From a virus (taxonomy: Duplodnaviria; Caudoviricetes), in IMG/VR virus record IMGVR_UViG_2675903043_000002, positions 35,347 to 99,346 of that record: DNA of 64,000 nucleotides. One strand, given 5' to 3'. This document shows positions 1 through 64,000 of the stretch, piece after piece (position 1 is the first letter of the stretch; every line of letters begins with the position of its first letter). A program made the position numbers and the translations under genes. The notes beneath the pieces were generated by a model, which saw nothing but the letters and a program-made list of their open reading frames with translations, did no database searches and was not told the DNA's origin.

Positions 1-1146
1 GGATCAAAGGCAATGGTTCGCAACGGATGCAGGCACACCGCAGGGCGGGGTCATTTCGCCCATTCTGATGAACATGACCTTGGATGGCCTAGAAGAACAA
101 CTCATTGCTCGCTTCCAGACTTCCAAGTTTGGTAAGCGCAGCCAGTACGTGGCGGACAAATACCAAGTCAACTTCTGCCGTTATGCTGATGACTTCATCA
201 TTACCGGTAAATCCCAGGAAATACTCGAACATGAAGTGCTGCCTTTGGTGCAAGATTTCCTGCGCCAACGCGGTTTGGAACTCTCTTCGGAGAAAACCCG
301 CATCATGCATATCGACGAGGGTTTTGACTTTCTTGGTCAAAACGTCCGCAAGTACAAAGGCAAGTTGCTGATCAAACCATCACGCAAGAACATTCTCGCG
401 TTTCTGGAAGATATACGCAAAACCATCAAGAGCAACGCGCAAGCCAAGACGGAATACTTGATTGGGCTGCTCAACTCGAAAATCCGGGGCTGGGTGAACT
501 ACCACAAGACTGTCGTGGCCAAGCAGGCATTCGAATGGATAGATATGCAAATCTTCCATGCATTATGGCGATGGGCAGTGCGTCGTCACCCCGCAAAAGG
601 GAAACGATGGATAAGACAACGTTACTTCAAGTGTATTGGCCAACGCCAATGGCACTTTGCGGCGGACTTCATAAACCATCGTGGCGAGCGCAAGCAAAAG
701 CGCCTTCTGTATGCCGCATCAACCCCCGTTGGCAAACGGCATATCAAAATACGGGGCGCAGCCAATCCGTATGACCCGCAGTATGAGCACTATTTTGAGA
801 AGCGCAGAGGGTACCGCATGCTGGACACAAGCCGGCATACGCGGCGCTTGGTCAGATTATACGCTGAACAGGGCGGGGTTTGCCCCGTCTGTAAACAGCC
901 CATTTATCTTGAACAAGGGTTCAATGTCCACCACATCGTACCCCGTGTGATGGGTGGTAGTGACCGTCTCTCAAACTTGATACTGCTGCATCCGAATTGC
1001 CACCGCCAAGTGCATAGCCAGAATTTGAACGTTGTGAAACCGGCTCCCCATAAGGAGCTTTGAAAGGCTTGAGCCGGATGAGATAGAAATACTCATGTCC
1101 GGTTCTTAGGGGGCGATGGTGTAGCGATGCACTGCTGCTACCCGAC
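1..1146 (+). mobile_element. Group II intron (3' part; IIB/chloroplast-like type)
   Basis: RT ORF followed by domain V GAGCCGGATGAGATAGAAATACTCATGTCCGGTTC (1071-1105) and domain VI ending CTACCCGAC (1146); 5' end lies outside the window. Confidence 0.93.
2..1063 (+). CDS. ltrA: Group II intron reverse transcriptase/maturase with C-terminal HNH endonuclease (5'-partial)
   Basis: Frame is open from base 2: GTPQGGVISPILMN, RYADDF, GFDFLG, maturase X (IRGWVNYH), CPVC...HHIVP...NLILLHPNCHRQVH. Confidence 0.95.
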   Translation, partial: DQRQWFATDAGTPQGGVISPILMNMTLDGLEEQLIARFQTSKFGKRSQYVADKYQVNFCRYADDFIITGKSQEILEHEVLPLVQDFLRQRGLELSSEKTRIMHIDEGFDFLGQNVRKYKGKLLIKPSRKNILAFLEDIRKTIKSNAQAKTEYLIGLLNSKIRGWVNYHKTVVAKQAFEWIDMQIFHALWRWAVRRHPAKGKRWIRQRYFKCIGQRQWHFAADFINHRGERKQKRLLYAASTPVGKRHIKIRGAANPYDPQYEHYFEKRRGYRMLDTSRHTRRLVRLYAEQGGVCPVCKQPIYLEQGFNVHHIVPRVMGGSDRLSNLILLHPNCHRQVHSQNLNVVKPAPHKEL

Positions 1147-1203
1147 CATGGCAAATCGGGTGAAACGAGTTCATTTTCAGCCAATCAACCCTCGCAGGAA
1201 TAA
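1147..1203 (+). CDS. Probable 3' exon (C-terminal 18 aa) of the phage portal gene interrupted by the intron
   Basis: HGKSGETSSFSANQPSQE* starts right after the intron end and stops 2 nt before the S49 ATG; portal precedes the protease in lambda-like gene order. Confidence 0.6.
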   Translation, partial: HGKSGETSSFSANQPSQE

Positions 1204-1205
1204 CC

Positions 1206-2462
1206 ATGCAGTTACCCCATATTGCAGCACGCCTCTACGGCACGCCACTGCTCATCAATCGTTCCAAATTGGATGTGATTCTGTCGGTGCTTGGTAGTCG
1301 CATTGGTGGATCGGATACTAATATGATCGTACCATTATCTGCTCGCCGCGATCAACCAACGGGCAGTAGTGGTGTAGCAGTCATTCCCGTACAAGGCACA
1401 CTGGTCAAGCGCACGCTGGGACTGGAAGCTGCCTCGGGACTCACAAGTTACACCGAGATTCAAACCCTACTGAGTGCAGCGCTGCGCGATCCCTCTGTAC
1501 GCGGCATTCTACTCGATGTCGATTCTCCAGGAGGCGAAACGGGCGGCGTATTCGAGTTGGCTGAATTTATCCGTACAGCCTCAACGATTAAGCCTATCTG
1601 GGCGATCGCTAACGATAGCGCCTTCTCCGCAGCATATGCCATTGCGTGTGCTGCATCCAGAATCATCACCACGCGTACAGGTGGCGTAGGCAGTATCGGC
1701 GTCATCGCCCTGCACGTCGATCAATCCGCAGCCGACAGTAAAAACGGTCTTCGCTACACCGCGATCACGGCAGGTGCACATAAAAGTGACTACTCGCCGC
1801 ATGAGCCATTATCGAGCGAGGCACAGGCACGACTCCAGGCAGAGGTAAACCGCCTGTATGACTTGTTTGTGGCTCATGTCGCCACCATGCGTGCTGTTTC
1901 AGAAGACTCAGTGCGCGCAACCGAAGCAGGCCTCTACTTCGGCCCAGAAGCGATCCAGACAGGTCTTGCAGACAGTCTCATGAGTTTTGATGAAGTGCTC
2001 ACCGAATTTAACACTTTTCTTACCCCGCAGGGCCGTTCGCGCAGTCCGGCCCGGGCGCAAACTCAGGTCGGCTGCGCAACCCATCACAAGGAATTCAACA
2101 TGCCAGAAAATCATGAAGCACCTGATGAACAGACACACGAACGCGACGCAAATGTCGAAACCAATTCGACTCTTGAGGCCACCGCATCGGTTACAGATTT
2201 TCGCGAGGAAATACGCCGCGAGACGCAAGCGATCGCGGAGCTATGCCTCATCGCAGGCTGCCCGGCTAAAGCAGCTGAGTTTATCGCGCAAGGTTTGAAT
2301 GAAGCTCAAGTGCGTCAATTGCTGCTCACGATGAAAGCAACCCATCAGTCAGCGGAGATTCTTTCTACCATCGACCCCGATAAGACTGCAATTCAGGAAC
2401 CGGCTGCGTCTGTCCATAACCCACTGATTGCCGCAGTCAAAAAAATTTCTGTCAAGGAGTAA
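1206..2462 (+). CDS. Prohead protease, S49 peptidase with C-terminal scaffold (lambda C/Nu3-like)
   Basis: LDVDSPGG, SAAYAIA, GVGSIGV motifs; position before the decoration and capsid genes. Confidence 0.93.
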   Translation: MQLPHIAARLYGTPLLINRSKLDVILSVLGSRIGGSDTNMIVPLSARRDQPTGSSGVAVIPVQGTLVKRTLGLEAASGLTSYTEIQTLLSAALRDPSVRGILLDVDSPGGETGGVFELAEFIRTASTIKPIWAIANDSAFSAAYAIACAASRIITTRTGGVGSIGVIALHVDQSAADSKNGLRYTAITAGAHKSDYSPHEPLSSEAQARLQAEVNRLYDLFVAHVATMRAVSEDSVRATEAGLYFGPEAIQTGLADSLMSFDEVLTEFNTFLTPQGRSRSPARAQTQVGCATHHKEFNMPENHEAPDEQTHERDANVETNSTLEATASVTDFREEIRRETQAIAELCLIAGCPAKAAEFIAQGLNEAQVRQLLLTMKATHQSAEILSTIDPDKTAIQEPAASVHNPLIAAVKKISVKE

Positions 2463-2468
2463 CGCATT

Positions 2469-2843
2469 ATGGCTGTTATTAATGAATCCCTTTATCTTGG
2501 CGACCTCGTCAAATACGAAGAAAGCCACCGCTATTCGCGCAGACAGGAATTGGTCGCATCCGGCCAGAATCTGGGTTTAGGCACCGTTGTTGGACGCAAA
2601 ACAAGTGACGGCAAGATTTATGCCTTGAACCCTGCTGCCACTGATGGCACCCAGACTGCAGTAGGTGTTCTGATCGAAGCAGTCGATGCCACACTGCTCG
2701 ATAAAGACGGCCTCATTCTTGCACGCCATGCCATCGTCGCGGATAAAGCCTTGGTATGGCCTGCCGGCATCACCAATCCGCAGAAGATCACCGCCCTCAC
2801 CCAACTTGAAGCTAGCGGCGTACTGGTCTATCAAAGCGCTTAG
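2469..2843 (+). CDS. Head decoration protein (lambda D-like)
   Basis: 124 aa, GTVVGR...ATDGTQTAVGVL; between protease and capsid. Confidence 0.85.
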   Translation: MAVINESLYLGDLVKYEESHRYSRRQELVASGQNLGLGTVVGRKTSDGKIYALNPAATDGTQTAVGVLIEAVDATLLDKDGLILARHAIVADKALVWPAGITNPQKITALTQLEASGVLVYQSA

Positions 2844-2861
2844 CCTACCTGGAGAACACCT

Positions 2862-3866
2862 ATGCAGAATCCCTTTCTCAATCCCGCTTTCTCGATGGCA
2901 AGCCTCACCGCTGCCATTAATCTCATCCCCAATCGCTATGGGCGCATTGGTGAGTTAAATTTATTTAATGCCAACCCGGTTATCCAACGCAACATCGTGG
3001 TGGAGGAAATACATGGCATTCTGAATCTGCTGCCTACTCTACCCCCTGGTTCACCTGGCACGGTCGGCACCCAGGGCAAACGTAAAGTGCGCTCTTTTAT
3101 TGTGCCGCACATTCCACATGATGATGTGGTGCTACCGGAGGAAGTCCAGGGTATCCGTGCTTTTGGCTCAGAAAATCAACTGGAAGCCATTGCCGGCGTG
3201 ATGGCACGTAAACTTGCCACCATGCGCAACAAGCACGCGATCACTCTGGAACATCTGCGCATGGGCGCACTCAAAGGTCAGATCCTTGATGCCGATGGCA
3301 GCGTGATCTACGATCTTTTTACTGAGTTCAACGTCACGCAGTCCACGATTAACTTCCAGCTAAGCAGTAGCACGACCAAGGTCAAAGTTAAATGCAATGA
3401 AGTGCTGCGCACTATCGAGAAGAATCTGTTGGGTGAAGTAGCGACCGGCGTGCGCGTATTATGCTCGCCACAGTTCTTCGATGCGCTCACCTCTCACGAT
3501 AATGTCGAGAAGGCGTTTGCGTTTTATCAGCAAGGCGCAGCCCTGATCGATGATACGCGTAGCGGGTTTCGCTTCGGTGGACTCGTATTTGAAGAGTATG
3601 TCGGTTTTGCTACCGATGCAGCCGGCACCATACGTAAATTCATTCCGGACAATGAAGCGATCGCGTTTCCCGAAGGAACGCTCGATACATTTGCTACTTA
3701 TTTTTCCCCAGCGGATTTCAATGAAACGGTCAATACTTTGGGTCAAGAACTGTATGCCAAGCAAGAGCCGCGCAAATTTGAGCGTGGCACCGATCTGCAC
3801 ACGCAGAGTAATCCCTTGCCGATGTGCCACCGCCCAGGCGTACTACTGAAACTCACGGCTTCCTGA
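2862..3866 (+). CDS. Major capsid protein (lambda E family)
   Basis: PHIPHDDVVLPEEVQGIRAFG, TLEHLRMGALKG, TQSNPLPMCHRP. Confidence 0.93.
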   Translation: MQNPFLNPAFSMASLTAAINLIPNRYGRIGELNLFNANPVIQRNIVVEEIHGILNLLPTLPPGSPGTVGTQGKRKVRSFIVPHIPHDDVVLPEEVQGIRAFGSENQLEAIAGVMARKLATMRNKHAITLEHLRMGALKGQILDADGSVIYDLFTEFNVTQSTINFQLSSSTTKVKVKCNEVLRTIEKNLLGEVATGVRVLCSPQFFDALTSHDNVEKAFAFYQQGAALIDDTRSGFRFGGLVFEEYVGFATDAAGTIRKFIPDNEAIAFPEGTLDTFATYFSPADFNETVNTLGQELYAKQEPRKFERGTDLHTQSNPLPMCHRPGVLLKLTAS

Positions 3867-4144
3867 TGAACGTTACCGATCTGTACGAAGCCGCTGCTCG
3901 TAATCAACTGTTAACATCGGTCACAGTTGGTAGCGTGACCATCCAGTGCGCCTTTCGTGCACCTGCTGAAACAGTCCTCGATGGGCTAGCGCTTTCACGT
4001 GATTACCATATCGAGTATCCCACTTCCTGGCTCACCTTGACCATCGGTGATTTAGTACAGATTGCGGGTGAATCTTACAAAGTACGCGAAGTGCGACAAA
4101 TTCGCGACGGCAGCGAAGCAAGAGCCACTCTCTCAAAATTATAA
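3866..4144 (+). CDS. Head-tail joining protein
   Basis: Likely start is the ATG overlapping the capsid stop (TGATG); GD..QIAGESYKVREV..DG pattern. Confidence 0.7.
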   Translation: MNVTDLYEAAARNQLLTSVTVGSVTIQCAFRAPAETVLDGLALSRDYHIEYPTSWLTLTIGDLVQIAGESYKVREVRQIRDGSEARATLSKL

Positions 4145-4581
4145 TGCAAAGTATCCGCGAACAAATCATCCAGAAAATCGTCGCCAAGCTTACTCCAGTA
4201 GCTACGCTTCAGGGTGCAACCATTCAACGCCAACCGACTATTCCGACCGATCGATCGAGACTTCCCGCACTGTTGGTTTTTCCAGAGATGGAAGCCGTGC
4301 AACGCATCAATGAACGTAGTGAGCGGGAACTGGCACTCCGCATCGTGGCGCTGGCTTGTGGCACCGTAGTGGAAGAGCCAGAGCCTATTGCCGATCGATT
4401 GTTAGCCGCTGCCCATAGTGTATTGATGACATATAGAAATCTTGATGGTCTGGCACAAAGCTTGGAAGAGCTCGATTGTGAGTGGCAGCAAGATGACGCC
4501 GATATGGCGTTGGCTGCCATGCCCGCCCGCTACCGGATCACCTATCGCACACTCACTCATGATTTAACGCAGAAAGGATAA
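4144..4581 (+). CDS. Putative tail terminator / minor tail protein
   Basis: MQSIREQII start, LPAL motif, position before the tail tube gene. Confidence 0.6.
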   Translation: MQSIREQIIQKIVAKLTPVATLQGATIQRQPTIPTDRSRLPALLVFPEMEAVQRINERSERELALRIVALACGTVVEEPEPIADRLLAAAHSVLMTYRNLDGLAQSLEELDCEWQQDDADMALAAMPARYRITYRTLTHDLTQKG

Positions 4582-4586
4582 ATGCC

Positions 4587-4805
4587 ATGTATCGCATCAA
4601 ACTTCTCAAAACTCACACCCATGAAGGCCAAGTGCATTTCGCGGGCCATGTACTCGAAGTCGATGAAATGACCGCTTCCTGGCTGATCCAGTACAGTGTT
4701 GGCAAAGCAGCCGATGAGATTGCCAGCTCATCTTCAGAAGATCCCGCTTCATCAAATATAGATGTTCCAACTAAAAACAAACCCAATCGCAAAGTAAAGG
4801 AGTAA
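4587..4805 (+). CDS. Small phage structural protein
   Basis: 72 aa with RBS, HTHEG...G..LEV...A.WLI pattern, in operon. Confidence 0.6.
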   Translation: MYRIKLLKTHTHEGQVHFAGHVLEVDEMTASWLIQYSVGKAADEIASSSSEDPASSNIDVPTKNKPNRKVKE

Positions 4806-4808
4806 TCC

Positions 4809-5561
4809 ATGGCATATTTCTCTGGACAAGGCCGTGTCTTTATCGGTAGCCGCGATACTAACGGTAACCCTGCAGGACTCACTTTCGTAGGTAATGTGCC
4901 CGATCTCAAGGTATCGATTTCAGTCGATACGCTTGAACACCAGGAATCCCAATCCGGACAGCGTTTGACCGATTTGCAGCTGATCCGAACCAAGAAAGGC
5001 GAGTTCGCCTGCACCCTCGAAGAATGGATTCAGTCTAACCTGGAACTGGCATTATATGGCTCGACCACGATTGTGGCGAGTGGCACTGTAACGAGCGAGC
5101 TATTGCCCAATCCGGTCACCCTTGGCAGTCTCAATCTTCTCTCCAAGCAGAATGTATCGAGCGTGGTAGTCAAGGATTCGAGTGGCACACCGTTAACTTT
5201 ACCTTCAACACAATACACGGTAAACGCAAAACACGGCTCCCTCATCATCAACGACAAAACTGCCGGTGGCCCCTATACCGAGCCGTTCAAGGTCGACTAT
5301 AGCTATGGTGCAGCCAATATCACGGCCATGTTCACTCAACCTCTACCGGAACGTTGGGTGCGTTTTGAAGGATTGAATACTGCTGATTCTAATCATGAGG
5401 TTGTAATCGATCTGTATCGCGTGGCGATCAACCCAGCCAAGGAGTTATCAGTGATCGGCAACGATCTGATGAAATTCGAGCTATCGGGTCAAGTGCTAGC
5501 TGATCTCACCAAATCGGCTACAGGACAGTTTGGGCAATTCGGTCGGGTCATTCTGCTATGA
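4809..5561 (+). CDS. Major tail tube protein
   Basis: YFSGQGRVFIG...GNVPDL...EHQESQSG; position. Confidence 0.8.
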   Translation: MAYFSGQGRVFIGSRDTNGNPAGLTFVGNVPDLKVSISVDTLEHQESQSGQRLTDLQLIRTKKGEFACTLEEWIQSNLELALYGSTTIVASGTVTSELLPNPVTLGSLNLLSKQNVSSVVVKDSSGTPLTLPSTQYTVNAKHGSLIINDKTAGGPYTEPFKVDYSYGAANITAMFTQPLPERWVRFEGLNTADSNHEVVIDLYRVAINPAKELSVIGNDLMKFELSGQVLADLTKSATGQFGQFGRVILL

Positions 5562-5947
5562 GTGATAATAATTTCTCAGCCCTACCACCGGTTGCAACCT
5601 CTATCGTCGTTAATGATGAAACAATTGACATCACTCCCATCAAGATAGGCGAACTGCCTGCATTCAGTCGCGCGGTGCAACCGATAGCGGCTCATCTTTC
5701 CGCTTCTCCTGATTGGCTGGCGCTGATCGCAGAACATGGCGATGCCCTCATCGAGGCCTTGACTATTGCTGCTCGTCGTCCCCGCGACTGGGTCGCCGAA
5801 CTTGAATTGGATGATGCCGTGAAGTTGGCATCCACTGTGTTTGAGGTCAATGCCGATTTTTTTATCCAGCGCCTGCTGCCAAGCGTAATGGAAGCGGCAG
5901 CCAGGCTCGAAACACGAATGGCTGGGCGGATGCCATCCAGCAACTGA
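5558..5947 (+). CDS. Tail assembly chaperone (gpG-like)
   Basis: Follows the tail tube gene; EVNADFF contains the slippery heptamer T TTT TTT (5857-5863). Confidence 0.8.
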   Translation: MSDNNFSALPPVATSIVVNDETIDITPIKIGELPAFSRAVQPIAAHLSASPDWLALIAEHGDALIEALTIAARRPRDWVAELELDDAVKLASTVFEVNADFFIQRLLPSVMEAAARLETRMAGRMPSSN

Positions 5948-6129
5948 TCAGCGCGGGTCACTCGTACGAGAGCATCAGGGATTACACCCTGGCGCAGGTG
6001 TCTGCGTTTTTAGTAGCCATCGATCGACACGAAGCAAGATCTCTCGCCAATCTACTCACGGTAATCGCTGCCGGCAGCCAAGGCTCCAACGACACCATCA
6101 CCAAAATAATGAAGCAATTGTCGTGCTAA
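5863..6129 (+). CDS. -1 frameshift extension of the tail chaperone (gpGT-like)
   Basis: -1 frame is open from the slippery site to TAA 6127-6129: ...GWADAIQQLISAGHSYESIRDYTLAQVSAFL...; absent from the ORF track. Confidence 0.75.
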   Translation, partial: YPAPAAKRNGSGSQARNTNGWADAIQQLISAGHSYESIRDYTLAQVSAFLVAIDRHEARSLANLLTVIAAGSQGSNDTITKIMKQLSC

Positions 6130-6773
6130 AAATCTCGTTAAGCCGTGCAGGCTTGCTTGATCCTGCCAAGTTGTCCTCATGGTCGCTATCCAAACAGGTC
6201 AACATTCGCAAAGCAGTCACAGCTGGAATGCGTGCAGAAAGCAGGCAATTGGTCGAGAGCGTGCGTAACCAAATGAAGGCTGACTTCACCGTCAAGCAGC
6301 AAAGATTTCTCAGATCGGTGCGCGCTCAAGTATTTGATCGTAACCCAAACAAGTTACCTGCATTGCTCATCGGTTCCAAAATTTCCTGGCTAGGGGTACA
6401 TATGCGCGGAGGAAACATTGCAGGTCGCATGCTGATTCCGCTCACGGAAGAAGGTCGCCGTATCGGGCGGCGCGCATTCAAACGAATAATCGACGCCCTC
6501 ATTTCCTCCGGAAATGCCTATTTCATCCAGAAGAATGGCAAGGCCATTCTGATGGCCGAGAACATCCAAGAGAATCAACAACAGCTTCGCCGCTTCAAGC
6601 GTGCTGAAAGAGTTCGTACCGGCGCTAAATCCATCAAACGTGGTCAAGAAATTCCTATCGCTGCGCTGGTACCACGCGTGAGCCTGCAGGCGCGTTTTGA
6701 TCTAGCCCAAGCTGTGCAAAGGCAATTACCGGGTCTCGCCCGCAATATCGAAACAAAACTGAAAACCATCTGA
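6123..6773 (+). CDS. Basic phage protein (DUF6441-like tail component)
   Basis: R/K-rich 216 aa between chaperone and tape measure. Confidence 0.55.
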   Translation: MLKISLSRAGLLDPAKLSSWSLSKQVNIRKAVTAGMRAESRQLVESVRNQMKADFTVKQQRFLRSVRAQVFDRNPNKLPALLIGSKISWLGVHMRGGNIAGRMLIPLTEEGRRIGRRAFKRIIDALISSGNAYFIQKNGKAILMAENIQENQQQLRRFKRAERVRTGAKSIKRGQEIPIAALVPRVSLQARFDLAQAVQRQLPGLARNIETKLKTI

Positions 6774-6774
6774 C

Positions 6775-9348
6775 ATGCCCAACGATCGTGCGCAAATATT
6801 GATCACCGCGGTTGATCAAACCAAGTCTGCCTTTGATTCAATCCGCGGTAATCTGAGGCGCCTGGGTGATGAATCCAGTCACCTGCAAACCCTGCTCGCA
6901 GGGCTGGGTGTGACGCTATCAGCAGGTGGCTTCGTTGCTTTCGTCAAGGATGCCATTAATAGCGCCGATCAGCTCAACAAGCTGTCACAGAAGATCGGCA
7001 TTTCGGTCGAAGCGCTTTCTACTTTGCGCTTTGCTGCCGAGTTGTCCGATGTGAGCCTGGAAACGTTACAGAAAGGCATCAAGATACTCTCGCAAACTAT
7101 AGTTGAAGCAAATAGTGGTGCAGGCAGAGGCGCGCAAGTGTTTGATGCGCTCGGTATTTCCGTCAAAAATACTGATGGCTCACTCAAGTCAGCCGAACAA
7201 ATTTTACTGGAAGTGGCCGATGTGTTTGCTACATTGGAGGATGGCACCGTCAAGACCACACTCGCGGTCGAACTGTTCGGCAAAGCAGGCCAGGACATGA
7301 TTCCGCTGTTGAATCAAGGCAAAGCTGGCATCGAACAACTGCGACTGGAAGCAGAGCGACTGGGGCTCAAACTTGATACAGAAACGGCACGATCAGCCGA
7401 AAGCTTCAATGACAATTTGGCAGCTCTCAAAGCTTCTGCCTCCTCTTTGGGCATAGCGCTTGCTGGTGATTTCTTGCCGGAACTCACCAACATTACCAAC
7501 GCCATGCGTATGGCTGCCAATGAAGCGGGTGTGCTCAAAGCGATATGGGTCGGACTGGGTGGCATCGGTAACCTCATCTTCAATGGCAGCGAGATCAAAC
7601 AAGCACAAAGCGAAGTTCAGCGGTTGCAAGAGTTAGTCGATTCTACTCGGCAGAAACTTGCAACCGGTAAAACGAAGATACCCTTGCTGCCTTTTGATGT
7701 GCAATTCAACGATCAGGCACTGGCGGTACTGCGGCGCAATCTCGTGAAGTATGAGCAAGAACTGGCTCAGGCGCAAAAACGTCTGGGTAACCTCACCCGT
7801 TCGGAGCAAACGGAGCCAAAACCAGCAGCAAGCCCGACCGAGGATATGCAGCGCATCGCCTGCATTGTTTCCGGTGGCCATTGGGTCAACGGCCAATGCA
7901 TCAAAAAATCGGCTGGGCGTATCCAGGAGCCAAATACCCTCTCCGCTCGCATGAATCTGATCAAGGCAGAATCAGAGACTGAACTCAAACTGATCAAGCA
8001 GGGTCTGGAGCTAGCACAAAAAGCTTATGATCGAGCACTTGATGAGCGCCTCATTTCCATCCGCGACTTTTATGCTGTCAAGACAGTTATCGACCAACAG
8101 GCTATCGATGCAGAAATCAGTTCAATACAGCAAGAACTATCAACACAATCGAATTTCGCCATTCGAGGACGTGATGAGAACGAGCGCCTGCGCGCCATGG
8201 CTGAAGTCAGAAAACTGGAAGGCGAACTGACAATACTCAACCAGAAACGCACGGAAATTGAAATCGCTAATGCCCATGCTGCGGCCAAAGCCGAAAAAGC
8301 ATTGGCTGACGAGTTATCCAAAGTGCGCGAGCGATTGGCGGGAATACGCGGTGTAGCTGGCAACGAGGTATCACGCGAGCGCTTGCAACGTGAGTACCAG
8401 CCCTTGCTTGAGCAATTACGTGCCGCTAAGGATGAGCAGGGTGAAAGCGATGTGCTGCAGCTGATCGATGTGCAATCGGATTTAGCTTCTCTTTCAAAAC
8501 TTGAAACAGAATTTCAGGCAGCGCTCGCGCGTATGCACACTCAGCAAGATAGCATCAACATCAAACGCCAAGCGGGCTTACTCACAGAGTCGCAAGCACG
8601 CAGCCAGATCAATACGCTTTTGCAACAGACTGCGGCCGAAATGGATGTGCTGCTACCGAAGATGCAAGCCTTGGCAGGTAGCGCCGGAGGTGAAGCAGTC
8701 AACCATGTTGCGAGACTGCGCAATGAAGTAGCGCGAATGCGCATCGATACCGATCAATACGTTCTGCGCTTCGAGGGCGCCACGCGTAATGCACTACAGG
8801 GATTTTTCAGCGATATCGCACTCGGTTCCAAAGATGCCTTCGACAACATGGTGCAAACCTTCAAGGTGGCCATAGCCAACATGGTAGCAGAGGCGTTAGC
8901 CGCTCGGTTGATTGATTCCCTTTTCGGTGGATTGAGAGGCGCCGGTTCAATAGTAGGATCCCTATTTGGTGCAATAACCGGAAGCTCCACTCCTATCAAG
9001 AAGGCTACAGGCGGTCTGATATCAGGTCCTGGCACTGACACGTCGGACTCCATTCCGGCTCGCCTTTCCAATGGGGAATATGTCATTCGTGCCGCCGCGG
9101 TCAAGCAAGTTGGCGTGGGTTTTCTCGATGCGATCAACAATATGCGTTATCTAGCGTTAGCACCAAGCTACTTACCTACCCGGCTGAATTTCGCTGAAGG
9201 CGGGCTTGTGTCTACCAGTGGTTCTTCCGCTAGAAATGCAGCTACTTCCGTTAACTTGAACTTACAACTACATCCTGAGGCGCTCCATATCACGCTGCGC
9301 GATTGGTTGGAGAGTGAACTTGCACGCATTGCTGTGGGCGGCAGATGA
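6775..9348 (+). CDS. Tail tape measure protein
   Basis: ITAVDQT start, Ala/Gln/Leu-rich coiled coils, ATGGLISGPGTDTSDSIPARLSNGEYV. Confidence 0.93.
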   Translation: MPNDRAQILITAVDQTKSAFDSIRGNLRRLGDESSHLQTLLAGLGVTLSAGGFVAFVKDAINSADQLNKLSQKIGISVEALSTLRFAAELSDVSLETLQKGIKILSQTIVEANSGAGRGAQVFDALGISVKNTDGSLKSAEQILLEVADVFATLEDGTVKTTLAVELFGKAGQDMIPLLNQGKAGIEQLRLEAERLGLKLDTETARSAESFNDNLAALKASASSLGIALAGDFLPELTNITNAMRMAANEAGVLKAIWVGLGGIGNLIFNGSEIKQAQSEVQRLQELVDSTRQKLATGKTKIPLLPFDVQFNDQALAVLRRNLVKYEQELAQAQKRLGNLTRSEQTEPKPAASPTEDMQRIACIVSGGHWVNGQCIKKSAGRIQEPNTLSARMNLIKAESETELKLIKQGLELAQKAYDRALDERLISIRDFYAVKTVIDQQAIDAEISSIQQELSTQSNFAIRGRDENERLRAMAEVRKLEGELTILNQKRTEIEIANAHAAAKAEKALADELSKVRERLAGIRGVAGNEVSRERLQREYQPLLEQLRAAKDEQGESDVLQLIDVQSDLASLSKLETEFQAALARMHTQQDSINIKRQAGLLTESQARSQINTLLQQTAAEMDVLLPKMQALAGSAGGEAVNHVARLRNEVARMRIDTDQYVLRFEGATRNALQGFFSDIALGSKDAFDNMVQTFKVAIANMVAEALAARLIDSLFGGLRGAGSIVGSLFGAITGSSTPIKKATGGLISGPGTDTSDSIPARLSNGEYVIRAAAVKQVGVGFLDAINNMRYLALAPSYLPTRLNFAEGGLVSTSGSSARNAATSVNLNLQLHPEALHITLRDWLESELARIAVGGR

Positions 9349-9569
9349 TGGCAACACTCAGCGCTTATCCATCTCAAGTGCATGCTGACGCCACCGCTCT
9401 GCTCGTTTATCAGGGACAACCCAATCGCACGGTGAACTGGAATCTGGTCGGATCAGGATCCGTCACACCCTTGTCAAACTGTACCGATGAAACCGGCAAA
9501 GCTGGCGCCCTATACCAGCCGGGAACAGCAGGCGGTACCGTCAAGGTGGAGGTGACAGCCGGTGCTTGA
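9345..9569 (+). CDS. Small Ig-like (Big-1-like) tail protein
   Basis: TLSAYPSQVHADA...TDETGKAGALY...VKVEVTA. Confidence 0.55.
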   Translation: MMATLSAYPSQVHADATALLVYQGQPNRTVNWNLVGSGSVTPLSNCTDETGKAGALYQPGTAGGTVKVEVTAGA

Positions 9570-10506
9570 AATTCTGGCAGGCCCTTATGATCTGCTCGAT
9601 CTGGAGGGTAATTTAGTCACCGATGATTCATTACAGCAGGCGCGCTATTACGACGATGATATCGGACTGATGTTCTCGGCAGGCCGCACTCTTGGCAAAA
9701 ACTGGGTAATCCAATTGGACGGCACCGCCTGCATTCGTAGTGACAGTTATGGCATTTACGTGGTTGATTTGCAGCAAACACCACAAAGTGAATACCTGCT
9801 GGTCGATGCGCTGTTTAAGGACAAGTTATACCGGTACAACAAGCGCACCGCTACCAGGGAAGTGTTGCTCCTCTCCGGTGGAACCAATGCCCTGGCGGAC
9901 ATTCAGGTGCGCACCCAAGATCGCTTCCTGTCTGCCAGCCATAACTTGGTTAAATGGCGGCCACTCGATTTAAGCGCAGGCGCGGTCACTGAGGCAACGT
10001 TAACGGGGGTGGGCGATTTAACGGGACTATCGATCAATCCGATCTGGTCCAGGACGCGTAATCCCGATGTGCTGGCGCTCGCCTATGAAAACGGCCACAT
10101 CGTCTACTATAACCACATTACTAAAACACAAGCGCCGGGGTCAGCCTACATCGGAGCGAACAAGGATGCCTGGTACAGCCCCAAGTATGATATCTGGCTG
10201 CGACTAACCAGTGAGCGCAAGCTTTATGTGCATGCTTCCAGGCCTCGACCGTACGCGTTATCTGATCCAATCGGATCGGTGCCAGTCAGGGGTAAGGTGA
10301 GCACTTATAGCGTGCAGCTGACAGGTGATGCGGGCGAGCCGTGTCCGGATGAGTTGATCGATTGGTCATTGGAGATCGGCAGCGTAGGCCAGCTGAAGAA
10401 TACGCAATCGCGCACCGATGCGAGCGGCTATGCCACGGTGGATTACTTGGCTCCGGTCGTGGGAGCGCTGGGCAATGTCATCGTCAAAGCGGAGCTGCGA
10501 TTCTGA
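9562..10506 (+). CDS. Tail protein with C-terminal Ig-like (Big-1-like) domain
   Basis: LTGDAGEP...SRTDASGYATVDY. Confidence 0.6.
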   Translation: MLEILAGPYDLLDLEGNLVTDDSLQQARYYDDDIGLMFSAGRTLGKNWVIQLDGTACIRSDSYGIYVVDLQQTPQSEYLLVDALFKDKLYRYNKRTATREVLLLSGGTNALADIQVRTQDRFLSASHNLVKWRPLDLSAGAVTEATLTGVGDLTGLSINPIWSRTRNPDVLALAYENGHIVYYNHITKTQAPGSAYIGANKDAWYSPKYDIWLRLTSERKLYVHASRPRPYALSDPIGSVPVRGKVSTYSVQLTGDAGEPCPDELIDWSLEIGSVGQLKNTQSRTDASGYATVDYLAPVVGALGNVIVKAELRF

Positions 10507-11615
10507 TGTTCAGGCAGATTTATGAGTCGGTGCCGACGCCTTATCGTACCCAGGAGGAGCTTCCGGCGGTGGGGACAGGTATTGGAGCGTTTCTGTACAA
10601 CCCCTATTTAGTCGAGCAGCCGAGGCTATATGGCGAGGAAATGTACCTATTGGCTGGTTTGTTTGTGCGACGCGAGCAAACGGCAACAGCCAACCACACC
10701 CTCCACTTGGTTGGGTTTACGCAAATTATCCGTTGGCCGAGCTGGGATACGCGCCACTGGGTCTTTGATGGCATCACGGGCGAGTTTCTGCGTGATGATC
10801 CAGCTATCCCGCCATTGGCACTCGGTGGTGATCTGGTAGAAGGCGCTGATGGCTCGATCTGGATGTATACCGCCTGGACGGGCGGTTGGATCGAATTAAA
10901 TCCCGTGACTATGGCTTCCATCACTGGCAGCACACTAGACAAGGCTAAATACGGCAATCCAGCTTCGATTGAAACACCTTTGGTGGATCGTGCCAACAAT
11001 ATCTTGGTGTGTGCAGAAAGTAGTGGTGTTGCGAGAATTAAAATTTACAACTTCACCACTGGTACATGGATACGCGATATCGAGGTGTCCGGGCCGCCCG
11101 CTCAGATCATGCCGGAGAGCAACAAATACGCCTATGTCTACTGCCACAACGGCATCATTAATTTAATCAATTATGTTGATGGGCGTGTGTTGTCGGCATT
11201 GAAAGCACCTGCACCAACCGATACGCAATATTTGACACAGATCGGCTCACAGAAATTTGCCTATGATCGTTTTCATCGGCGCTTGCTCGCGTTTCAGATG
11301 GTTGTGAATAATGCAGACGGATCGAGCGCATCAACCATCAAAGGCTGGTATCCGGTGCCCTTGCCAGTCAGGATCATGCAGCCGATACCGCTCATTGCAC
11401 CACGCGCGGGTAGGACTGTGCCCTACCTTACCCGGCTGTATGGCGATGCGGGCGAACCGGTGGCGGGAGTGCATGTACAAGGCGCAATCAGCGGTGTGAA
11501 CGTTAACATAGCGCCGGGCATTACCGATAACAATGGCTATGCCCTCGTGCAGGGCATAGCCACTGCCGCCGGTAGCGCTATCCTCACCGTCAGCGCGGAG
11601 GTGATCACTTCATGA
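10506..11615 (+). CDS. Tail protein, beta-rich N-terminus plus C-terminal Ig-like domain
   Basis: Likely start ATG 10506 (TGATG overlap); LYGDAGEPVAGV...TDNNGYALV. Confidence 0.6.
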   Translation: MFRQIYESVPTPYRTQEELPAVGTGIGAFLYNPYLVEQPRLYGEEMYLLAGLFVRREQTATANHTLHLVGFTQIIRWPSWDTRHWVFDGITGEFLRDDPAIPPLALGGDLVEGADGSIWMYTAWTGGWIELNPVTMASITGSTLDKAKYGNPASIETPLVDRANNILVCAESSGVARIKIYNFTTGTWIRDIEVSGPPAQIMPESNKYAYVYCHNGIINLINYVDGRVLSALKAPAPTDTQYLTQIGSQKFAYDRFHRRLLAFQMVVNNADGSSASTIKGWYPVPLPVRIMQPIPLIAPRAGRTVPYLTRLYGDAGEPVAGVHVQGAISGVNVNIAPGITDNNGYALVQGIATAAGSAILTVSAEVITS

Positions 11616-12142
11616 CTATTTTGACTAGCCAGACGACCTTTACCATAGGCGAGGCCTCCACTGAAACCACCTCTATCAATATCACGATTCTACCTTCTAT
11701 CGGTACAGCTTCTGGTAAGGGGCGACTCATCCATCCTGCCCTCGGCACTTACGATTACGCGCAATGTCCGGATGAATGGAGCAACATCGATGGCGATGCC
11801 ATCATTGCCCCGATCTGGGCGAGCAGCAAAACACTGAATGGCGCCTCCAATACTCTGACGATGGGCAACATCCGCGATGTAGTGGTAGAGGAACGTTGGA
11901 CGGGTGGATTGTCCACCTCTCTGGAGATGGTTCGCATATTGGCTGCTTTCTGGCAGAATCCGCCTGATCCTGCTATCGACTACATTGAATGGTATCCCAA
12001 TTACATCAACGCTAACGGCTATAAGGTGATCCTCACAGGTTTAGAGCTGAATGGGCAAGGATTGAATTTTGATTTCATTTCACGCCAGGGTTATGTGACG
12101 GGCACCTTGGTGTTACGTATGCGCATTGCAGGAAGAATGTAA
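11612..12142 (+). CDS. Phage tail protein (distal-tail-like)
   Basis: Coupled ATGA start, position in the tail module. Confidence 0.5.
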   Translation: MTILTSQTTFTIGEASTETTSINITILPSIGTASGKGRLIHPALGTYDYAQCPDEWSNIDGDAIIAPIWASSKTLNGASNTLTMGNIRDVVVEERWTGGLSTSLEMVRILAAFWQNPPDPAIDYIEWYPNYINANGYKVILTGLELNGQGLNFDFISRQGYVTGTLVLRMRIAGRM

Positions 12143-13590
12143 TGAATCATCGCTGGCAGCCATTTGCTCAGGATAGCGTCAAAAACATTGCCATTATTTG
12201 GCACCCAACGGCTACTCCATTGCAGATGGTAGAAGGCACGCATGCAGACGGGGTGGATATCAGCGCTTTTGTTACTCGTGCCTCACACAGCGCAGCCGAG
12301 GGCAATGTCACCGTGACCTGGCATTTGGAGTTATACGAGGTTGATCAGCCACAACCAGGCCAGATCATCGAATTCAGGCTGGATGATCAGTTGCTGTGGT
12401 GGGGAGTGATCGAGTCTCTCAATGGTTACCGTTTGAGCTCCGGCGTACGCTCTTTGACGTTGACGCTGCGATCACGCGATGCCTCGCCCCATTGGCGCAA
12501 CGTTCGCCGGGTAACTGAGATTTACCCGGTGGCCACTCCGCTGTCAGTCATTGCGAGAGACATTGCCTACACGCTCGGCTTGAGCGATGCCGAGATCGGA
12601 TTTGGTGAGACATCCGTCACTACTGTCCATTCAAATACCCAACTGGCAGACTTAACCGCCTGGGAAATGCTGGAGAAATTGGCTGAGCCTCTCGGTGTGC
12701 AGTCTTTTGTCGATGCACGTGGTGTTTTGAAAACCATTTCCCGCGATATCACGCGGCCAGTCGATATTGTTTTAACCACCGAGCGCATCATCAGCGTCAC
12801 CGCAGCCAAATCCAGGCCGCCGCTGACCGCTGTCAAAGTACGATGGCTGGACCCAAACCTGACCAAGGTTTCGCAACAGGACCAGCTATTGGCCAGTATC
12901 AATATCACTGCAGGCTTCTTCCAGCTTAAACAAAAAAAGCGAATTGCTTTTTCCGAGGATGAAACGCAGCGCGCAGAAAATACTTATCTGGTCATTCGTC
13001 AATCGGCCAATTCAGGGCTGCTGCCAGTATGCGAAGAAAGTTATTCGCAAGAAACTCAAACCGGTGGCGAAATCGTGCTTACCACCTATGCCTGGGTGCC
13101 TGCGCTGGTAACGGCCGGCATGGCAGCGATTCTGTCCAGTTCACTTATTCCCGACGGAGTAACTCCCACGGAAACCATTCCGTTAGGACGACCCATTCAG
13201 GCAGGCGCCGAGATTACGGTACTACTGACATTGGCCTCGATTGGCACTGGCATGTATGAGATCTGGGGTACACCCTACGATTATGTGCACGCGCGCAACA
13301 TCACTGAAGCCTATGATCAAAACGCGCCAGAATGGCTGAGTAATGAAGTCGAGATCGAAAACGATTTCATCATGGATGAACCGATGGCGCAAGCCTATGC
13401 GGTACGTGAACTGCTTTACAGAGCGCGCGAGGTATCCAGTTTCAATATGTCGATTGTCGATGACCCCAGAATCGAGCCAGGCGACATTATTGAATTACCC
13501 GACCAATCAAGACTATACGTGACCAACTACCAGCGCGATGTATCACCAGGTAGCGCGGCCGTACTGGATGTGGAGGGTTTTCGCGTATGA
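12142..13590 (+). CDS. Tail tip / hub protein
   Basis: AWEMLEKLA...FVDARGVL and C-terminal DPRIEPGDII typical of hub proteins. Confidence 0.65.
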   Translation: MNHRWQPFAQDSVKNIAIIWHPTATPLQMVEGTHADGVDISAFVTRASHSAAEGNVTVTWHLELYEVDQPQPGQIIEFRLDDQLLWWGVIESLNGYRLSSGVRSLTLTLRSRDASPHWRNVRRVTEIYPVATPLSVIARDIAYTLGLSDAEIGFGETSVTTVHSNTQLADLTAWEMLEKLAEPLGVQSFVDARGVLKTISRDITRPVDIVLTTERIISVTAAKSRPPLTAVKVRWLDPNLTKVSQQDQLLASINITAGFFQLKQKKRIAFSEDETQRAENTYLVIRQSANSGLLPVCEESYSQETQTGGEIVLTTYAWVPALVTAGMAAILSSSLIPDGVTPTETIPLGRPIQAGAEITVLLTLASIGTGMYEIWGTPYDYVHARNITEAYDQNAPEWLSNEVEIENDFIMDEPMAQAYAVRELLYRAREVSSFNMSIVDDPRIEPGDIIELPDQSRLYVTNYQRDVSPGSAAVLDVEGFRV

Positions 13591-14120
13591 GCATGCTGAC
13601 TTACATCACGCAGGCGGAAATAAAGAATGCAGCCAAGGAACTGGACGGCAAAGTATTGACCAGACCTGCGCTGTTAGTCACCGATGGCTTGGCGATGATT
13701 TATGCGGTTGACGTCGACATCGGCCAGAACTATCCGCTCAAGAATGTGCCGATTGCACGTGCCAACCGTAATTTGCTCTACGCCGAAGTGGGGGCGGCAG
13801 TCAGACTCAGGCGAAGCGAATCCGGACACTATGAGGTGATAGGCTTTTCTCAGGAGCAACCGGGCAGCTTTTTTCGGGTGCCCATCACTCTCCCCTCATT
13901 TACTTTTGGTAACGCAGGCATCATCACCGGCGCCAACCCAGCTCTACCACCCTCACCCTTGCCAACCAGCTCGATCGTAATCGGCGAGCCCCAGGACAAT
14001 ACCTTGGTGGGTAGACCGCTCACCTATGCAGAACTGGCCATGCTTGGAACCTATGGTTTAACCCCATACGGGGCGACCGGCATCTTTAAAGGTGGCGTAT
14101 TACAGGAGATATATTCGTGA
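13587..14120 (+). CDS. Phage tail-associated protein
   Basis: Coupled ORF, VDVDIG...LKNVPIA. Confidence 0.5.
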   Translation: MSMLTYITQAEIKNAAKELDGKVLTRPALLVTDGLAMIYAVDVDIGQNYPLKNVPIARANRNLLYAEVGAAVRLRRSESGHYEVIGFSQEQPGSFFRVPITLPSFTFGNAGIITGANPALPPSPLPTSSIVIGEPQDNTLVGRPLTYAELAMLGTYGLTPYGATGIFKGGVLQEIYS

Positions 14121-15289
14121 CGTTACAGCTGCAACGCTTCATTAATGGCGATACCAATTACATCACGAAACACAACAGCAACCTCGATTTGATCGAGGCA
14201 GCCATCGCCTCGCTGGAATTGCTGGCTAGCAACAGTACGGCAGCGAGCAGCGTCAATGTGGCCAAAGCATTTCAGGCGCTGTTTGGCGTAAGCGCGAGTT
14301 TAATCGGTGCGGATAGTTATAAATGCACCGGCTCAGGCAATAATCTGACGGTGCAGCCTGGCTTTTGCTGGCGGCCAAGCTTGAATGCAGTAGTATCCAA
14401 AACGACCATTACCACTATCAGCTTCTCTGGTGTTTCTGCGGGTACCTGGTACATAACCGTCGATTCGAGCGGTACCCCTATCCGCACCAATAGCATTACT
14501 GAAGCAGCTTATAGCATAGTGTGGACCGGCTCGGCCTTTGGCACCATTACCCGCTTGCTCAATGTGGTGTGGGGCGCGGCCGATGAAGTGGCAGCACAGA
14601 GTAGTACCGTGCTTGGTACAAGCTTTACCAGCCTCGACAGCAGATTGGAAGCGAGTGAAAACAAGGCGGTGGCGGGCGATCTGGCGAGAACGTATCTATT
14701 AGGCAGACTGAGCAAATCAGTAGCAGGTAATAGCAATGTTACTTTGACTGCCGATGAGGCGAATAACCTGGAGCTGGTATTCACCGGTGCAGTATCGGGC
14801 GAGATCAACATCTCCGTACCGCTCAGCAATGCGCCGCGCTCCTGGCTAGTAATCAATAATACCACTGGCGGCTATAAGCTTACCCTAAAAGGGCTGAGTG
14901 GCACCGGTGTAGCTATGCCTGTTGGCACCGCTTTCTGGGTCTATCACGACGGCACTAATATTCTGGCACTCCCTAAAGCAGCCGTTCTCACCCTCCCCTA
15001 TAACACCAGCATAACTGCAGATTTCTCATGTGCAGACATCATCAAAATCACGCTCGGCGGTAATGCCATCATTACGCTCACAGGAGCAAAGGACCGGCAA
15101 AAATGCATGCTGGAATTAACGCAAGATAGCGTGGGAGGAAGAACTATAACGCTCGTGAATCATCGCTTCGGTTCGGATTTAACCAATATAACGTTATCTA
15201 CCGGGCCAGGGTTGACAGACAAGATCGGTTTTATTTATGACGCGGTCGCAGCCAAATTTGACGTGGTCGCTTTGATGAGGGGGTTCTGA
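14117..15289 (+). CDS. Tail fiber / receptor-binding protein
   Basis: S/T/G-rich; VTLTADEA..LVFTG, WLVINNTTGG and LTQDSVGGRT modules. Confidence 0.7.
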   Translation: MTLQLQRFINGDTNYITKHNSNLDLIEAAIASLELLASNSTAASSVNVAKAFQALFGVSASLIGADSYKCTGSGNNLTVQPGFCWRPSLNAVVSKTTITTISFSGVSAGTWYITVDSSGTPIRTNSITEAAYSIVWTGSAFGTITRLLNVVWGAADEVAAQSSTVLGTSFTSLDSRLEASENKAVAGDLARTYLLGRLSKSVAGNSNVTLTADEANNLELVFTGAVSGEINISVPLSNAPRSWLVINNTTGGYKLTLKGLSGTGVAMPVGTAFWVYHDGTNILALPKAAVLTLPYNTSITADFSCADIIKITLGGNAIITLTGAKDRQKCMLELTQDSVGGRTITLVNHRFGSDLTNITLSTGPGLTDKIGFIYDAVAAKFDVVALMRGF

Positions 15290-16311
15290 TGAGTTTAATC
15301 TTTTTTGATGGTTTCGAGACTTACGCTACCGCTGATATTTTGAAAGAATGGAACAGCACCACCGGTCCAGTGGCGATCAGCGCCACAGGGGGTAGACGCG
15401 GTGGAGGTGCTTTGTTGGCACCGAGTTCCTCCTCTTTTGGCTGGGCGTCCAAGACGCTGCCCGCAAATTACTCTACCTTGATCGTGGGGTTTTCATTCAG
15501 CCCGAGCATTTTGCCTTCTTTAACCAATTTCATCCTTCGTCTCATGGATGGTGGAACTCAACAATTAGAATTAGGCGTTAACCCAGCGGGTAATGTTGTC
15601 GTGAGCCGCAACGGCACGGTTTTGGGAACCAGCACTGCCGTGCTTGCCGCAGCTGAGCAGTATGTGGAATTGAAAGCTACGATCCATGACACTTCTGGTG
15701 CCTTTGAGGTGAGATTGAACGGAGTCAATATTCTGTCTGCCTCGAATGTCGACACTAAAAATACCGCCAATGCTTTTGTCAATCAGGTGGCTTTGGGGGT
15801 ACCTGGCAATACCGGCCTCTCTTCGATATTCAAGTATGATGATTTTTATCTGCTCGATACCACGGGACCTGCGCCCAACAATGATTTTCTGGGTGATGTG
15901 CGCATCGATGCGGTTTATCCTAGCGCGGATGGGAATTACACCGATTGGACGCCAAGCACAGGTACCAGCCATTATGCCTTGGTGGATGATCCCACGCCCA
16001 ACACCACCGATTACAATGCGAGCAATGTGATCGGACAGAAAGATAGCTATGTGATGGGCGATCCGCCATCATTAGCCAGCCAAATCATTTACGGAGTCAG
16101 AGTGAAAGTCGCTGCGCTCAAGGATGATGCCGGCTCTCGCTCGCTTAAAATCGGTATCCGATCTGGCACTACCGATAGCCTTGGCGCTGCCCAGGCGTTA
16201 TCCACTTCGCAAATCTATTACTCGAACATTCACGAAGTGGACCCGAACACCGGGGCAGCCTGGACACCGGCTGCGGTTAACGCGATGGAAGTTGTCATCG
16301 AGTCGGCATAA
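15289..16311 (+). CDS. Beta-sandwich (lectin-like) virion protein
   Basis: FDGFE start, YVELK...EVRLNG, YDDFY. Confidence 0.55.
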   Translation: MSLIFFDGFETYATADILKEWNSTTGPVAISATGGRRGGGALLAPSSSSFGWASKTLPANYSTLIVGFSFSPSILPSLTNFILRLMDGGTQQLELGVNPAGNVVVSRNGTVLGTSTAVLAAAEQYVELKATIHDTSGAFEVRLNGVNILSASNVDTKNTANAFVNQVALGVPGNTGLSSIFKYDDFYLLDTTGPAPNNDFLGDVRIDAVYPSADGNYTDWTPSTGTSHYALVDDPTPNTTDYNASNVIGQKDSYVMGDPPSLASQIIYGVRVKVAALKDDAGSRSLKIGIRSGTTDSLGAAQALSTSQIYYSNIHEVDPNTGAAWTPAAVNAMEVVIESA

Positions 16312-16970
16312 TGACGGCAGCTCGATCAAGCCAAGTTGTTGCGGAGATACTGCGCAACAACACAGCAGTTAAAGCGCACGCTAGTCAAGCGGCCGCCGCA
16401 GTTTTACGCAAAAATACGAGTGTCAATATCCAGGCGAGTCATGCCATCGCCGGAGTATTGCGGCAAAATACAGCGGTCAAAGCACAAGCGCACCAGCTTA
16501 TTGCGTCTATTTTACGCAAGGAGGTGACGCCACCCAATATTCAGGTAAGCCAATTAACCGCAGAGACATTGAGGCCGTCGATCATCACTGCACAGGTTAG
16601 TCAAGTCGTAACCGAGGTAATTAGCGCAGAGCGAACCTTGAAGGCAATCTTACCGCTCAGCGTAACACTCCAGGCTGATCTGGTGTCTGGCTTGGTTCTG
16701 GGGTCAATCTTTACCGCATCTCTCGATACCGAAGCCAGATTGGAGCTTGGCACTGAGCTGGCTTTCACACAATTTTCCACATCGATCGAGGTGCAAGCCG
16801 CATTGCAGTTTCAGTCAAGATTATCGGCTATCTTCCCTACTCATACCGCTACGCAAGCAAGTTTGCAGCAGGGCTCTGAATTGATGGTCACCCTACCCAT
16901 TACGCTCAAACAGCGTGCTGGCTTGAAAGTTTATCCCGAATCCGTTACTGGGTTTTTCTTATTGTTTTGA
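16311..16970 (+). CDS. Repeat-containing phage tail protein
   Basis: About five or six ~18-aa repeats of type A.ASQ..A.VLR.NT.V. Confidence 0.55.
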   Translation: MTAARSSQVVAEILRNNTAVKAHASQAAAAVLRKNTSVNIQASHAIAGVLRQNTAVKAQAHQLIASILRKEVTPPNIQVSQLTAETLRPSIITAQVSQVVTEVISAERTLKAILPLSVTLQADLVSGLVLGSIFTASLDTEARLELGTELAFTQFSTSIEVQAALQFQSRLSAIFPTHTATQASLQQGSELMVTLPITLKQRAGLKVYPESVTGFFLLF

Positions 16971-16982
16971 TCAGGAGTCACT

Positions 16983-17396
16983 ATGAGTTCAGCTACGAAT
17001 ATGCTGGAAGAATCTATTGGCAACCATCTGTTACGCACGGCTACATGGCCAAAACCAGCAGGCATTTATATTGCGCTTTTTACTACGCTTCCGCTCGAAG
17101 ATGGCACCGGTGGCGTAGAGGTGTCAGGCGGTAACTACGCCAGAGTGCAGAATGGCCCTAGTGATGCTGCCTGGAATGCGCCCACGGGCGGCAATGGTGA
17201 GTTCTCTAATGCTGCAGCAGTTGTGTACGGCGCACCTAATGCCAATTGGGGAAACGTAGTCGGCGCAGGTATTTATGATGCTTCTACCGGTGGCAGCCTA
17301 CTAGCGATGGCCAATCTCGATACGACCAGGAATATCGTGGCAGGCGATCCAGCACCGAATTTCCCAGCGGGCGCATTGAAATTCATCTTTGCTTAA
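16983..17396 (+). CDS. Phage tail fiber-associated protein
   Basis: YIALFT...EVSGGNYARV...WG.V...GIYDASTGG.LL. Confidence 0.7.
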   Translation: MSSATNMLEESIGNHLLRTATWPKPAGIYIALFTTLPLEDGTGGVEVSGGNYARVQNGPSDAAWNAPTGGNGEFSNAAAVVYGAPNANWGNVVGAGIYDASTGGSLLAMANLDTTRNIVAGDPAPNFPAGALKFIFA

Positions 17397-17437
17397 CATC
17401 ACTTTCTTTTCTCATCCTGTTTCATCTCACCCCTACC

Positions 17438-17457
17438 CCGCCTTTGGCGGTTTTTTT
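17438..17457 (+). terminator. Rho-independent terminator between tail and lysis genes
   Basis: CCGCC-TTT-GGCGG followed by T7. Confidence 0.6.
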
Positions 17458-17474
17458 ATTTCTGGAGCTTACAA

Positions 17475-17762
17475 ATGAATCTACCTACTCTGTATAACGG
17501 CATGGTCGTCATGCCGCAAGATGAGTTCGAACAGTTGCTCGAACAAGCAGCCGCACGCGGGGCCAAGCGTGCATTAGCAGATGTCGGCCTGGAAGGCGAA
17601 GATGCTGCGCACGACATTCGTGAGCTGCGTGATCTGCTCGATGCTTTCAATACCGCCAAGCGTACCGCCTGGCAGACGATAATCAAGATCATTACCACAG
17701 GCTTTGTTCTAGCTCTAATTGCAGGCGCACTACTAAAAATTGAATTATTTGGAGGTCAGTAA
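17475..17762 (+). CDS. DUF6127-like membrane protein
   Basis: AARGAKRALADVGL..EDAAHDIRELRDLL plus C-terminal TM segment. Confidence 0.7.
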   Translation: MNLPTLYNGMVVMPQDEFEQLLEQAAARGAKRALADVGLEGEDAAHDIRELRDLLDAFNTAKRTAWQTIIKIITTGFVLALIAGALLKIELFGGQ

Positions 17763-18274
17763 TGGTTGAAACTATCATTGATGACATCATTCGCCGTGAA
17801 GGCAACTTCATCAATCACCCCAATGATCGCGGTGGTCCAACTAAATATGGCATCACGGCCAAAACACTCGGAGGATGGCTTCATCTAGGTCGGCTAGCCA
17901 CAAGCGAGGAAGTGGCGGTGCTCACCGAAGCAGAAGCACGAGAAATTTATCGTCATCAATACATTGTAGAGCCAGGCTTTGATGCAATCACGCATCCGGC
18001 GCTGCAAGCCCTGCTGGTAGATAGCGGTGTGCATTCTGATCCAAGAACGGCAGTGCATTGGCTGCAAACAGCCTTAAGTGTGGTCGCTGATGGAGTAATT
18101 GGCCCGAAGACACTTGCTGCTATAGCGGCTACCGATCAAAATAAACTCTATAGAAAAGTTCTTGCAGCACGCGTTCGCCACTTGGGGCGATTGATCACCA
18201 ATGATCCCAAGCAATCGGTCTTTGCCGCTGGCTGGATGAACCGAATGGCAGAATTTGTGGAGGGTACCGTATGA
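17762..18274 (+). CDS. Endolysin, glycoside hydrolase 108 with peptidoglycan-binding domain
   Basis: REG.F.NHPNDRGGPTKYGIT, DGVIGPKT, FAAGWMNR. Confidence 0.9.
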   Translation: MVETIIDDIIRREGNFINHPNDRGGPTKYGITAKTLGGWLHLGRLATSEEVAVLTEAEAREIYRHQYIVEPGFDAITHPALQALLVDSGVHSDPRTAVHWLQTALSVVADGVIGPKTLAAIAATDQNKLYRKVLAARVRHLGRLITNDPKQSVFAAGWMNRMAEFVEGTV

Positions 18275-18699
18275 TTCCAATTCTGACTATGTTAGCGCCA
18301 GGATTGATTGAGGCTGGCAGCCGTCTGCTCGATCGGTTGATTCCCGATCCGGCTGAACGCGAAAAAGCCAAGCTCGCATTACTTCAGGCCGAAGGGCAAC
18401 AAGCATTGCAGGAGATGCAAACAAGCTTGTCGGCCATCCTGGCTGAAGCGAATTCCGCTGATCCGTGGACGAGCCGGGCACGGCCGACTTTTCTGTATGT
18501 GATCTACGGTGTAATTTTGCTTTGTGTACTCGGATCTATCCTTGGCATCTGGTGGCCGGCTCATGTTTTCCAGGCAGCGGAGAATTTGAATAAGCTTTTG
18601 GGAGCTGTGCCGGAGAGCTTGTGGTGGTTGTTTGGGACTGGTTACCTTGGTTATACAGGGGCTAGGAGTTTTGACAAGTGGAAAGTGCCAGGGCGATAG
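18271..18699 (+). CDS. Holin (GTA 3TM holin-like)
   Basis: LIPDP, DPWTSRARP, LWWLFGTGYLGYTGARSFDK. Confidence 0.85.
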   Translation: MIPILTMLAPGLIEAGSRLLDRLIPDPAEREKAKLALLQAEGQQALQEMQTSLSAILAEANSADPWTSRARPTFLYVIYGVILLCVLGSILGIWWPAHVFQAAENLNKLLGAVPESLWWLFGTGYLGYTGARSFDKWKVPGR

Positions 18700-18973
18700 C
18701 CCCAGCCAGCCGATACGATAATCCCCCGATCTCACTGCCGACGATGCTAATGGGGTGCTCACCCAAGACCCAGAACGCTGCTGCTCAGCACTGCCCACCA
18801 AGTTAGTTAGTTGGCCGCGGCCATTGTTATTGACTCGAGATTAGCTCGTCCAGAGTAAAAGGGCGAGACCCAGTAGCTCTTCACGTCGTCTGAAGCAAAA
18901 TACACCTGTAAACGCTTGACTTCACCGCCTAACAGCGTGTTCATGTCATCCACATCAACAACGGAGTACAGCG

Positions 18974-19264
18974 ATGAGCAATCAATTCAAGAGGGCCATC
19001 ATTGATGATGTCATCTCGCGTAACATTGACCCCACAGTGCAAGCTAACTTACTTGACATATTTGAGTTGGCTATGAAGTCGGTAGCCACCACCCTGGTGC
19101 GTGAGGCCAAGTTCGACACGTCCGATTTCGCTACCGCCGAAGAGCGAGGCTGCGAGGACTTTTCCTTACTCGTGAGCCGGGTCCGCTCCGACTCCCGTAA
19201 CGAATGGTTCGGCTCGTTTCAGCGGGGCGAGAAGCGCCTCGATGTCATCGGCCACCTCGAGTAG
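18974..19264 (+). CDS. Hypothetical protein at the prophage end
   Basis: 96 aa, RBS GGAG, upstream TTGACT-17-GTTCAT promoter-like motif (18916-18944). Confidence 0.6.
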   Translation: MSNQFKRAIIDDVISRNIDPTVQANLLDIFELAMKSVATTLVREAKFDTSDFATAEERGCEDFSLLVSRVRSDSRNEWFGSFQRGEKRLDVIGHLE

Positions 19265-19270
19265 CCTTCC

Positions 19271-20218
19271 TCAGTCCGTCATCTCGGGCGCATCCCAATC
19301 GGTCAGCCTTGCTTCCCCGGTCTGGTAGAATTGCTTCACCAACTTCACGTATTCCAGAAAATCCCGATTCTCAGTTGCCAGCCGGTTAGCCATGCCCCAA
19401 TCGATCTCATCTCTTTCGCGGGCAGGAATCAAGACCTGGCTTTCTGCCGGGTTGTCGGCATCCAGTTTGATCAGGCCGATGCCGTGCGCCGCGAACAGCA
19501 TTCGCAGTTCCTTGAGCGTGTCCTGGCCCTCGATCTCCGCTGCGACCAGATAGCCAAAATTGGCCCAAGACGAGTTGGAAACCGCTTGGAAAAAGCATTC
19601 ACGCACGTTCGACCGGTTGATCAGGAACTTGGCCTCGAACGACCACAACTTGGTGCGCTTGTCGGAATACTGATTCACACAGTCTCGCACCTCCTGGTGC
19701 CACTCAGCACCCAAGTCCTCCATCCCGACCACGTCCGGGTACAGCCAACGGTTGCCGTTCGGCCCTCGTTTGTTCGATGAGCGCTTCTCGTCGATACGCT
19801 TCGAATAGACGCCAAACTCCTCCCACAGATACATCGAAAGCAGTGGGTACATGGCATGCTCGCCAAGCTTGGCATTGTTACTATCTGCCGTGTGCGTGGC
19901 AGTCACGCCCTCAGCCGCCGCAACTTCGGCAACATCAGATTTCTCCGAATAGTAGTACTTGCGCGGCCGACCCTCGGTAGTCTTCAGTTCTGGGTTCCGT
20001 TTCTGTAAACGTGGGCGCTGCGAGCTAATTTCCGCGACCAGCTGCTGCACCAAATCACCATCGGATCTGATGTAGTCACCGCGACTATTGGATTTCTTCT
20101 CCTGACACTCAGCGGGATAGGTACTAAAAATCCACTCTGCGATCTGCCTTGCAGCCAGCTTTTCTTCGGGCCGTGCCTTCAAACAATCCAGTACGGCTTT
20201 CGCCAAATTCAAAGCCAT
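19271..20218 (-). CDS. HrgA / COG2958 family restriction-endonuclease-like protein
   Basis: NRWLYPDVVG, WSFEAK, RECFFQAVSNSSWANFGYLVA. Confidence 0.8.
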   Translation of the reverse strand: MALNLAKAVLDCLKARPEEKLAARQIAEWIFSTYPAECQEKKSNSRGDYIRSDGDLVQQLVAEISSQRPRLQKRNPELKTTEGRPRKYYYSEKSDVAEVAAAEGVTATHTADSNNAKLGEHAMYPLLSMYLWEEFGVYSKRIDEKRSSNKRGPNGNRWLYPDVVGMEDLGAEWHQEVRDCVNQYSDKRTKLWSFEAKFLINRSNVRECFFQAVSNSSWANFGYLVAAEIEGQDTLKELRMLFAAHGIGLIKLDADNPAESQVLIPARERDEIDWGMANRLATENRDFLEYVKLVKQFYQTGEARLTDWDAPEMTD

Positions 20219-20266
20219 TTATTGCCTCTTAGCGCCGCATACACAGCATCAATGTCGAACAAACAA

Positions 20267-21739
20267 TTACCACAGCCCTAATCCCTGGTAATGCTGCCGT
20301 TTTGTTTCTAATTCCACCGAGTTATTGATCACACGTAAAGCGTGTTTTAAATATCCCACAGCGGCAGAATAGTCTCGCATCTGCTCACAAACTTGGATCA
20401 AGCGGATTAGAACTTGGGGTTTGCTTGGGCACTTTCTATTGATCGCCTCAAGTGCTTCGCGCGCCTCCGGAAAGTTGGCTTCCAAGCCAAATAGGATCGC
20501 GCGCAAGAAATCAAGCTCTAACGATTCTCCATCCTGCCTCTCAGCATCCTGAATGAGATCCTTTGCGGGGTTCATTTTCCGAAGCGTCAGTAACGTCTTA
20601 ATGCCAAGCAGCCGGATCAATTGTTGATCGTTTCCCTGCAAGTCGCTCTTGTATTCTCGATTGAATACTTCTTCGAACTGGAACAGTCTGTTTGCGCGAT
20701 AGAGCGCATTGAGCTGTTGCAACAAAGCAGCAGAGTCGTGGGAGCGGGAAAATTCATCTTCCGCTATTCTTGCCGCCTTTAGGTAGTCCTTTGTCTCCAG
20801 AGCCTCGACAACTGATGTCGACCAATCTACAGAAACTTGTCCACCAAATGATGTTATGGCGTACTGCGGGGAGCTTAATTGATTTTGCCTTGCTAGTTCA
20901 AAAGCAGTGCGGAGAGATGCAATATCGTGGTATCGATCTGAAGGTAATCTTTCCATGCACCTAAGGATCAGCGCATCAACCATCGGTACAATGTTAGCAT
21001 TGATTTCACTGGGGCGCTTAAATGGCGCATGGCGACGCACTTGAGAGGGTGTGTCATGAGGTAGTTGCCCCGTTAGCAACTGGTATAAAAGAACGCCGAG
21101 GCTGTAGATGTCGCCTCGCAGCAAGTCCTCAAAAGTCCCTTTACGAGAGACACTATCGGAAAATTCTGGAGCAGCGTACAGAACTGTGCCGCCGTTTTCC
21201 CTGGTTCGGACATAAATTTCCTCTGGAAGAGCGGAGCTTCCAAAGTCAGTCAACTTCACCAAATCACCCGCACCCACAAGAATATTGTGCGGCTTGATGT
21301 CGCCATGCGAAATGGGTGTTGGCAAGGTCGCCAAGAATCCAACGGCGTCGAGCACCTGCGCGTAGATGCTGAACAGTCGCTCAAACGTGTTACCGAAATT
21401 TTGATTCCTTCGCTCCAATTTTTGGGCAAGGCTTTGGCTCGGGAAATACTCCATTTCGATGAAGAACCATTCGTTCTCCGGAGGAATTCTCCCCATATTG
21501 CAAATCCGAACAATATTGGGATGAGGATCTATTGTGAGTAGTTCTTTCCCCTCGGCAAGTAGGCGATCATCTTTTGTCAGGTCTTTAGGTATCTTCACCG
21601 CGACGATGGTGCTGTCTGACAGTCTCTCCGCCCGCCATACCCAACCATGACTGCCGTCACCGAGGCATTCGAGCAAGAGATACCTATCGCCTAAGCGCTT
21701 ATTGGTTCCCGGCAGAAAGTGTGCGGACTTAATATTCAC
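20267..21739 (-). CDS. Hanks-type Ser/Thr protein kinase with C-terminal TPR-like repeats
   Basis: LGDGSHG, VAVK, HGDIKPHN, DFG, YAAPE, DIYSLG; helical C-terminus. Confidence 0.92.
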   Translation of the reverse strand: MNIKSAHFLPGTNKRLGDRYLLLECLGDGSHGWVWRAERLSDSTIVAVKIPKDLTKDDRLLAEGKELLTIDPHPNIVRICNMGRIPPENEWFFIEMEYFPSQSLAQKLERRNQNFGNTFERLFSIYAQVLDAVGFLATLPTPISHGDIKPHNILVGAGDLVKLTDFGSSALPEEIYVRTRENGGTVLYAAPEFSDSVSRKGTFEDLLRGDIYSLGVLLYQLLTGQLPHDTPSQVRRHAPFKRPSEINANIVPMVDALILRCMERLPSDRYHDIASLRTAFELARQNQLSSPQYAITSFGGQVSVDWSTSVVEALETKDYLKAARIAEDEFSRSHDSAALLQQLNALYRANRLFQFEEVFNREYKSDLQGNDQQLIRLLGIKTLLTLRKMNPAKDLIQDAERQDGESLELDFLRAILFGLEANFPEAREALEAINRKCPSKPQVLIRLIQVCEQMRDYSAAVGYLKHALRVINNSVELETKRQHYQGLGLW

Positions 21740-22314
21740 ATCAACCTCTCACACCGAATCTGTTTGAGAAGCAGAGTTCCGCTGCGTTCAATCTCAAAAA
21801 TAAACCGGCTAAACAGAACAGCTGTATTTCGTATTGCTGGCACCTGCGCTCCAACCGACGATTTGAAGCCTTGTCGACATCGCTGCAGAAACACATCTTT
21901 ATTCGGCGCAGAGACAACCCCTTTGCTCCATGCCGAAAGAATCAGCACTGTAGGAGCATCTCCCCACCTCATGGATGCCTCAAGTAGATTGCAAAGCTTC
22001 TCGTCGAGTTTTTTTTGTCCTCGATCGGTGCCATCGAAGCGTTCGAACTCAATCAATGCATCAGGCGTGCGCTGCGTTCGACTAAACCAGGTTGAGTCGG
22101 AACGAATGTCCGCACCATGCGTCATCGGCACTGGACACTCTGCTACCGCCATAAAGCCAAGCTCAGATCCAAGCTCATTCCAGGCACTGCAACCCAAGCT
22201 GTGAATTAAGACATCCTCGTCGCGAACACCCCAGCTAGACAGCATGGGGTAGCTGCGATCGATAAACTCCAGTGAGGACATTTCGGCACAAATGCGCCCT
22301 GTGAGGTCAGTCAC
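21736..22314 (-). CDS. Putative PD-(D/E)xK-fold nuclease
   Basis: AE...IRSDSTW...ALIEFER; likely GTG start at 22314 overlapping the HerA stop. Confidence 0.55.
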   Translation of the reverse strand: MTDLTGRICAEMSSLEFIDRSYPMLSSWGVRDEDVLIHSLGCSAWNELGSELGFMAVAECPVPMTHGADIRSDSTWFSRTQRTPDALIEFERFDGTDRGQKKLDEKLCNLLEASMRWGDAPTVLILSAWSKGVVSAPNKDVFLQRCRQGFKSSVGAQVPAIRNTAVLFSRFIFEIERSGTLLLKQIRCERLM

Positions 22315-23992
22315 CAAAGCGCCCCCAAACTCGCAGCACCTCGGGCGATTCACCACCGTGTATCAGTGCCTTGTCACCAACTTTAACCAGGAGTGGAGCA
22401 GGAATAGATCGCCCACATACCAAAGCCTCACCCGTTGACAGATTAGGTAACTCGTCCAAGTCAGCCTTGCTTACCATGTCAGACGCTTTTGCGATAAAGC
22501 GCTGGTCGTCCGGGTTCTTCAGTCGCATGGTGATCAGAGTGTTGCACTGTGATGTCACGTCCGCGTCCAGCTTTGATGGACGCTGGCTAACAATAGCAAA
22601 GCCCACTCCGAATTTCCGACCTTCGCCAGCAATTTTCTTGATGATCCGGTGGCTGACCGCATTTCCACCGGCAGGAGCAAAATTATGTCCTTCCTCATAA
22701 ACCAGGAAACAAGGCCGCAATGGATCTGTCTTGCTGGATGCTGCGCGCAAAATCTCACTGGAAAGTAGCGCGCAGATCACCTGTTTGGCCGTATCGCTCA
22801 GCCCTTGCAGATCGATCACAACGAGACGCCCCTGTTTATTCGAAGGGCGTCCGACCATTTTGTAAATATCGGTCGGGGCTGACATAGCCGCAGAGTAGAA
22901 GCTTTGCGCCTCGTTGAGCACTCGCGACAACTTCATCGAAATCACCGCAGCACTGCGGCCATTCAATGCTTTGCCTTCTGCTTCAGAAAGATCATCCCAT
23001 TCGCGCAACTCTTCGATGCCATCTCCGAGAAAATGTCGAAGGCGATTGATATCTCGTGGCTCGGTCTTGTCTGCTGTCCGCCAGTATCGCAACGCAACAT
23101 CAACCACACGCTGCTGTGGCTCGGTCAGCCCGGGGAGAATCTCTGCCACATCATCCATTTCAAAGTGATCGAACTGCAGCGCAAGCTGGGCGTTCTTGCC
23201 AGCGTACTTGTGCTTGAACGATTCATTTTGTGGTGTGTAAACATGGATACCAGCCCCGGCTTGCTGCAATCGTTCCAAGGTATCGCGGATTTTTGGAAGC
23301 GCAGTACGATCGCGTCCGTCTTCACTTTCTGACAGACCTCCCGAGAAATTCAATTGCCCCTTCTCCAGGGCTCTTCCATACTCACCATGCGGATCGAATA
23401 CAATAACGGTTCCATTGTTCAGTGCCACTAAGCGTTCAATGATGCGGCCGACGGTGTAGGACTTACCCGATCCCGTCATCGCTAGAACTGCCATATGCTC
23501 AGTGACCAGTTTGTTTACTTCTAAAAAGACCGGCACCGTATTATCGCCACGCTCATACCCAACGAGATTCCCTAGATGCAAACTGGTGTGTTCGTTGAAT
23601 TCGTAGAAATCGCTTAAAAATTGAAAGTCCACTGTTTCAACGGCGGCGCCGGGATCGAGCGGGCGGCGTGGAATTTTTATCTGACGAGACACTGGATCGC
23701 GGTAACCGACCAGTTCGACATTTGCATAGAGATTCTCGCCGGTAACACTGGCGCCCGGGAGTAGCTCGAGTTCAGTCACGCCACCACCGAATCCAGCGTT
23801 GAACAGCATGTTGGTTCGAGTAATCCTAGTGACTCGCCCAAGCACAGGCACCACGCTTTCATCCGCGCGCTCCTGGTGCATGATGCGGACAAACTCTCCT
23901 CGACGTACGGAAAAGGAATCCTGAACCACCATCGTCAGCTGTGCTGCGTCACCGGTGTTGCCAACCAGCTTTCCAAGTACCTTGTGTTTCAT
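22307..23992 (-). CDS. herA: HerA/FtsK-family ATPase with N-terminal HAS barrel
   Basis: HMAVLAMTGSGKS, VFDPHGEY, LVYEEGH, EGRKFG, SQRPS. Confidence 0.9.
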   Translation of the reverse strand: MKHKVLGKLVGNTGDAAQLTMVVQDSFSVRRGEFVRIMHQERADESVVPVLGRVTRITRTNMLFNAGFGGGVTELELLPGASVTGENLYANVELVGYRDPVSRQIKIPRRPLDPGAAVETVDFQFLSDFYEFNEHTSLHLGNLVGYERGDNTVPVFLEVNKLVTEHMAVLAMTGSGKSYTVGRIIERLVALNNGTVIVFDPHGEYGRALEKGQLNFSGGLSESEDGRDRTALPKIRDTLERLQQAGAGIHVYTPQNESFKHKYAGKNAQLALQFDHFEMDDVAEILPGLTEPQQRVVDVALRYWRTADKTEPRDINRLRHFLGDGIEELREWDDLSEAEGKALNGRSAAVISMKLSRVLNEAQSFYSAAMSAPTDIYKMVGRPSNKQGRLVVIDLQGLSDTAKQVICALLSSEILRAASSKTDPLRPCFLVYEEGHNFAPAGGNAVSHRIIKKIAGEGRKFGVGFAIVSQRPSKLDADVTSQCNTLITMRLKNPDDQRFIAKASDMVSKADLDELPNLSTGEALVCGRSIPAPLLVKVGDKALIHGGESPEVLRVWGRFGD

Positions 23993-25131
23993 GATTCAAA
24001 CCCTTCATCGAGACCGGACAACCACGTGCTTTCTATGTCGTTACTCCGCAGTGCTTCATTTAGCCCCTGCTGATAGTAGGCAGAGAACTTTTCGAGAATA
24101 TTGAGTTGCTGCCGACTTAGCAGCTGTGGCAGTGGCATTGCTTTCTTCTGGCTTTGCATATCCAGAATCATCAGTCGGGATGCCACGGTATCCAGCAAGG
24201 CAGAGTTCCAATCGGACTCTTCGCCAGCCAACTGAGCCATTTTTATTTGACTTGCGCGCGCGCTGCGGAAGTGAAAACCGATAACACCTTGGCTTACTTC
24301 GCTGGCGGGTTCCATTCGGGAGCGATTCTCGGTCATCCGAAAAGCGATAGTTCGAGTGAAGTTACCCAATATGCCATTGATAAAACGAGTATCGCCAATT
24401 CCGCTCAGCCGCTCTTCCAGTCCTTCGAGCATGGCTGCCGAGTCCGGTGCAAAACCATCGTTAGCCAAAATATGCTTGCGACCTCCTTCAGTGCGCAAAT
24501 CTTGTCGAGCGATGCTGACAATGGCAGAGAATCGCTCAGCCAGAATGCTGACTAACACAGGACCTTCCGAATTCCATGGAAACAAGGCTTTCCGGTTATT
24601 CTGCCAAAACTGTTCGATAATGTCCCTGGTCTTTTCAAACTCAGCCCAGTGCCGCATATTCCGCTTTAATGGCACCATTTCCCGATCGATGAATAGCGGG
24701 GTATCGATAAGAATTAGGTTGGCAAAACCATTCTGTTGCAGCAGTCGCTCTACCAGGGCATAACAGTGCCGCATCTCCACTAAGTCCAGACGTTTTCTCT
24801 GCGCTTCGAAATCGATGTCGTCCAGCTCGGATACTGAATCAGACCCAGCAGTACTGATCTTATTGTCCTGAATCGTTAGATCTGTCCGTACAGCTGCAGA
24901 TGCGTAGATAAAGCCACCCAAAGCACGGTGAATACATGAGTAACTCGCAATACCGGAGACCGCGAGATTGACGACGGATGGTCGCTTGATGGCCTTAATT
25001 AAACCGGCATCCCGAAACAAGGGTGCCACTTGCTCAATATCCCGAATCTGTTTGAGTAAGCGACCAGCACTGCCAGGCAATCTTAACTGACTATCGATAG
25101 CCAATGCTTGCGCAAGATTAGTTGTTTTCAT
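23989..25131 (-). CDS. NurA-like protein (catalytic residues look degenerate)
   Basis: Coupled to HerA; LILIDTPL matches NurA motif II, but AVSG replaces AVDG and the C-terminal MPLPQLLS lacks the His. Confidence 0.6.
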   Translation of the reverse strand: MKTTNLAQALAIDSQLRLPGSAGRLLKQIRDIEQVAPLFRDAGLIKAIKRPSVVNLAVSGIASYSCIHRALGGFIYASAAVRTDLTIQDNKISTAGSDSVSELDDIDFEAQRKRLDLVEMRHCYALVERLLQQNGFANLILIDTPLFIDREMVPLKRNMRHWAEFEKTRDIIEQFWQNNRKALFPWNSEGPVLVSILAERFSAIVSIARQDLRTEGGRKHILANDGFAPDSAAMLEGLEERLSGIGDTRFINGILGNFTRTIAFRMTENRSRMEPASEVSQGVIGFHFRSARASQIKMAQLAGEESDWNSALLDTVASRLMILDMQSQKKAMPLPQLLSRQQLNILEKFSAYYQQGLNEALRSNDIESTWLSGLDEGFES

Positions 25132-25134
25132 TGG

Positions 25135-25959
25135 CTAGGCCTCATTCCTCAAATTTTCGGCAAATGCCCAGTATTTACACCCCATCAAGTGGGCCAACCC
25201 CTGTTCGGTCAATCCATTGTCATTTATCAACCCAGCATTTCTTAGGCGAACCATGCTTTCCGGCAGATCGAAGTTGGCCAAATTCAATAGTGGAACGGCA
25301 TATGTCTTCAACCTGCTCAGCAAGCCCTCAGCTGTCGCGACATTGAATCCGTAGCTGCACACCAACACGGTGACATCCTCTGGGCGTATCGCGTCTTCTT
25401 GGGGCTTTGTTTCTTCAGTAGTAACAGATGGCAGGCCACAATGTCGCTCAATCTTGGCCAGGAAGTCATGCACCAGCGCCGCCTGATCTAACAAACTAAT
25501 GGACCAAAGCGGTAGTGTCGTGGCAGCGATCAGGCCGCTATTGGAATGTCCCTTCCAGTATCGTGTATGGCAAGTCGGCTCCCCCAGCGGCATATCCTCT
25601 GTGCAAGCACCGTTTACCCCGCGCAGGCGGTACGTCAGTTCGCCCTCCAGCATGCTCATAAGCAGTGCTCGTTTGACGGCTACCGCAATTGACGGTGCCA
25701 ACTCAACCACCCAGTCCAGAAAATGAAAAATGCTCCCTTCCTGGTATGGGGGGAGTAGCAGTAATGAACAACCGGGTTGGCGTACCCACGCCGCACACTC
25801 CTCCTGAGATTCTCTCGATGCTTGCAACTGCTCGCCGGTCATCAAAACAAAGCCGGTCTGCGGTAAGCCATGCTCGGGCGACTGGGAGATCCCCAGCAAG
25901 CTGGCCAGGAAACGCCCTCTACGGTGCGCCTGCAATTCCGGAGTGAGATAGAGCTTCAC
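25135..25959 (-). CDS. Hypothetical protein (possible C-terminal winged helix)
   Basis: Coupled GTGA start; ...RLRNAGLINDNGLTEQG. Confidence 0.7.
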   Translation of the reverse strand: MKLYLTPELQAHRRGRFLASLLGISQSPEHGLPQTGFVLMTGEQLQASRESQEECAAWVRQPGCSLLLLPPYQEGSIFHFLDWVVELAPSIAVAVKRALLMSMLEGELTYRLRGVNGACTEDMPLGEPTCHTRYWKGHSNSGLIAATTLPLWSISLLDQAALVHDFLAKIERHCGLPSVTTEETKPQEDAIRPEDVTVLVCSYGFNVATAEGLLSRLKTYAVPLLNLANFDLPESMVRLRNAGLINDNGLTEQGLAHLMGCKYWAFAENLRNEA

Positions 25960-28900
25960 GCATTGCCCCCGAAATAGAGCTTCATTCTCAGGATGCCCTT
26001 GGCAACCAAGGCCTCTTGAGCGGGCGGGGACAGTGCTGGGTTCTTGCCCTCGGCGATGGCCGTGGCCAAATCTTGCCAGCTCGCGAAATCAAGGCCAGTC
26101 CCACTTAACAACTGGTTTGCCTTGTTTTCCCATTGTGATTGCTGCATATCAATCGTAATTTGCAAATCATGCAAGCTCAGGGCAGATACGCTAGCCAGGT
26201 TGATTGCCGCTGGCACGGTTTCGTTGCAAGCACCGAACAGAGGCGTCAGTACTGGAAGGTAGCGCTCATTGGTCTGACTGACCAAGGTCTCGCGATGCGA
26301 TAGAATCGTGTTTTCAACTTTACTGATGGCACCGCCAACACTATGCAACTGAGAGTGAATGGGGTTGAGCAAACGATCAGGGATGCCGCGGATGGCGCTG
26401 AACTGCCCCTTGCGTGCTTGCTCACGAAATTTCTCACGCTCACTCTTGGCCAAGTCAGCCAAGTCCTCAAACGCGTCGCCAATCAACACTAGTTTTTGAG
26501 CGAGCGCTGCAAGCTCTTGGGTGTGTTCTGGTGTCGTGTAACCCGCAGGCATGGGCTCCAAAACGCGCGCAGCCTCTGCGCATCGAGCCTTCAACTCAGC
26601 GAGGTAGCCGGTAATCTCGACAAATTTTTTCTTGCCCACACGATAGCTACTTGCAATGTGGCCAAGGTTCTCAGTAAGACCCAAAGCCGTTCCATTGTCG
26701 ATATTGACACCGGCTTCTTCGGCGAGCAGGCGCAAGCGATCCGCCGCCTTGTCCAGTTGAAGTGAGCGCAAGTAATGCAGCAAGGTATCCGAGCTCGCGG
26801 TACCCTCTGCCGTTGCGGTATCACTCTCATTGCGCTGCTGCAGGGCGCCATCAAGAATATTGTTCACCGTCTGTAGCGACAGGGTGAATAAGCTGCGCGG
26901 GAACATGTCCAGATTCTGCGCATCAGCCTCAATGTCAGTGATCAGATGATTGATGCCTTGTTTGATTTGGGATGCGGCTTTCTCCACGTAATCCGCAAAC
27001 AGCCGGGCCTGTTCGATACGCTGATAGAGCGATAGGCTCTTGTCGTCGAGGCGTAGGGTATTGATGTTGCCCAAGGTGATCTCAGGTACTTGTTCCGGCT
27101 TGACCCCCGCGACCCGCTGCAGCACCTCAAAGCGTCCGGCAAGCAGAGCAGGCATCTTGTCAGTAATGGCAGCCAAGGCATCAGCCCCCTGCAGAGCGAG
27201 CGCTTCTTCGTTGACCTTCAGCGCGTCAAACGCTGAGCGGGCTGCTTTGATTAGCTCGTGCGCTTCCACCGTTTCAGTGCCGGTGGGTGATTTGCCTAAG
27301 GGTGCAAAGAGTCCCGGAATGCGGTCATAGCCAAAAACACGCTCCAACTTGGCAACCACAGCCTTATAGCCGTCAGCACTGTTGCCGTTAAACCAGTTCT
27401 GCGCCTCGTTGATGGCGTTATCCAGTTTGGCCCGTGGCAGGCTTTGCCATTTCGCTGTTGTTGCAGTGGCATCTTGTAGCTGCAACAGATGCAACTCACC
27501 ACACCACCACATCCAATCATCGAACACGTTCTTGGCTGTCACGCTGGCATGTTGCAAGTAGCCCCAGTACCAACCTCGCTTGGCCTTCTCCAGCGTCCAT
27601 TCCTGTGTGCTGACCGGGTTCGCTATACGTGCCAAGAAGTAGGGGAATTTTGCTTGCGCCTGCTGCGGGTTGGCCAAGTCAGCAAACAAGCCCGCGTGCT
27701 CTTCCTTCGCAAAACCAAGGCTGAGCAGCTTGCTCGGCAAGGCCAGGCGTTGCATCAGCGATGCAATTTCTTCGGCATCAATACCGTGCCTGGTTTCCAG
27801 ATCATTCAAGCCGGAAAGGGTAGGCTTCTTGAACACAAACAAGGTCCAGGCCTGCAGCAGCAGATCGCGATCCTGCGTGTTGATCTTGCCGGTTGGTCTC
27901 AGCGGCCAGGCAATCAAGCCCCGCTCATTCAAGCGGGCGCGCCATTGGTGGATCGCTTGATAGGCAAAGTCTCGCAAAGCATTGAGCTTGTTCTTGAATT
28001 TGCTCGTCAGTCGCGCCTCATCAAGCGAAAAACCCTTGCACTGTTCGGGCGTGAGGCCGATGCGTTCCAGCTGATCGACTTCGCTGGGGTTCAGGTAGTA
28101 GAGCAGCAGGTCGTCTTTGAGCTTTTCACTCACGTCGCCCCGGTTGTACTGCTCCATCAAGTGGGTAGATGCCGTGAATGCCATCACCGGGAAGCGCCCT
28201 TCATTGGTGTGGCGCGTTGCAGCCAGTTGATGCAGTCGATCCAGCTCATCACGGTTGTTCACCCAGGCAAACCATGCCAGATTGTCCGGGTGCAGCTTCA
28301 ACCCCTCGCAATACAGCAAGCCACCACGCTGACCAGTCCCTTGCCCACGCGAGCTGGCTTGAATGCACAGATTCTCTTTATTGGAGAGACTGGGCTGTGC
28401 GTATTGCCAGTTCTTGTCCAACAAGCGCATCAAGCCCATCAGACGCGCCGTCCAGCGCAGGCACGGGTTGTGGCTGCTGGCTTGCAAGAAGGTCTTCATC
28501 GCCGCTTCGTGCACATCCGCATCGGCCGGGTCGCGGAAGATCATCGAGTTGTGCTGCTGATTGCGGTAGCGCAGATCCAGTCGCAGCAACATCGCCACGC
28601 TGGGGCCAATATGCGTAGCCTCTTCATCCGGCACAAATTGGTCGCTGCCGATCAGCTTCTGCCACAGTGCATCGGCGGCAAACTCCACAGCCGGGTGGTC
28701 GTACAACAAACTCAATAGATGCTTGAACTCCCCGCGCGACAGCGGCAACAGCAGCACATCTTTTTCAGCCTCATTGATGGCAAATGTGCGCAGGTTTTGC
28801 AGCAAAGCAGAGAGACTTAACGCCTGCTCGACAGCGGGGTACAGCCATTCGTCCCTTTCACGCTTGAATTTGGCCTCTTCCAGCGCCTGGCGGCATTGGA

Positions 28901-30242
28901 GAGCATCAAATGGCATCTTGCGATACAGGCTGGCGACCGGTTCACCATCCTCATTGGCCAGCTGTAATAGCTCTTTGCACCGCGCGGGTGCGGCATCAAG
29001 TGCTACAGGCAGTTGGCCGTACAGCAGCGACTGCGCGACGGCACGCAGATCGTGATCACCAGTCTTGATGCCCTCGATAGCGTGCTTGTCCAGCACATGC
29101 TCAGCGACACGGCCAGAGCTCTCAACGACAGCATCGAACAGCACGCCCAAGTCGGTGACTTGCTTGCCCGCTGCTGCGTACTCGGCCAGCACCGCATCCA
29201 TATTGGCCATGACCACGTTGAACCAACCAAAGTTGGCACCGCTCATGGCATAGGCGGCTTCCACCAGCCCCATGGGGTAATCGTGTGCCAACTTGCGCTC
29301 AGCCTTGAGCTGGGCCACATAGTCAGACACATCCGCAAACGCGTTGTGTTCCAACTCCACCAGCTCAAAACGGCGTGCGACTGATTGAATCTCGCGCAAC
29401 TGCTGGCCCAGTAAGGGCGAGCACAAGGCCACATAACGCAGCCAAGGCAGCTTGCGTCGCGGGTCCTCTTCCTTGATGGCCTTACCGATTAGGCGGATGG
29501 CCTGGCCGTCCAGTCGCTTGGCATCGTCTTGCTCCAGACCAAAGGTGGCCGCCTCGGCCACGGTTTCCAGCTCGTCCAACACCACCAGCACATAGCCGAT
29601 GCCAATCTTTTGTAAATAGCTGTAGGCGGCCTGCACCAAGCGCACCACCAAACCCTCTTCTTCGTAGAGAGCCCCCTCAGAGTGAGCCTGATCCAACTCC
29701 AGGCATTGCGTCAGGTGCTTGGGATCAAAACCCGCCGGATTCAAACGATGCAGCGCCTGCTCGGCAATCTTGCTTTGGATCGAACCATCAAACTTGCCCG
29801 TCGCCAGCGGCAACAGTGCCCTGTAAAGCCCAAAGCCAAACCAGTTGTCCGAGTTCTGGTAGTCGGAGGCAACTTGCGAATAGCGGATGTACAGTGCCAA
29901 GTACTTATCTTGCGTAGCCTGATCAAACAGCTTTTTGTCTTCCAGCTGCCCGCCGTCTTCGCGCACAAACCAGCCTTTGGAGCAATCGTTGATCTGGGCG
30001 ATCAACTCATGGCCCAGGCGCGATTTACCGCGCCCCCATTCCGCCTCGACCGCAAACACATGGGCAAAGTTGTCCGCATCCTGATCCACGGTGTGGATGA
30101 AGGTGCGGTAGCGCTTGAAGAAGCGGCTCTGGCCAACCAGCGGGTCACGCGGGGGATAGTCGGAAACACCGGTGGCCGCCCAACTGTGGCGACGGGCCAA
30201 GCCGGCAATATCGGCGGCGGTAAGCTGATCGTTTTTATTCAT
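25956..30242 (-). CDS. Large P-loop ATPase (~1428 aa) with helical/coiled-coil C-terminus
   Basis: Likely start ATG 30242 (ATGA overlap); Walker A AEWGRGKS, Walker B VLVVLDELE. Confidence 0.85.
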   Translation of the reverse strand: MNKNDQLTAADIAGLARRHSWAATGVSDYPPRDPLVGQSRFFKRYRTFIHTVDQDADNFAHVFAVEAEWGRGKSRLGHELIAQINDCSKGWFVREDGGQLEDKKLFDQATQDKYLALYIRYSQVASDYQNSDNWFGFGLYRALLPLATGKFDGSIQSKIAEQALHRLNPAGFDPKHLTQCLELDQAHSEGALYEEEGLVVRLVQAAYSYLQKIGIGYVLVVLDELETVAEAATFGLEQDDAKRLDGQAIRLIGKAIKEEDPRRKLPWLRYVALCSPLLGQQLREIQSVARRFELVELEHNAFADVSDYVAQLKAERKLAHDYPMGLVEAAYAMSGANFGWFNVVMANMDAVLAEYAAAGKQVTDLGVLFDAVVESSGRVAEHVLDKHAIEGIKTGDHDLRAVAQSLLYGQLPVALDAAPARCKELLQLANEDGEPVASLYRKMPFDALQCRQALEEAKFKRERDEWLYPAVEQALSLSALLQNLRTFAINEAEKDVLLLPLSRGEFKHLLSLLYDHPAVEFAADALWQKLIGSDQFVPDEEATHIGPSVAMLLRLDLRYRNQQHNSMIFRDPADADVHEAAMKTFLQASSHNPCLRWTARLMGLMRLLDKNWQYAQPSLSNKENLCIQASSRGQGTGQRGGLLYCEGLKLHPDNLAWFAWVNNRDELDRLHQLAATRHTNEGRFPVMAFTASTHLMEQYNRGDVSEKLKDDLLLYYLNPSEVDQLERIGLTPEQCKGFSLDEARLTSKFKNKLNALRDFAYQAIHQWRARLNERGLIAWPLRPTGKINTQDRDLLLQAWTLFVFKKPTLSGLNDLETRHGIDAEEIASLMQRLALPSKLLSLGFAKEEHAGLFADLANPQQAQAKFPYFLARIANPVSTQEWTLEKAKRGWYWGYLQHASVTAKNVFDDWMWWCGELHLLQLQDATATTAKWQSLPRAKLDNAINEAQNWFNGNSADGYKAVVAKLERVFGYDRIPGLFAPLGKSPTGTETVEAHELIKAARSAFDALKVNEEALALQGADALAAITDKMPALLAGRFEVLQRVAGVKPEQVPEITLGNINTLRLDDKSLSLYQRIEQARLFADYVEKAASQIKQGINHLITDIEADAQNLDMFPRSLFTLSLQTVNNILDGALQQRNESDTATAEGTASSDTLLHYLRSLQLDKAADRLRLLAEEAGVNIDNGTALGLTENLGHIASSYRVGKKKFVEITGYLAELKARCAEAARVLEPMPAGYTTPEHTQELAALAQKLVLIGDAFEDLADLAKSEREKFREQARKGQFSAIRGIPDRLLNPIHSQLHSVGGAISKVENTILSHRETLVSQTNERYLPVLTPLFGACNETVPAAINLASVSALSLHDLQITIDMQQSQWENKANQLLSGTGLDFASWQDLATAIAEGKNPALSPPAQEALVAKGILRMKLYFGGNA

Positions 30243-31564
30243 GCAATGCCCCCTCCCTGAACCACGTACTCCGCCTCCGGTTCGCGGACGGAACGATGTT
30301 GATAGACTTGTTTGTGCTCCTGATACAGCGCCTCGGCAGAGAGGCGTGCGGCCTGCCACAGCAACTTTCCCGTGCGGTTGAACACGCGGCTCGCGGGCAG
30401 GCTGTAACACTGATCAGAGAACTGCGGATGAATCTGGTACTGGCCCAGTTGGCTGCTGGCCCCGTCCTGATAACGCCAGACCGAGTGCTTGAGCAACAAG
30501 CCCACCAGCGGCGACAGTTGCGCATTCAATTCTGCAGCTGTGGGCTGCTGCGGAAAGCAGGCCACGCCCAGCCTTGCCAGCATGCCCAGCAGCAGATCCG
30601 CCAGAGTGCCACAGTGTACCTCGTCGCCTTCTGCGCCGATCACCGTGACGGCAATTTCAGTGGGCGCAAAAGCATTCTGGCCTGCAGGCAGTTCCAGCAG
30701 CAAACCGCCCCGGTTTTCTGCCCGCCATGCATCCTGCGCAAATGCCAGCATGGCCAGCAGCAGCGCCCAAGGCTGGGCCAACACCCAAGGCATTACGGTC
30801 TGGCCTTCGGTGATGGCGGGCGTTATGCCACCCTGCAAGAGCACTTGTTCGGCGGCTTTTGTGATTGCGTTTGCAGACTTTTGATCGTGCGTGGCGGCCT
30901 CAACCACAAAGGGCAAGGCCAACAGTCGCCCCTTGACCCAGTTCTGCTGCGCATCGACGCCACTGGCGTCCACCTTGGGCAAGGGGGGTAGTGCATCCTG
31001 AAACGCTGCCAACTGGGCGGCGACAAACAGAATGCGCACCAGCGCAGGCGTTGCTGCCGCCTGCTCAAAGCTTACCCCCAGCAATTCCCGTTCAATCGCA
31101 GCGTAGGAGCTGGCAGCAAGTGCGCTACTTTCCAAGGCTGCTTCCACCCACGCAGCGGCTGGCCCCAAGCCAGATACCAACTCGACTAGCGGCGCAGAGT
31201 TGTTCCCCTGAGCCGCCATCTGCCCCGCCTCTTTGCAGCGTGCAGCGGCAATCGCCAGCCACGCAACACGCACCTCCGTCTGCCGTGTCAAGAGGGCACA
31301 AAGCAGCTCGGCGTCAGACACCAAGACAGGACGCACGGCCAATAAACGCTGGCTGATGATCCAGCCCGCGCTGTTGCCTAGGTGATCCAGCGCACCCTTG
31401 CTATCTCCTTGGTCGCCAGCCTCATCCGCCCCAAGCGGGTGGGCCAGGCAGCGCACCAGCACCGCACCATCGCACTCATAGTCCACGGCACCCATAAAGC
31501 CCGTCGTGAGCAAGGCTCGCAAGCGCGGGATCAAGGCAACTAAAGTGGCATGGGGGCTGGCCAT
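30239..31564 (-). CDS. Hypothetical protein of the defense-like operon
   Basis: Ala/Leu-rich ~441 aa, coupled at both ends. Confidence 0.75.
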   Translation of the reverse strand: MASPHATLVALIPRLRALLTTGFMGAVDYECDGAVLVRCLAHPLGADEAGDQGDSKGALDHLGNSAGWIISQRLLAVRPVLVSDAELLCALLTRQTEVRVAWLAIAAARCKEAGQMAAQGNNSAPLVELVSGLGPAAAWVEAALESSALAASSYAAIERELLGVSFEQAAATPALVRILFVAAQLAAFQDALPPLPKVDASGVDAQQNWVKGRLLALPFVVEAATHDQKSANAITKAAEQVLLQGGITPAITEGQTVMPWVLAQPWALLLAMLAFAQDAWRAENRGGLLLELPAGQNAFAPTEIAVTVIGAEGDEVHCGTLADLLLGMLARLGVACFPQQPTAAELNAQLSPLVGLLLKHSVWRYQDGASSQLGQYQIHPQFSDQCYSLPASRVFNRTGKLLWQAARLSAEALYQEHKQVYQHRSVREPEAEYVVQGGGIA

Positions 31565-33084
31565 CAATCCCCCTCGGCTTGCGTCAGCAAGTGGTAAAGC
31601 TCATCCAGGTCGCCAAACAGCGCTGCCCCTTGGCCATCAATGCCATCGGTCTTCAGGCGATTCAGGATGCGGCGATCGAGCTGATCGTTACTCGCTTGTA
31701 GTGCTTGCTCGGCCGCGATCAGCTCGGCTTCAGTGATAAGGCCTTCGATCAGGGCTTCGACAAGGTATTTGGCTGTTGTCGTTAACGATTTCGATGCACG
31801 AATTGCGCTTTCTTGCTCGGTAACCAAAGCCAGAATCTGTTCCTTTGCATCCAGAACAAATTGAGGAATCGGTAATGCGAGAAGCTCATCCTGCCCAATC
31901 TGGGGCTGAACAGCGCCGTAGCTGATCTTGTGTTGCAGGACTTTTCCGGCGGTTGAACACAAGTACGCAGCGACAGCCGCTGCATCCGCTTCGTCCGGAA
32001 ATTCCAGACGGATCAAATGACTGCTAATTACTGCGCCTCGGTCTCGCTCATCTACTTTGATCGCGGTACCAATTGAGCCAGTACGAACAACCAGCGCGCA
32101 ACGCTCGTGAATGATTGCCTTGTCGGGGACTTCCGTCGTATGAGAAATTTTGGGGGCGGACGACATATCCATGCGACCCGACGAAACCTCGGTAACAGTG
32201 ATGTAGTTACGCCCAGTATTAAAAAAGACTCGCTCCTCAATCCCGTTTGCGATTCCTTTAACCAGACTAGACAGCGGCTTACCAAGCGCTTTTGCTTGCC
32301 GGAAAACGGCAACCGCGCGATTGCCGTAATACTTTGGATCAAGCCTGTGACTGAGGTCGTCCAGCTGTGGGCGGTTGTGCAGTTTTTCAGTCGTTGCACA
32401 TGCGGACTTCATTGCCTCATTTGAGGCCAGTGACTCTACCTCCGCTCCTCGCACCTTCCCCCAAGCCCGCAGCCGCTCAGCTTGGCGGACTTTGTCGCCG
32501 ATGAATTTTTGCACATCGGAATTAGCTACAAATAGAGGAATGGAATAAAGCGCATCCTTGGCTATGTAGTTGATGATTGTGTTGCTTGTGAGTCGATTTT
32601 TCAGTACCTGACCATGCTTTGATCTCAAAAATGCCAGCACGTAACGTGAATTCGTATCGGCATTGAAAGATGCTTTGTAAAGCGAGCCACTAACCATCAG
32701 GTATTTGGGAAATATCTCCGGAACAACGCCAACCTTTGAGACATTGCCCTTTACCTCTATCAGCAACTCACCTGCTACAGCCAATCCTTTTGGATAGTCG
32801 TCTTTGTAGTAAAGCGGCAATTTATCGACGGAGCTGAAATCGATGCTCCCTTGATCATCGATTTGTGTTGGAGAGAGGAATGGCAAGAGTTTCTCTTCGG
32901 CAATGCCATTTATGGAATCGGTGCCGTGATAAACCACGCGATATCCGTCAGCAATAAGCTGTCCGAGTCGCTTTGTTTTTCCAAGTCCATCAATTTTTTG
33001 CACTGTTTTCAGCGCTTCCGGGTTGTAGAACTCGGCATCGAGCCGGTCTTCAAGTTGCGAGTGGATGCGCACGGTATACATCAC
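31564..33084 (-). CDS. Type I HsdS-like specificity subunit
   Basis: Two TRD-like halves, each opened by RLD(A/P)(E/K)(F/Y)Y; YGAVQPQIGQDELLALPIP; coiled spacers. Confidence 0.85.
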   Translation of the reverse strand: MMYTVRIHSQLEDRLDAEFYNPEALKTVQKIDGLGKTKRLGQLIADGYRVVYHGTDSINGIAEEKLLPFLSPTQIDDQGSIDFSSVDKLPLYYKDDYPKGLAVAGELLIEVKGNVSKVGVVPEIFPKYLMVSGSLYKASFNADTNSRYVLAFLRSKHGQVLKNRLTSNTIINYIAKDALYSIPLFVANSDVQKFIGDKVRQAERLRAWGKVRGAEVESLASNEAMKSACATTEKLHNRPQLDDLSHRLDPKYYGNRAVAVFRQAKALGKPLSSLVKGIANGIEERVFFNTGRNYITVTEVSSGRMDMSSAPKISHTTEVPDKAIIHERCALVVRTGSIGTAIKVDERDRGAVISSHLIRLEFPDEADAAAVAAYLCSTAGKVLQHKISYGAVQPQIGQDELLALPIPQFVLDAKEQILALVTEQESAIRASKSLTTTAKYLVEALIEGLITEAELIAAEQALQASNDQLDRRILNRLKTDGIDGQGAALFGDLDELYHLLTQAEGD

Positions 33085-35207
33085 TCACCCCGCTTATAAG
33101 CGCCAACAATCTTGTCGAGATCATTCGGCACGCCAGTCGAGTAGTCCTCGATATTGTTTTTCACCACATAGCCCAGCGTTTCTGCCACCGCCATGAATAC
33201 ATCACCTTGTGGCTCAGGCAAGAACTGCTCGGGGTGCTCTTTGCTGGCATGGCGTTTTTGCAGATACAGCACCGAGGTCTTGGCCCCGGTGCCAGAGAGC
33301 TTGAAGGTGTTCGCCGGTAGCGACAGCACCGCCTTGACGATGGCCTTGCCGCCGACAAACTGGCCGGTTTTTTCGTCTTTGCTGCCCATGATGTATTCGC
33401 GCACATAGCGGTCGCCGGAGTTACACAGCACACCATCGGGCAACACAATCAGCAAACGGCCACCGGGGCGCAGCAGTTGCAGGCAGCGGTCAATAAACAG
33501 TACGGCCGGGTCAATGGTGGCACCTACCGGCTTCCAGTTGCTTTTGCCATCGGGCTTGCTGCCCAAGGCCAGGCCACTGGTGGTGGGGAACAGGTTGTAG
33601 ACCGCCTTTTTGCCGGTGGAAACATTGCGCAAATCGGTGCGGTAGCCTGGCCACTTGGGCGCGCCATCTTCGTCCAGGTATAGATCGCCAGTGTCTTCCC
33701 ACTTCATTTTAAGGTAGTCGTAATAGGCCACGTACTCATCGACTACTTTTTCCGTGGGGCGGAAGCCGCCGAGCACTTGCTCCATCTGGGCTTCGTAGCG
33801 CTCTTTGGATTCCTTGCCTTTCTTGTCGCTGGTGAACTTGGGCGTACCAAACGGCGGGTTGGTGCAGATAAGGTCAAAGCTGTTCGGCTTGAACGCCTTG
33901 GTAGTGAGCGAGTTGTCCGTATAGAAAATTTTGGCCTTGGGCGCGCCTTGCAGGGCCATGTTGACGCGGGCCAGCATCACCATGCGCGGGGCCGTGTCGG
34001 CACCGGTGAAGGCGGTGTCGCGCAGGGTTTGCTTGAGCGCTTTCTTCTGCGCATCGCTCATGCCGCCCAGGTGATCGACCACATTCTCGATATGGCTGAG
34101 CGCGACTGAGCCAAAACCAAATGAACCACAGGTAGGGTCGCAAAAGCGGAAGGCACCAGAAGTCAGCCTTTCCATAGCGGCGTTGTCTTGCTGGATGTCG
34201 TGAATGGCGATTTCCAGCATGGCCTGCTTGACCGGGTTGGGCGTGAGGTACACACCCAGGCCGCCTTTGGATTCAAAGTTGGCGCGCAGGAACACATCGA
34301 ACACCCGGCCCAGCAAATCGCCCGCCACATCGGCCAAAGTGCCGACTTCTTTACCGGCGATCATGCGCCCTTGGTTGTCAGTCACTGGCCCAAGGTCTTG
34401 CATCGCCTCTAGCAAGGTGCGGTAGTTTTCCGGCTGAGTTAAGCGCAGGTGTGAATCGCTTGGGAAGATGGCATTGCGGGTACCGTCGTCGCTGACCACC
34501 ACATAATCTTCGTGCGCTTTGAAGGCTTCGAATGCGGCCTTGATTTGCTCCACAGCCTTGGCACCGTGCTTGGCCACATAGTGATGGTCAAACACCTCGC
34601 GAAAGCGCTGGGTCTTGCCTTCGTGGTCAGTAAAGCTGAGTTCAATGCCGTGATGGACACGGAAGGTTTCCAGGAACAGCAGCTTGGCCACTTCCTCGAT
34701 GATGTCGTTCTTGTCGTTGACGCGATCTTTGACAGTCTGAAAAACCTGCTCGTGGAAGGCGTCAAAGCGGTGCATCAAGCGGGTGTAGATACGCATCGAC
34801 CAGCGGAAGGTCGGGTCTTTTTCCAGCTTTTCGTAGTTGCGGATCAGCTCGATGGAAGGCACTTCATCCACCGAATGGGTGCCGTCACTGCCATCGACAC
34901 CAAACAGGCTATAGCAGCGGGTATTTTTGTCATCTTGAAGATGGGCAAATACGGGCCAATCCCCGCTGACGCTGGCGAGCAGTTCATAAGCCAGTTGATC
35001 CAGCTTGTCTTCGCGGGAATAGTCCCAGTGCCCCGGTTCCAGTGCAATCAACAAAACCGATGGGGTCTGATTGCCTTGGTCTTCCCCCCAGATCAGCCCG
35101 GCTTTCACGAAGTCATGATCGCTATTGAGCAGAGCGAGTTCGGTGTAGTCGCGGTACTTACTGCGAATTTCTTGGTAGCGTTGATCCAACGTTTGTTCGG
35201 TTGCCAT
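33081..35207 (-). CDS. N6-adenine DNA methyltransferase (HsdM-like)
   Basis: GVYLTP, FCDPTCGSFGF (motif I), CTNPPFG (motif IV), LLRPGGRLLIVLPDG. Confidence 0.93.
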   Translation of the reverse strand: MATEQTLDQRYQEIRSKYRDYTELALLNSDHDFVKAGLIWGEDQGNQTPSVLLIALEPGHWDYSREDKLDQLAYELLASVSGDWPVFAHLQDDKNTRCYSLFGVDGSDGTHSVDEVPSIELIRNYEKLEKDPTFRWSMRIYTRLMHRFDAFHEQVFQTVKDRVNDKNDIIEEVAKLLFLETFRVHHGIELSFTDHEGKTQRFREVFDHHYVAKHGAKAVEQIKAAFEAFKAHEDYVVVSDDGTRNAIFPSDSHLRLTQPENYRTLLEAMQDLGPVTDNQGRMIAGKEVGTLADVAGDLLGRVFDVFLRANFESKGGLGVYLTPNPVKQAMLEIAIHDIQQDNAAMERLTSGAFRFCDPTCGSFGFGSVALSHIENVVDHLGGMSDAQKKALKQTLRDTAFTGADTAPRMVMLARVNMALQGAPKAKIFYTDNSLTTKAFKPNSFDLICTNPPFGTPKFTSDKKGKESKERYEAQMEQVLGGFRPTEKVVDEYVAYYDYLKMKWEDTGDLYLDEDGAPKWPGYRTDLRNVSTGKKAVYNLFPTTSGLALGSKPDGKSNWKPVGATIDPAVLFIDRCLQLLRPGGRLLIVLPDGVLCNSGDRYVREYIMGSKDEKTGQFVGGKAIVKAVLSLPANTFKLSGTGAKTSVLYLQKRHASKEHPEQFLPEPQGDVFMAVAETLGYVVKNNIEDYSTGVPNDLDKIVGAYKRGE

Positions 35208-35234
35208 GAGTTCGTGTATCCGGTTCTTATTCGT

Positions 35235-35633
35235 TTAAGCCAACTTCAGCAGTGGACCTTTCAATTCGAGCCGCGCATCCTGCCCGGCCGCACTGCGCAG
35301 CATGGGTTCGGTTACCACCATGCCAGCCGGCAGTTTGATGATGAGTTGCGCCAAGGGCATGGGTCGGCCAGTCTTTTGCAGCAGCGCCACCAATTCGTCA
35401 GCCAGGCTGGATGTTGCTTGGCCTCGCTCTTCATTCAGTGCCCAGGCTGCTTCACCGCTGGGTAATTCACAGCGCAGCAAGGCCGGCGTGCAGGCCAGCC
35501 ATAGACTCAGCTGCGCGAGATTCCAACCCAACTGATGCCATTGCGTGGCATGGTCCGCCCACAACTGATCCAGCGTTATCGGCCCGGTTTTCATGCTGCG
35601 CCGAACGGTGGCCAACACATCAGGTGTATTCAA
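35235..35633 (-). CDS. Small hypothetical protein (possible HTH)
   Basis: TTG start with GGAGG RBS overlapping the upstream stop. Confidence 0.65.
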   Translation of the reverse strand: MNTPDVLATVRRSMKTGPITLDQLWADHATQWHQLGWNLAQLSLWLACTPALLRCELPSGEAAWALNEERGQATSSLADELVALLQKTGRPMPLAQLIIKLPAGMVVTEPMLRSAAGQDARLELKGPLLKLA

Positions 35634-35890
35634 GCTGGCCCTCCGACGGTTGGGTGTGGCATCGGTGCCCGATAACCCGGCGCAAGCGTTGCGTTTGCCA
35701 CGCTATACAAGGCCAACGTATCACAACAGAGTCGATACTCGTGGCCGCGCAGGCTGTGGTATGCCGAGCAGTTGACCCTCCATTTGCGCAGGATATAACC
35801 GGAAGTAACTGCACACAGATTCATCCGCAGCACTCCATCGCGCATCAAGTAGTCCATCTCTGTAATCCTAGATCTGAGCTGATCCTGGCA
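35630..35890 (-). pseudogene. 3' remnant of a WYL-domain regulator (CapW/BrxR-like)
   Basis: ITEMDY.MRDGVLRM...GYILRKW.V.CS..HSLRGHEYRL...LY.V.NA.LAPGY resembles the C-terminal domain of CapW/BrxR; HTH and WYL domains are missing. Confidence 0.7.
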
Positions 35891-36334
35891 AATCACAAAA
35901 AGCTATTCCTGCAGATAATTTATTGTCGATGGGACACTTTTCCTCCAGCCTATTGAAAGTATCTCCAGCAACAAAGAAAACAGATAAAACATGAAATTCA
36001 TCATCTCCACATTTTTTAATATGATATTGTAATGCATGCAGAGCTCATAAATCAAAGAGTCAGAGAAAGACAGTTCTCTCTAAAAAAGCGCAACAAAGGG
36101 CTGTGACGAAGATGCTTTTGGATGGCTTTTGCTTTGGTAGGATTGGGCTTCTCAATTAAATTCATATACTTAATAATCCGGTCCATCAACACAAAAAACC
36201 AACCCATCATGCGATTATTTTTTGTATCTACTGCGCGTTAAATCAGGTTAGGCACTATCTGGCGCTGAACTGAAGCAGATTTAACATTTTCACGACCGCA
36301 TCTATTATGTTATCTATAGTTGAATCTGATGCAA

Positions 36335-37648
36335 TCAGAAAGCATGTGCTATAGGCACATCACTCCATTTCGTCGTATAACAAGGTGACATGATCTTCCG
36401 CCGCATGCTCCAGGTTTTCTGGCTTCCTACATAAAATACCGAAACAGTATTACGTGCATACTTCTGGTTCAACTGATCCAGCACACTCATCAGTCTTGCT
36501 GATTTCTCATCCACGCCATATTGCGTCAGCAATGAGCCCTGGTACAGTGTGGCGGAATCGATACCTGTCAGAATCACCCCTGCTTTCTTGTAAGCATAGC
36601 CTTTCCGGTAAATACGCTTGAGTCCAAATAGCGCTGCTCTGACCAACAAACGCGTATCACTGCTGGCATTGGGTAGGGGTACCGTAATACAGTTACTGTA
36701 TTGCTTATCCTGCTCACGGAAGGGATTGGTTTGGATAAACACCTGGATGGCATGACAGATCGAGTTTTGACTGCGCAATTTTTCTGCCGCGCTGCTCATA
36801 TAGCTCGCAACGGATTCGCTAAGTTCAGGCAAGCTATAAATGAGTTGACCAAATGAGCGTGAGGAAATGATCTGTTTCCGGGGTGCGGATACTTCTTCCA
36901 GTGCCAGACACGAAATACCCTGTAGCTCATAAACCAGGCGTTCCATTACCACGCCGAACCTGGCACGCAACCAGGCGGTTGAGGTATCGCGTAACGCTTT
37001 CACGGTGTGAATACCTACTGCATGCAATTGCTGGCTGATTCTTCGCCCTACTCCCCATACCTCCCCCACTTCGATAACCGATAGCAGCGCATCCATTTGA
37101 CTGGAAGGCATCGCGGCGAGATCACATACACCATTGAATTCTGGCCGCTTCTTGGCGATATGGTTGGCCAGTTTGGCCAATGTCTTGGTGGCACCAAAGC
37201 CCACACAGACCGGCAGGCTGGTCCACTGATGGATACGGCTACGTATCGCCTGACCCATGTCCGTAGCAGTTGGCCAGAGTTTGCCTAACTGCTGCAAACC
37301 CAGGAAACATTCATCGATGGAATAGACCTCGACACAAGGGCTAAAATCACGCAGGATGGTCATCACCCGATCAGACATATCGCCGTAAAGCGTATAGTTA
37401 GATGAGAGCGCAATGATGCCATGCTGTCTTACCAAATCCTTGAGCTGGAACCAGGGCGTACCCATTTTGACGCCGAGCGCCTTGACTTCATTGGAACGAG
37501 CAACCGCACAGCCATCGTTATTGGAGAGTACTACGACCAGTCGATTGATCAGATGCGGATTAAAAGCCCGCTCGCAACTGACGTAAAAATTATTGACGTC
37601 TACCAGAGCGAATAGTTGTCTACTGACGAGAGTGATGTCAGTTGACAT
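36335..37648 (-). CDS. umuC: Y-family DNA polymerase V subunit UmuC
   Basis: ALVDVNNFYVSCE, VLSNNDGC, YSIDECF, TKTLAKLAN, SPCYTT; start at MSTDIT. Confidence 0.95.
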   Translation of the reverse strand: MSTDITLVSRQLFALVDVNNFYVSCERAFNPHLINRLVVVLSNNDGCAVARSNEVKALGVKMGTPWFQLKDLVRQHGIIALSSNYTLYGDMSDRVMTILRDFSPCVEVYSIDECFLGLQQLGKLWPTATDMGQAIRSRIHQWTSLPVCVGFGATKTLAKLANHIAKKRPEFNGVCDLAAMPSSQMDALLSVIEVGEVWGVGRRISQQLHAVGIHTVKALRDTSTAWLRARFGVVMERLVYELQGISCLALEEVSAPRKQIISSRSFGQLIYSLPELSESVASYMSSAAEKLRSQNSICHAIQVFIQTNPFREQDKQYSNCITVPLPNASSDTRLLVRAALFGLKRIYRKGYAYKKAGVILTGIDSATLYQGSLLTQYGVDEKSARLMSVLDQLNQKYARNTVSVFYVGSQKTWSMRRKIMSPCYTTKWSDVPIAHAF

Positions 37649-37650
37649 GA

Positions 37651-38121
37651 TCACACGATAAAACGTGCTACTGTTCCCACTACCACTCCCCACACCTGCA
37701 ATTCCTCATTCTCGCGAAAACGGATGGGGGGATAAGCTGGATTCTCAGCGTGCAGTTCGATCACGCCATTGCAGGCATACAATCGCTTGACAGTATATTC
37801 ATTGTTAATCACTGCCAATACAATATGCCCGTGTTTAGGTTCGACTGAGCGATCGACCACCAGCATATCGCCATCGTGGATATGGGCACCCGTCATGGAA
37901 TTACCGATGACACGAAAGAAATAGGTCGCTGCTTTGTTACGTATCAGATAACTATTGAGATCCAGCTTTTTATCAATATAATCTTCTGCAGGAGATGAAA
38001 ACCCAGCGGGAATTCGATACTGCAATAATGGCAGCATACAAACGGCAGGATCAATTTCGGCTCGCTGTAAGCAAGGGGGCGCAAATGCGCTCGTAGGCTT
38101 AAAGGGAACGATGGTGGTCAT
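37651..38121 (-). CDS. umuD: UmuD (S24 autopeptidase)
   Basis: AGF.SPA cleavage site, GNSM Ser, TVKRL Lys. Confidence 0.92.
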   Translation of the reverse strand: MTTIVPFKPTSAFAPPCLQRAEIDPAVCMLPLLQYRIPAGFSSPAEDYIDKKLDLNSYLIRNKAATYFFRVIGNSMTGAHIHDGDMLVVDRSVEPKHGHIVLAVINNEYTVKRLYACNGVIELHAENPAYPPIRFRENEELQVWGVVVGTVARFIV

Positions 38122-38195
38122 GATGGGTCCTCCTTAATAGATGATGATGCCGATAGTATAAAACACTCATTTGACTAACCAAAATGTGAGGAGAT

Positions 38196-38870
38196 ATGTG
38201 CGGACGGTTTGCCCTGGCTTATCCTCGCTCCCAACTGATCGACTGGTACCACGCAGTGTCGATGCCGGAGATGGAGCCGCGCTATAACATTGCACCCGCA
38301 ACCGATATTCTGGTCATCCGGGACAGCGACAAAGGCCGACAAGGAGCGATGATGCGCTGGGGGCTGATTCCTCCTTGGGCCAAGGACACCAGGAAGCTGC
38401 CCCTGCTGTTCAATGCTCGTGCCGAATCATTGGCAAGCAAACCCATGTTCAAACAAGCGTTTCGCAGACAACGCTGTCTCGTTCCTGCTTCCGGATTCTA
38501 TGAATGGAAAAAGTCGGCAGAGGGAGCTGGCAAGCAACCATTCTATATTTCTGCCAAAGACGGCCCACTTTCCTTCGCAGGGCTATGGGAAACCGCAACG
38601 ATCGATGAAATAGTCATCCATAGCTGCACGATCATCACTACGGACAGTAGCAACTTGATGCGCCCAATTCATGATCGCATGCCAGTGATTCTTCCGCGCG
38701 AAGCATGGGATACCTGGTTAACCGCTTCACAGTTACCGGATGAGGTTCTTTTGTCATTACTGCAACCTTATTCTTCAGAACAAATGCAGTTATGGCAAGT
38801 CTCTCCTGCTGTGGGGCGAGTAAGTCACGAGGGAGCGCAGCTGATTCAGCCGATCAACAATCCAGGATGA
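38196..38870 (+). CDS. SOS response-associated peptidase (SRAP, YedK/HMCES family)
   Basis: [30 protein letters not shown]. Confidence 0.95.
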
Positions 38871-41065
38871 GCACTCCCTCGAATTCACCTCATAGTGCGG
38901 ACAATCCTCTGGAAAAACTGCAGGGATCGGTCGAGCGCGTCACCTTTCATAGTGAATCCTCGGGTTTCTGTGTGTTGCGCGTCAAGGTTAAAGGTCAGAG
39001 AGAACTCATCACGGTGATTGGTTCAGCAGCTTCGGTCACAGCAGGTGAATACATCGAATGTGCAGGCTTCTGGGTCAATGACCGGCAGCACGGTCAGCAG
39101 TTTAAAACGATCTCGATAAGAATCGTGCCCCCGACTACCCTGGATGGGATAGAGAAATATCTGGGCTCCGGCATGATCAAAGGAATTGGCCCGCATTTTG
39201 CCAGGAAATTAGTCAAAGCCTTTGGAGCGGAGGTGTTTGATGTGATCGAACTCACACCAGAGCGGCTGTTGACCTTACCTGGCATCGGCAAGAAACGGTT
39301 AGAACGCGTCACCAGTGCCTGGGCTGAACAAAAAGTCATCCGTGAAATCATGGTATTCCTGCAATCGCATGGTGTAGGCACCTCACGTTCGGTGCGTATC
39401 TACAAAACCTATGGTGAACAAGCCATCGAAAAAGTCAGAGAAAACCCCTATCGGTTGGCTCTGGATATTCACGGCATTGGCTTCAAAACAGCCGATACGC
39501 TCGCACAGAAGCTCGGAATTGCACCGGATTCCCTGATCCGGGCACAAGCCGGCGTGCGTCATGTATTGCAGGAATGGTCAAACGAAGGACATTGTGCCGC
39601 AGCACGCGATATGTTGCGCGATATGGCCGTGAAGCTCTTGGAAATACCTGCACCGGTGATCGAGGAAGGCATCACTGCCGAACTCGTGGAGGGCAATCTG
39701 ACAGCGGAGACCATCGATCAGCACGAATTCATTTTTCTGACCCCGCTTTATCGAGCCGAAGTGGGATGCGCCAATCACCTGCTGCGCCTCAATCAAGGCC
39801 AGCCGCCCTGGGGGGCTATTGATGCCCAGAAGGCGATTCCCTGGGTCGAAGAACAGACGGGGCTGACTTTATCAGTATCACAACGCGCAGCCATCGAATT
39901 GATGCTGCAGCATAAAGTAACCGTGATCACGGGCGGCCCAGGGGTGGGCAAGACCACGCTGGTGAACAGCATCCTGAAGATCCTGAAAGCCAAACAAGTC
40001 CATATCGCCCTGTGTGCGCCTACCGGCAGAGCAGCCAAGCGGCTTGCTGAATCCACCGGACTGGAAGCCAAAACCGTGCACCGCTTACTGGAGTTTGATC
40101 CTGATATCTTTGCTTTCAAGCATAACGAAGAATTTCCGCTCGAACTCGATTGCCTGGTCATCGATGAATCCTCCATGATGGATGTGACGTTGATGAACCA
40201 GTTGTTAAAAGCCGTGCCCTCAAAGGCAGCCCTATTGATTGTGGGTGATGTGGATCAACTACCGTCCGTGGGGCCGGGCGCGGTATTGGCGGACATTATC
40301 GACTCGGGAAGAATTGCCACCGTCAGGTTGACTGAAATCTTCCGGCAGGCGAGCACTTCAAAGATCATTACCAATTCGCACCGGATCAACCAGGGGCTGT
40401 TACCGATCACCCATAATGCTCAGGATTTGAGTGATTTTTATTGCCTCTATGCTGAGACACCGGAGGAGATTTTTGCCAAATTGATGCAAGTTGTTTTAGA
40501 GCGTATACCGCAACGCTTTGACCTGCATCCCGTCAATGACATACAAGTGCTGGCACCGATGAATCGAGGGGGGCTGGGCGCACGCTCACTCAACATTGAG
40601 CTGCAGCAGCGGCTGAATGGGGCAAGTGAACCCAAGGTTACTCGTTACGGTTCGGTTTATGCGCCAGGTGACAAAGTCATCCAGCAAGTCAACAACTATG
40701 ATAAGGAAGTATTCAACGGCGATATTGGGGTGGTGCTTTCGGTAGACGTTGAAGAGAGCCTATTGCAAATCCAATTTGATGAGCGCATTGTTGATTACGA
40801 ATTTAATGAGCTTGATGAAATCTCTTTGGCCTACGCGATCAGTATCCATAAAGCACAAGGCTCAGAATATCCTGCTGTGGTTATCCCCTTAGCGATGCAG
40901 CATTACATGCTTCTGGAGCGAAACCTGCTCTATACCGGGGTTACCCGTGGCAAGCAGCTGGTCGTCATCATTGCGCAACCCAAAGCATTAGCGATGGCGA
41001 TTAAGACTCAACGTTCACAACGCAGGGTCACTAATCTAATTTCCCGTCTCTCAGCTAATGGCTAA
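38867..41065 (+). CDS. recD2: RecD2-like ATP-dependent helicase
   Basis: Start ATG 38867; HhH motifs, [33 protein letters not shown]. Confidence 0.93.
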
Positions 41066-41125
41066 AATAGTCAATGGAATAATGAGGGCTTGTATCTGCA
41101 CAAAATATTTGGAGAGGATGATCTA

Positions 41126-41983
41126 GGGTCTGTTGACGTTTTGAGGTAAATATTTCGTTAATAGAAGCAAACTCGTAATATTGAAAGATTTTCACACCAC
41201 CAACAAAACGAGTTTGCGATGCCCCGACTGATGCTTAGTGATGAATTCTGGTCGAAGCTGGAGAAAATTCTGCTTCAAGAAGCGATTTACAACAAGCGCA
41301 ATTTGCGCATGACGGTAGAAGGTGTGCTATACCGAATGCGGGTGGGTTGTCCATGGCGGGACTTACCCGAGGTTTTTGGATGCTGGAACTCTATCTATAA
41401 GAGATTCAATGCTTGGTCATTCAGTAACAAGTGGAGTAGAGTTTTCAAGGCGCTGATTATTGATCCAGATTGGGAGTGGGAATTTATTGATGGTAGTTAC
41501 GTTAAAGCGCATCAGCATAGTGCGGGAGCGGTAGGTCAAGAGCCGCAGGCTATCGGAAAAAGCCGCGCTGGCAACACTACGAAAATCCACCTTGCCGTTG
41601 ATAGTTGTGGTTTGCCGGTTGAATTTGAAGTTACCGGTGGGAATGTGAATGATTGCTCTATAGCACCGAAGCTGATTGCCAAGTTACCTGATGCGCAGGC
41701 AATTGTGGCGGATAAGGGCTATGACAGTGAGTACATACGTGAGCAAATAATAAAGAAGGGAGCCAGGGCTGTGATCCCAAGAAAGCACAATTCACTGAAA
41801 GGTAACAAAGATATGGATTGGGGTTTGTATAGATATCGGCATTTGGTGGAAAATGCCTTTGCCCGATTAAAGCAGTATCGAGCAGTAGCAACACGATACG
41901 ACAAGCTGAAAAGAAATTACGAAAGTATGATAGCTATCGCGTGCGGATATCTGTGGCTACCTATGTGAAATGTCAACAGACCC
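41126..41983 (+). mobile_element. IS5-family insertion sequence
   Basis: Perfect IRs GGGTCTGTTGAC / GTCAACAGACCC, each flanked by TA (CTAG target). Confidence 0.9.
41219..41968 (+). CDS. IS5-family transposase
   Basis: GCPWRDLP, IDGS, ADKGYD, YRYRHLVENAF, ATRYDK. Confidence 0.93.
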   Translation: MPRLMLSDEFWSKLEKILLQEAIYNKRNLRMTVEGVLYRMRVGCPWRDLPEVFGCWNSIYKRFNAWSFSNKWSRVFKALIIDPDWEWEFIDGSYVKAHQHSAGAVGQEPQAIGKSRAGNTTKIHLAVDSCGLPVEFEVTGGNVNDCSIAPKLIAKLPDAQAIVADKGYDSEYIREQIIKKGARAVIPRKHNSLKGNKDMDWGLYRYRHLVENAFARLKQYRAVATRYDKLKRNYESMIAIACGYLWLPM

Positions 41984-41985
41984 TA

Positions 41986-42480
41986 GTGAACCTCATATAT
42001 TTTAAGAAAATTTTATTCCTGGTATTACTCTACCTCGCGTTCTTGCCATTATTTGCGGCGGCCCAGGAGCATATTGGGCGGGTCGTAGGTGTATCAGATG
42101 GAGACACACTCACAATTCTGGATGACCGAAAACAGCAGATCAAAGTACGTCTCGCTGAGATCGATACGCCCGAATCAGCCCAGCCTTATGGAACGCGTGC
42201 AAAACAGGAATTATCTCATCTTGTTTTCGGCAAGACCGTATTGGTCAAAGTACAGGATATCGACCGCTATGGGCGTACGGTTGGACGCGTCTATGCAGGC
42301 GACATTGATGTCAATGCAGAAATGGTCAGAATTGGTGCTGCCTGGGTATATCGGAAGTATGCTAGTGATCAGAAGCTCTACGCTTTGGAAAAACAAGCTA
42401 GGCAGAATGGCGCAGGGTTATGGAGTCTACCGGAAGCTCAGCAAGTTCCACCTTGGGAATGGCGAAAAACAAGAAGATAA
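41986..42480 (+). CDS. Secreted thermonuclease (SNase family)
   Basis: Signal peptide, DGDT, VRLAEIDTPE, DRYGR, PPWEWR; GTG start 41986. Confidence 0.9.
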   Translation: MNLIYFKKILFLVLLYLAFLPLFAAAQEHIGRVVGVSDGDTLTILDDRKQQIKVRLAEIDTPESAQPYGTRAKQELSHLVFGKTVLVKVQDIDRYGRTVGRVYAGDIDVNAEMVRIGAAWVYRKYASDQKLYALEKQARQNGAGLWSLPEAQQVPPWEWRKTRR

Positions 42481-42879
42481 GGCATGAAATCAGGTTGTTC
42501 CAGATTCGTTACTCTGAAGTCGGAGAAACCAAATACCTCGATAGCTTTATCCAACAGCCCGAGGATTCTCGCGGGGTCGGCGTCTTTGATGTCCCTGTGC
42601 AGGCGCAGGTACTCGTCGGATCGGATAATTTGGCGTGGAATTTGAGGCAATGGCTGCTACCCATTTTTAGCCCTTTTTCCCGTGGCTAAGGGTGCGAGCT
42701 ATTGAACCTTCTAATATAAAGCAGAATCAGGTAAGCTACATTTTTTCTAGCCATTCATTTCTCAGAAGCCTTGTCTAAACCGCTTTTGTTGGATATTTTT
42801 TTAGGGACGACTAATTAGGAATAAGATGAGCAGTTTCCCGGGTTATCCGAACAAACCTAATTTTTACCAGGGCTAATGC

Positions 42880-43034
42880 TGTGGCTCAGATTGAGAAATA
42901 ATGAGAAAAAATAAACAATGCATGTTAAGAACTGGAGTCTGGCGATGAATCAATTTGCTACTTTATTTGAGAGACGGATGTCGATTCTGGGACTATCACA
43001 AAATTCTCAACTACACAAAATTCATGACAGCCCC
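42880..43034 (+). mobile_element. IS256-family 3' end remnant
   Basis: Degenerate ...TMHVKNWSLAMNQFATLFERRM followed by IR-like TACACAAAATTCATGACAGCCC. Confidence 0.55.
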
Positions 43035-43095
43035 TTAAAATTAAAAATGGAGGAAGCATTTACAAAATTTTGTTAGTTTCCTATTAGCTGAACAG

Positions 43096-44745
43096 TTAAG
43101 ATATTTTGGGTTTTGCCAAAAATATATCTATGAGAGCATCGGCATATGACTGAAGTTGCTTGCATCTCTTGGATTTCTTGAGAATTTTGGGCTTAGTTTT
43201 TTTATCTAAGGATTTACAATCCTCGCCATAAAGCTGTTTACCATCACTTTGAAATGCGCCGCTATCGTCACGACCGTAAACTTCGACAGTTATCACCGGA
43301 GCACCATCTCGATTACCGGGATCCTTTTCTTTCTTTATAGAAACTGGTCCCCAATCTCCAAAAGAGAAGCCGTCCGGTGGGGCTGCTGAAGCAGCGTAAC
43401 GAATTACCGGGGGGTTAACACCGCCAGAGGAAGATCCCTTTAAATGATTTCCAGGGACAAGCCCTTTATCTATCTTCTTGGCTATCTCCAGAGCCAGACG
43501 GTCATCCTTTCTGCCCTCGGAGGTAAGAGCACTGATAGTGTCCTTTGCCACAGGCTGGAATCCCACAAGCTCTAATTTTTTAGCTACTGCCTGTGCCTTA
43601 GCTAATGATTCGGTGTGACGTTTCTTTTCCTTGCGGAAACTTTTGGCAACCTCTTTAATCTCTGTTATTTCGGCCTCAGTTACAGGATACATTTTCCGAA
43701 TGCCTAATTCTAGAGGAGCCCAGAACTCGTCCGTTGTACCGTCGCTCATAGTTAAATCGATCTTATTGCCATTAAGCGTGAGAGTTAAAAAGTTGTTCCC
43801 GGATGATAGCCTGATTGTCTCAGTCCCCGCAATTTTTTGCACTGCGGCTTGGCTTATCCAGTCAATCGCATAAGTTTTTTTAAGAAATTCGATGAGTCTC
43901 ACGACTTCTCCGGGGTTGTCCGGGAGCATTTTCCACCAGAAATAATTTTTAGATAGCCATTCATACATTTGTTTTATTAATCCAATAACAGGACTGGCTG
44001 GTTCCAAAGCAAAATTGAACTTGCAGTTGTCGGTTCCGAATATGAGTGGTTCATCATTAGAAGTCAGAGGCTCTAAGGGATTTCTCTGACCAACTCGTTT
44101 ATCATATTCATACCTGGGATCAACAAAAATCCCAGGTGCATCAATGCCGTAATCTGGTTTATTGCCGAAACCGGGTTCCTCGCGAACAAACATTGCGTGA
44201 ATGCTTGCTATACGCTTCGGTTTGAGCTTCTCAACCAGTTCCAAAAGTGCCTTGGTTTCCGCTAAAAGGGGAACTTTCTCCGGCAGATCTTCATTATTGG
44301 CTCCTTTTTTTATCGGATTTCCGTCTGGATCGACTGGACCTGATTTCTGGCTCAAGTCGCTAAACGGCTGTCCCGGCGGAGGGAATTGCCTATTGGGCGG
44401 GATAGAGTAGTAATTTTTGTCGCCCTTAAATTGCCAAGCGATCTCCCTACCGCCTCGGGATGTCTCACACTGCTTTTTAAGCTCTTCATTCTTCGACTTG
44501 GCTTTCTTATCGAGGCACTGCCGAGCGAGTCCGACTGATTTGGGGTAGACCTCCGGCACAATAACAGTAGTGAAATAAGGCTTCCAACCAGCCTTCCCTT
44601 TTTTCTTCTCATTTCCGGTCAGCTTTTGTAGCTTGACGAGTAGCCATCGTGCCACCTCAACACCTGAGAGTTCGGAGCCATGGATTCCTGCAACTATGAG
44701 CGCAATATCCTGAACTTTGCCAGTAAACTTGTATGATTTGATCAT
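43096..44745 (-). CDS. M14-family zinc peptidase-like protein with a large insertion
   Basis: AGIHGSE, PNRQFP, SIHA, VITVEV. Confidence 0.7.
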   Translation of the reverse strand: MIKSYKFTGKVQDIALIVAGIHGSELSGVEVARWLLVKLQKLTGNEKKKGKAGWKPYFTTVIVPEVYPKSVGLARQCLDKKAKSKNEELKKQCETSRGGREIAWQFKGDKNYYSIPPNRQFPPPGQPFSDLSQKSGPVDPDGNPIKKGANNEDLPEKVPLLAETKALLELVEKLKPKRIASIHAMFVREEPGFGNKPDYGIDAPGIFVDPRYEYDKRVGQRNPLEPLTSNDEPLIFGTDNCKFNFALEPASPVIGLIKQMYEWLSKNYFWWKMLPDNPGEVVRLIEFLKKTYAIDWISQAAVQKIAGTETIRLSSGNNFLTLTLNGNKIDLTMSDGTTDEFWAPLELGIRKMYPVTEAEITEIKEVAKSFRKEKKRHTESLAKAQAVAKKLELVGFQPVAKDTISALTSEGRKDDRLALEIAKKIDKGLVPGNHLKGSSSGGVNPPVIRYAASAAPPDGFSFGDWGPVSIKKEKDPGNRDGAPVITVEVYGRDDSGAFQSDGKQLYGEDCKSLDKKTKPKILKKSKRCKQLQSYADALIDIFLAKPKIS

Positions 44746-44786
44746 CTTATCGTATGCCTGGCCTTGATAATAACGACGAAAACACC

Positions 44787-47522
44787 CTAGACCAGATCAA
44801 CCTGACGGCCTGATTTAGGATCGTATTTCACTTCTACTGCTGCCACCTGATCGGTAGGGAGGATCTCCACCCATTGGTCGAATACCTCGAAGTAATCATC
44901 ATTACCAACATTGGCTTTAAATCCTCCCTGTAAAGGATAAAAACCGTGTTCATAAACCTTGTCGACCGGCGTAGCTGTAACCTTATTGTCTGCATCTTCA
45001 GGATCAGAGATTGAGGAGGTTTTCATCGAATCAGTATGTTTCTTAGTGACTTTTTCTGCAAGTATCTCCAAGACTTGGAGCATTGTTTTTCCCTGCAAAT
45101 CAGGCTCATCGCCGGTATACATATCGTTTTCCGTAATACCGTTCACCCCCTCGATCTGCTTCAGCCAATTTAACGCCGCTTTTTCTTTTCCGGGACGGAT
45201 CGGGATCACGGCTTTTACCCATGGCGCATTGAGAAAAGCGTTCCGCATGTTATCACCATCAAGCTGCAGCAGCCAGCCCAGTGAACTTCCCAACTTGGCG
45301 GGGATCGACTCCTCGGTAATGTAGTAATTATCCGCTCTCGCCTCATTAATACCGCCCCAGCCAACCAGGTCTTCACTCGTGATGGTATTGATTAAATTAG
45401 GTTTCATTTCCGGTTTGCCGTCACTACCAGCTTTACCTGTGGATATTAAAGCCCCGAAGGTTTGATTATAATGCTCTCGCGGCTTCCACCACTCAGGCGC
45501 CACGAAGTACAGCATTTTATCCACGTCGAAAATGGAATTGATCAGCTCGGAAACGATATGACGGGTTCGGTCATCCGGCTGGGGAATTATATTTTCAGGC
45601 GCAAGGAGGTCCTGGATTAATCTACGATAGATGACAATTCTTTCCTCTTCCCTTAACTCTTCGTATTTACGCGGTTGAATATTACTTGCCGCTTTTATTC
45701 TGTCTCTGGCAGCATCGACAAACTCCTTGCGATACGCCGATTCTTTTTTAGCGGTATACTGGGCTAGTTTCTTGTCATCCTCTTTTTTGAGAGCATTCAG
45801 ATCTTGATTCGGTTCCCAGTATAATGTAGCTTCAATATTTATTGTGTTCTGTCCATGGAAATGAACATAATCCAGATGGACAGTGAATGTACCCTTATTG
45901 GAACTCTTATCAGGATTTGTAGGATCAAAGTCTCTTACCGAAAGTTTGGCATCCGCGCCCTGAGGTTGCAGCACTACGTCCGCAAGATAATATTCGGCTT
46001 CTTTACAAATAACCTTTTGCAGAAATTCATATTCGATGTACTCATCATAATTAGAATACTCAGCGCCGTGAGTGTAACCTTGATCATTGTCACTTGTGCT
46101 TTCATTCACAGGTATAAACGGAATTTGAATATTGACCTTCTCGATAAACGGTTTCTTTGGCACTATCTGCTCTGGATTCGGTATGTTATCCGTCTCAGGA
46201 GATTTTGCTACATGGACTAGGTTAGCGATCCCCAATTCAGCCCCTGGTTCATCGACATAGGTTTGCCAGCAAAGGTAAGTCCCCACGTCCTGGACCTGCA
46301 CTCCGACCTGTCGCATCTTCCGTCTGAGTTCATAATTAATCAGTCCTTCTGTATTATTGACTAGCGAATAGCGTTTACTGGTGGTATCGGTATACTCGGT
46401 AGTGGTTTTAAAAGTAGATTTGTAGTTTTTCCGAATTTCAGTAGACAGCTTTGAAGATTGCTGGCGCATGTGCTTGTGAGCTTGCTCTCGGGCAGTCTGC
46501 TGCGTACTGTTCATATCAAAGCTAGCTGATTGGGTGGAACTGCCCCAAATCCAGTTCTCCTGGGCTGTGACACTGGCTCCAAACTTGGTCTCATTCCGAT
46601 TCTCCTCTTTTACTGCATCCGAAATTTCATCTTGTTCCGTTAAAGCAGCCTCGGTCTTAACAACATTCTCAGTCTGCATTTGCAGTTCTTTTTCCACGAT
46701 GGTCTTGCGAGATGATAGTTCAATTAGTTCCACGCTTGAACCAGGACTAAGCCAGATATGCCCTACCGGCGTACCCAGAAATGTATCAAATTCGTAAAAA
46801 TACTGCCGAAATAAGTGAACGATTCCAATCGGCGACAGACCGACACGGTCTAATTCCTTTTTTGGGTCAATATAATCAAGAGGATTCTTGGACTGCAGTT
46901 TAGCGATCCATGCATTAACTTCAAACTGAGACTTATAGAAAATTTGTTTCAGGTAATCAAATTGCTCATTCTTAACTAGATCCAGCAGTAAGCCGGCAAC
47001 TACCGATTCTCGATTGATCCTATCCTTTAGGGACTGAATTCTAGCCTCCTGAATTTTTTCTCCTGTGGATATTACTGTTTTTACGGATACAGGCATTTTG
47101 CCCCCGGACATCCATCTGGTAGCTTGTTCCTTGACAGAAGTATTTAATAAATGGTTGAGTGAACCAGCATTTATGGTAGTTTTCCATTTTTCAGGGGTTA
47201 TTTCTTGTTCCACAGGGAGCGCTTTCCTGATCTCGTTCAATATTGCCGTATTAAAGCTGCGGGCAGTGCCGGACATTTCAGCGATATTGATCTTTCCTAT
47301 ATTGTCAAAGTTCGAGTTCTCATTGAAGTGGATCTGAAAATTACCTTTATAATGCGCAGCAAGGGTATTCATTAAAGCGAATTTATCGGCATAAAAGCCT
47401 TTGTCCATCTGGTTCTGAATTCGTTGGGATTTCCAGCCCAGCAAAGGCTGATAGACCCCAAAAATCTCGCTAGCGTACGGCAAGGTATTTGTAAATTCTT
47501 TGAGATCGACTGACTTCTTCAT
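44787..47522 (-). CDS. 911-aa hypothetical protein, possible beta-pore-forming toxin
   Basis: Central S/T-rich alternating stretch (TKFGASVTAQENWIWGSSTQSASFDMNST...FKTTTEYTDTTS). Confidence 0.6.
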   Translation of the reverse strand: MKKSVDLKEFTNTLPYASEIFGVYQPLLGWKSQRIQNQMDKGFYADKFALMNTLAAHYKGNFQIHFNENSNFDNIGKINIAEMSGTARSFNTAILNEIRKALPVEQEITPEKWKTTINAGSLNHLLNTSVKEQATRWMSGGKMPVSVKTVISTGEKIQEARIQSLKDRINRESVVAGLLLDLVKNEQFDYLKQIFYKSQFEVNAWIAKLQSKNPLDYIDPKKELDRVGLSPIGIVHLFRQYFYEFDTFLGTPVGHIWLSPGSSVELIELSSRKTIVEKELQMQTENVVKTEAALTEQDEISDAVKEENRNETKFGASVTAQENWIWGSSTQSASFDMNSTQQTAREQAHKHMRQQSSKLSTEIRKNYKSTFKTTTEYTDTTSKRYSLVNNTEGLINYELRRKMRQVGVQVQDVGTYLCWQTYVDEPGAELGIANLVHVAKSPETDNIPNPEQIVPKKPFIEKVNIQIPFIPVNESTSDNDQGYTHGAEYSNYDEYIEYEFLQKVICKEAEYYLADVVLQPQGADAKLSVRDFDPTNPDKSSNKGTFTVHLDYVHFHGQNTINIEATLYWEPNQDLNALKKEDDKKLAQYTAKKESAYRKEFVDAARDRIKAASNIQPRKYEELREEERIVIYRRLIQDLLAPENIIPQPDDRTRHIVSELINSIFDVDKMLYFVAPEWWKPREHYNQTFGALISTGKAGSDGKPEMKPNLINTITSEDLVGWGGINEARADNYYITEESIPAKLGSSLGWLLQLDGDNMRNAFLNAPWVKAVIPIRPGKEKAALNWLKQIEGVNGITENDMYTGDEPDLQGKTMLQVLEILAEKVTKKHTDSMKTSSISDPEDADNKVTATPVDKVYEHGFYPLQGGFKANVGNDDYFEVFDQWVEILPTDQVAAVEVKYDPKSGRQVDLV

Positions 47523-48359
47523 ATAACCCCCTGGGATAACTTATAGTTGATCTATTACTGAATAAACAACAAGGCGTATAGGAAAAAATAAATACCTTTT
47601 TAATAAAAACCGAATCGCGACAGGAGTCTACATTCATGGTTTTTTGAACATTAGATACCCAAGCGCGGCCCTGTATAAAACACAGTCGCAAAGTGTATAG
47701 GAAAAATGAAAGGAAGCCTGGAGCGGCTTGCAATCCCAGCTTCCAATTAATATAGAGGCGAGAAGAGTTAACAAAGTGATGAGTGCATTCACAATACTTA
47801 GCCTCTTTTTTAATAAATAGGCTCTGGTTTATTATATTATTTACTTGGCCAACACTTTAAATCTAAAAATGGCTTTAGGTTTAACAGCTTAGATTGATCT
47901 AAGGGCCTGATTCCAAACTTAAACTAACTTAGATCAAAAAATATACTCTCTTGATGAAAATTAAAATAAGCAGAAACCTTAATTTAGTCTAAAGAAAGTG
48001 CGTAGAAAACAAGAATAGGAAGTTTCGTAAAATGATGGGCCGCCGGATTTTTTAAGTATTCCCTGCATGAGTTTTTATCGGGCGTACATGGAAGCAGCTA
48101 GCGTGGCGACCTATGATGGGTTTTCACAGCCACGTAATACTGTAATTCATGTATAGAGTGGCCAAGTATTTTATGTCCTACCCATTGGGCAGCAGTGGAC
48201 CGACGATCATGTATAAGAAAAAATAAACACCGTTTTTAATAATAATCGAATGTAGCGGAGAAACGGTTTGATCGTCAACTGAACAGAAAATTGTCCGAAA
48301 TTTGGTAAAATTTGTGTTCGATAAATAGCAAAAAAGGTTGGTTTGGTTCTCTTTTTCGC

Positions 48360-48960
48360 TATATCCGATCCCCTATAAAACGATTCAAATCCCATAAGCG
48401 GTAAAGAGTTGCTCGATGGAACAGCCCTCTCTTTTTCTGATGGCTTTGGCCTGGGCCCATTTTGGCTCAATATCATTAAAATCTGGAGAATAAGACGGAA
48501 GATATTCAAGCATATGCCCGGCATTTGCAATAGCAGTTTGGATATCCTGCCGTTTATGGAAGGTTGTGTTGTCCATGAAAATCACGCAAGCAGGCAGAAG
48601 TTTAGGCAAAAGGTCCTGCGTCACCCACGCATAGAAAATGTCGGCGGTGATATGGGCAGTAAACAAGCTTACAGTCAGGAGCGCTCCTTTGATCAGAGCG
48701 CCGATCACATTGGTTCGACCTCTTGCATGCCAATCTTTTACACCATGACAGCGTTCACCCACAGGCGCATAGCCATGCGTACTGGTATGTCGTGCGCAAA
48801 GCCGCTTTCTTCAAGGTAAACGATGACGCGGCCTTCGCGCTCATAGCCTTTAATTTTTTCCTGAAAGATACGCCGCTCTTTTTTGCTGGCCTTTAGATAA
48901 CGCAAGCTTTTTTATAAGTTACACCGCAAATTATAATCAATTTATTGGGGATATGCTATA
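48360..48960 (-). mobile_element. Internally deleted IS630-family element (copy 1)
   Basis: Ends TATAGCATATCCCCAATAAATTG.../...GGATATA; DD-E fragments MDN.TFHK and LPSYSPDFN.IE. Confidence 0.8.
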
Positions 48961-49013
48961 ACTGAATTATAAAAAATTAATAGGGAATCGCCACTTCCCT
49001 TTGTACAATATTG

Positions 49014-49096
49014 GGGTTAGGTTTCAGCCGCTGCCGGACGCGGTAGCGGCGAATGAACGGATGCTGGAGGCAATCGGCTGCAAGCCTTGGTTAGGC
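49014..49096 (-). other. Integron attC site, truncated before R'
   Basis: GCCTAAC-CAAGG-CTTGCAGCCG...CGGCTGAAACCTAAC just after the cassette stop; matching GTTAGGC core at 49614-49608 upstream of the gene. Confidence 0.75.
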
Positions 49097-49105
49097 GCGC
49101 TATGC

Positions 49106-49576
49106 CTATTTACATCCTTCTCCTTGCTCACGCAACTCAACCAATAGCTTACCCAAGGGAGTCAGATTGATCTTGTCCACTAGCTTATCACCAGCCCGCA
49201 AGTCCCTGATATGGAAAAGTTCGAGATACCCAAGGTCTCGTAGCAACCGAAGGTCGCGTTCAAACCGCGGGTTGGGATCATACCTGTATACTTCATCGTG
49301 GTGATACAGCTTGGACAGATGCTCCAAAAGATAGAAGGCCAACGTGTATTTCACCAGCGTGTTGATCTTCTCCTGTGTGATATTAACTTCTGATTGAACT
49401 CCTTTTAGCTCTTTTTGCAGGAGTAAAGTCTGCGTTTGGAGATGTTCGGTCTCCGCCTCCACTCTAGATATATCGGCCTGAGTCTTCTTTTTTTGCAGAA
49501 TCTGCGTAAGAAGTGCCGATACTACCCCGCCACCGAGGATACCTGAGATGACCGCTGCCAGAACATTGTTTTCCAT
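49106..49576 (-). CDS. Integron cassette protein (N-terminal TM, coiled coil, winged-helix-like C-terminus)
   Basis: ORF fills the space between GTTAGGC and attC; LRLLRDLGYL...LTPLG. Confidence 0.75.
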   Translation of the reverse strand: MENNVLAAVISGILGGGVVSALLTQILQKKKTQADISRVEAETEHLQTQTLLLQKELKGVQSEVNITQEKINTLVKYTLAFYLLEHLSKLYHHDEVYRYDPNPRFERDLRLLRDLGYLELFHIRDLRAGDKLVDKINLTPLGKLLVELREQGEGCK

Positions 49577-49691
49577 TCCTTTTCCCCATCTCCTCCCCAA
49601 AAATAGCGCCTAACTAGTAATTATATAGTTTCTGTACATCTATCATATTCCAGAATAAAGAGCAATAATATTGTGATATTAGTCCGATTAA

Positions 49692-50681
49692 ATGTGAATT
49701 AAGAGCTAACTCGTAAAAAATTCCAGAAAAACAGAGCCGCAGCCAGCTTTCCGAATACATGTACCATAAGCCCATTATAAGAACGAACTTTGCTGGCACA
49801 TTCAATGCCTGTTTTTTCTTCAATCCACGCAAATAAGGCTTCAATCGGTTGCCGAACGCGAGACACCGCTGTAGACAACCATTGATCCTGTGGTTCCAGA
49901 TGGTGTTGCCCTTTTTGTTTTTTAACCGGTGTCATGACGGTCAGATTCTGAGCTCGCCTGATGCATTCAGCGTCAGGCCGTTGATAAGCTTTATCACCGT
50001 ACAGCTCATTGTTGTGCAATTGTGGCTGAATCTGATCAAATATCTTGCCATCATGGTCGCTAGCGCCAGTTACACCGATGTACTCAGGGATCGGCAATGA
50101 GCCTGGTTGGCGGCGCCCAATAATATGGACCCGCACACCATAATAGTATAACTTCTTTGTGGAGCAGTAGCCTGCATCCGCCAACTGTTTCGCTACACAC
50201 GCGTTAAACCGATGGCCTTGTTTGGCCAATGCCACTGGAAATGAATCGATCAGCCAAACTTGCCCCGGATTCCTGGTTTCCTGTTCTTGCTGAATCAGTG
50301 CTAATAAGGGGGCAAACACATCGGCTACTCGATTCAGGCGCTGAACATAAGCCACATAACCTGGAAGTCGTGGAAACCAATCGCGTAAGTGGCGATCCGC
50401 ATACTCATAAATACCTTTGATCTGTCTATGCTTGTCCATTACACCGAACAGGAAGAAGGTAATGACTTCTTCGTCGCTAAAGCTTAAATCCGCGTAATGG
50501 CTCATTCTTTGGCTATGAACCCAAAGATTTTGCTGATAATGCTTGCAAACATAGAGACAAATCGTTATTAATCGGTTTGCCAGTTCATTGGTTACTGTGA
50601 TTTATTGAGGTTGGGTGATGTCTTCCTCAATAGTTTAACGTTATTGATGAACTGGCTTCTATTTCAGCTCTTAATTCGCAT
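49692..50681 (-). mobile_element. IS982-family insertion sequence
   Basis: IRs ATGTGAATTAAGAGCT / AGCTCTTAATTCGCAT, 990 bp. Confidence 0.85.
49699..50588 (-). pseudogene. IS982 transposase with a 5' frameshift
   Basis: IDSFP, GYCSTKKLYYYG, GDKAY, RQPIE; ATG 50588 (MNWQ) is out of frame with the RLITI...MSH body. Confidence 0.8.
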
Positions 50682-51355
50682 TAAAGTGAAGTGAATAAAC
50701 AGTCAAGCCTATCGAATTTCCCTTCCTCCTCACACAAATCGTGTAACATGACTGAGTACTTTGCACTGGGCATGACAAGTCTCAAAAATGTTTTGGGTTT
50801 GATTGCATGCACAATTGCTACCCTCTCAAGCGGGACTTTAGGGGCCGGTATGCCAGCGAGCTTAAGGCATTCGCACGCAACGTGGAAACAGTTAAAACGA
50901 GTCGCATGGTACTTCAAGATTCTTTGCTCAGAGTCTTTTTTGAGTGAGTATAGATACTCTTGCGTTTTCCGATATTCTTTTTCGTTAATAGACCACGAAT
51001 TCCAAAAAGAAGGGATAGATATGAAATTTTTCCTATATATCAATTTCCCATCCTGAGCTATCAATGCTGAAATAAGGTACTTCCAGTATGAACGTGTATG
51101 GAACGAAAAAGTCTCTGGCGCATTAGGTGGCCCCCATAATACTACATCGATATGCCCTAAATCGAAGACACGCCATGGACGAAATGGATTGAATCCATTG
51201 GCAAGCATAACCGCAAGTATCAAATAATATATACGAGGCGCTTGTTGGGTTAGTGAATTATCACGGGACATATGAAAGGCTTCAGTATTGTCATGGTGAA
51301 TAGGTATATGAAACAACAATACCAGGTCTGTTGCCCTTGGCCTGTATATCACCAT
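50681..51355 (-). CDS. Hypothetical protein with permuted papain-like motif
   Basis: GHIDV...YHATRFNC..V...L..AG; start uncertain. Confidence 0.5.
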   Translation of the reverse strand: MVIYRPRATDLVLLFHIPIHHDNTEAFHMSRDNSLTQQAPRIYYLILAVMLANGFNPFRPWRVFDLGHIDVVLWGPPNAPETFSFHTRSYWKYLISALIAQDGKLIYRKNFISIPSFWNSWSINEKEYRKTQEYLYSLKKDSEQRILKYHATRFNCFHVACECLKLAGIPAPKVPLERVAIVHAIKPKTFLRLVMPSAKYSVMLHDLCEEEGKFDRLDCLFTSL

Positions 51356-52016
51356 AAGGAAGCGTTTGAAGCCAGCTCAGACAAAGATGATTACCGCTAG
51401 TCTCGCCGTAAGGGATGCCTGACCAGCGTTTTCTTAGTCGAATATTATCTGTATGCATAGTAATGCAAAAGCCACTTAAAGCACTCCATTCAAGCGTTGT
51501 CCATCCATCCCCTAATTTCTTACTACGTTCTACAGAACTCGGTCCACCCATTATTAGTCTCCCTCTTTTGGTTAATGAATAATCTCTATTCATATTAGGA
51601 AAAACAAAAGATACAAGCAATAATGCAAACACATTCATTTTAATTACTGGGGTATAGGAAAAATAAATGCTTTTTTAATGACGAACTCAAGCTTAGGCAT
51701 TCAGCATTAAAAAATATACCATTAAGGCATAAACAAAATAGCGAAGTAATCGGCCCGACGCCGCAAATCACGCCGAACAAGCACAAAATGGCTAGATTAT
51801 GGCAAAGTGGAATATGGTGCTGCAAAAGACTGATAGAGCGATGGTGCATATTGCTCGTAGAGTAGCGTGGTCATGGGTGGTCATGGGTGACGTCATCGAC
51901 ATTGGTGAATCGGCTCGGTGGTTCATAGCCGCTGAAACGATATCCCGTTTGAGAGAGTGAGCTAGACAACGTACCCGATGCAGCGCCACATTTCACAACG
52001 AATGATCGAGCAAACC

Positions 52017-52715
52017 ATGTCAAGACGCAATCGCAATCGTACGATCAGCCTTAAACGGGGCAAATCCCGGGCCGCCCTGACCATCACCCACCCCAATGCA
52101 GCCGGCATCGACATTGGCAGTGCCTCTCACTTTGTTGCTGTACCACCCGACCGTGATGATTAACCAGTACGAGAGTTCCCGAGTTTTACGGATGACCTTA
52201 ATGCTTTGGCCGACTGGCTCGAGGCCTGCGGCGTAGATACGGTTGCTATGGAATCCACGTGGGTGTACTGGATTGCCTTATTTGAGTTGCTGGAATCGCG
52301 CGGTTTTACCGTGCTGTTAGTCAACGCACGCCACGTCAAGAACGTTTCTGGTCGTAAATCCGATGTGCTCGACTGCCAATGGCAGCAACAACTCATGATC
52401 TACAGCTTGCTTCGTGGTGCATTTCGTCCGTCTGATGAGGTATGCGCATTGCGTTCGCTGTGGCGTCAGCGGGAAATGCTCCAAAAAAACCAAGGGCGCC
52501 ATTTACAGCACATGCAAAAAGCGCTTACACAGATGAATATCCAACTTTCCAACGTCATCTCCAACATAGCTGAAGAAACAGGGGAGAAGATTCTGCGCGC
52601 TATCGTTGCTGGTGAACGAGATGGACAAGTATTGGCTGCGATGAAGAACGTGCGCATCCACGTTAGCGAGGCTGAGATTGCCAAAAGCTTGCAAGTAACT
52701 GGCGCATCGAACACT
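52017..52715 (+). pseudogene. IS110-family transposase fragment
   Basis: AAGIDIG, VAMEST, GRKSDVLD; in-frame TAA at 52161; cut off by the IS630 copy. Confidence 0.88.
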
Positions 52716-53321
52716 TATAGCATATCTCCAATAAATTGATTATAATTCGCGGTGTAACTTATAAAAAAGCCTGCGTCATCCAAAGGCCAGCGAAGAAGAG
52801 CGACGCATCTTTCGACAAAAATTAAAGGCTATGAGCGCGAAGGCCGCGTCATCGTTTACCTTGATGAAAGCGGCTTTGCGCACGACATACCAGCACGCAT
52901 GGCTATGCGCCTGTGGGTGAACGCTGTCATGGTGTAAAAGATTGGCATGCAAGAGGTCGAACCAATGTGATCGGCGCTCTGATCAAAGGAGCGCTCCTGA
53001 CTGTAAGCTTGTTTACTGCCCATATCACCGCCGACATTTTCTATGCGTGGGTGACGCAGGACCTTTTGCCTAAACTTCTGCCCGCTTGCGTGATTGTCAT
53101 GGACAACGCGACCTTCCATAAGCGGCAGGATATCCAAACCGCCATTGCCAATGCCGGGCATACGCTTGAATACCTGCCGCCTTATTCTCCAGACTTTAAT
53201 GTCATTGACATTGAACCCAAATCGGCCCAGGCCAAAGCCATCAGAAAAAGATAAGGTTGTTCATCCGAGCAGCTCTTTGCCGCTTATGGAATTTGATTCA
53301 TTTTATATGGGATTAGCTATA
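52716..53321 (+). mobile_element. Internally deleted IS630-family element (copy 2, inverted)
   Basis: TATAGCATATCTCCAATAAATTG...GATTAGCTATA; same deletion junction as copy 1. Confidence 0.82.
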
Positions 53322-53470
53322 TGTATGCCGTCCAAAAGATTCCGGACTGAAAATTGAAGCTGCTCCGATTGCCGGCAAGAGTGATTAACAAGCGTATGGA
53401 TGAGAGGAATTCGGCCAAATTATCTAATCCACGTCCTCAAGGCCAAGGTATTATTATCTGGATCGGAAAA

Positions 53471-53500
53471 CGGACGCGGGTTCGGTTCCCAATTCCACCA
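53471..53500 (+). pseudogene. Degenerate tmRNA (ssrA)/tRNA-like 3' end, att-like scar
   Basis: CGGACGCGGGTTCGGTTCCCAATTCCACCA resembles the ssrA T-arm plus acceptor CCA; no 5' part is recognisable upstream. Confidence 0.6.
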
Positions 53501-53507
53501 CCAACAA

Positions 53508-53540
53508 CCAAACCTCAACCATTCTCGGTTGGGGTTTTTT
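53508..53540 (+). terminator. Rho-independent terminator after the ssrA-like end
   Basis: AAACCTCAACC-ATTCTC-GGTTGGGGTTTTTT. Confidence 0.7.
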
Positions 53541-53789
53541 ATTGCCCGTTTACCCAGTGCTGGCGCGGATTCCGAGCCTAGCCTCGCGAGCGCCCTCCCC
53601 TTCAACCCGACGTTTCCACACTCGCCGACGCTTCTCTGTTCTCCGTTTTCTCTGGTGGTCACGCGAGCGTTCTCGAGACCACTTCCTTTACTGGCGCGGG
53701 TTTAGATGTGGTTGGTTGTAGTCGAGAATTGCTATAGAGGTAGCGACTGTGACTTGTCAACCGAACAAGGAGAATGAGAGAATTATTAA

Positions 53790-54884
53790 ATGAGCGAAAC
53801 ACCTGAATCATATAAAGAATCACAGCCGAAGCCCAAAGGCAATAACTTCGCCACCTTATTTGCGAAGGCTGCGGTTAAAACGTCGATCAGTACCCTCTAC
53901 GTCCGTCATGTCATCGACACAGATTGGAAAAGCTTCGAAATTGATGACGCCTATGAATTGGGCAGGGCCGGGGTACGGCAGCTCAGTAGCCGCATTGAAA
54001 ATAATCGTGACAGTGCCCCCCTCTCAGAGGAAGATTTAAATGCATTCAATGAGGCTGACTACCTCTTGCTCGTACCAGTGATTTCGAAGCAAAACGGTTG
54101 GGGCACGATGCCTGCAGGTGCTGGACTCAAGGAACTCGGAGAAACCATAAAGGCAGCTAAAAAGAAGGAAACCGAGCGTCAAAAAAAAGAAACCGAGCGT
54201 CACAAAAAGATGCTCGAGGGCATTCGCAAGTCTATTGATTTAAGCTATGGCTTCTTGGGCAATGACGCACTCGAAAAGCTTCAAGTACAGATGGCAGGAC
54301 TTGCCGATATTCGTAGTACACTATCTCGCACGAGCACAATTGAGCAGGGTATTCACGATGCAAATCTCAGGGGCATCACTTCAGCTATTGAAACTACTAG
54401 AACTAACGAGATTCCAAGGATACCAAGCCTTCATCGACCTGATGAGACGCCTTTGGGTCGAGCATCACTAGAAAGTGCCAAAAATTCTAGAGAGGTTGCT
54501 CAAAAAATGGATGATTTGGTCGTCGTCGTTGCGGGGATCAATCAAACCTTGGTTCAGGACGTGCTACCCGCGTGGTTCAAGCAAATTGAAGAGGATCAGA
54601 GGAGTGCAAAACATACATTCGACCAAGCCGCCAAAGGGCTACGTTGGACGAAGTGGGCAGTCATCGCTTCAGTGATCGTCACGATATTGGCAACTTGGGT
54701 GCAGGTAGAGGTCGCAAGAGATATTGACAATACTGAGCAGCAGAAGCAGTCCGAGGCAATACTGCGTGAGCAGCTTGCGGCTCAACAAAAACTCATCGAA
54801 CAGCAGATTCAGGATGCAGTTGCGATGCGCGAAACAATCTCTGTAATCAAGACTCCAGCGGAGATAGTCGTGCCGAAGAAGTAA
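53790..54884 (+). CDS. Hypothetical coiled-coil protein with one C-terminal TM segment
   Basis: AGGAG RBS region; WAVIASVIVTILATWVQV. Confidence 0.75.
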   Translation: MSETPESYKESQPKPKGNNFATLFAKAAVKTSISTLYVRHVIDTDWKSFEIDDAYELGRAGVRQLSSRIENNRDSAPLSEEDLNAFNEADYLLLVPVISKQNGWGTMPAGAGLKELGETIKAAKKKETERQKKETERHKKMLEGIRKSIDLSYGFLGNDALEKLQVQMAGLADIRSTLSRTSTIEQGIHDANLRGITSAIETTRTNEIPRIPSLHRPDETPLGRASLESAKNSREVAQKMDDLVVVVAGINQTLVQDVLPAWFKQIEEDQRSAKHTFDQAAKGLRWTKWAVIASVIVTILATWVQVEVARDIDNTEQQKQSEAILREQLAAQQKLIEQQIQDAVAMRETISVIKTPAEIVVPKK

Positions 54885-55133
54885 CAGTGAAGTTCGACCA
54901 TTCTCGGCTGATCGCCACAGTACTTTTGAACTAATATGTAGTAGCTCAAATTTGAGATGACAGCTTCAATAATTAGTCTCTTTTCAACTTGACATTGGTT
55001 GATTGAATTCAACGCAACCAAACGTGAGGTAGTGCAAAATTCTTTTTTAATAGTGGTAATGGACGAGTCCACCGGTGACAATGAAGCAAAGCATTATTAT
55101 CATCCGGTGCAGAGTATTATTACGAGCAATTAA

Positions 55134-56873
55134 CTAATCAAGCAATTTCTTGAATGCTGAAATAATTAGTTTTTCTCTCTCTTCTATGAATTGCCGAAAG
55201 TTTTCTAATTTAAGGTCAATGTTTGGAATATAGTGCCGCTCCATATACGCCTTTCTTTCATTGTTATCCGGATATTTCTCTTTAATCCAGACATCAAAAT
55301 CTTTTCCTGATTTTTCCTGGTTTGGAACACCTTCAAGTAATTGCAAATTCGCTAAATAGTTATAGTTGTTAAGGTAAAACTCGATATCATCATCATTTGT
55401 CCCACGTTTTTTCAGCCTCTGAGCTGTAAATAAATATTTTGGAAAAATATGATCTTGATGAAACTTATTCCTAAAATCTAGCGATGGATAAATAAATGCC
55501 AAAGCTGAATACGTGTATGCTTGCGCGTACTGGTATCCTAGAAGATTATCTATTTCATCATCATCAAACGATATTGCCTTAGAACTACCTTTTAATTTCA
55601 GTATGATTTCATCATAGGGAAACCCATCTTCTGACTGATTGATTACCTCTCGTATTGGTCTTAGGACATTGTCAGGCTGACCACTAAAAGTTCTTTTAAG
55701 TAGAACCATTACGAGCCACTTAAATATTTTCCTTCTATCATTTAGATATTTTGATAATTCAGAAAAATTATCTGGGCTTTTAATTTTATGTAAATATGCA
55801 GCTATTGGAATAAGTGCGTTATTTGACGTCAATGTATCCCTGTGGTATCCAAGACTGGAAAGTAGAATAACTGCTGATCTAATTGCTTTCGTAATGTCTT
55901 CCCATTGTTGCTCGATGGCAAGCATATTTTCTTGATTGAAGTTGTCAACCTTAAACGCAATATCCTTAAATCCAGCAAGGACTAAGCAGCTTTTTAGCAC
56001 AAAATCCTTGTTAAAATTGAAGCCATCACCTATTGAATTAATTTCGTCCACAAACGACGTAATTTCCTCTCGTGCATCCCCTCTCCATTGCGCAGTGGCG
56101 ATCGAAAGCAAAAGATCTGAATAGCTTAACTGTGTTCCTCCACTATTAACACGAATGAATATATTAAGAACTTTATCTAAGCTTTCACCTTTTTCCAGGA
56201 AAAAATTTATTGATTTATTTTTGTGGATAACCTCATATAGTTTGAAAAGTGTTCTGTTAGCGTATCTAGATTTTTCTTTCCCATATTCTGGAATAACTTC
56301 TTCAAGCAGATAATCATTAACATTAACAGGTTCCTCAAAATTTAGAATATCGCCTACGAGAAACCAAAAATGATTTTCATCTTTTTGTTTATATTCATGA
56401 GTTGTTAAAAATCTAAAATCATATTCAAGATCACCGTTATCATCTGCTGGCGCAACTAGATTTAGATAAAGTTTTCTTACTGGGAAAGCGTCATTATTAT
56501 CCCATCTTTTATAGGGTAGCTTATAAGCATAGGTACCTTTGAGCCCAATATAAAGCGATGTAAGACGTTGTTGTCCATCCAATATTGCGGTAATGCTATT
56601 TTCTCCATTTATCCTTGCTTTTGAGTTATGTGTATTTTTTCTTTCATGGTATTCACGTACAAATTCATAAAATTGATAATTATTAATGTTGCTATTATCT
56701 ACTTCCCAGAACAAGAAAGAGCTAATTGGATAATCCTTCATAATTGAATCGAAAAGTCTCTCTATTTGATATGTATCCCAAACAAACTCTCGCTGAATTG
56801 CAGGAAGAAGGTATTTCTTTTTATGAACACCATCTATAGCTTCTTTTATTGAGATTGGCTCTACAAATGCCAT
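55134..56873 (-). CDS. GmrSD-like (DUF262 plus HNH/DUF1524) restriction protein
   Basis: LPAIQREFVW, LDGQQRLTSL, FIRVNSGG, HQDHIFP...NLQLL...N; AT-rich. Confidence 0.85.
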   Translation of the reverse strand: MAFVEPISIKEAIDGVHKKKYLLPAIQREFVWDTYQIERLFDSIMKDYPISSFLFWEVDNSNINNYQFYEFVREYHERKNTHNSKARINGENSITAILDGQQRLTSLYIGLKGTYAYKLPYKRWDNNDAFPVRKLYLNLVAPADDNGDLEYDFRFLTTHEYKQKDENHFWFLVGDILNFEEPVNVNDYLLEEVIPEYGKEKSRYANRTLFKLYEVIHKNKSINFFLEKGESLDKVLNIFIRVNSGGTQLSYSDLLLSIATAQWRGDAREEITSFVDEINSIGDGFNFNKDFVLKSCLVLAGFKDIAFKVDNFNQENMLAIEQQWEDITKAIRSAVILLSSLGYHRDTLTSNNALIPIAAYLHKIKSPDNFSELSKYLNDRRKIFKWLVMVLLKRTFSGQPDNVLRPIREVINQSEDGFPYDEIILKLKGSSKAISFDDDEIDNLLGYQYAQAYTYSALAFIYPSLDFRNKFHQDHIFPKYLFTAQRLKKRGTNDDDIEFYLNNYNYLANLQLLEGVPNQEKSGKDFDVWIKEKYPDNNERKAYMERHYIPNIDLKLENFRQFIEEREKLIISAFKKLLD

Positions 56874-57233
56874 TCATTTTCTCCTTTGGTTTTTCAAGAA
56901 TCATAAGTAATTTATAGTTAATACATATATTAAATGCTTTTGGCATTAACGATAAAGTTATTACGCTTCTCAGGTTTACTAGCTGTATATCATCCTAAAT
57001 GCAACGAATACAGTTCTGGAGATCATGACTGTGTTAGCCACCTCATATTATGAGGCCAGATTATCGAAAATTTATTGAAAAAAATTGACTGGCTGGTTTT
57101 CTCGCGAAGCAGTCATTTTAATGATGCTAATTGTCAGCGCTTATCAATCTATTTTTGAATACGTCAGATTAAATCTAAATTTTTACAACTAATATACTAA
57201 AAATCACTTCAAGATCGAAATTCCTGCCAGAAA

Positions 57234-57719
57234 CTAGCTCAGAAACCTATCTGGCAGCTTCAAGTCATGCATTTGGTCGTCCCATACGTTGGACCATGGG
57301 CGGCGCACTACCTGCTCTAGCACTGCATCCGGCGTGCTGATCAATTGTTCAATAACTTCAGGCGCCAACAGGGTCAGCCGCTTGATCCGGCGCACCTGCG
57401 TCAAGCCCATTCCCTCGGCATCCGCAATCTCTGCGACTGATGCCACACGCTGCTCGTCCAGCAGACGTTGCCAATAAAATGCAAGACCAAGAGCACGCAA
57501 CAAGGCGGAATCTTTCACTGATTCACGAGCTTCTCGCTCACGACATGCCTCCTCCGAGAACGCCTGTGGCGCATCCAAAGGCGTGATGATTTGTTTCTTG
57601 TAGCCCCGTTTCACCAACGTCCACGGTATAAACGTTTCCATCTGGACGCCGCCTGCCGGAGCAGGCAGCTGGTAGGTGACCGGACTACCGTCGATGCGCC
57701 CACGATGTTTCTTGCTCAT
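57234..57719 (-). CDS. Recombinase-module accessory HTH protein
   Basis: ALGLAFYWQRLLD...EIADAEG...RLTLLAPE. Confidence 0.75.
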   Translation of the reverse strand: MSKKHRGRIDGSPVTYQLPAPAGGVQMETFIPWTLVKRGYKKQIITPLDAPQAFSEEACREREARESVKDSALLRALGLAFYWQRLLDEQRVASVAEIADAEGMGLTQVRRIKRLTLLAPEVIEQLISTPDAVLEQVVRRPWSNVWDDQMHDLKLPDRFLS

Positions 57720-58096
57720 ACTTCCTCCTCAAAGCGCTTTACCATCTGCCGCTGGGCTTCCCATTCAATCGGCAACGGATTGCGCTGAAACCAAATCAAG
57801 TTCATGCGACGTGGCTGGCGCCCAGCCATTAACCGTTCGATGATGTCGGGGGCAAGCAAAGTCAACCGTAACAACTCGTTAACCACTGAATGATGCAGTT
57901 TTTCTGCCCGGGCAATAGCCGAGCCGCTCTTCATCATGCCAGTATCGATCAAATGCTGCCAGTAAAAAGCCCGGGCAAGACCTTCGAGCAGAGTCACATT
58001 ATGGGCGTTATGTTCATAGGTAACGCGTTGCATACCTCGGCGGCGTAATGCCAAAGGCACAAAGGTTTCAAAAGAACCATTCGGGAGCTGACTCAT
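57716..58096 (-). CDS. Recombinase-module accessory HTH protein (paralog of neighbour)
   Basis: LARAFYWQHLID...IARAE...RLTLLAPD. Confidence 0.75.
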   Translation of the reverse strand: MSQLPNGSFETFVPLALRRRGMQRVTYEHNAHNVTLLEGLARAFYWQHLIDTGMMKSGSAIARAEKLHHSVVNELLRLTLLAPDIIERLMAGRQPRRMNLIWFQRNPLPIEWEAQRQMVKRFEEEV

Positions 58097-59484
58097 GGGT
58101 TCTCGACCTCCAGTAACTCAACACCGATCCCCTTCGGGGCAAATTCGCCGAGCAGAGCGTTCCAGCCGAGTTCACGCCACTTCACCCTGATACCCTGCAT
58201 CTCACCTCTCTGGACGAGATCGACGCGTTCGATCATCAGATTGGCGATGCGATGGCGCTCGACCGGAAACAGTTGCTCCCACACGTCGTTGAGCCGCCCC
58301 ATGGCCATCACGGTGGCAGCCTCGTCAATCTGGGTACCATTGCGCTGGATGTGGCGCACCACAGCTGCCACTGCTTCAGGACTGGTCAGCACCGTGCGGA
58401 TCTGCGCAACGACCGCCGCCTCGATCTCTGGCGCGGGTAAACGCGCATAGCTCTTGCCCGGTGCGCCGAAGCGGCTTTCCGACTTGGACACGTAATAATG
58501 ATACTTGCGCCCGTTCTTGCGTGAATAGGTCGGATACATCCGCTCGCCCGATGGTGCATATAGCAAGCCGCGCAGCAACGCATCAGTACGTGACCTGATC
58601 TTGGTTTCCACCGAGCGCGCATGCCCGTCCCTGCTCAGCATGCCTTGAACCTTGTCCCAAAGCTCCTGGTCGATGATCGGCGGGTGCACCCCAGGGTACC
58701 AATTTCCCTTGTGCGACAATTCGCCCAAGTAGATGCGATTGCGCAGCAGTTTGTGCAAATACTTCTTGTCAATGCGCGCGCCGCTGCGCGTCTGCCCTTC
58801 CTGCGTCGTCCACGCCTTAGTGGTGATGCTCTCGGCGGTTAGGTTGGCAGCAATCTGGGTCGTCGAGCCGATGGTCAACATCTCCTCGAAGATACGACGC
58901 ACCACCGCCGCCTCAGTTTGGTTGACGATCAGCATGCGGTTGTCGACATCATAACCCAGCGGCGGCACACCGCCCATCCACATCCCCTTGCGTTTGGCTG
59001 CTGCGATCTTGTCACGGATGCGCTCACCCGTGACTTCGCGTTCGAACTGCGCAAACGAGAGCAGCACGTTCAGCATCAGCCGCCCCATCGAGGTCGTCGT
59101 ATTAAATTGCTGAGTAACTGAAACGAACGACACTTCATAGCGCTCGAATATCTCGACCATCTGGGAGAAATCAGCCAGGCTGCGTGTCAGGCGGTCGATC
59201 TTATAGACTACGACAATGTCGATTTTCCGTGCGCAGATATCGGCTATTAAACGTTTGAGCGCCGGTCTTTCAGTATTGCCGCCAGAAAAGCCGGGATCAT
59301 CATAATCATCCGCCACCGCTATCCAGCCCTGCGAGCGTTGACTCGCAATGTAGGCATGCCCCGCTTCCTTCTGCGCATCGATAGAATTGAATTCCTGATT
59401 GAGCCGTTCATCCGAGGATACCCGGCAGTATACGGCGCAACGCTTGCGCACCTTGGCTTGGGCAATGTGCACAGGCTCATTCAT
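58093..59484 (-). CDS. Large serine recombinase
   Basis: YCRVSS, D.GFSGG..RPAL, DRLTRS, FAQFERE, GG..PLGY, N..Y.G. Confidence 0.93.
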   Translation of the reverse strand: MNEPVHIAQAKVRKRCAVYCRVSSDERLNQEFNSIDAQKEAGHAYIASQRSQGWIAVADDYDDPGFSGGNTERPALKRLIADICARKIDIVVVYKIDRLTRSLADFSQMVEIFERYEVSFVSVTQQFNTTTSMGRLMLNVLLSFAQFEREVTGERIRDKIAAAKRKGMWMGGVPPLGYDVDNRMLIVNQTEAAVVRRIFEEMLTIGSTTQIAANLTAESITTKAWTTQEGQTRSGARIDKKYLHKLLRNRIYLGELSHKGNWYPGVHPPIIDQELWDKVQGMLSRDGHARSVETKIRSRTDALLRGLLYAPSGERMYPTYSRKNGRKYHYYVSKSESRFGAPGKSYARLPAPEIEAAVVAQIRTVLTSPEAVAAVVRHIQRNGTQIDEAATVMAMGRLNDVWEQLFPVERHRIANLMIERVDLVQRGEMQGIRVKWRELGWNALLGEFAPKGIGVELLEVENP

Positions 59485-59936
59485 TGGTCACCTCGCTTGC
59501 CAATCAGGCCAAAGAACAGGGGGCCACCACCCCAGTGCGTGCCCGTGATGTGACGGGCGACCGCAGTCAAGCTCTTGAACGAGCGCCCCTCGTATTCGAA
59601 TAATCCCTCGGCCGTGACCATCACGCGGTGTTCGCGCTCGCCCCATTCGCGCAATAGCACCGTTCCTGGGGCAAAATTAAATTCACGCGGCTTGGCACGC
59701 AACTTGATCCTGGAGTGTTTGGCACCAATCGCCTCTAAACGCTCCCTTGTGGCTGTGGCGAGCCCGCCAAAGGCTTCCTCTTGGATCTTATAGGCGATGC
59801 GCGATTCGACATGAGAGCGATTCGGATACTCTGGTCGTCGTGTGAAATAACGGTCCCACAGTTGCCAGAGTTCGGACATGGGGAGACTTGGTAGTTCTGC
59901 AATACGTGCAGCTACCGATGTTGGTTTATCGCTCAT
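59481..59936 (-). CDS. DUF2924 protein
   Basis: RIAYKIQE.AFGGL, PGTVLLREW, SLTAVARHITGTHW.GP.FFGL. Confidence 0.85.
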   Translation of the reverse strand: MSDKPTSVAARIAELPSLPMSELWQLWDRYFTRRPEYPNRSHVESRIAYKIQEEAFGGLATATRERLEAIGAKHSRIKLRAKPREFNFAPGTVLLREWGEREHRVMVTAEGLFEYEGRSFKSLTAVARHITGTHWGGGPLFFGLIGKRGDQ

Positions 59937-59975
59937 TGCAACCTCTCTTTTCTAGATAACGGGTTTGTATGAACG

Positions 59976-60115
59976 TATATGGACTCCTCCGTTTTGCGTG
60001 AAATTTTTTTGATCTGGCATGGCTGAAACACTTGCACTCGTATATCCGGCCTGTAACGGGAGCTTTCTTGTCTCCCTGACCTTGATGGAAATTCGCGGCT
60101 GGGGCCTCATCGCTC
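59976..60115 (-). mobile_element. IS1111-type (IS110 family) right non-coding end remnant
   Basis: Minus strand reads ...TTCCATCAAGG...AGGCCGGATATACG...GGAGGAGTCCATATA. Confidence 0.5.
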
Positions 60116-60583
60116 TGTCTTGGTGGCGCCAAAGCCCACACAGACCGGCAGGCTGGTCCACTGATGGATACGGTTACGTATCGACTGGCCCATGTCGGTA
60201 GCAGTTGGCCAGAGATTGCCCAACCCTTGTAAACCCAGGAAACATTCGTCGATGGAATAGACCTCGACATAGGGGCTGAAATCACGCAGGATGGTCATTA
60301 CCCGGTCAGACATATCGCCGTAGAGCGTATAGTTGGATGAAAGCGCAATGATGCCATGTTGTCTTACCAAATCCTTGAGCTGGAACCAGGGCGTGCCCAT
60401 TTTGACGCCTAGCGCCTTGACTTCATTGGAGCGGGCCACTGCACAGCCATCGTTATTGGAGAGCACTACGACCGGTCGATTGATCAGATGCGGATTAAAA
60501 GCCCTCTCGCAACTGACATAAAAATTATTGACGTCTACCAAAGCGAAGAGTGGTCTACTGACGAGAGTGATGTCAGTTGACAT
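60116..60583 (-). pseudogene. umuC: umuC copy 2, truncated after GFGATKT
   Basis: Collinear with copy 1 up to 60116, then unrelated sequence. Confidence 0.9.
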
Positions 60584-60585
60584 GA

Positions 60586-61056
60586 TCACACGATAAAACG
60601 TGCTACTGTTCCCACTACAACCCCCCATACCTGCAATTCCTCGTTTTCGCGAAAACGGATGGGTGGATAAGCTGGATTCTCAGCGTGCAGTTCGATCACG
60701 CCATTGCAGGCATACAGTCGCTTGACAGTATATTCATTGTTGATCACTGCCAGTACAATATGCCCGTGTTTAGGTTCAACCGAGCGATCCACCACCAGCA
60801 TATCGCCATCGTGGATATGGGCACCCGTCATGGAATGACCGATGACACGAAAGAAATAGGTCGCTGCTTTGTTACGTATCAGATAACTATTGAGATCCAG
60901 CTTTTTATCAATATAATCTTCTGCAGGAGATGAAAACCCAGCGGGAATTCGATACTGCAATAACGGCAGCATACAAACGGCAGGATCAATTTCGGCTCGC
61001 TGTAAGCGAGGGGGCGCAGATGCGCTCGTAGGCTTAAAGGGAACGATGGTGGTCAT
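60586..61056 (-). CDS. umuD: UmuD (copy 2)
   Basis: Near-identical to 37651-38121. Confidence 0.92.
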   Translation of the reverse strand: MTTIVPFKPTSASAPPRLQRAEIDPAVCMLPLLQYRIPAGFSSPAEDYIDKKLDLNSYLIRNKAATYFFRVIGHSMTGAHIHDGDMLVVDRSVEPKHGHIVLAVINNEYTVKRLYACNGVIELHAENPAYPPIRFRENEELQVWGVVVGTVARFIV

Positions 61057-61130
61057 GATGGGTCCTCCTTAATAGACGATGATGCCGATAGTATAAAACA
61101 CTCATTTGACTAACCAAAATGTGAGGAGAT

Positions 61131-61805
61131 ATGTGCGGACGGTTTGCCCTGGCTTATCCTCGCTCCCAACTGATCGACTGGTACCACGCAGTGTCGATGC
61201 CGGAGATGGAGCCGCGCTATAACATTGCCCCCACCACCGATATTCTGGTCATCCGTGACAGCGACAAAGGCCGGCAAGGATCGATGATGCGCTGGGGGCT
61301 GATCCCTCCTTGGGCCAAGGAGACTAGGAAGCTGCCTTTGCTGTTCAATGCTCGCGCTGAATCATTAGCAAGCAAACCCATGTTCAGACAAGCGTTTCGC
61401 AGCCGACGCTGTCTCGTTCCTGCTTCCGGATTCTATGAATGGAAAAAGTCGGCAGAGGGAGCTAGCAAGCAACCCTTCTATATTTCGGCCAAGGACGGCC
61501 CCCTTTCCTTCGCAGGACTATGGGAAAGCGCGACGATCGATGAAACAGTCATCCATAGCTGCACGATCATCACCACGGACAGTAGCAGCTTGATGCGCCC
61601 AATTCATGACCGCATGCCAGTGATTCTCCCGCGTGAAGTATGGGATACCTGGTTATCCTCTTCACAGTTACCGGATGAGGCTCTTTTGTCGCTACTGCAA
61701 CCTTATTCTTCAGAACAAATGCAATTATGGCAAGTCTCCCCTGCTGTGGGACGAGTAAGTCACGAGGGAGCGCAGCTGATTCAGCCGATCGATGACCAAG
61801 GATGA
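61131..61805 (+). CDS. SRAP family protein (copy 2)
   Basis: MCGRF and other motifs; paralog of 38196-38870. Confidence 0.95.
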
Positions 61806-64000
61806 GCACTCCTTCAAATTCACCTCATAGTGCTGACAATCCTCTGGAAAAACTGCAGGGGTCGGTCGAACGCGTCACCTTTCATAGCGAATCCTCGGGT
61901 TTCTGTGTGTTGCGCGTTAAAGTCAAAGGTCAGAGAGAACTCATCACCGTAATTGGTTCAGCGGCTTCGGTCACAGCGGGTGAATATATCGAATGTGCAG
62001 GTTTCTGGGTCAATGACCGGCAACATGGTCAGCAATTTAAAACGATCTCGATAAAAATCGTCCCGCCTACCACCCTTGATGGGATAGAGAAATATCTGGG
62101 CTCCGGCATGATCAAAGGAATTGGCCCTCATTTTGCTAAGAAACTGGTCAGAGCCTTTGGAGCAGAGGTGTTTGATGTCATCGAACTCACGCCAGAGCGG
62201 CTGTTGACGTTACCCGGCATCGGCAAGAAACGGTTAGAACGGGTCACCAGTGCCTGGGCTGAACAAAAAGTGATCCGCGAAATCATGGTGTTCCTGCAAT
62301 CGCATGGGGTCGGCACCTCACGCTCGGTGCGTATCTACAAAACCTATGGCGAACAAGCCATCGAAAAAGTCAGAGAAAACCCTTATCGATTGGCTCTGGA
62401 CATTCACGGTATTGGTTTCAAAACCGCCGATACGCTCGCACAAAAGCTTGGGATTGCACCGGACTCCCTGATCCGGGCACAAGCCGGCGTGCGTCATGTA
62501 TTGCAAGAATGGTCCAACGAAGGACATTGTGCCGCAGCACGCGATACTTTGCGCGATATGGCGGCGAAGCTCTTGGAAATACCTGCGCCGGTGATCGAGG
62601 AAGGCATCACTGCCGAGCTCGTGGAGGGCAATCTGACAGCGGAAACCATCGATCAGCACGAATTCATTTTTCTGACTCCTCTTTATCGAGCCGAAGTGGG
62701 ATGCGCCAATCACCTGCTGCGCCTCAATCAAGGTGAGCCGCCCTGGGGGGCCATTGATGCCCAAAAGGCGGTTCCCTGGGTCGAAGAACAGACGGGGCTG
62801 ACTTTATCAGCCTCCCAGCGTGCTGCCATCGAATTGATGCTGCAGCATAAAGTAACGGTGATCACGGGCGGCCCAGGGGTGGGTAAAACCACGTTGGTCA
62901 ACAGCATCCTGAAGATCCTGAAAGCCAAACAGATCAATATTGCATTGTGCGCACCTACCGGCAGAGCAGCCAAACGCCTTGCTGAATCCACCGGGCTGGA
63001 AGCCAAAACCGTCCACCGCTTACTTGAGTTTGACCCTGCCATCTTTGCTTTCAAGCATAACGAAGAGTTTCCGCTGGAATTGGATTGCCTGGTCATCGAT
63101 GAATCCTCCATGATGGATGTGACGTTGATGAATCAGTTATTGAAATCCGTGCCTTCAAGTGCAGCACTATTGATTGTGGGGGATGTGGACCAACTACCAT
63201 CCGTGGGGCCGGGCGCGGTATTGGCGGACATCATCGACTCGGGGAGAATTGCCACCGTCAGGTTGACCGAGATTTTTAGGCAGGCGAGCACATCAAAAAT
63301 CATTACCAATTCACACCGGATCAATCAGGGGATGCTACCCATAAGCCATAATGCTCAGGATCTGAGTGACTTTTATTGCCTCTATGCTGAGACGCCCGAG
63401 GAGATTTTTAGCAAATTGATGCAAGTGGTATTAGAGCGCATACCGCAGCGCTTTAACCTGCATCCCGTCAATGACATACAAGTGCTGGCACCGATGAATC
63501 GAGGGGGGCTGGGCGCACGCTCACTCAACATTGAACTGCAGCAGCGATTAAATGGAGTAAGTGAACCCAAGGTTACTCGTTACGGTTCGGTATATGCGCC
63601 AGGTGATAAAGTCATCCAGCAGGTCAACAACTACGACAAGGAAGTATTTAACGGGGATATTGGGGTGGTGCTTTCCGTAGATGTTGAAGAGAGCCTATTG
63701 CAAATCCAGTTTGATGAGCGCGTCGTAGATTACGAATTTAATGAACTCGATGAAATCTCTTTGGCCTACGCTATCAGTATTCATAAAGCACAAGGTTCCG
63801 AATACCCTGCTGTGGTCATCCCCCTGGCAATGCAGCATTACATGCTTTTGGAGCGAAACCTGCTCTATACCGGGGTTACCCGTGGCAAGCAGCTGGTCGT
63901 CATCATTGCGCAACCCAAAGCATTGGCCATGGCAATCAAGACTCAACGTTCCCAACGCAGGGTCACTAATCTGATTTCCCGTCTTTCAGAAATTGTCTGA
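61802..64000 (+). CDS. recD2: RecD2-like helicase (copy 2)
   Basis: 732 aa, paralog of 38867-41065, ends at TGA 64000. Confidence 0.93.

What the first reader, a model, noticed from the sequence alone, without database searches (positions are those of the whole stretch)
20267..35633. Candidate new anti-phage system: MTase + HsdS without HsdR, coupled to a giant ATPase, NurA-HerA, a nuclease and a Ser/Thr kinase
Seen: ten same-strand ORFs, most overlapping by ATGA/GTGA/TGATG or separated by a few bases. Order: 132 aa, N6-MTase (DPTCG, NPPF), two-TRD HsdS, 442 aa, ~1428-aa ATPase, 274 aa, NurA-like, HerA, PD-(D/E)xK-like, kinase-TPR. Known: type I RM needs HsdR, BREX needs PglZ, Wadjet needs an SMC protein, and DISARM needs its DrmA/B helicase pair; none is here. 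MADS combines an MTase, an HsdS-like subunit, a kinase and an ATPase, but I do not recall it having HerA/NurA. The HerA defense systems I know (Sir2-HerA, DUF4297-HerA) are two-gene systems without an MTase. Inference: M+S mark self, the large ATPase and HerA motor replace HsdR as translocase, and the kinase gates the effector or triggers abortive infection. It may be a new system or a distant MADS relative.
Basis: partly seen in the sequence, partly recalled or inferred. Interest (0 to 1): 0.93.

Follow-up and report, generated by a model that had tools for sequence, protein, structure and literature searches.

The report
Untested "MADS-like" ten-gene methylation defence operon
This is a real, tightly packed ten-gene operon that joins a DNA-marking methylase to a HerA-NurA DNA motor, a giant BrxC-like ATPase, a small nuclease and a protein kinase; it is widespread, experimentally untested, and was probably already flagged in 2023 as the "MADS-like" candidate phage-defence system.

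Summary
Ten intact minus-strand ORFs lie at 20267-35633, and seven of nine junctions overlap. Of 52 related loci with enough flank, 49 keep genes 2-10 in the same order across many phyla.

New here: the 380-aa unknown has a NurA fold (Z 11.4). The giant ATPase is an ORC/Cdc6-clade AAA+ whose longest solved match is BREX BrxC. HsdS is hypervariable beside a conserved methylase.

It is not canonical MADS. MAD7, the DndH-like MAD8 and MAD3/4 are absent, and MAD2/5/6 matches fall far below cut-offs.

It is also not a first sighting. The MADS preprint names an untested 11-gene "MADS-like" system in P. aeruginosa. Earlier agents of this scan equated that system with this operon on other DNA. I could not verify the gene content because the supplements were closed.

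Best reading: one methylation-guided anti-phage/plasmid system. NCBI gives it no system name, though it occurs in about 4% of complete E. coli genomes. It is interesting but only moderately novel.

The parts
35633..35884 (-). Remnant (last 85 residues) of a WYL-domain regulator gene that heads the operon in relatives; the N-terminal part is replaced by AT-rich DNA
   Evidence: tblastn with the 320-aa WYL protein of L001 (Pfam WYL 6.2e-12) matches the window at 35884-35633 only, residues 236-320, 73% identity. Full copies lie upstream in L001, L005, L009, L012 and L034.
35235..35633 (-). Gene 1, 132 aa, small conserved protein of unknown function (possibly winged-helix)
   Evidence: Only a sub-threshold Pfam hit, WH_Egal E 0.0035. 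tblastn finds it in 40 of 52 loci with enough flank.
33081..35207 (-). Gene 2, 708-aa HsdM-family N6-adenine DNA methyltransferase
   Evidence: PADLOC MTase_I PDLC03023 E=0 over the full length; mad2 2.9e-20. Pfam N6_Mtase 2.1e-22. NCBIfam MAD2 114 bits against a cut-off of 720. NPPF in 51 of 51 relatives.
31564..33084 (-). Gene 3, 506-aa two-TRD HsdS specificity subunit, hypervariable
   Evidence: PADLOC Specificity_I 5.5e-64, residues 6-503; mad5 2.3e-11. Identity to relatives is 24-64% while the adjacent methylase is 51-96%.
30239..31567 (-). Gene 4, 442 aa, unknown, ATGA-coupled to the giant ATPase
   Evidence: No Pfam, PADLOC, NCBIfam or PDB sequence match. Present in all 52 loci with enough flank except L059.
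25956..30242 (-). Gene 5, 1428-aa giant: N-terminal ORC/Cdc6-clade AAA+ ATPase (BrxC-like) plus a long helical/coiled C-terminal part
   Evidence: AF2 model of residues 1-620, pLDDT 68. VIA: Cdc6/ORC Z 9.2-8.5; BrxC 9zll_A Z 8.6 with 325 residues aligned. The top six Foldseek rows are all BrxC, best E 4.5e-3. Walker A in 57/57 and Walker B in 53/57 by my patterns. The family has only 161 representatives among 1.84 billion proteins.
25135..25959 (-). Gene 6, 274 aa, unknown
   Evidence: Weak DUF4350 hits in 5 of 22 members, best E 0.0018; nothing else.
23989..25131 (-). Gene 7, 380-aa NurA-fold protein with a non-canonical first acidic motif
   Evidence: AF2 pLDDT 63. The top five VIA rows are all NurA-type: 2ygk_B Z 11.4, 9x1l_G 8.1, 8wet_G 7.5, 7f6d_G 7.4, 1zup_B 7.0. 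Foldseek 2ygk_A E 2.2e-3. The position where NurA has xDGS reads S/A/T-G in 22 of 22 aligned sequences.
22307..23992 (-). Gene 8, 561-aa HerA hexameric-translocase-type ATPase
   Evidence: Pfam DUF87 4.2e-44 and HAS-barrel 0.0014. NCBIfam helicase_HerA 1.3e-57. It is the most conserved gene, at 72-96% identity.
21736..22314 (-). Gene 9, about 192-aa probable PD-(D/E)xK-type nuclease (candidate effector)
   Evidence: Invariant E73, D83, R85, D87, E103-F-E105-R106 and K120 in 16 sequences. EFER in 47/47. The nearest named Atlas clusters are MunI (0.85) and PDDEXK_11 (0.81), which are leads only. No Pfam or PDB sequence hit.
20267..21739 (-). Gene 10, 490-aa Hanks-type Ser/Thr kinase with a helical TPR-like tail
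   Evidence: Pfam Pkinase 6.5e-29; TPR_14 5e-4, below cut-off. PADLOC mad6 6.8e-41 and PD-T4-6 3.6e-39. HxDxKPxN in 55/55 and DFG in 54/55.

Best explanation
A single, horizontally mobile, methylation-based anti-phage/anti-plasmid system. It is very probably the untested 'MADS-like' candidate of Maestri et al. It is built from modules that occur separately in type I R-M, BREX, HerA-NurA/Tdp and MADS.

Proposed working, with my odds for each step:
1. The HsdM-type methylase and the hypervariable two-TRD HsdS form a type-I-like M2S complex that m6A-marks a bipartite host motif (about 0.8).
2. Unmarked foreign sites, read by the same complex, are handed to the BrxC/ORC-like AAA+ giant. With genes 4 and 6 it acts as an ATP-dependent loader or licensing scaffold in place of HsdR (about 0.45).
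3. The HerA hexamer, capped by the NurA-fold protein, translocates or unwinds the DNA (about 0.6).
4. Cutting is done mainly by the small PD-(D/E)xK-like gene 9, because the NurA-like protein lacks the usual first acidic residue (about 0.4).
5. The kinase-TPR protein regulates the machine or triggers a back-up abortive response, as proposed for PglW and MAD6 (about 0.4).

Shown here: the gene set, the folds of genes 5 and 7, motif conservation, linkage and mobility. Inferred: every activity and every contact.
For: Unit: seven of nine junctions overlap. 49 of 52 loci with enough flank keep genes 2-10 colinear, across Pseudomonadota, Planctomycetota, Desulfobacterota, Fibrobacter, Sumerlaeota and others.

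Modification: MTase_I E=0, Specificity_I 5.5e-64, NPPF in 51/51. HsdS diverges while its neighbours stay conserved: L001 methylase 94% / HsdS 56% / gene 4 81%; L009 95% / 37%; L003 91% / 31%. This is the pattern of specificity switching.

Motors: gene 5 has an ORC/Cdc6-BrxC fold with Walker A in 57/57. HerA is 72-96% identical.

NurA fold: Z 11.4, with the top five rows all NurA-type, including the Tdp restriction complex 8wet_G.

Defence context: a WYL regulator sits upstream in 5 loci and survives as a remnant here. In E. coli AR_452, McrBC is spliced onto the front of the operon, in a tRNA-Leu/integrase island beside a PT-dependent endonuclease. L004 has an integrase plus DUF3987 island, and L005 has a PIN toxin inserted.

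Mobility: found in 1 of 121 species of its genus and 1 of 400 scored genomes of its class, the one being the own genome in both, yet 91-96% identical to Pseudomonas and Massilia copies. GC is 0.55-0.60 at 26-32 kb of the operon (0.49-0.60 across it) against 0.40-0.47 at 36-38 and 40-52 kb; the flank at 1-20 kb is 0.51-0.54.

Prior naming: 'MADS-like', 11 genes with an N6-methyltransferase. Pseudomonas locus L001 has the WYL gene plus ten genes, which makes 11.
Against: No experiment, methylome or RNA data bear on it. No RNA run was listed.

The related loci were found through gene 5, so the 49/52 figure is conditional on gene 5. In complete E. coli genomes the NurA-HerA pair is in 252 genomes, but gene 5 in 210 and the methylase in 218. 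Strain 165 keeps genes 6-10 with only pseudogene scraps of the front half, and L059 is similar. The back half can therefore persist alone, at least as a decaying form.

Both fold models are of middling confidence (pLDDT 63 and 68). For gene 5, BrxC ties with Cdc6/ORC on Z, and Foldseek E-values are weak.

The nuclease nature of gene 9 rests on a motif pattern and sub-0.9 Atlas leads. Genes 1, 4 and 6 have no assignment at all.

In the window the native regulator and probably the native promoter are gone, so this copy may be silent or deregulated.

Identity with 'MADS-like' could not be checked. Its gene content is given only in a figure and in supplements that I could not see.
Confidence: 0.62

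Rival explanations
1. Two independent systems lie side by side. One is an HsdR-less type-I-like modification module (genes 1-6, perhaps with the giant ATPase as its own restriction partner). The other is a self-contained NurA-HerA-nuclease-kinase module (genes 7-10) that senses infection on its own, like the two-gene HerA defence systems.
For: E. coli strain 165 retains genes 6-10 without the methylase, HsdS, gene 4 or gene 5. The NurA-HerA pair is in 252 complete E. coli genomes, against 210 for gene 5 and 218 for the methylase. L059 has a truncated gene 5 and no methylase, HsdS or gene 4. Known HerA defence systems are small (recalled, not tested).
Against: 49 of 52 loci keep both halves colinear across phyla. 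The halves are joined by a 3-nt gap between genes 6 and 7 and by overlaps elsewhere. In strain 165 the front half survives as annotated pseudogene fragments, which points to decay rather than design. No locus was seen with the front half alone, but the loci were ascertained through gene 5.
Confidence: 0.13
2. It is simply a divergent member (subtype) of MADS proper and works like MADS.
For: The best non-generic hits of four proteins are MADS models: mad2 2.9e-20, mad5 2.3e-11, mad6 6.8e-41, mad8 1.1e-26, and MAD2/5/6 in NCBIfam. The preprint says MADS operons vary in completeness and may have subtypes.
Against: All NCBIfam scores are far below their cut-offs: 114/720, 119/400 and 113/460. MAD7, mandatory in the authors' model, is absent: no hit among the ten proteins or in the genome. 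MAD8 in a true MADS locus is an 1813-aa DndH-like giant. NF047742 finds nothing in this genome. No mad3 or mad4 hits. Profiles of genes 5 and 7 show no relation to MAD8, DndH or DndG (hhalign probability 0.2-0.3).
Confidence: 0.04
3. It is not primarily a defence system. It could be a mobile-element maintenance or addiction module, or a DNA-repair/epigenetic-regulation cassette in which HerA-NurA resects DNA ends and the methylase regulates genes.
For: Classical HerA-NurA is a double-strand-break resection machine. The best NCBIfam hit of gene 8 is the repair-type HerA. The operon always rides on islands or prophage borders. In this window it sits between a prophage lysis cassette and umuDC/SRAP/RecD2 repair genes.
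Against: The hypervariable HsdS, the WYL regulator, the spliced McrBC cassette and neighbouring restriction genes, the patchy distribution and cross-phylum transfer at 72-96% HerA identity are the signature of defence systems. An addiction role would not exclude defence.
Confidence: 0.1

Closest known systems
'MADS-like' putative system (madl1-madl11) of Pseudomonas aeruginosa, Maestri et al., bioRxiv 10.1101/2023.03.30.534895 (main-text passages read)
   Same: It is a multi-gene (11) putative defence operon, said to be related to MADS, encoding an N6-methyltransferase and found in P. aeruginosa islands. Near-identical copies of this window's proteins lie on more than 900 P. aeruginosa contigs. 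The Pseudomonas locus L001 has a WYL gene plus ten genes, making 11. Earlier agents of this scan made the same identification.
   Different: Unknown. [quoted passage not shown] It was reported in 10 of 444 pheT-side islands, whereas the copies seen here ride on other islands. It is untested in print as far as my searches reach.
MADS (mad1-mad8), methylation-associated defence system
   Same: An HsdM-type methylase, an HsdS, a Ser/Thr kinase and a HerA/FtsK-type P-loop in one operon, with methylation-based self-marking.
   Different: This operon has no MAD7 (DndG-like), no DndH-like MAD8 giant and no MAD3/MAD4 OLD-type pair (PMC13662399 passages). In their place it has a stand-alone HerA with a NurA-fold partner, a BrxC-like giant, a small nuclease-like protein and three unknowns. 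The gene order also differs.
TdpABC (phosphorothioate-based R-M of extremophiles; TdpAB complex, PDB 8wet)
   Same: A DNA-modification gene combined with a HerA/NurA-type restriction machine. The gene 7 model matches 8wet_G at Z 7.5. Tdp needs only tdpC for modification (PMC12914056 passage).
   Different: The mark here is presumably m6A, made by a type-I-like M+S rather than by phosphorothioation. No Dnd or Ssp model hit the operon. There are seven further genes. That TdpAB is HerA-NurA-like is partly recalled and partly taken from the fold hit.
BREX (BrxC ATPase; PDB 9zll, 9zdx)
   Same: A large ORC/Cdc6-clade AAA+ ATPase of more than 1200 aa in a methylation-based, HsdR-less defence operon. 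BrxC gives the longest aligned solved match (325-333 residues, Z 8.2-8.6; the top six Foldseek rows).
   Different: No PglZ, PglX, BrxL, BrxA or BrxB hits. There is no sequence-level link: the gene 5 family has 161 representatives in the library, and all full-length ones listed (best 150 shown) are 1269-1645 aa. The methylase is HsdM-type with a separate HsdS.
HerA/FtsK-Orc/Cdc6 'capture' systems (Rakesh, Aravind and Krishnan, NAR 2024, PMC10853773; section 22 read)
   Same: [quoted passage not shown]
   Different: The section I read mentions no methylase, HsdS, NurA or Ser/Thr kinase. The hallmark inactive REase inserted in the Orc/Cdc6 protein was not tested here.
Type I restriction-modification
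   Same: An HsdM-family methylase plus a two-TRD HsdS with diversifying TRDs.
   Different: No HsdR in the operon or in the related loci (one weak partial hit in 62). The genome's HsdR-like genes lie on other contigs. The methylase is about 190 aa longer than typical HsdM (typical length recalled).

Membership tests
MADS (mad1-8) | MAD7 present (mandatory in the authors' MacSyFinder model) | tested here: not met
   No PADLOC mad7 or NCBIfam NF047733 hit among the ten proteins at E<=0.01. PDLC04139 finds nothing in the own genome. The gene 7 profile against DndG (a mad7 relative) gives hhalign probability 0.2.
MADS (mad1-8) | MAD8: giant (about 1800 aa) DndH-like protein with a C-terminal HerA/FtsK P-loop | tested here: not met
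   True MAD8 in L068 is 1813 aa. Here HerA is a stand-alone 561-aa protein, 23% identical to the MAD8 C-terminus. NF047742 has no match in the own genome. Gene 5 against MAD8 gives probability 0.3.
MADS (mad1-8) | MAD6 kinase, MAD2 methylase and MAD5 HsdS at equivalog level | tested here: not met
   113 bits against cut-off 460, 114 against 720, and 119 against 400. The likeness is at domain level only.
MADS (mad1-8) | MAD3/MAD4 OLD-type ATPase-Toprim pair | tested here: not met
   No mad3 or mad4 hit for any of the ten proteins.
'MADS-like' (madl1-11) | 11-gene operon with an N6-methyltransferase, related to MADS, in P. aeruginosa islands | tested here: inconclusive
   The main text gives only these features. 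They fit: 10 genes plus a WYL gene in Pseudomonas L001, and copies on more than 900 P. aeruginosa contigs.
Type I R-M | HsdM and HsdS | tested here: met
   MTase_I E=0 and Specificity_I 5.5e-64.
Type I R-M | HsdR translocase-nuclease in the system | tested here: not met
   No REase_I hit in the operon. HsdR-like genes of the genome lie on other contigs. A query with one own-genome HsdR gave one weak partial hit in 62 related loci.
BREX | PglZ and a PglX-type methylase | tested here: not met
   No PglZ or PglX models hit. Only PglW hit, through the kinase domain, at 3.1e-16.
BREX | BrxC ATPase | tested here: inconclusive
   Fold-level likeness only: Z 8.6 and 8.2, tied with Cdc6/ORC, and Foldseek E 4.5e-3. 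There is no sequence link.
HerA-NurA | HerA with a HAS-barrel plus a DUF87 ATPase | tested here: met
   DUF87 4.2e-44; HAS-barrel 0.0014, below cut-off; NF040819 1.3e-57.
HerA-NurA | NurA fold in the adjacent protein | tested here: met
   2ygk_B Z 11.4, rmsd 4.2, 219 residues aligned. The next four rows are also NurA-type. The model's pLDDT is 63.
HerA-NurA | Complete NurA catalytic acidic set | tested here: inconclusive
   The motif I position reads S/A/T-G in 22 of 22 sequences, while D143, E274 and H287 are invariant. The mapping is by sequence pattern, not by superposition, and that stretch of the model has low confidence.
HerA/FtsK-Orc/Cdc6 capture systems | Orc/Cdc6 AAA+ with an inserted inactive REase, plus HerA/FtsK, plus an active REase | tested here: inconclusive
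   The Orc/Cdc6-type fold and HerA are met. The inserted inactive REase was not examined. REase status of gene 9 is a lead only.
TdpABC | Phosphorothioate modification gene | tested here: not met
   No Dnd or Ssp model hit the operon. No Tdp model exists in the libraries used.
DISARM / Wadjet | DrmA/DrmB helicase pair; JetC SMC protein | tested here: not met
   No such PADLOC hits at E<=0.01. In gene 5, Walker A and Walker B lie 150 residues apart, so it is not SMC-type.

The most novel reading that the evidence does not exclude
The operon is not a MADS subtype but a mechanistically distinct class of restriction. In this reading a type-I-like M2S reader licenses an ORC/BrxC-like AAA+ loader. 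The loader installs a HerA hexamer, capped by a catalytically retired NurA, on unmethylated DNA. The HerA motor feeds the DNA to a small PD-(D/E)xK nuclease, and a TPR-kinase acts as checkpoint or suicide switch. This would be a bacterial 'origin-licensing-style' loading of a resection motor used for immunity.
Probability: 0.3. Interest if true: 0.75.

Novelty: new variant of a known kind. Interest (0 to 1): 0.55.

Why it matters
This is one of the larger conserved defence-type operons still without an experiment. It is in about 4% of complete E. coli genomes and on more than 900 P. aeruginosa contigs. It occurs in dozens of genera from several phyla. NCBI annotates most of its genes as 'hypothetical'.

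It combines modules that are normally studied apart: type I modification, a BREX-like AAA+ giant, HerA-NurA resection and a Hanks kinase. Working out how they connect would show how an HsdR-less methylation system finds and destroys foreign DNA, which is still an open question for BREX and MADS.

It also matters practically for phage therapy and plasmid transfer in E. coli and Pseudomonas, because current annotation does not flag it.

Tried and rejected
Canonical MADS, BREX, DISARM, Wadjet, Dnd/Ssp and complete type I R-M were all considered. Each was rejected on missing defining parts.

A relation of genes 5 and 7 to DndH/MAD8 and to DndG was tested by hhalign against single sequences. Nothing was found (probability 0.2-0.3). 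Single-sequence templates make this a weak test.

PDB sequence-profile searches gave the following:
- gene 7: none;
- gene 5: only coiled-coil noise against influenza HA2;
- genes 9 and 4: none;
- gene 6: noise.

Pfam scans of every member of the gene 4, 6 and 9 alignments gave nothing, apart from weak DUF4350 in 5 of 22 gene 6 members.

The ESM Atlas held no structure for gene 5 or gene 9.

Expression: no RNA holder was listed.

Megablast of the left flank against phages and of the operon against plasmids gave no match.

A pheT-side location was sought in Pseudomonas loci L001 and L004, to tie the operon to the island of the preprint. It was not found; L004 instead has an integrase/DUF3987 island.

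Literature:
- HerA + NurA + kinase + methyltransferase + 'defense system' + 'specificity subunit' (at least 5 of 6 terms): 8 papers, none describing this operon.
- HerA + NurA + anti-phage + methyltransferase: 2 irrelevant papers.
- 'MADS-like' + phage: only the preprint, plus one paper that merely cites MADS.
- The Cell Host & Microbe 2024 MADS paper is not held. I know it only from a reference list, and it may say more on 'MADS-like'.
- The supplements of the preprint, which earlier agents cite for the madl gene content, could not be seen and bear directly on the identification.

The promoter and terminator scans gave only consensus matches near shuffle expectation.

Full report
**Observation**

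The region 20267-35633 carries ten intact ORFs on the minus strand. In order of transcription they are:
- gene 1: 132 aa;
- gene 2: a 708-aa methylase with DPTCGS and NPPF;
- gene 3: a 506-aa HsdS;
- gene 4: 442 aa;
- gene 5: a giant protein of 1428 aa from the ATG that overlaps the previous stop;
- gene 6: 274 aa;
- gene 7: 380 aa;
- gene 8: a 561-aa HerA;
- gene 9: a small protein of about 192 aa;
- gene 10: a 490-aa kinase.

Seven of the nine junctions overlap, six by 4 nt and one by 8 nt. The other two are gaps of 27 nt and 3 nt. The exact 1428-aa product is on record elsewhere. Pfam, PADLOC and NCBIfam recognise only four of the ten: the methylase, HsdS, HerA and the kinase. No model for HsdR, PglZ, DrmA/B or an SMC protein hits the operon.

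**Conservation**

A scan of one genome per species with the giant protein returned 62 loci. They come from gamma-, beta- and alphaproteobacteria, Planctomycetota, Desulfobacterota, Fibrobacter, Sumerlaeota, Bdellovibrionota and Terriglobales. tblastn with all ten proteins shows the same order on the same strand.

Of the 52 loci with at least 5.3 kb upstream and 5.8 kb downstream of the giant gene:
- 49 carry genes 2-10 colinear;
- 40 carry all ten; gene 1 is short and divergent and may be missed.

The three exceptions are:
- L022, which is cut by the contig start and carries a roughly 5-kb insertion;
- L047, which has no gene 9 hit;
- L059, which has a truncated giant and no methylase, HsdS or gene 4.

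The ten loci with too little flank are contig fragments, and their hits are also colinear. These loci were found through gene 5, so the figure is conditional on that gene.

HerA is the most conserved gene (72-96% identity). HsdS is the least conserved (24-64%), even where the adjacent methylase is 91-96% identical (L001, L003, L008, L009). That is the pattern expected of switching target-recognition domains.

Catalytic motifs are kept:
- NPPF in 51 of 51 methylases;
- kinase HxDxKPxN in 55 of 55 and DFG in 54 of 55;
- giant-protein Walker A in 57 of 57 and Walker B in 53 of 57;
- HerA Walker B in 57 of 57 and GSGKS in 53 of 57.

The four misses in each case are the same Pirellulaceae-type loci, and they failed my strict patterns rather than being shown defective.

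**The unknowns**

Gene 7. An AlphaFold2 model from a 22-sequence alignment (pLDDT 63) gives NurA of S. solfataricus as the top match in a Foldseek-independent search (Z 11.4, rmsd 4.2, 219 residues). Four further NurA-type chains follow: the T. kodakarensis and D. radiodurans HerA-NurA complexes, the TdpAB complex and TM1739. After them come Argonaute PIWI domains. Foldseek agrees weakly (E 2.2e-3). No sequence method sees this relation. Where NurA has its first acidic motif, all 22 aligned sequences read S/A/T-G, while D143, E274 and H287 are invariant. The protein may therefore be a structural cap rather than the cutter. This mapping is by pattern and lies in a low-confidence part of the model.

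Gene 5. A model of residues 1-620 (pLDDT 68) matches Cdc6/ORC proteins (Z 9.2-8.5), the BREX ATPase BrxC (Z 8.6 and 8.2, with the longest alignments at 325-333 residues) and TnsC. The six best Foldseek rows are all BrxC, with weak E-values from 4.5e-3. Language-model neighbours are AAA_22/ATPase_2/STAND clusters. A profile search of 1.84 billion representative proteins finds only 161 relatives. All full-length ones are 1269-1645 aa, so the family is isolated at sequence level.

Gene 9. It has invariant E73, D83, R85, D87, E103-F-E105-R106 and K120. Its nearest named Atlas clusters are MunI and a PD-(D/E)xK family, at scores that count as leads only.

Genes 1, 4 and 6. They remain unassigned.

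**Relation to MADS**

I fetched a true MADS locus (L068). It has MAD7 at 678 bits, followed by an 1813-aa MAD8. The N-terminus of that MAD8 matches NF047742, and its C-terminus holds a HerA/FtsK-type P-loop that is 23% identical to the window's HerA. PADLOC's mad7 and mad8 models also hit DndG and the C-terminus of DndH in a Dnd locus. MAD7/MAD8 are therefore DndG/DndH-like.

The window has none of this:
- no MAD7 in the operon or the genome;
- no MAD8-type giant;
- no MAD3/4;
- scores for MAD2, MAD5 and MAD6 at one quarter or less of their cut-offs.

The authors' own detection model makes MAD6-8 mandatory. The operon is not a MADS member, although it shares the methylase-HsdS-kinase-HerA-type-P-loop theme.

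**Prior sightings**

A look-up of this scan's earlier reports gave the lead that this operon equals the 'MADS-like' system of the MADS preprint. I checked the main text. It says that manual inspection of a P. aeruginosa defence island revealed a putative 11-gene system, madl1-madl11. It was found in 10 of 444 islands, is related to MADS, and also encodes an N6-methyltransferase. The gene content appears only in a figure and in supplements that I could not open, and the journal version is not held.

Circumstantial support is good. Proteins at least 90% identical to gene 7 and gene 8 lie on more than 900 P. aeruginosa contigs. In the Pseudomonas locus L001 a WYL-domain regulator precedes the ten genes, which makes eleven. 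I put the identification at about 0.8.

A 2025 survey of Pseudomonas islands notes unexplained N-6 methylase and HerA genes near a hotspot bordered by a Ser/Thr kinase in LESGI-1-like islands. This may be the same operon, but I could not test it.

Searches for any experimental study found none.

**Context and spread**

In the window the operon lies between a prophage lysis cassette (fibre protein, GH108 endolysin and holin, 16983-18699) and umuDC-like genes, an SRAP peptidase and a RecD2 helicase. Of the WYL regulator only the last 85 codons survive, and AT-rich DNA with promoter-like sites replaces the rest.

The gene 7 family was found in no other of 120 species of the genus. It was also found in none of 399 other scored genomes sampled from the class; one further genome could not be scored. 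Yet the operon is 90-96% identical in most genes to copies in Pseudomonas and Massilia. Its GC content (0.55-0.60 at 26-32 kb, 0.49-0.60 over the whole operon) exceeds that of the DNA at 36-38 kb and 40-52 kb (0.40-0.47); the prophage-side flank at 1-20 kb is 0.51-0.54, and 38-40 kb is 0.52. It was therefore acquired horizontally.

In complete E. coli genomes:
- the NurA-HerA pair occurs in 252 of 5426;
- gene 5 occurs in 210;
- the methylase occurs in 218.

In E. coli AR_452 the full operon sits in the tRNA-Leu island behind an McrBC cassette whose stop overlaps gene 1. It lies next to a PT-dependent endonuclease and an integrase. Strain 165 has lost the methylase, HsdS, gene 4 and gene 5, and keeps only annotated fragments of them. 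RefSeq names the genes only generically.

Variants seen:
- an extra gene of about 350-380 aa between genes 4 and 5 in a roughly 40%-identity clade (10 loci);
- a PIN-toxin insertion at the same place in L005.

**Mechanism**

I read the operon as one methylation-guided restriction system. M2S marks the host's own DNA and reads unmarked DNA. The BrxC/ORC-like giant, with genes 4 and 6, replaces HsdR as the ATP-driven licensing or loading element. HerA with its NurA-fold cap supplies translocation. Gene 9 is the likeliest cutter. The kinase regulates or provides a back-up abortive response. Only the parts list, two folds, motif conservation and linkage are shown. Every activity and contact is inferred.

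The main rival is two juxtaposed systems. It draws on the E. coli deletion forms, but it is weakened by the overlapping junctions, the cross-phylum colinearity and the pseudogene remains in those forms.

**Verdict**

The finding is real and well read. It is an uncharacterised hybrid that stands apart from every tested system. But it is neither unnamed nor seen here for the first time: a preprint sketched it in 2023, and this scan has already reported it on E. coli DNA. Its interest lies in the mechanism and in its abundance without annotation, rather than in discovery.

Noticed in passing
window 35633-35884 (minus strand): Only the last 85 codons of a WYL-domain regulator gene survive (73% identical to the full 320-aa gene of L001). 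AT-rich DNA with promoter-like sites replaces the rest, so this copy of the operon has lost its usual regulator.
   Followed up: yes
window 19271-20218 (minus strand): A 315-aa ORF with no Pfam family lies directly downstream of the kinase. A 91%-identical copy lies downstream of the operon in L009, and a 71% copy lies upstream on the other strand in L010. It is absent from the other loci. It may be an accessory or neighbouring defence gene.
   Followed up: partly
window 16983-18699: A prophage tail-fibre (Gp80), DUF6127, GH108 endolysin and 3-TM holin cassette abuts the operon. Megablast of 1-19200 found no match among 50,697 phage records.
   Followed up: partly
window 36335-41065: umuC/umuD-like genes (IMS polymerase plus S24 peptidase), an SRAP peptidase and a RecD2-type helicase flank the other side.
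   Followed up: no
L041:8922-9983, L044:8832-9980 and eight more loci: A clade whose proteins are about 40% identical to the window's carries an extra gene of 353-382 aa between genes 4 and 5. It has no counterpart in the window and no Pfam family.
   Followed up: partly
L005, about 9350-9990: A PIN-domain-like toxin ORF, with a small upstream ORF, is inserted between genes 4 and 5. I recognised it by eye from the translation and did not scan it.
   Followed up: no
L075 (E. coli strain 165) and L076 (E. coli AR_452): In E. coli the operon sits in the tRNA-Leu island behind an McrBC cassette whose stop overlaps gene 1. Strain 165 is a deletion form that keeps genes 6-10 and pseudogene scraps of the front half. 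Across complete E. coli genomes the back half is in about 34-42 more genomes than the front half.
   Followed up: partly
PADLOC's mad7 and mad8 models cross-hit DndG (8.5e-38) and the C-terminus of DndH (1.8e-15), which shows that canonical MAD7/MAD8 are DndG/DndH-like.
   Followed up: yes
G000 contig C119, 116423-118517: An HsdR-like gene elsewhere in the genome is split, with one TGA inside the match. It may be a broken type I restriction subunit.
   Followed up: no
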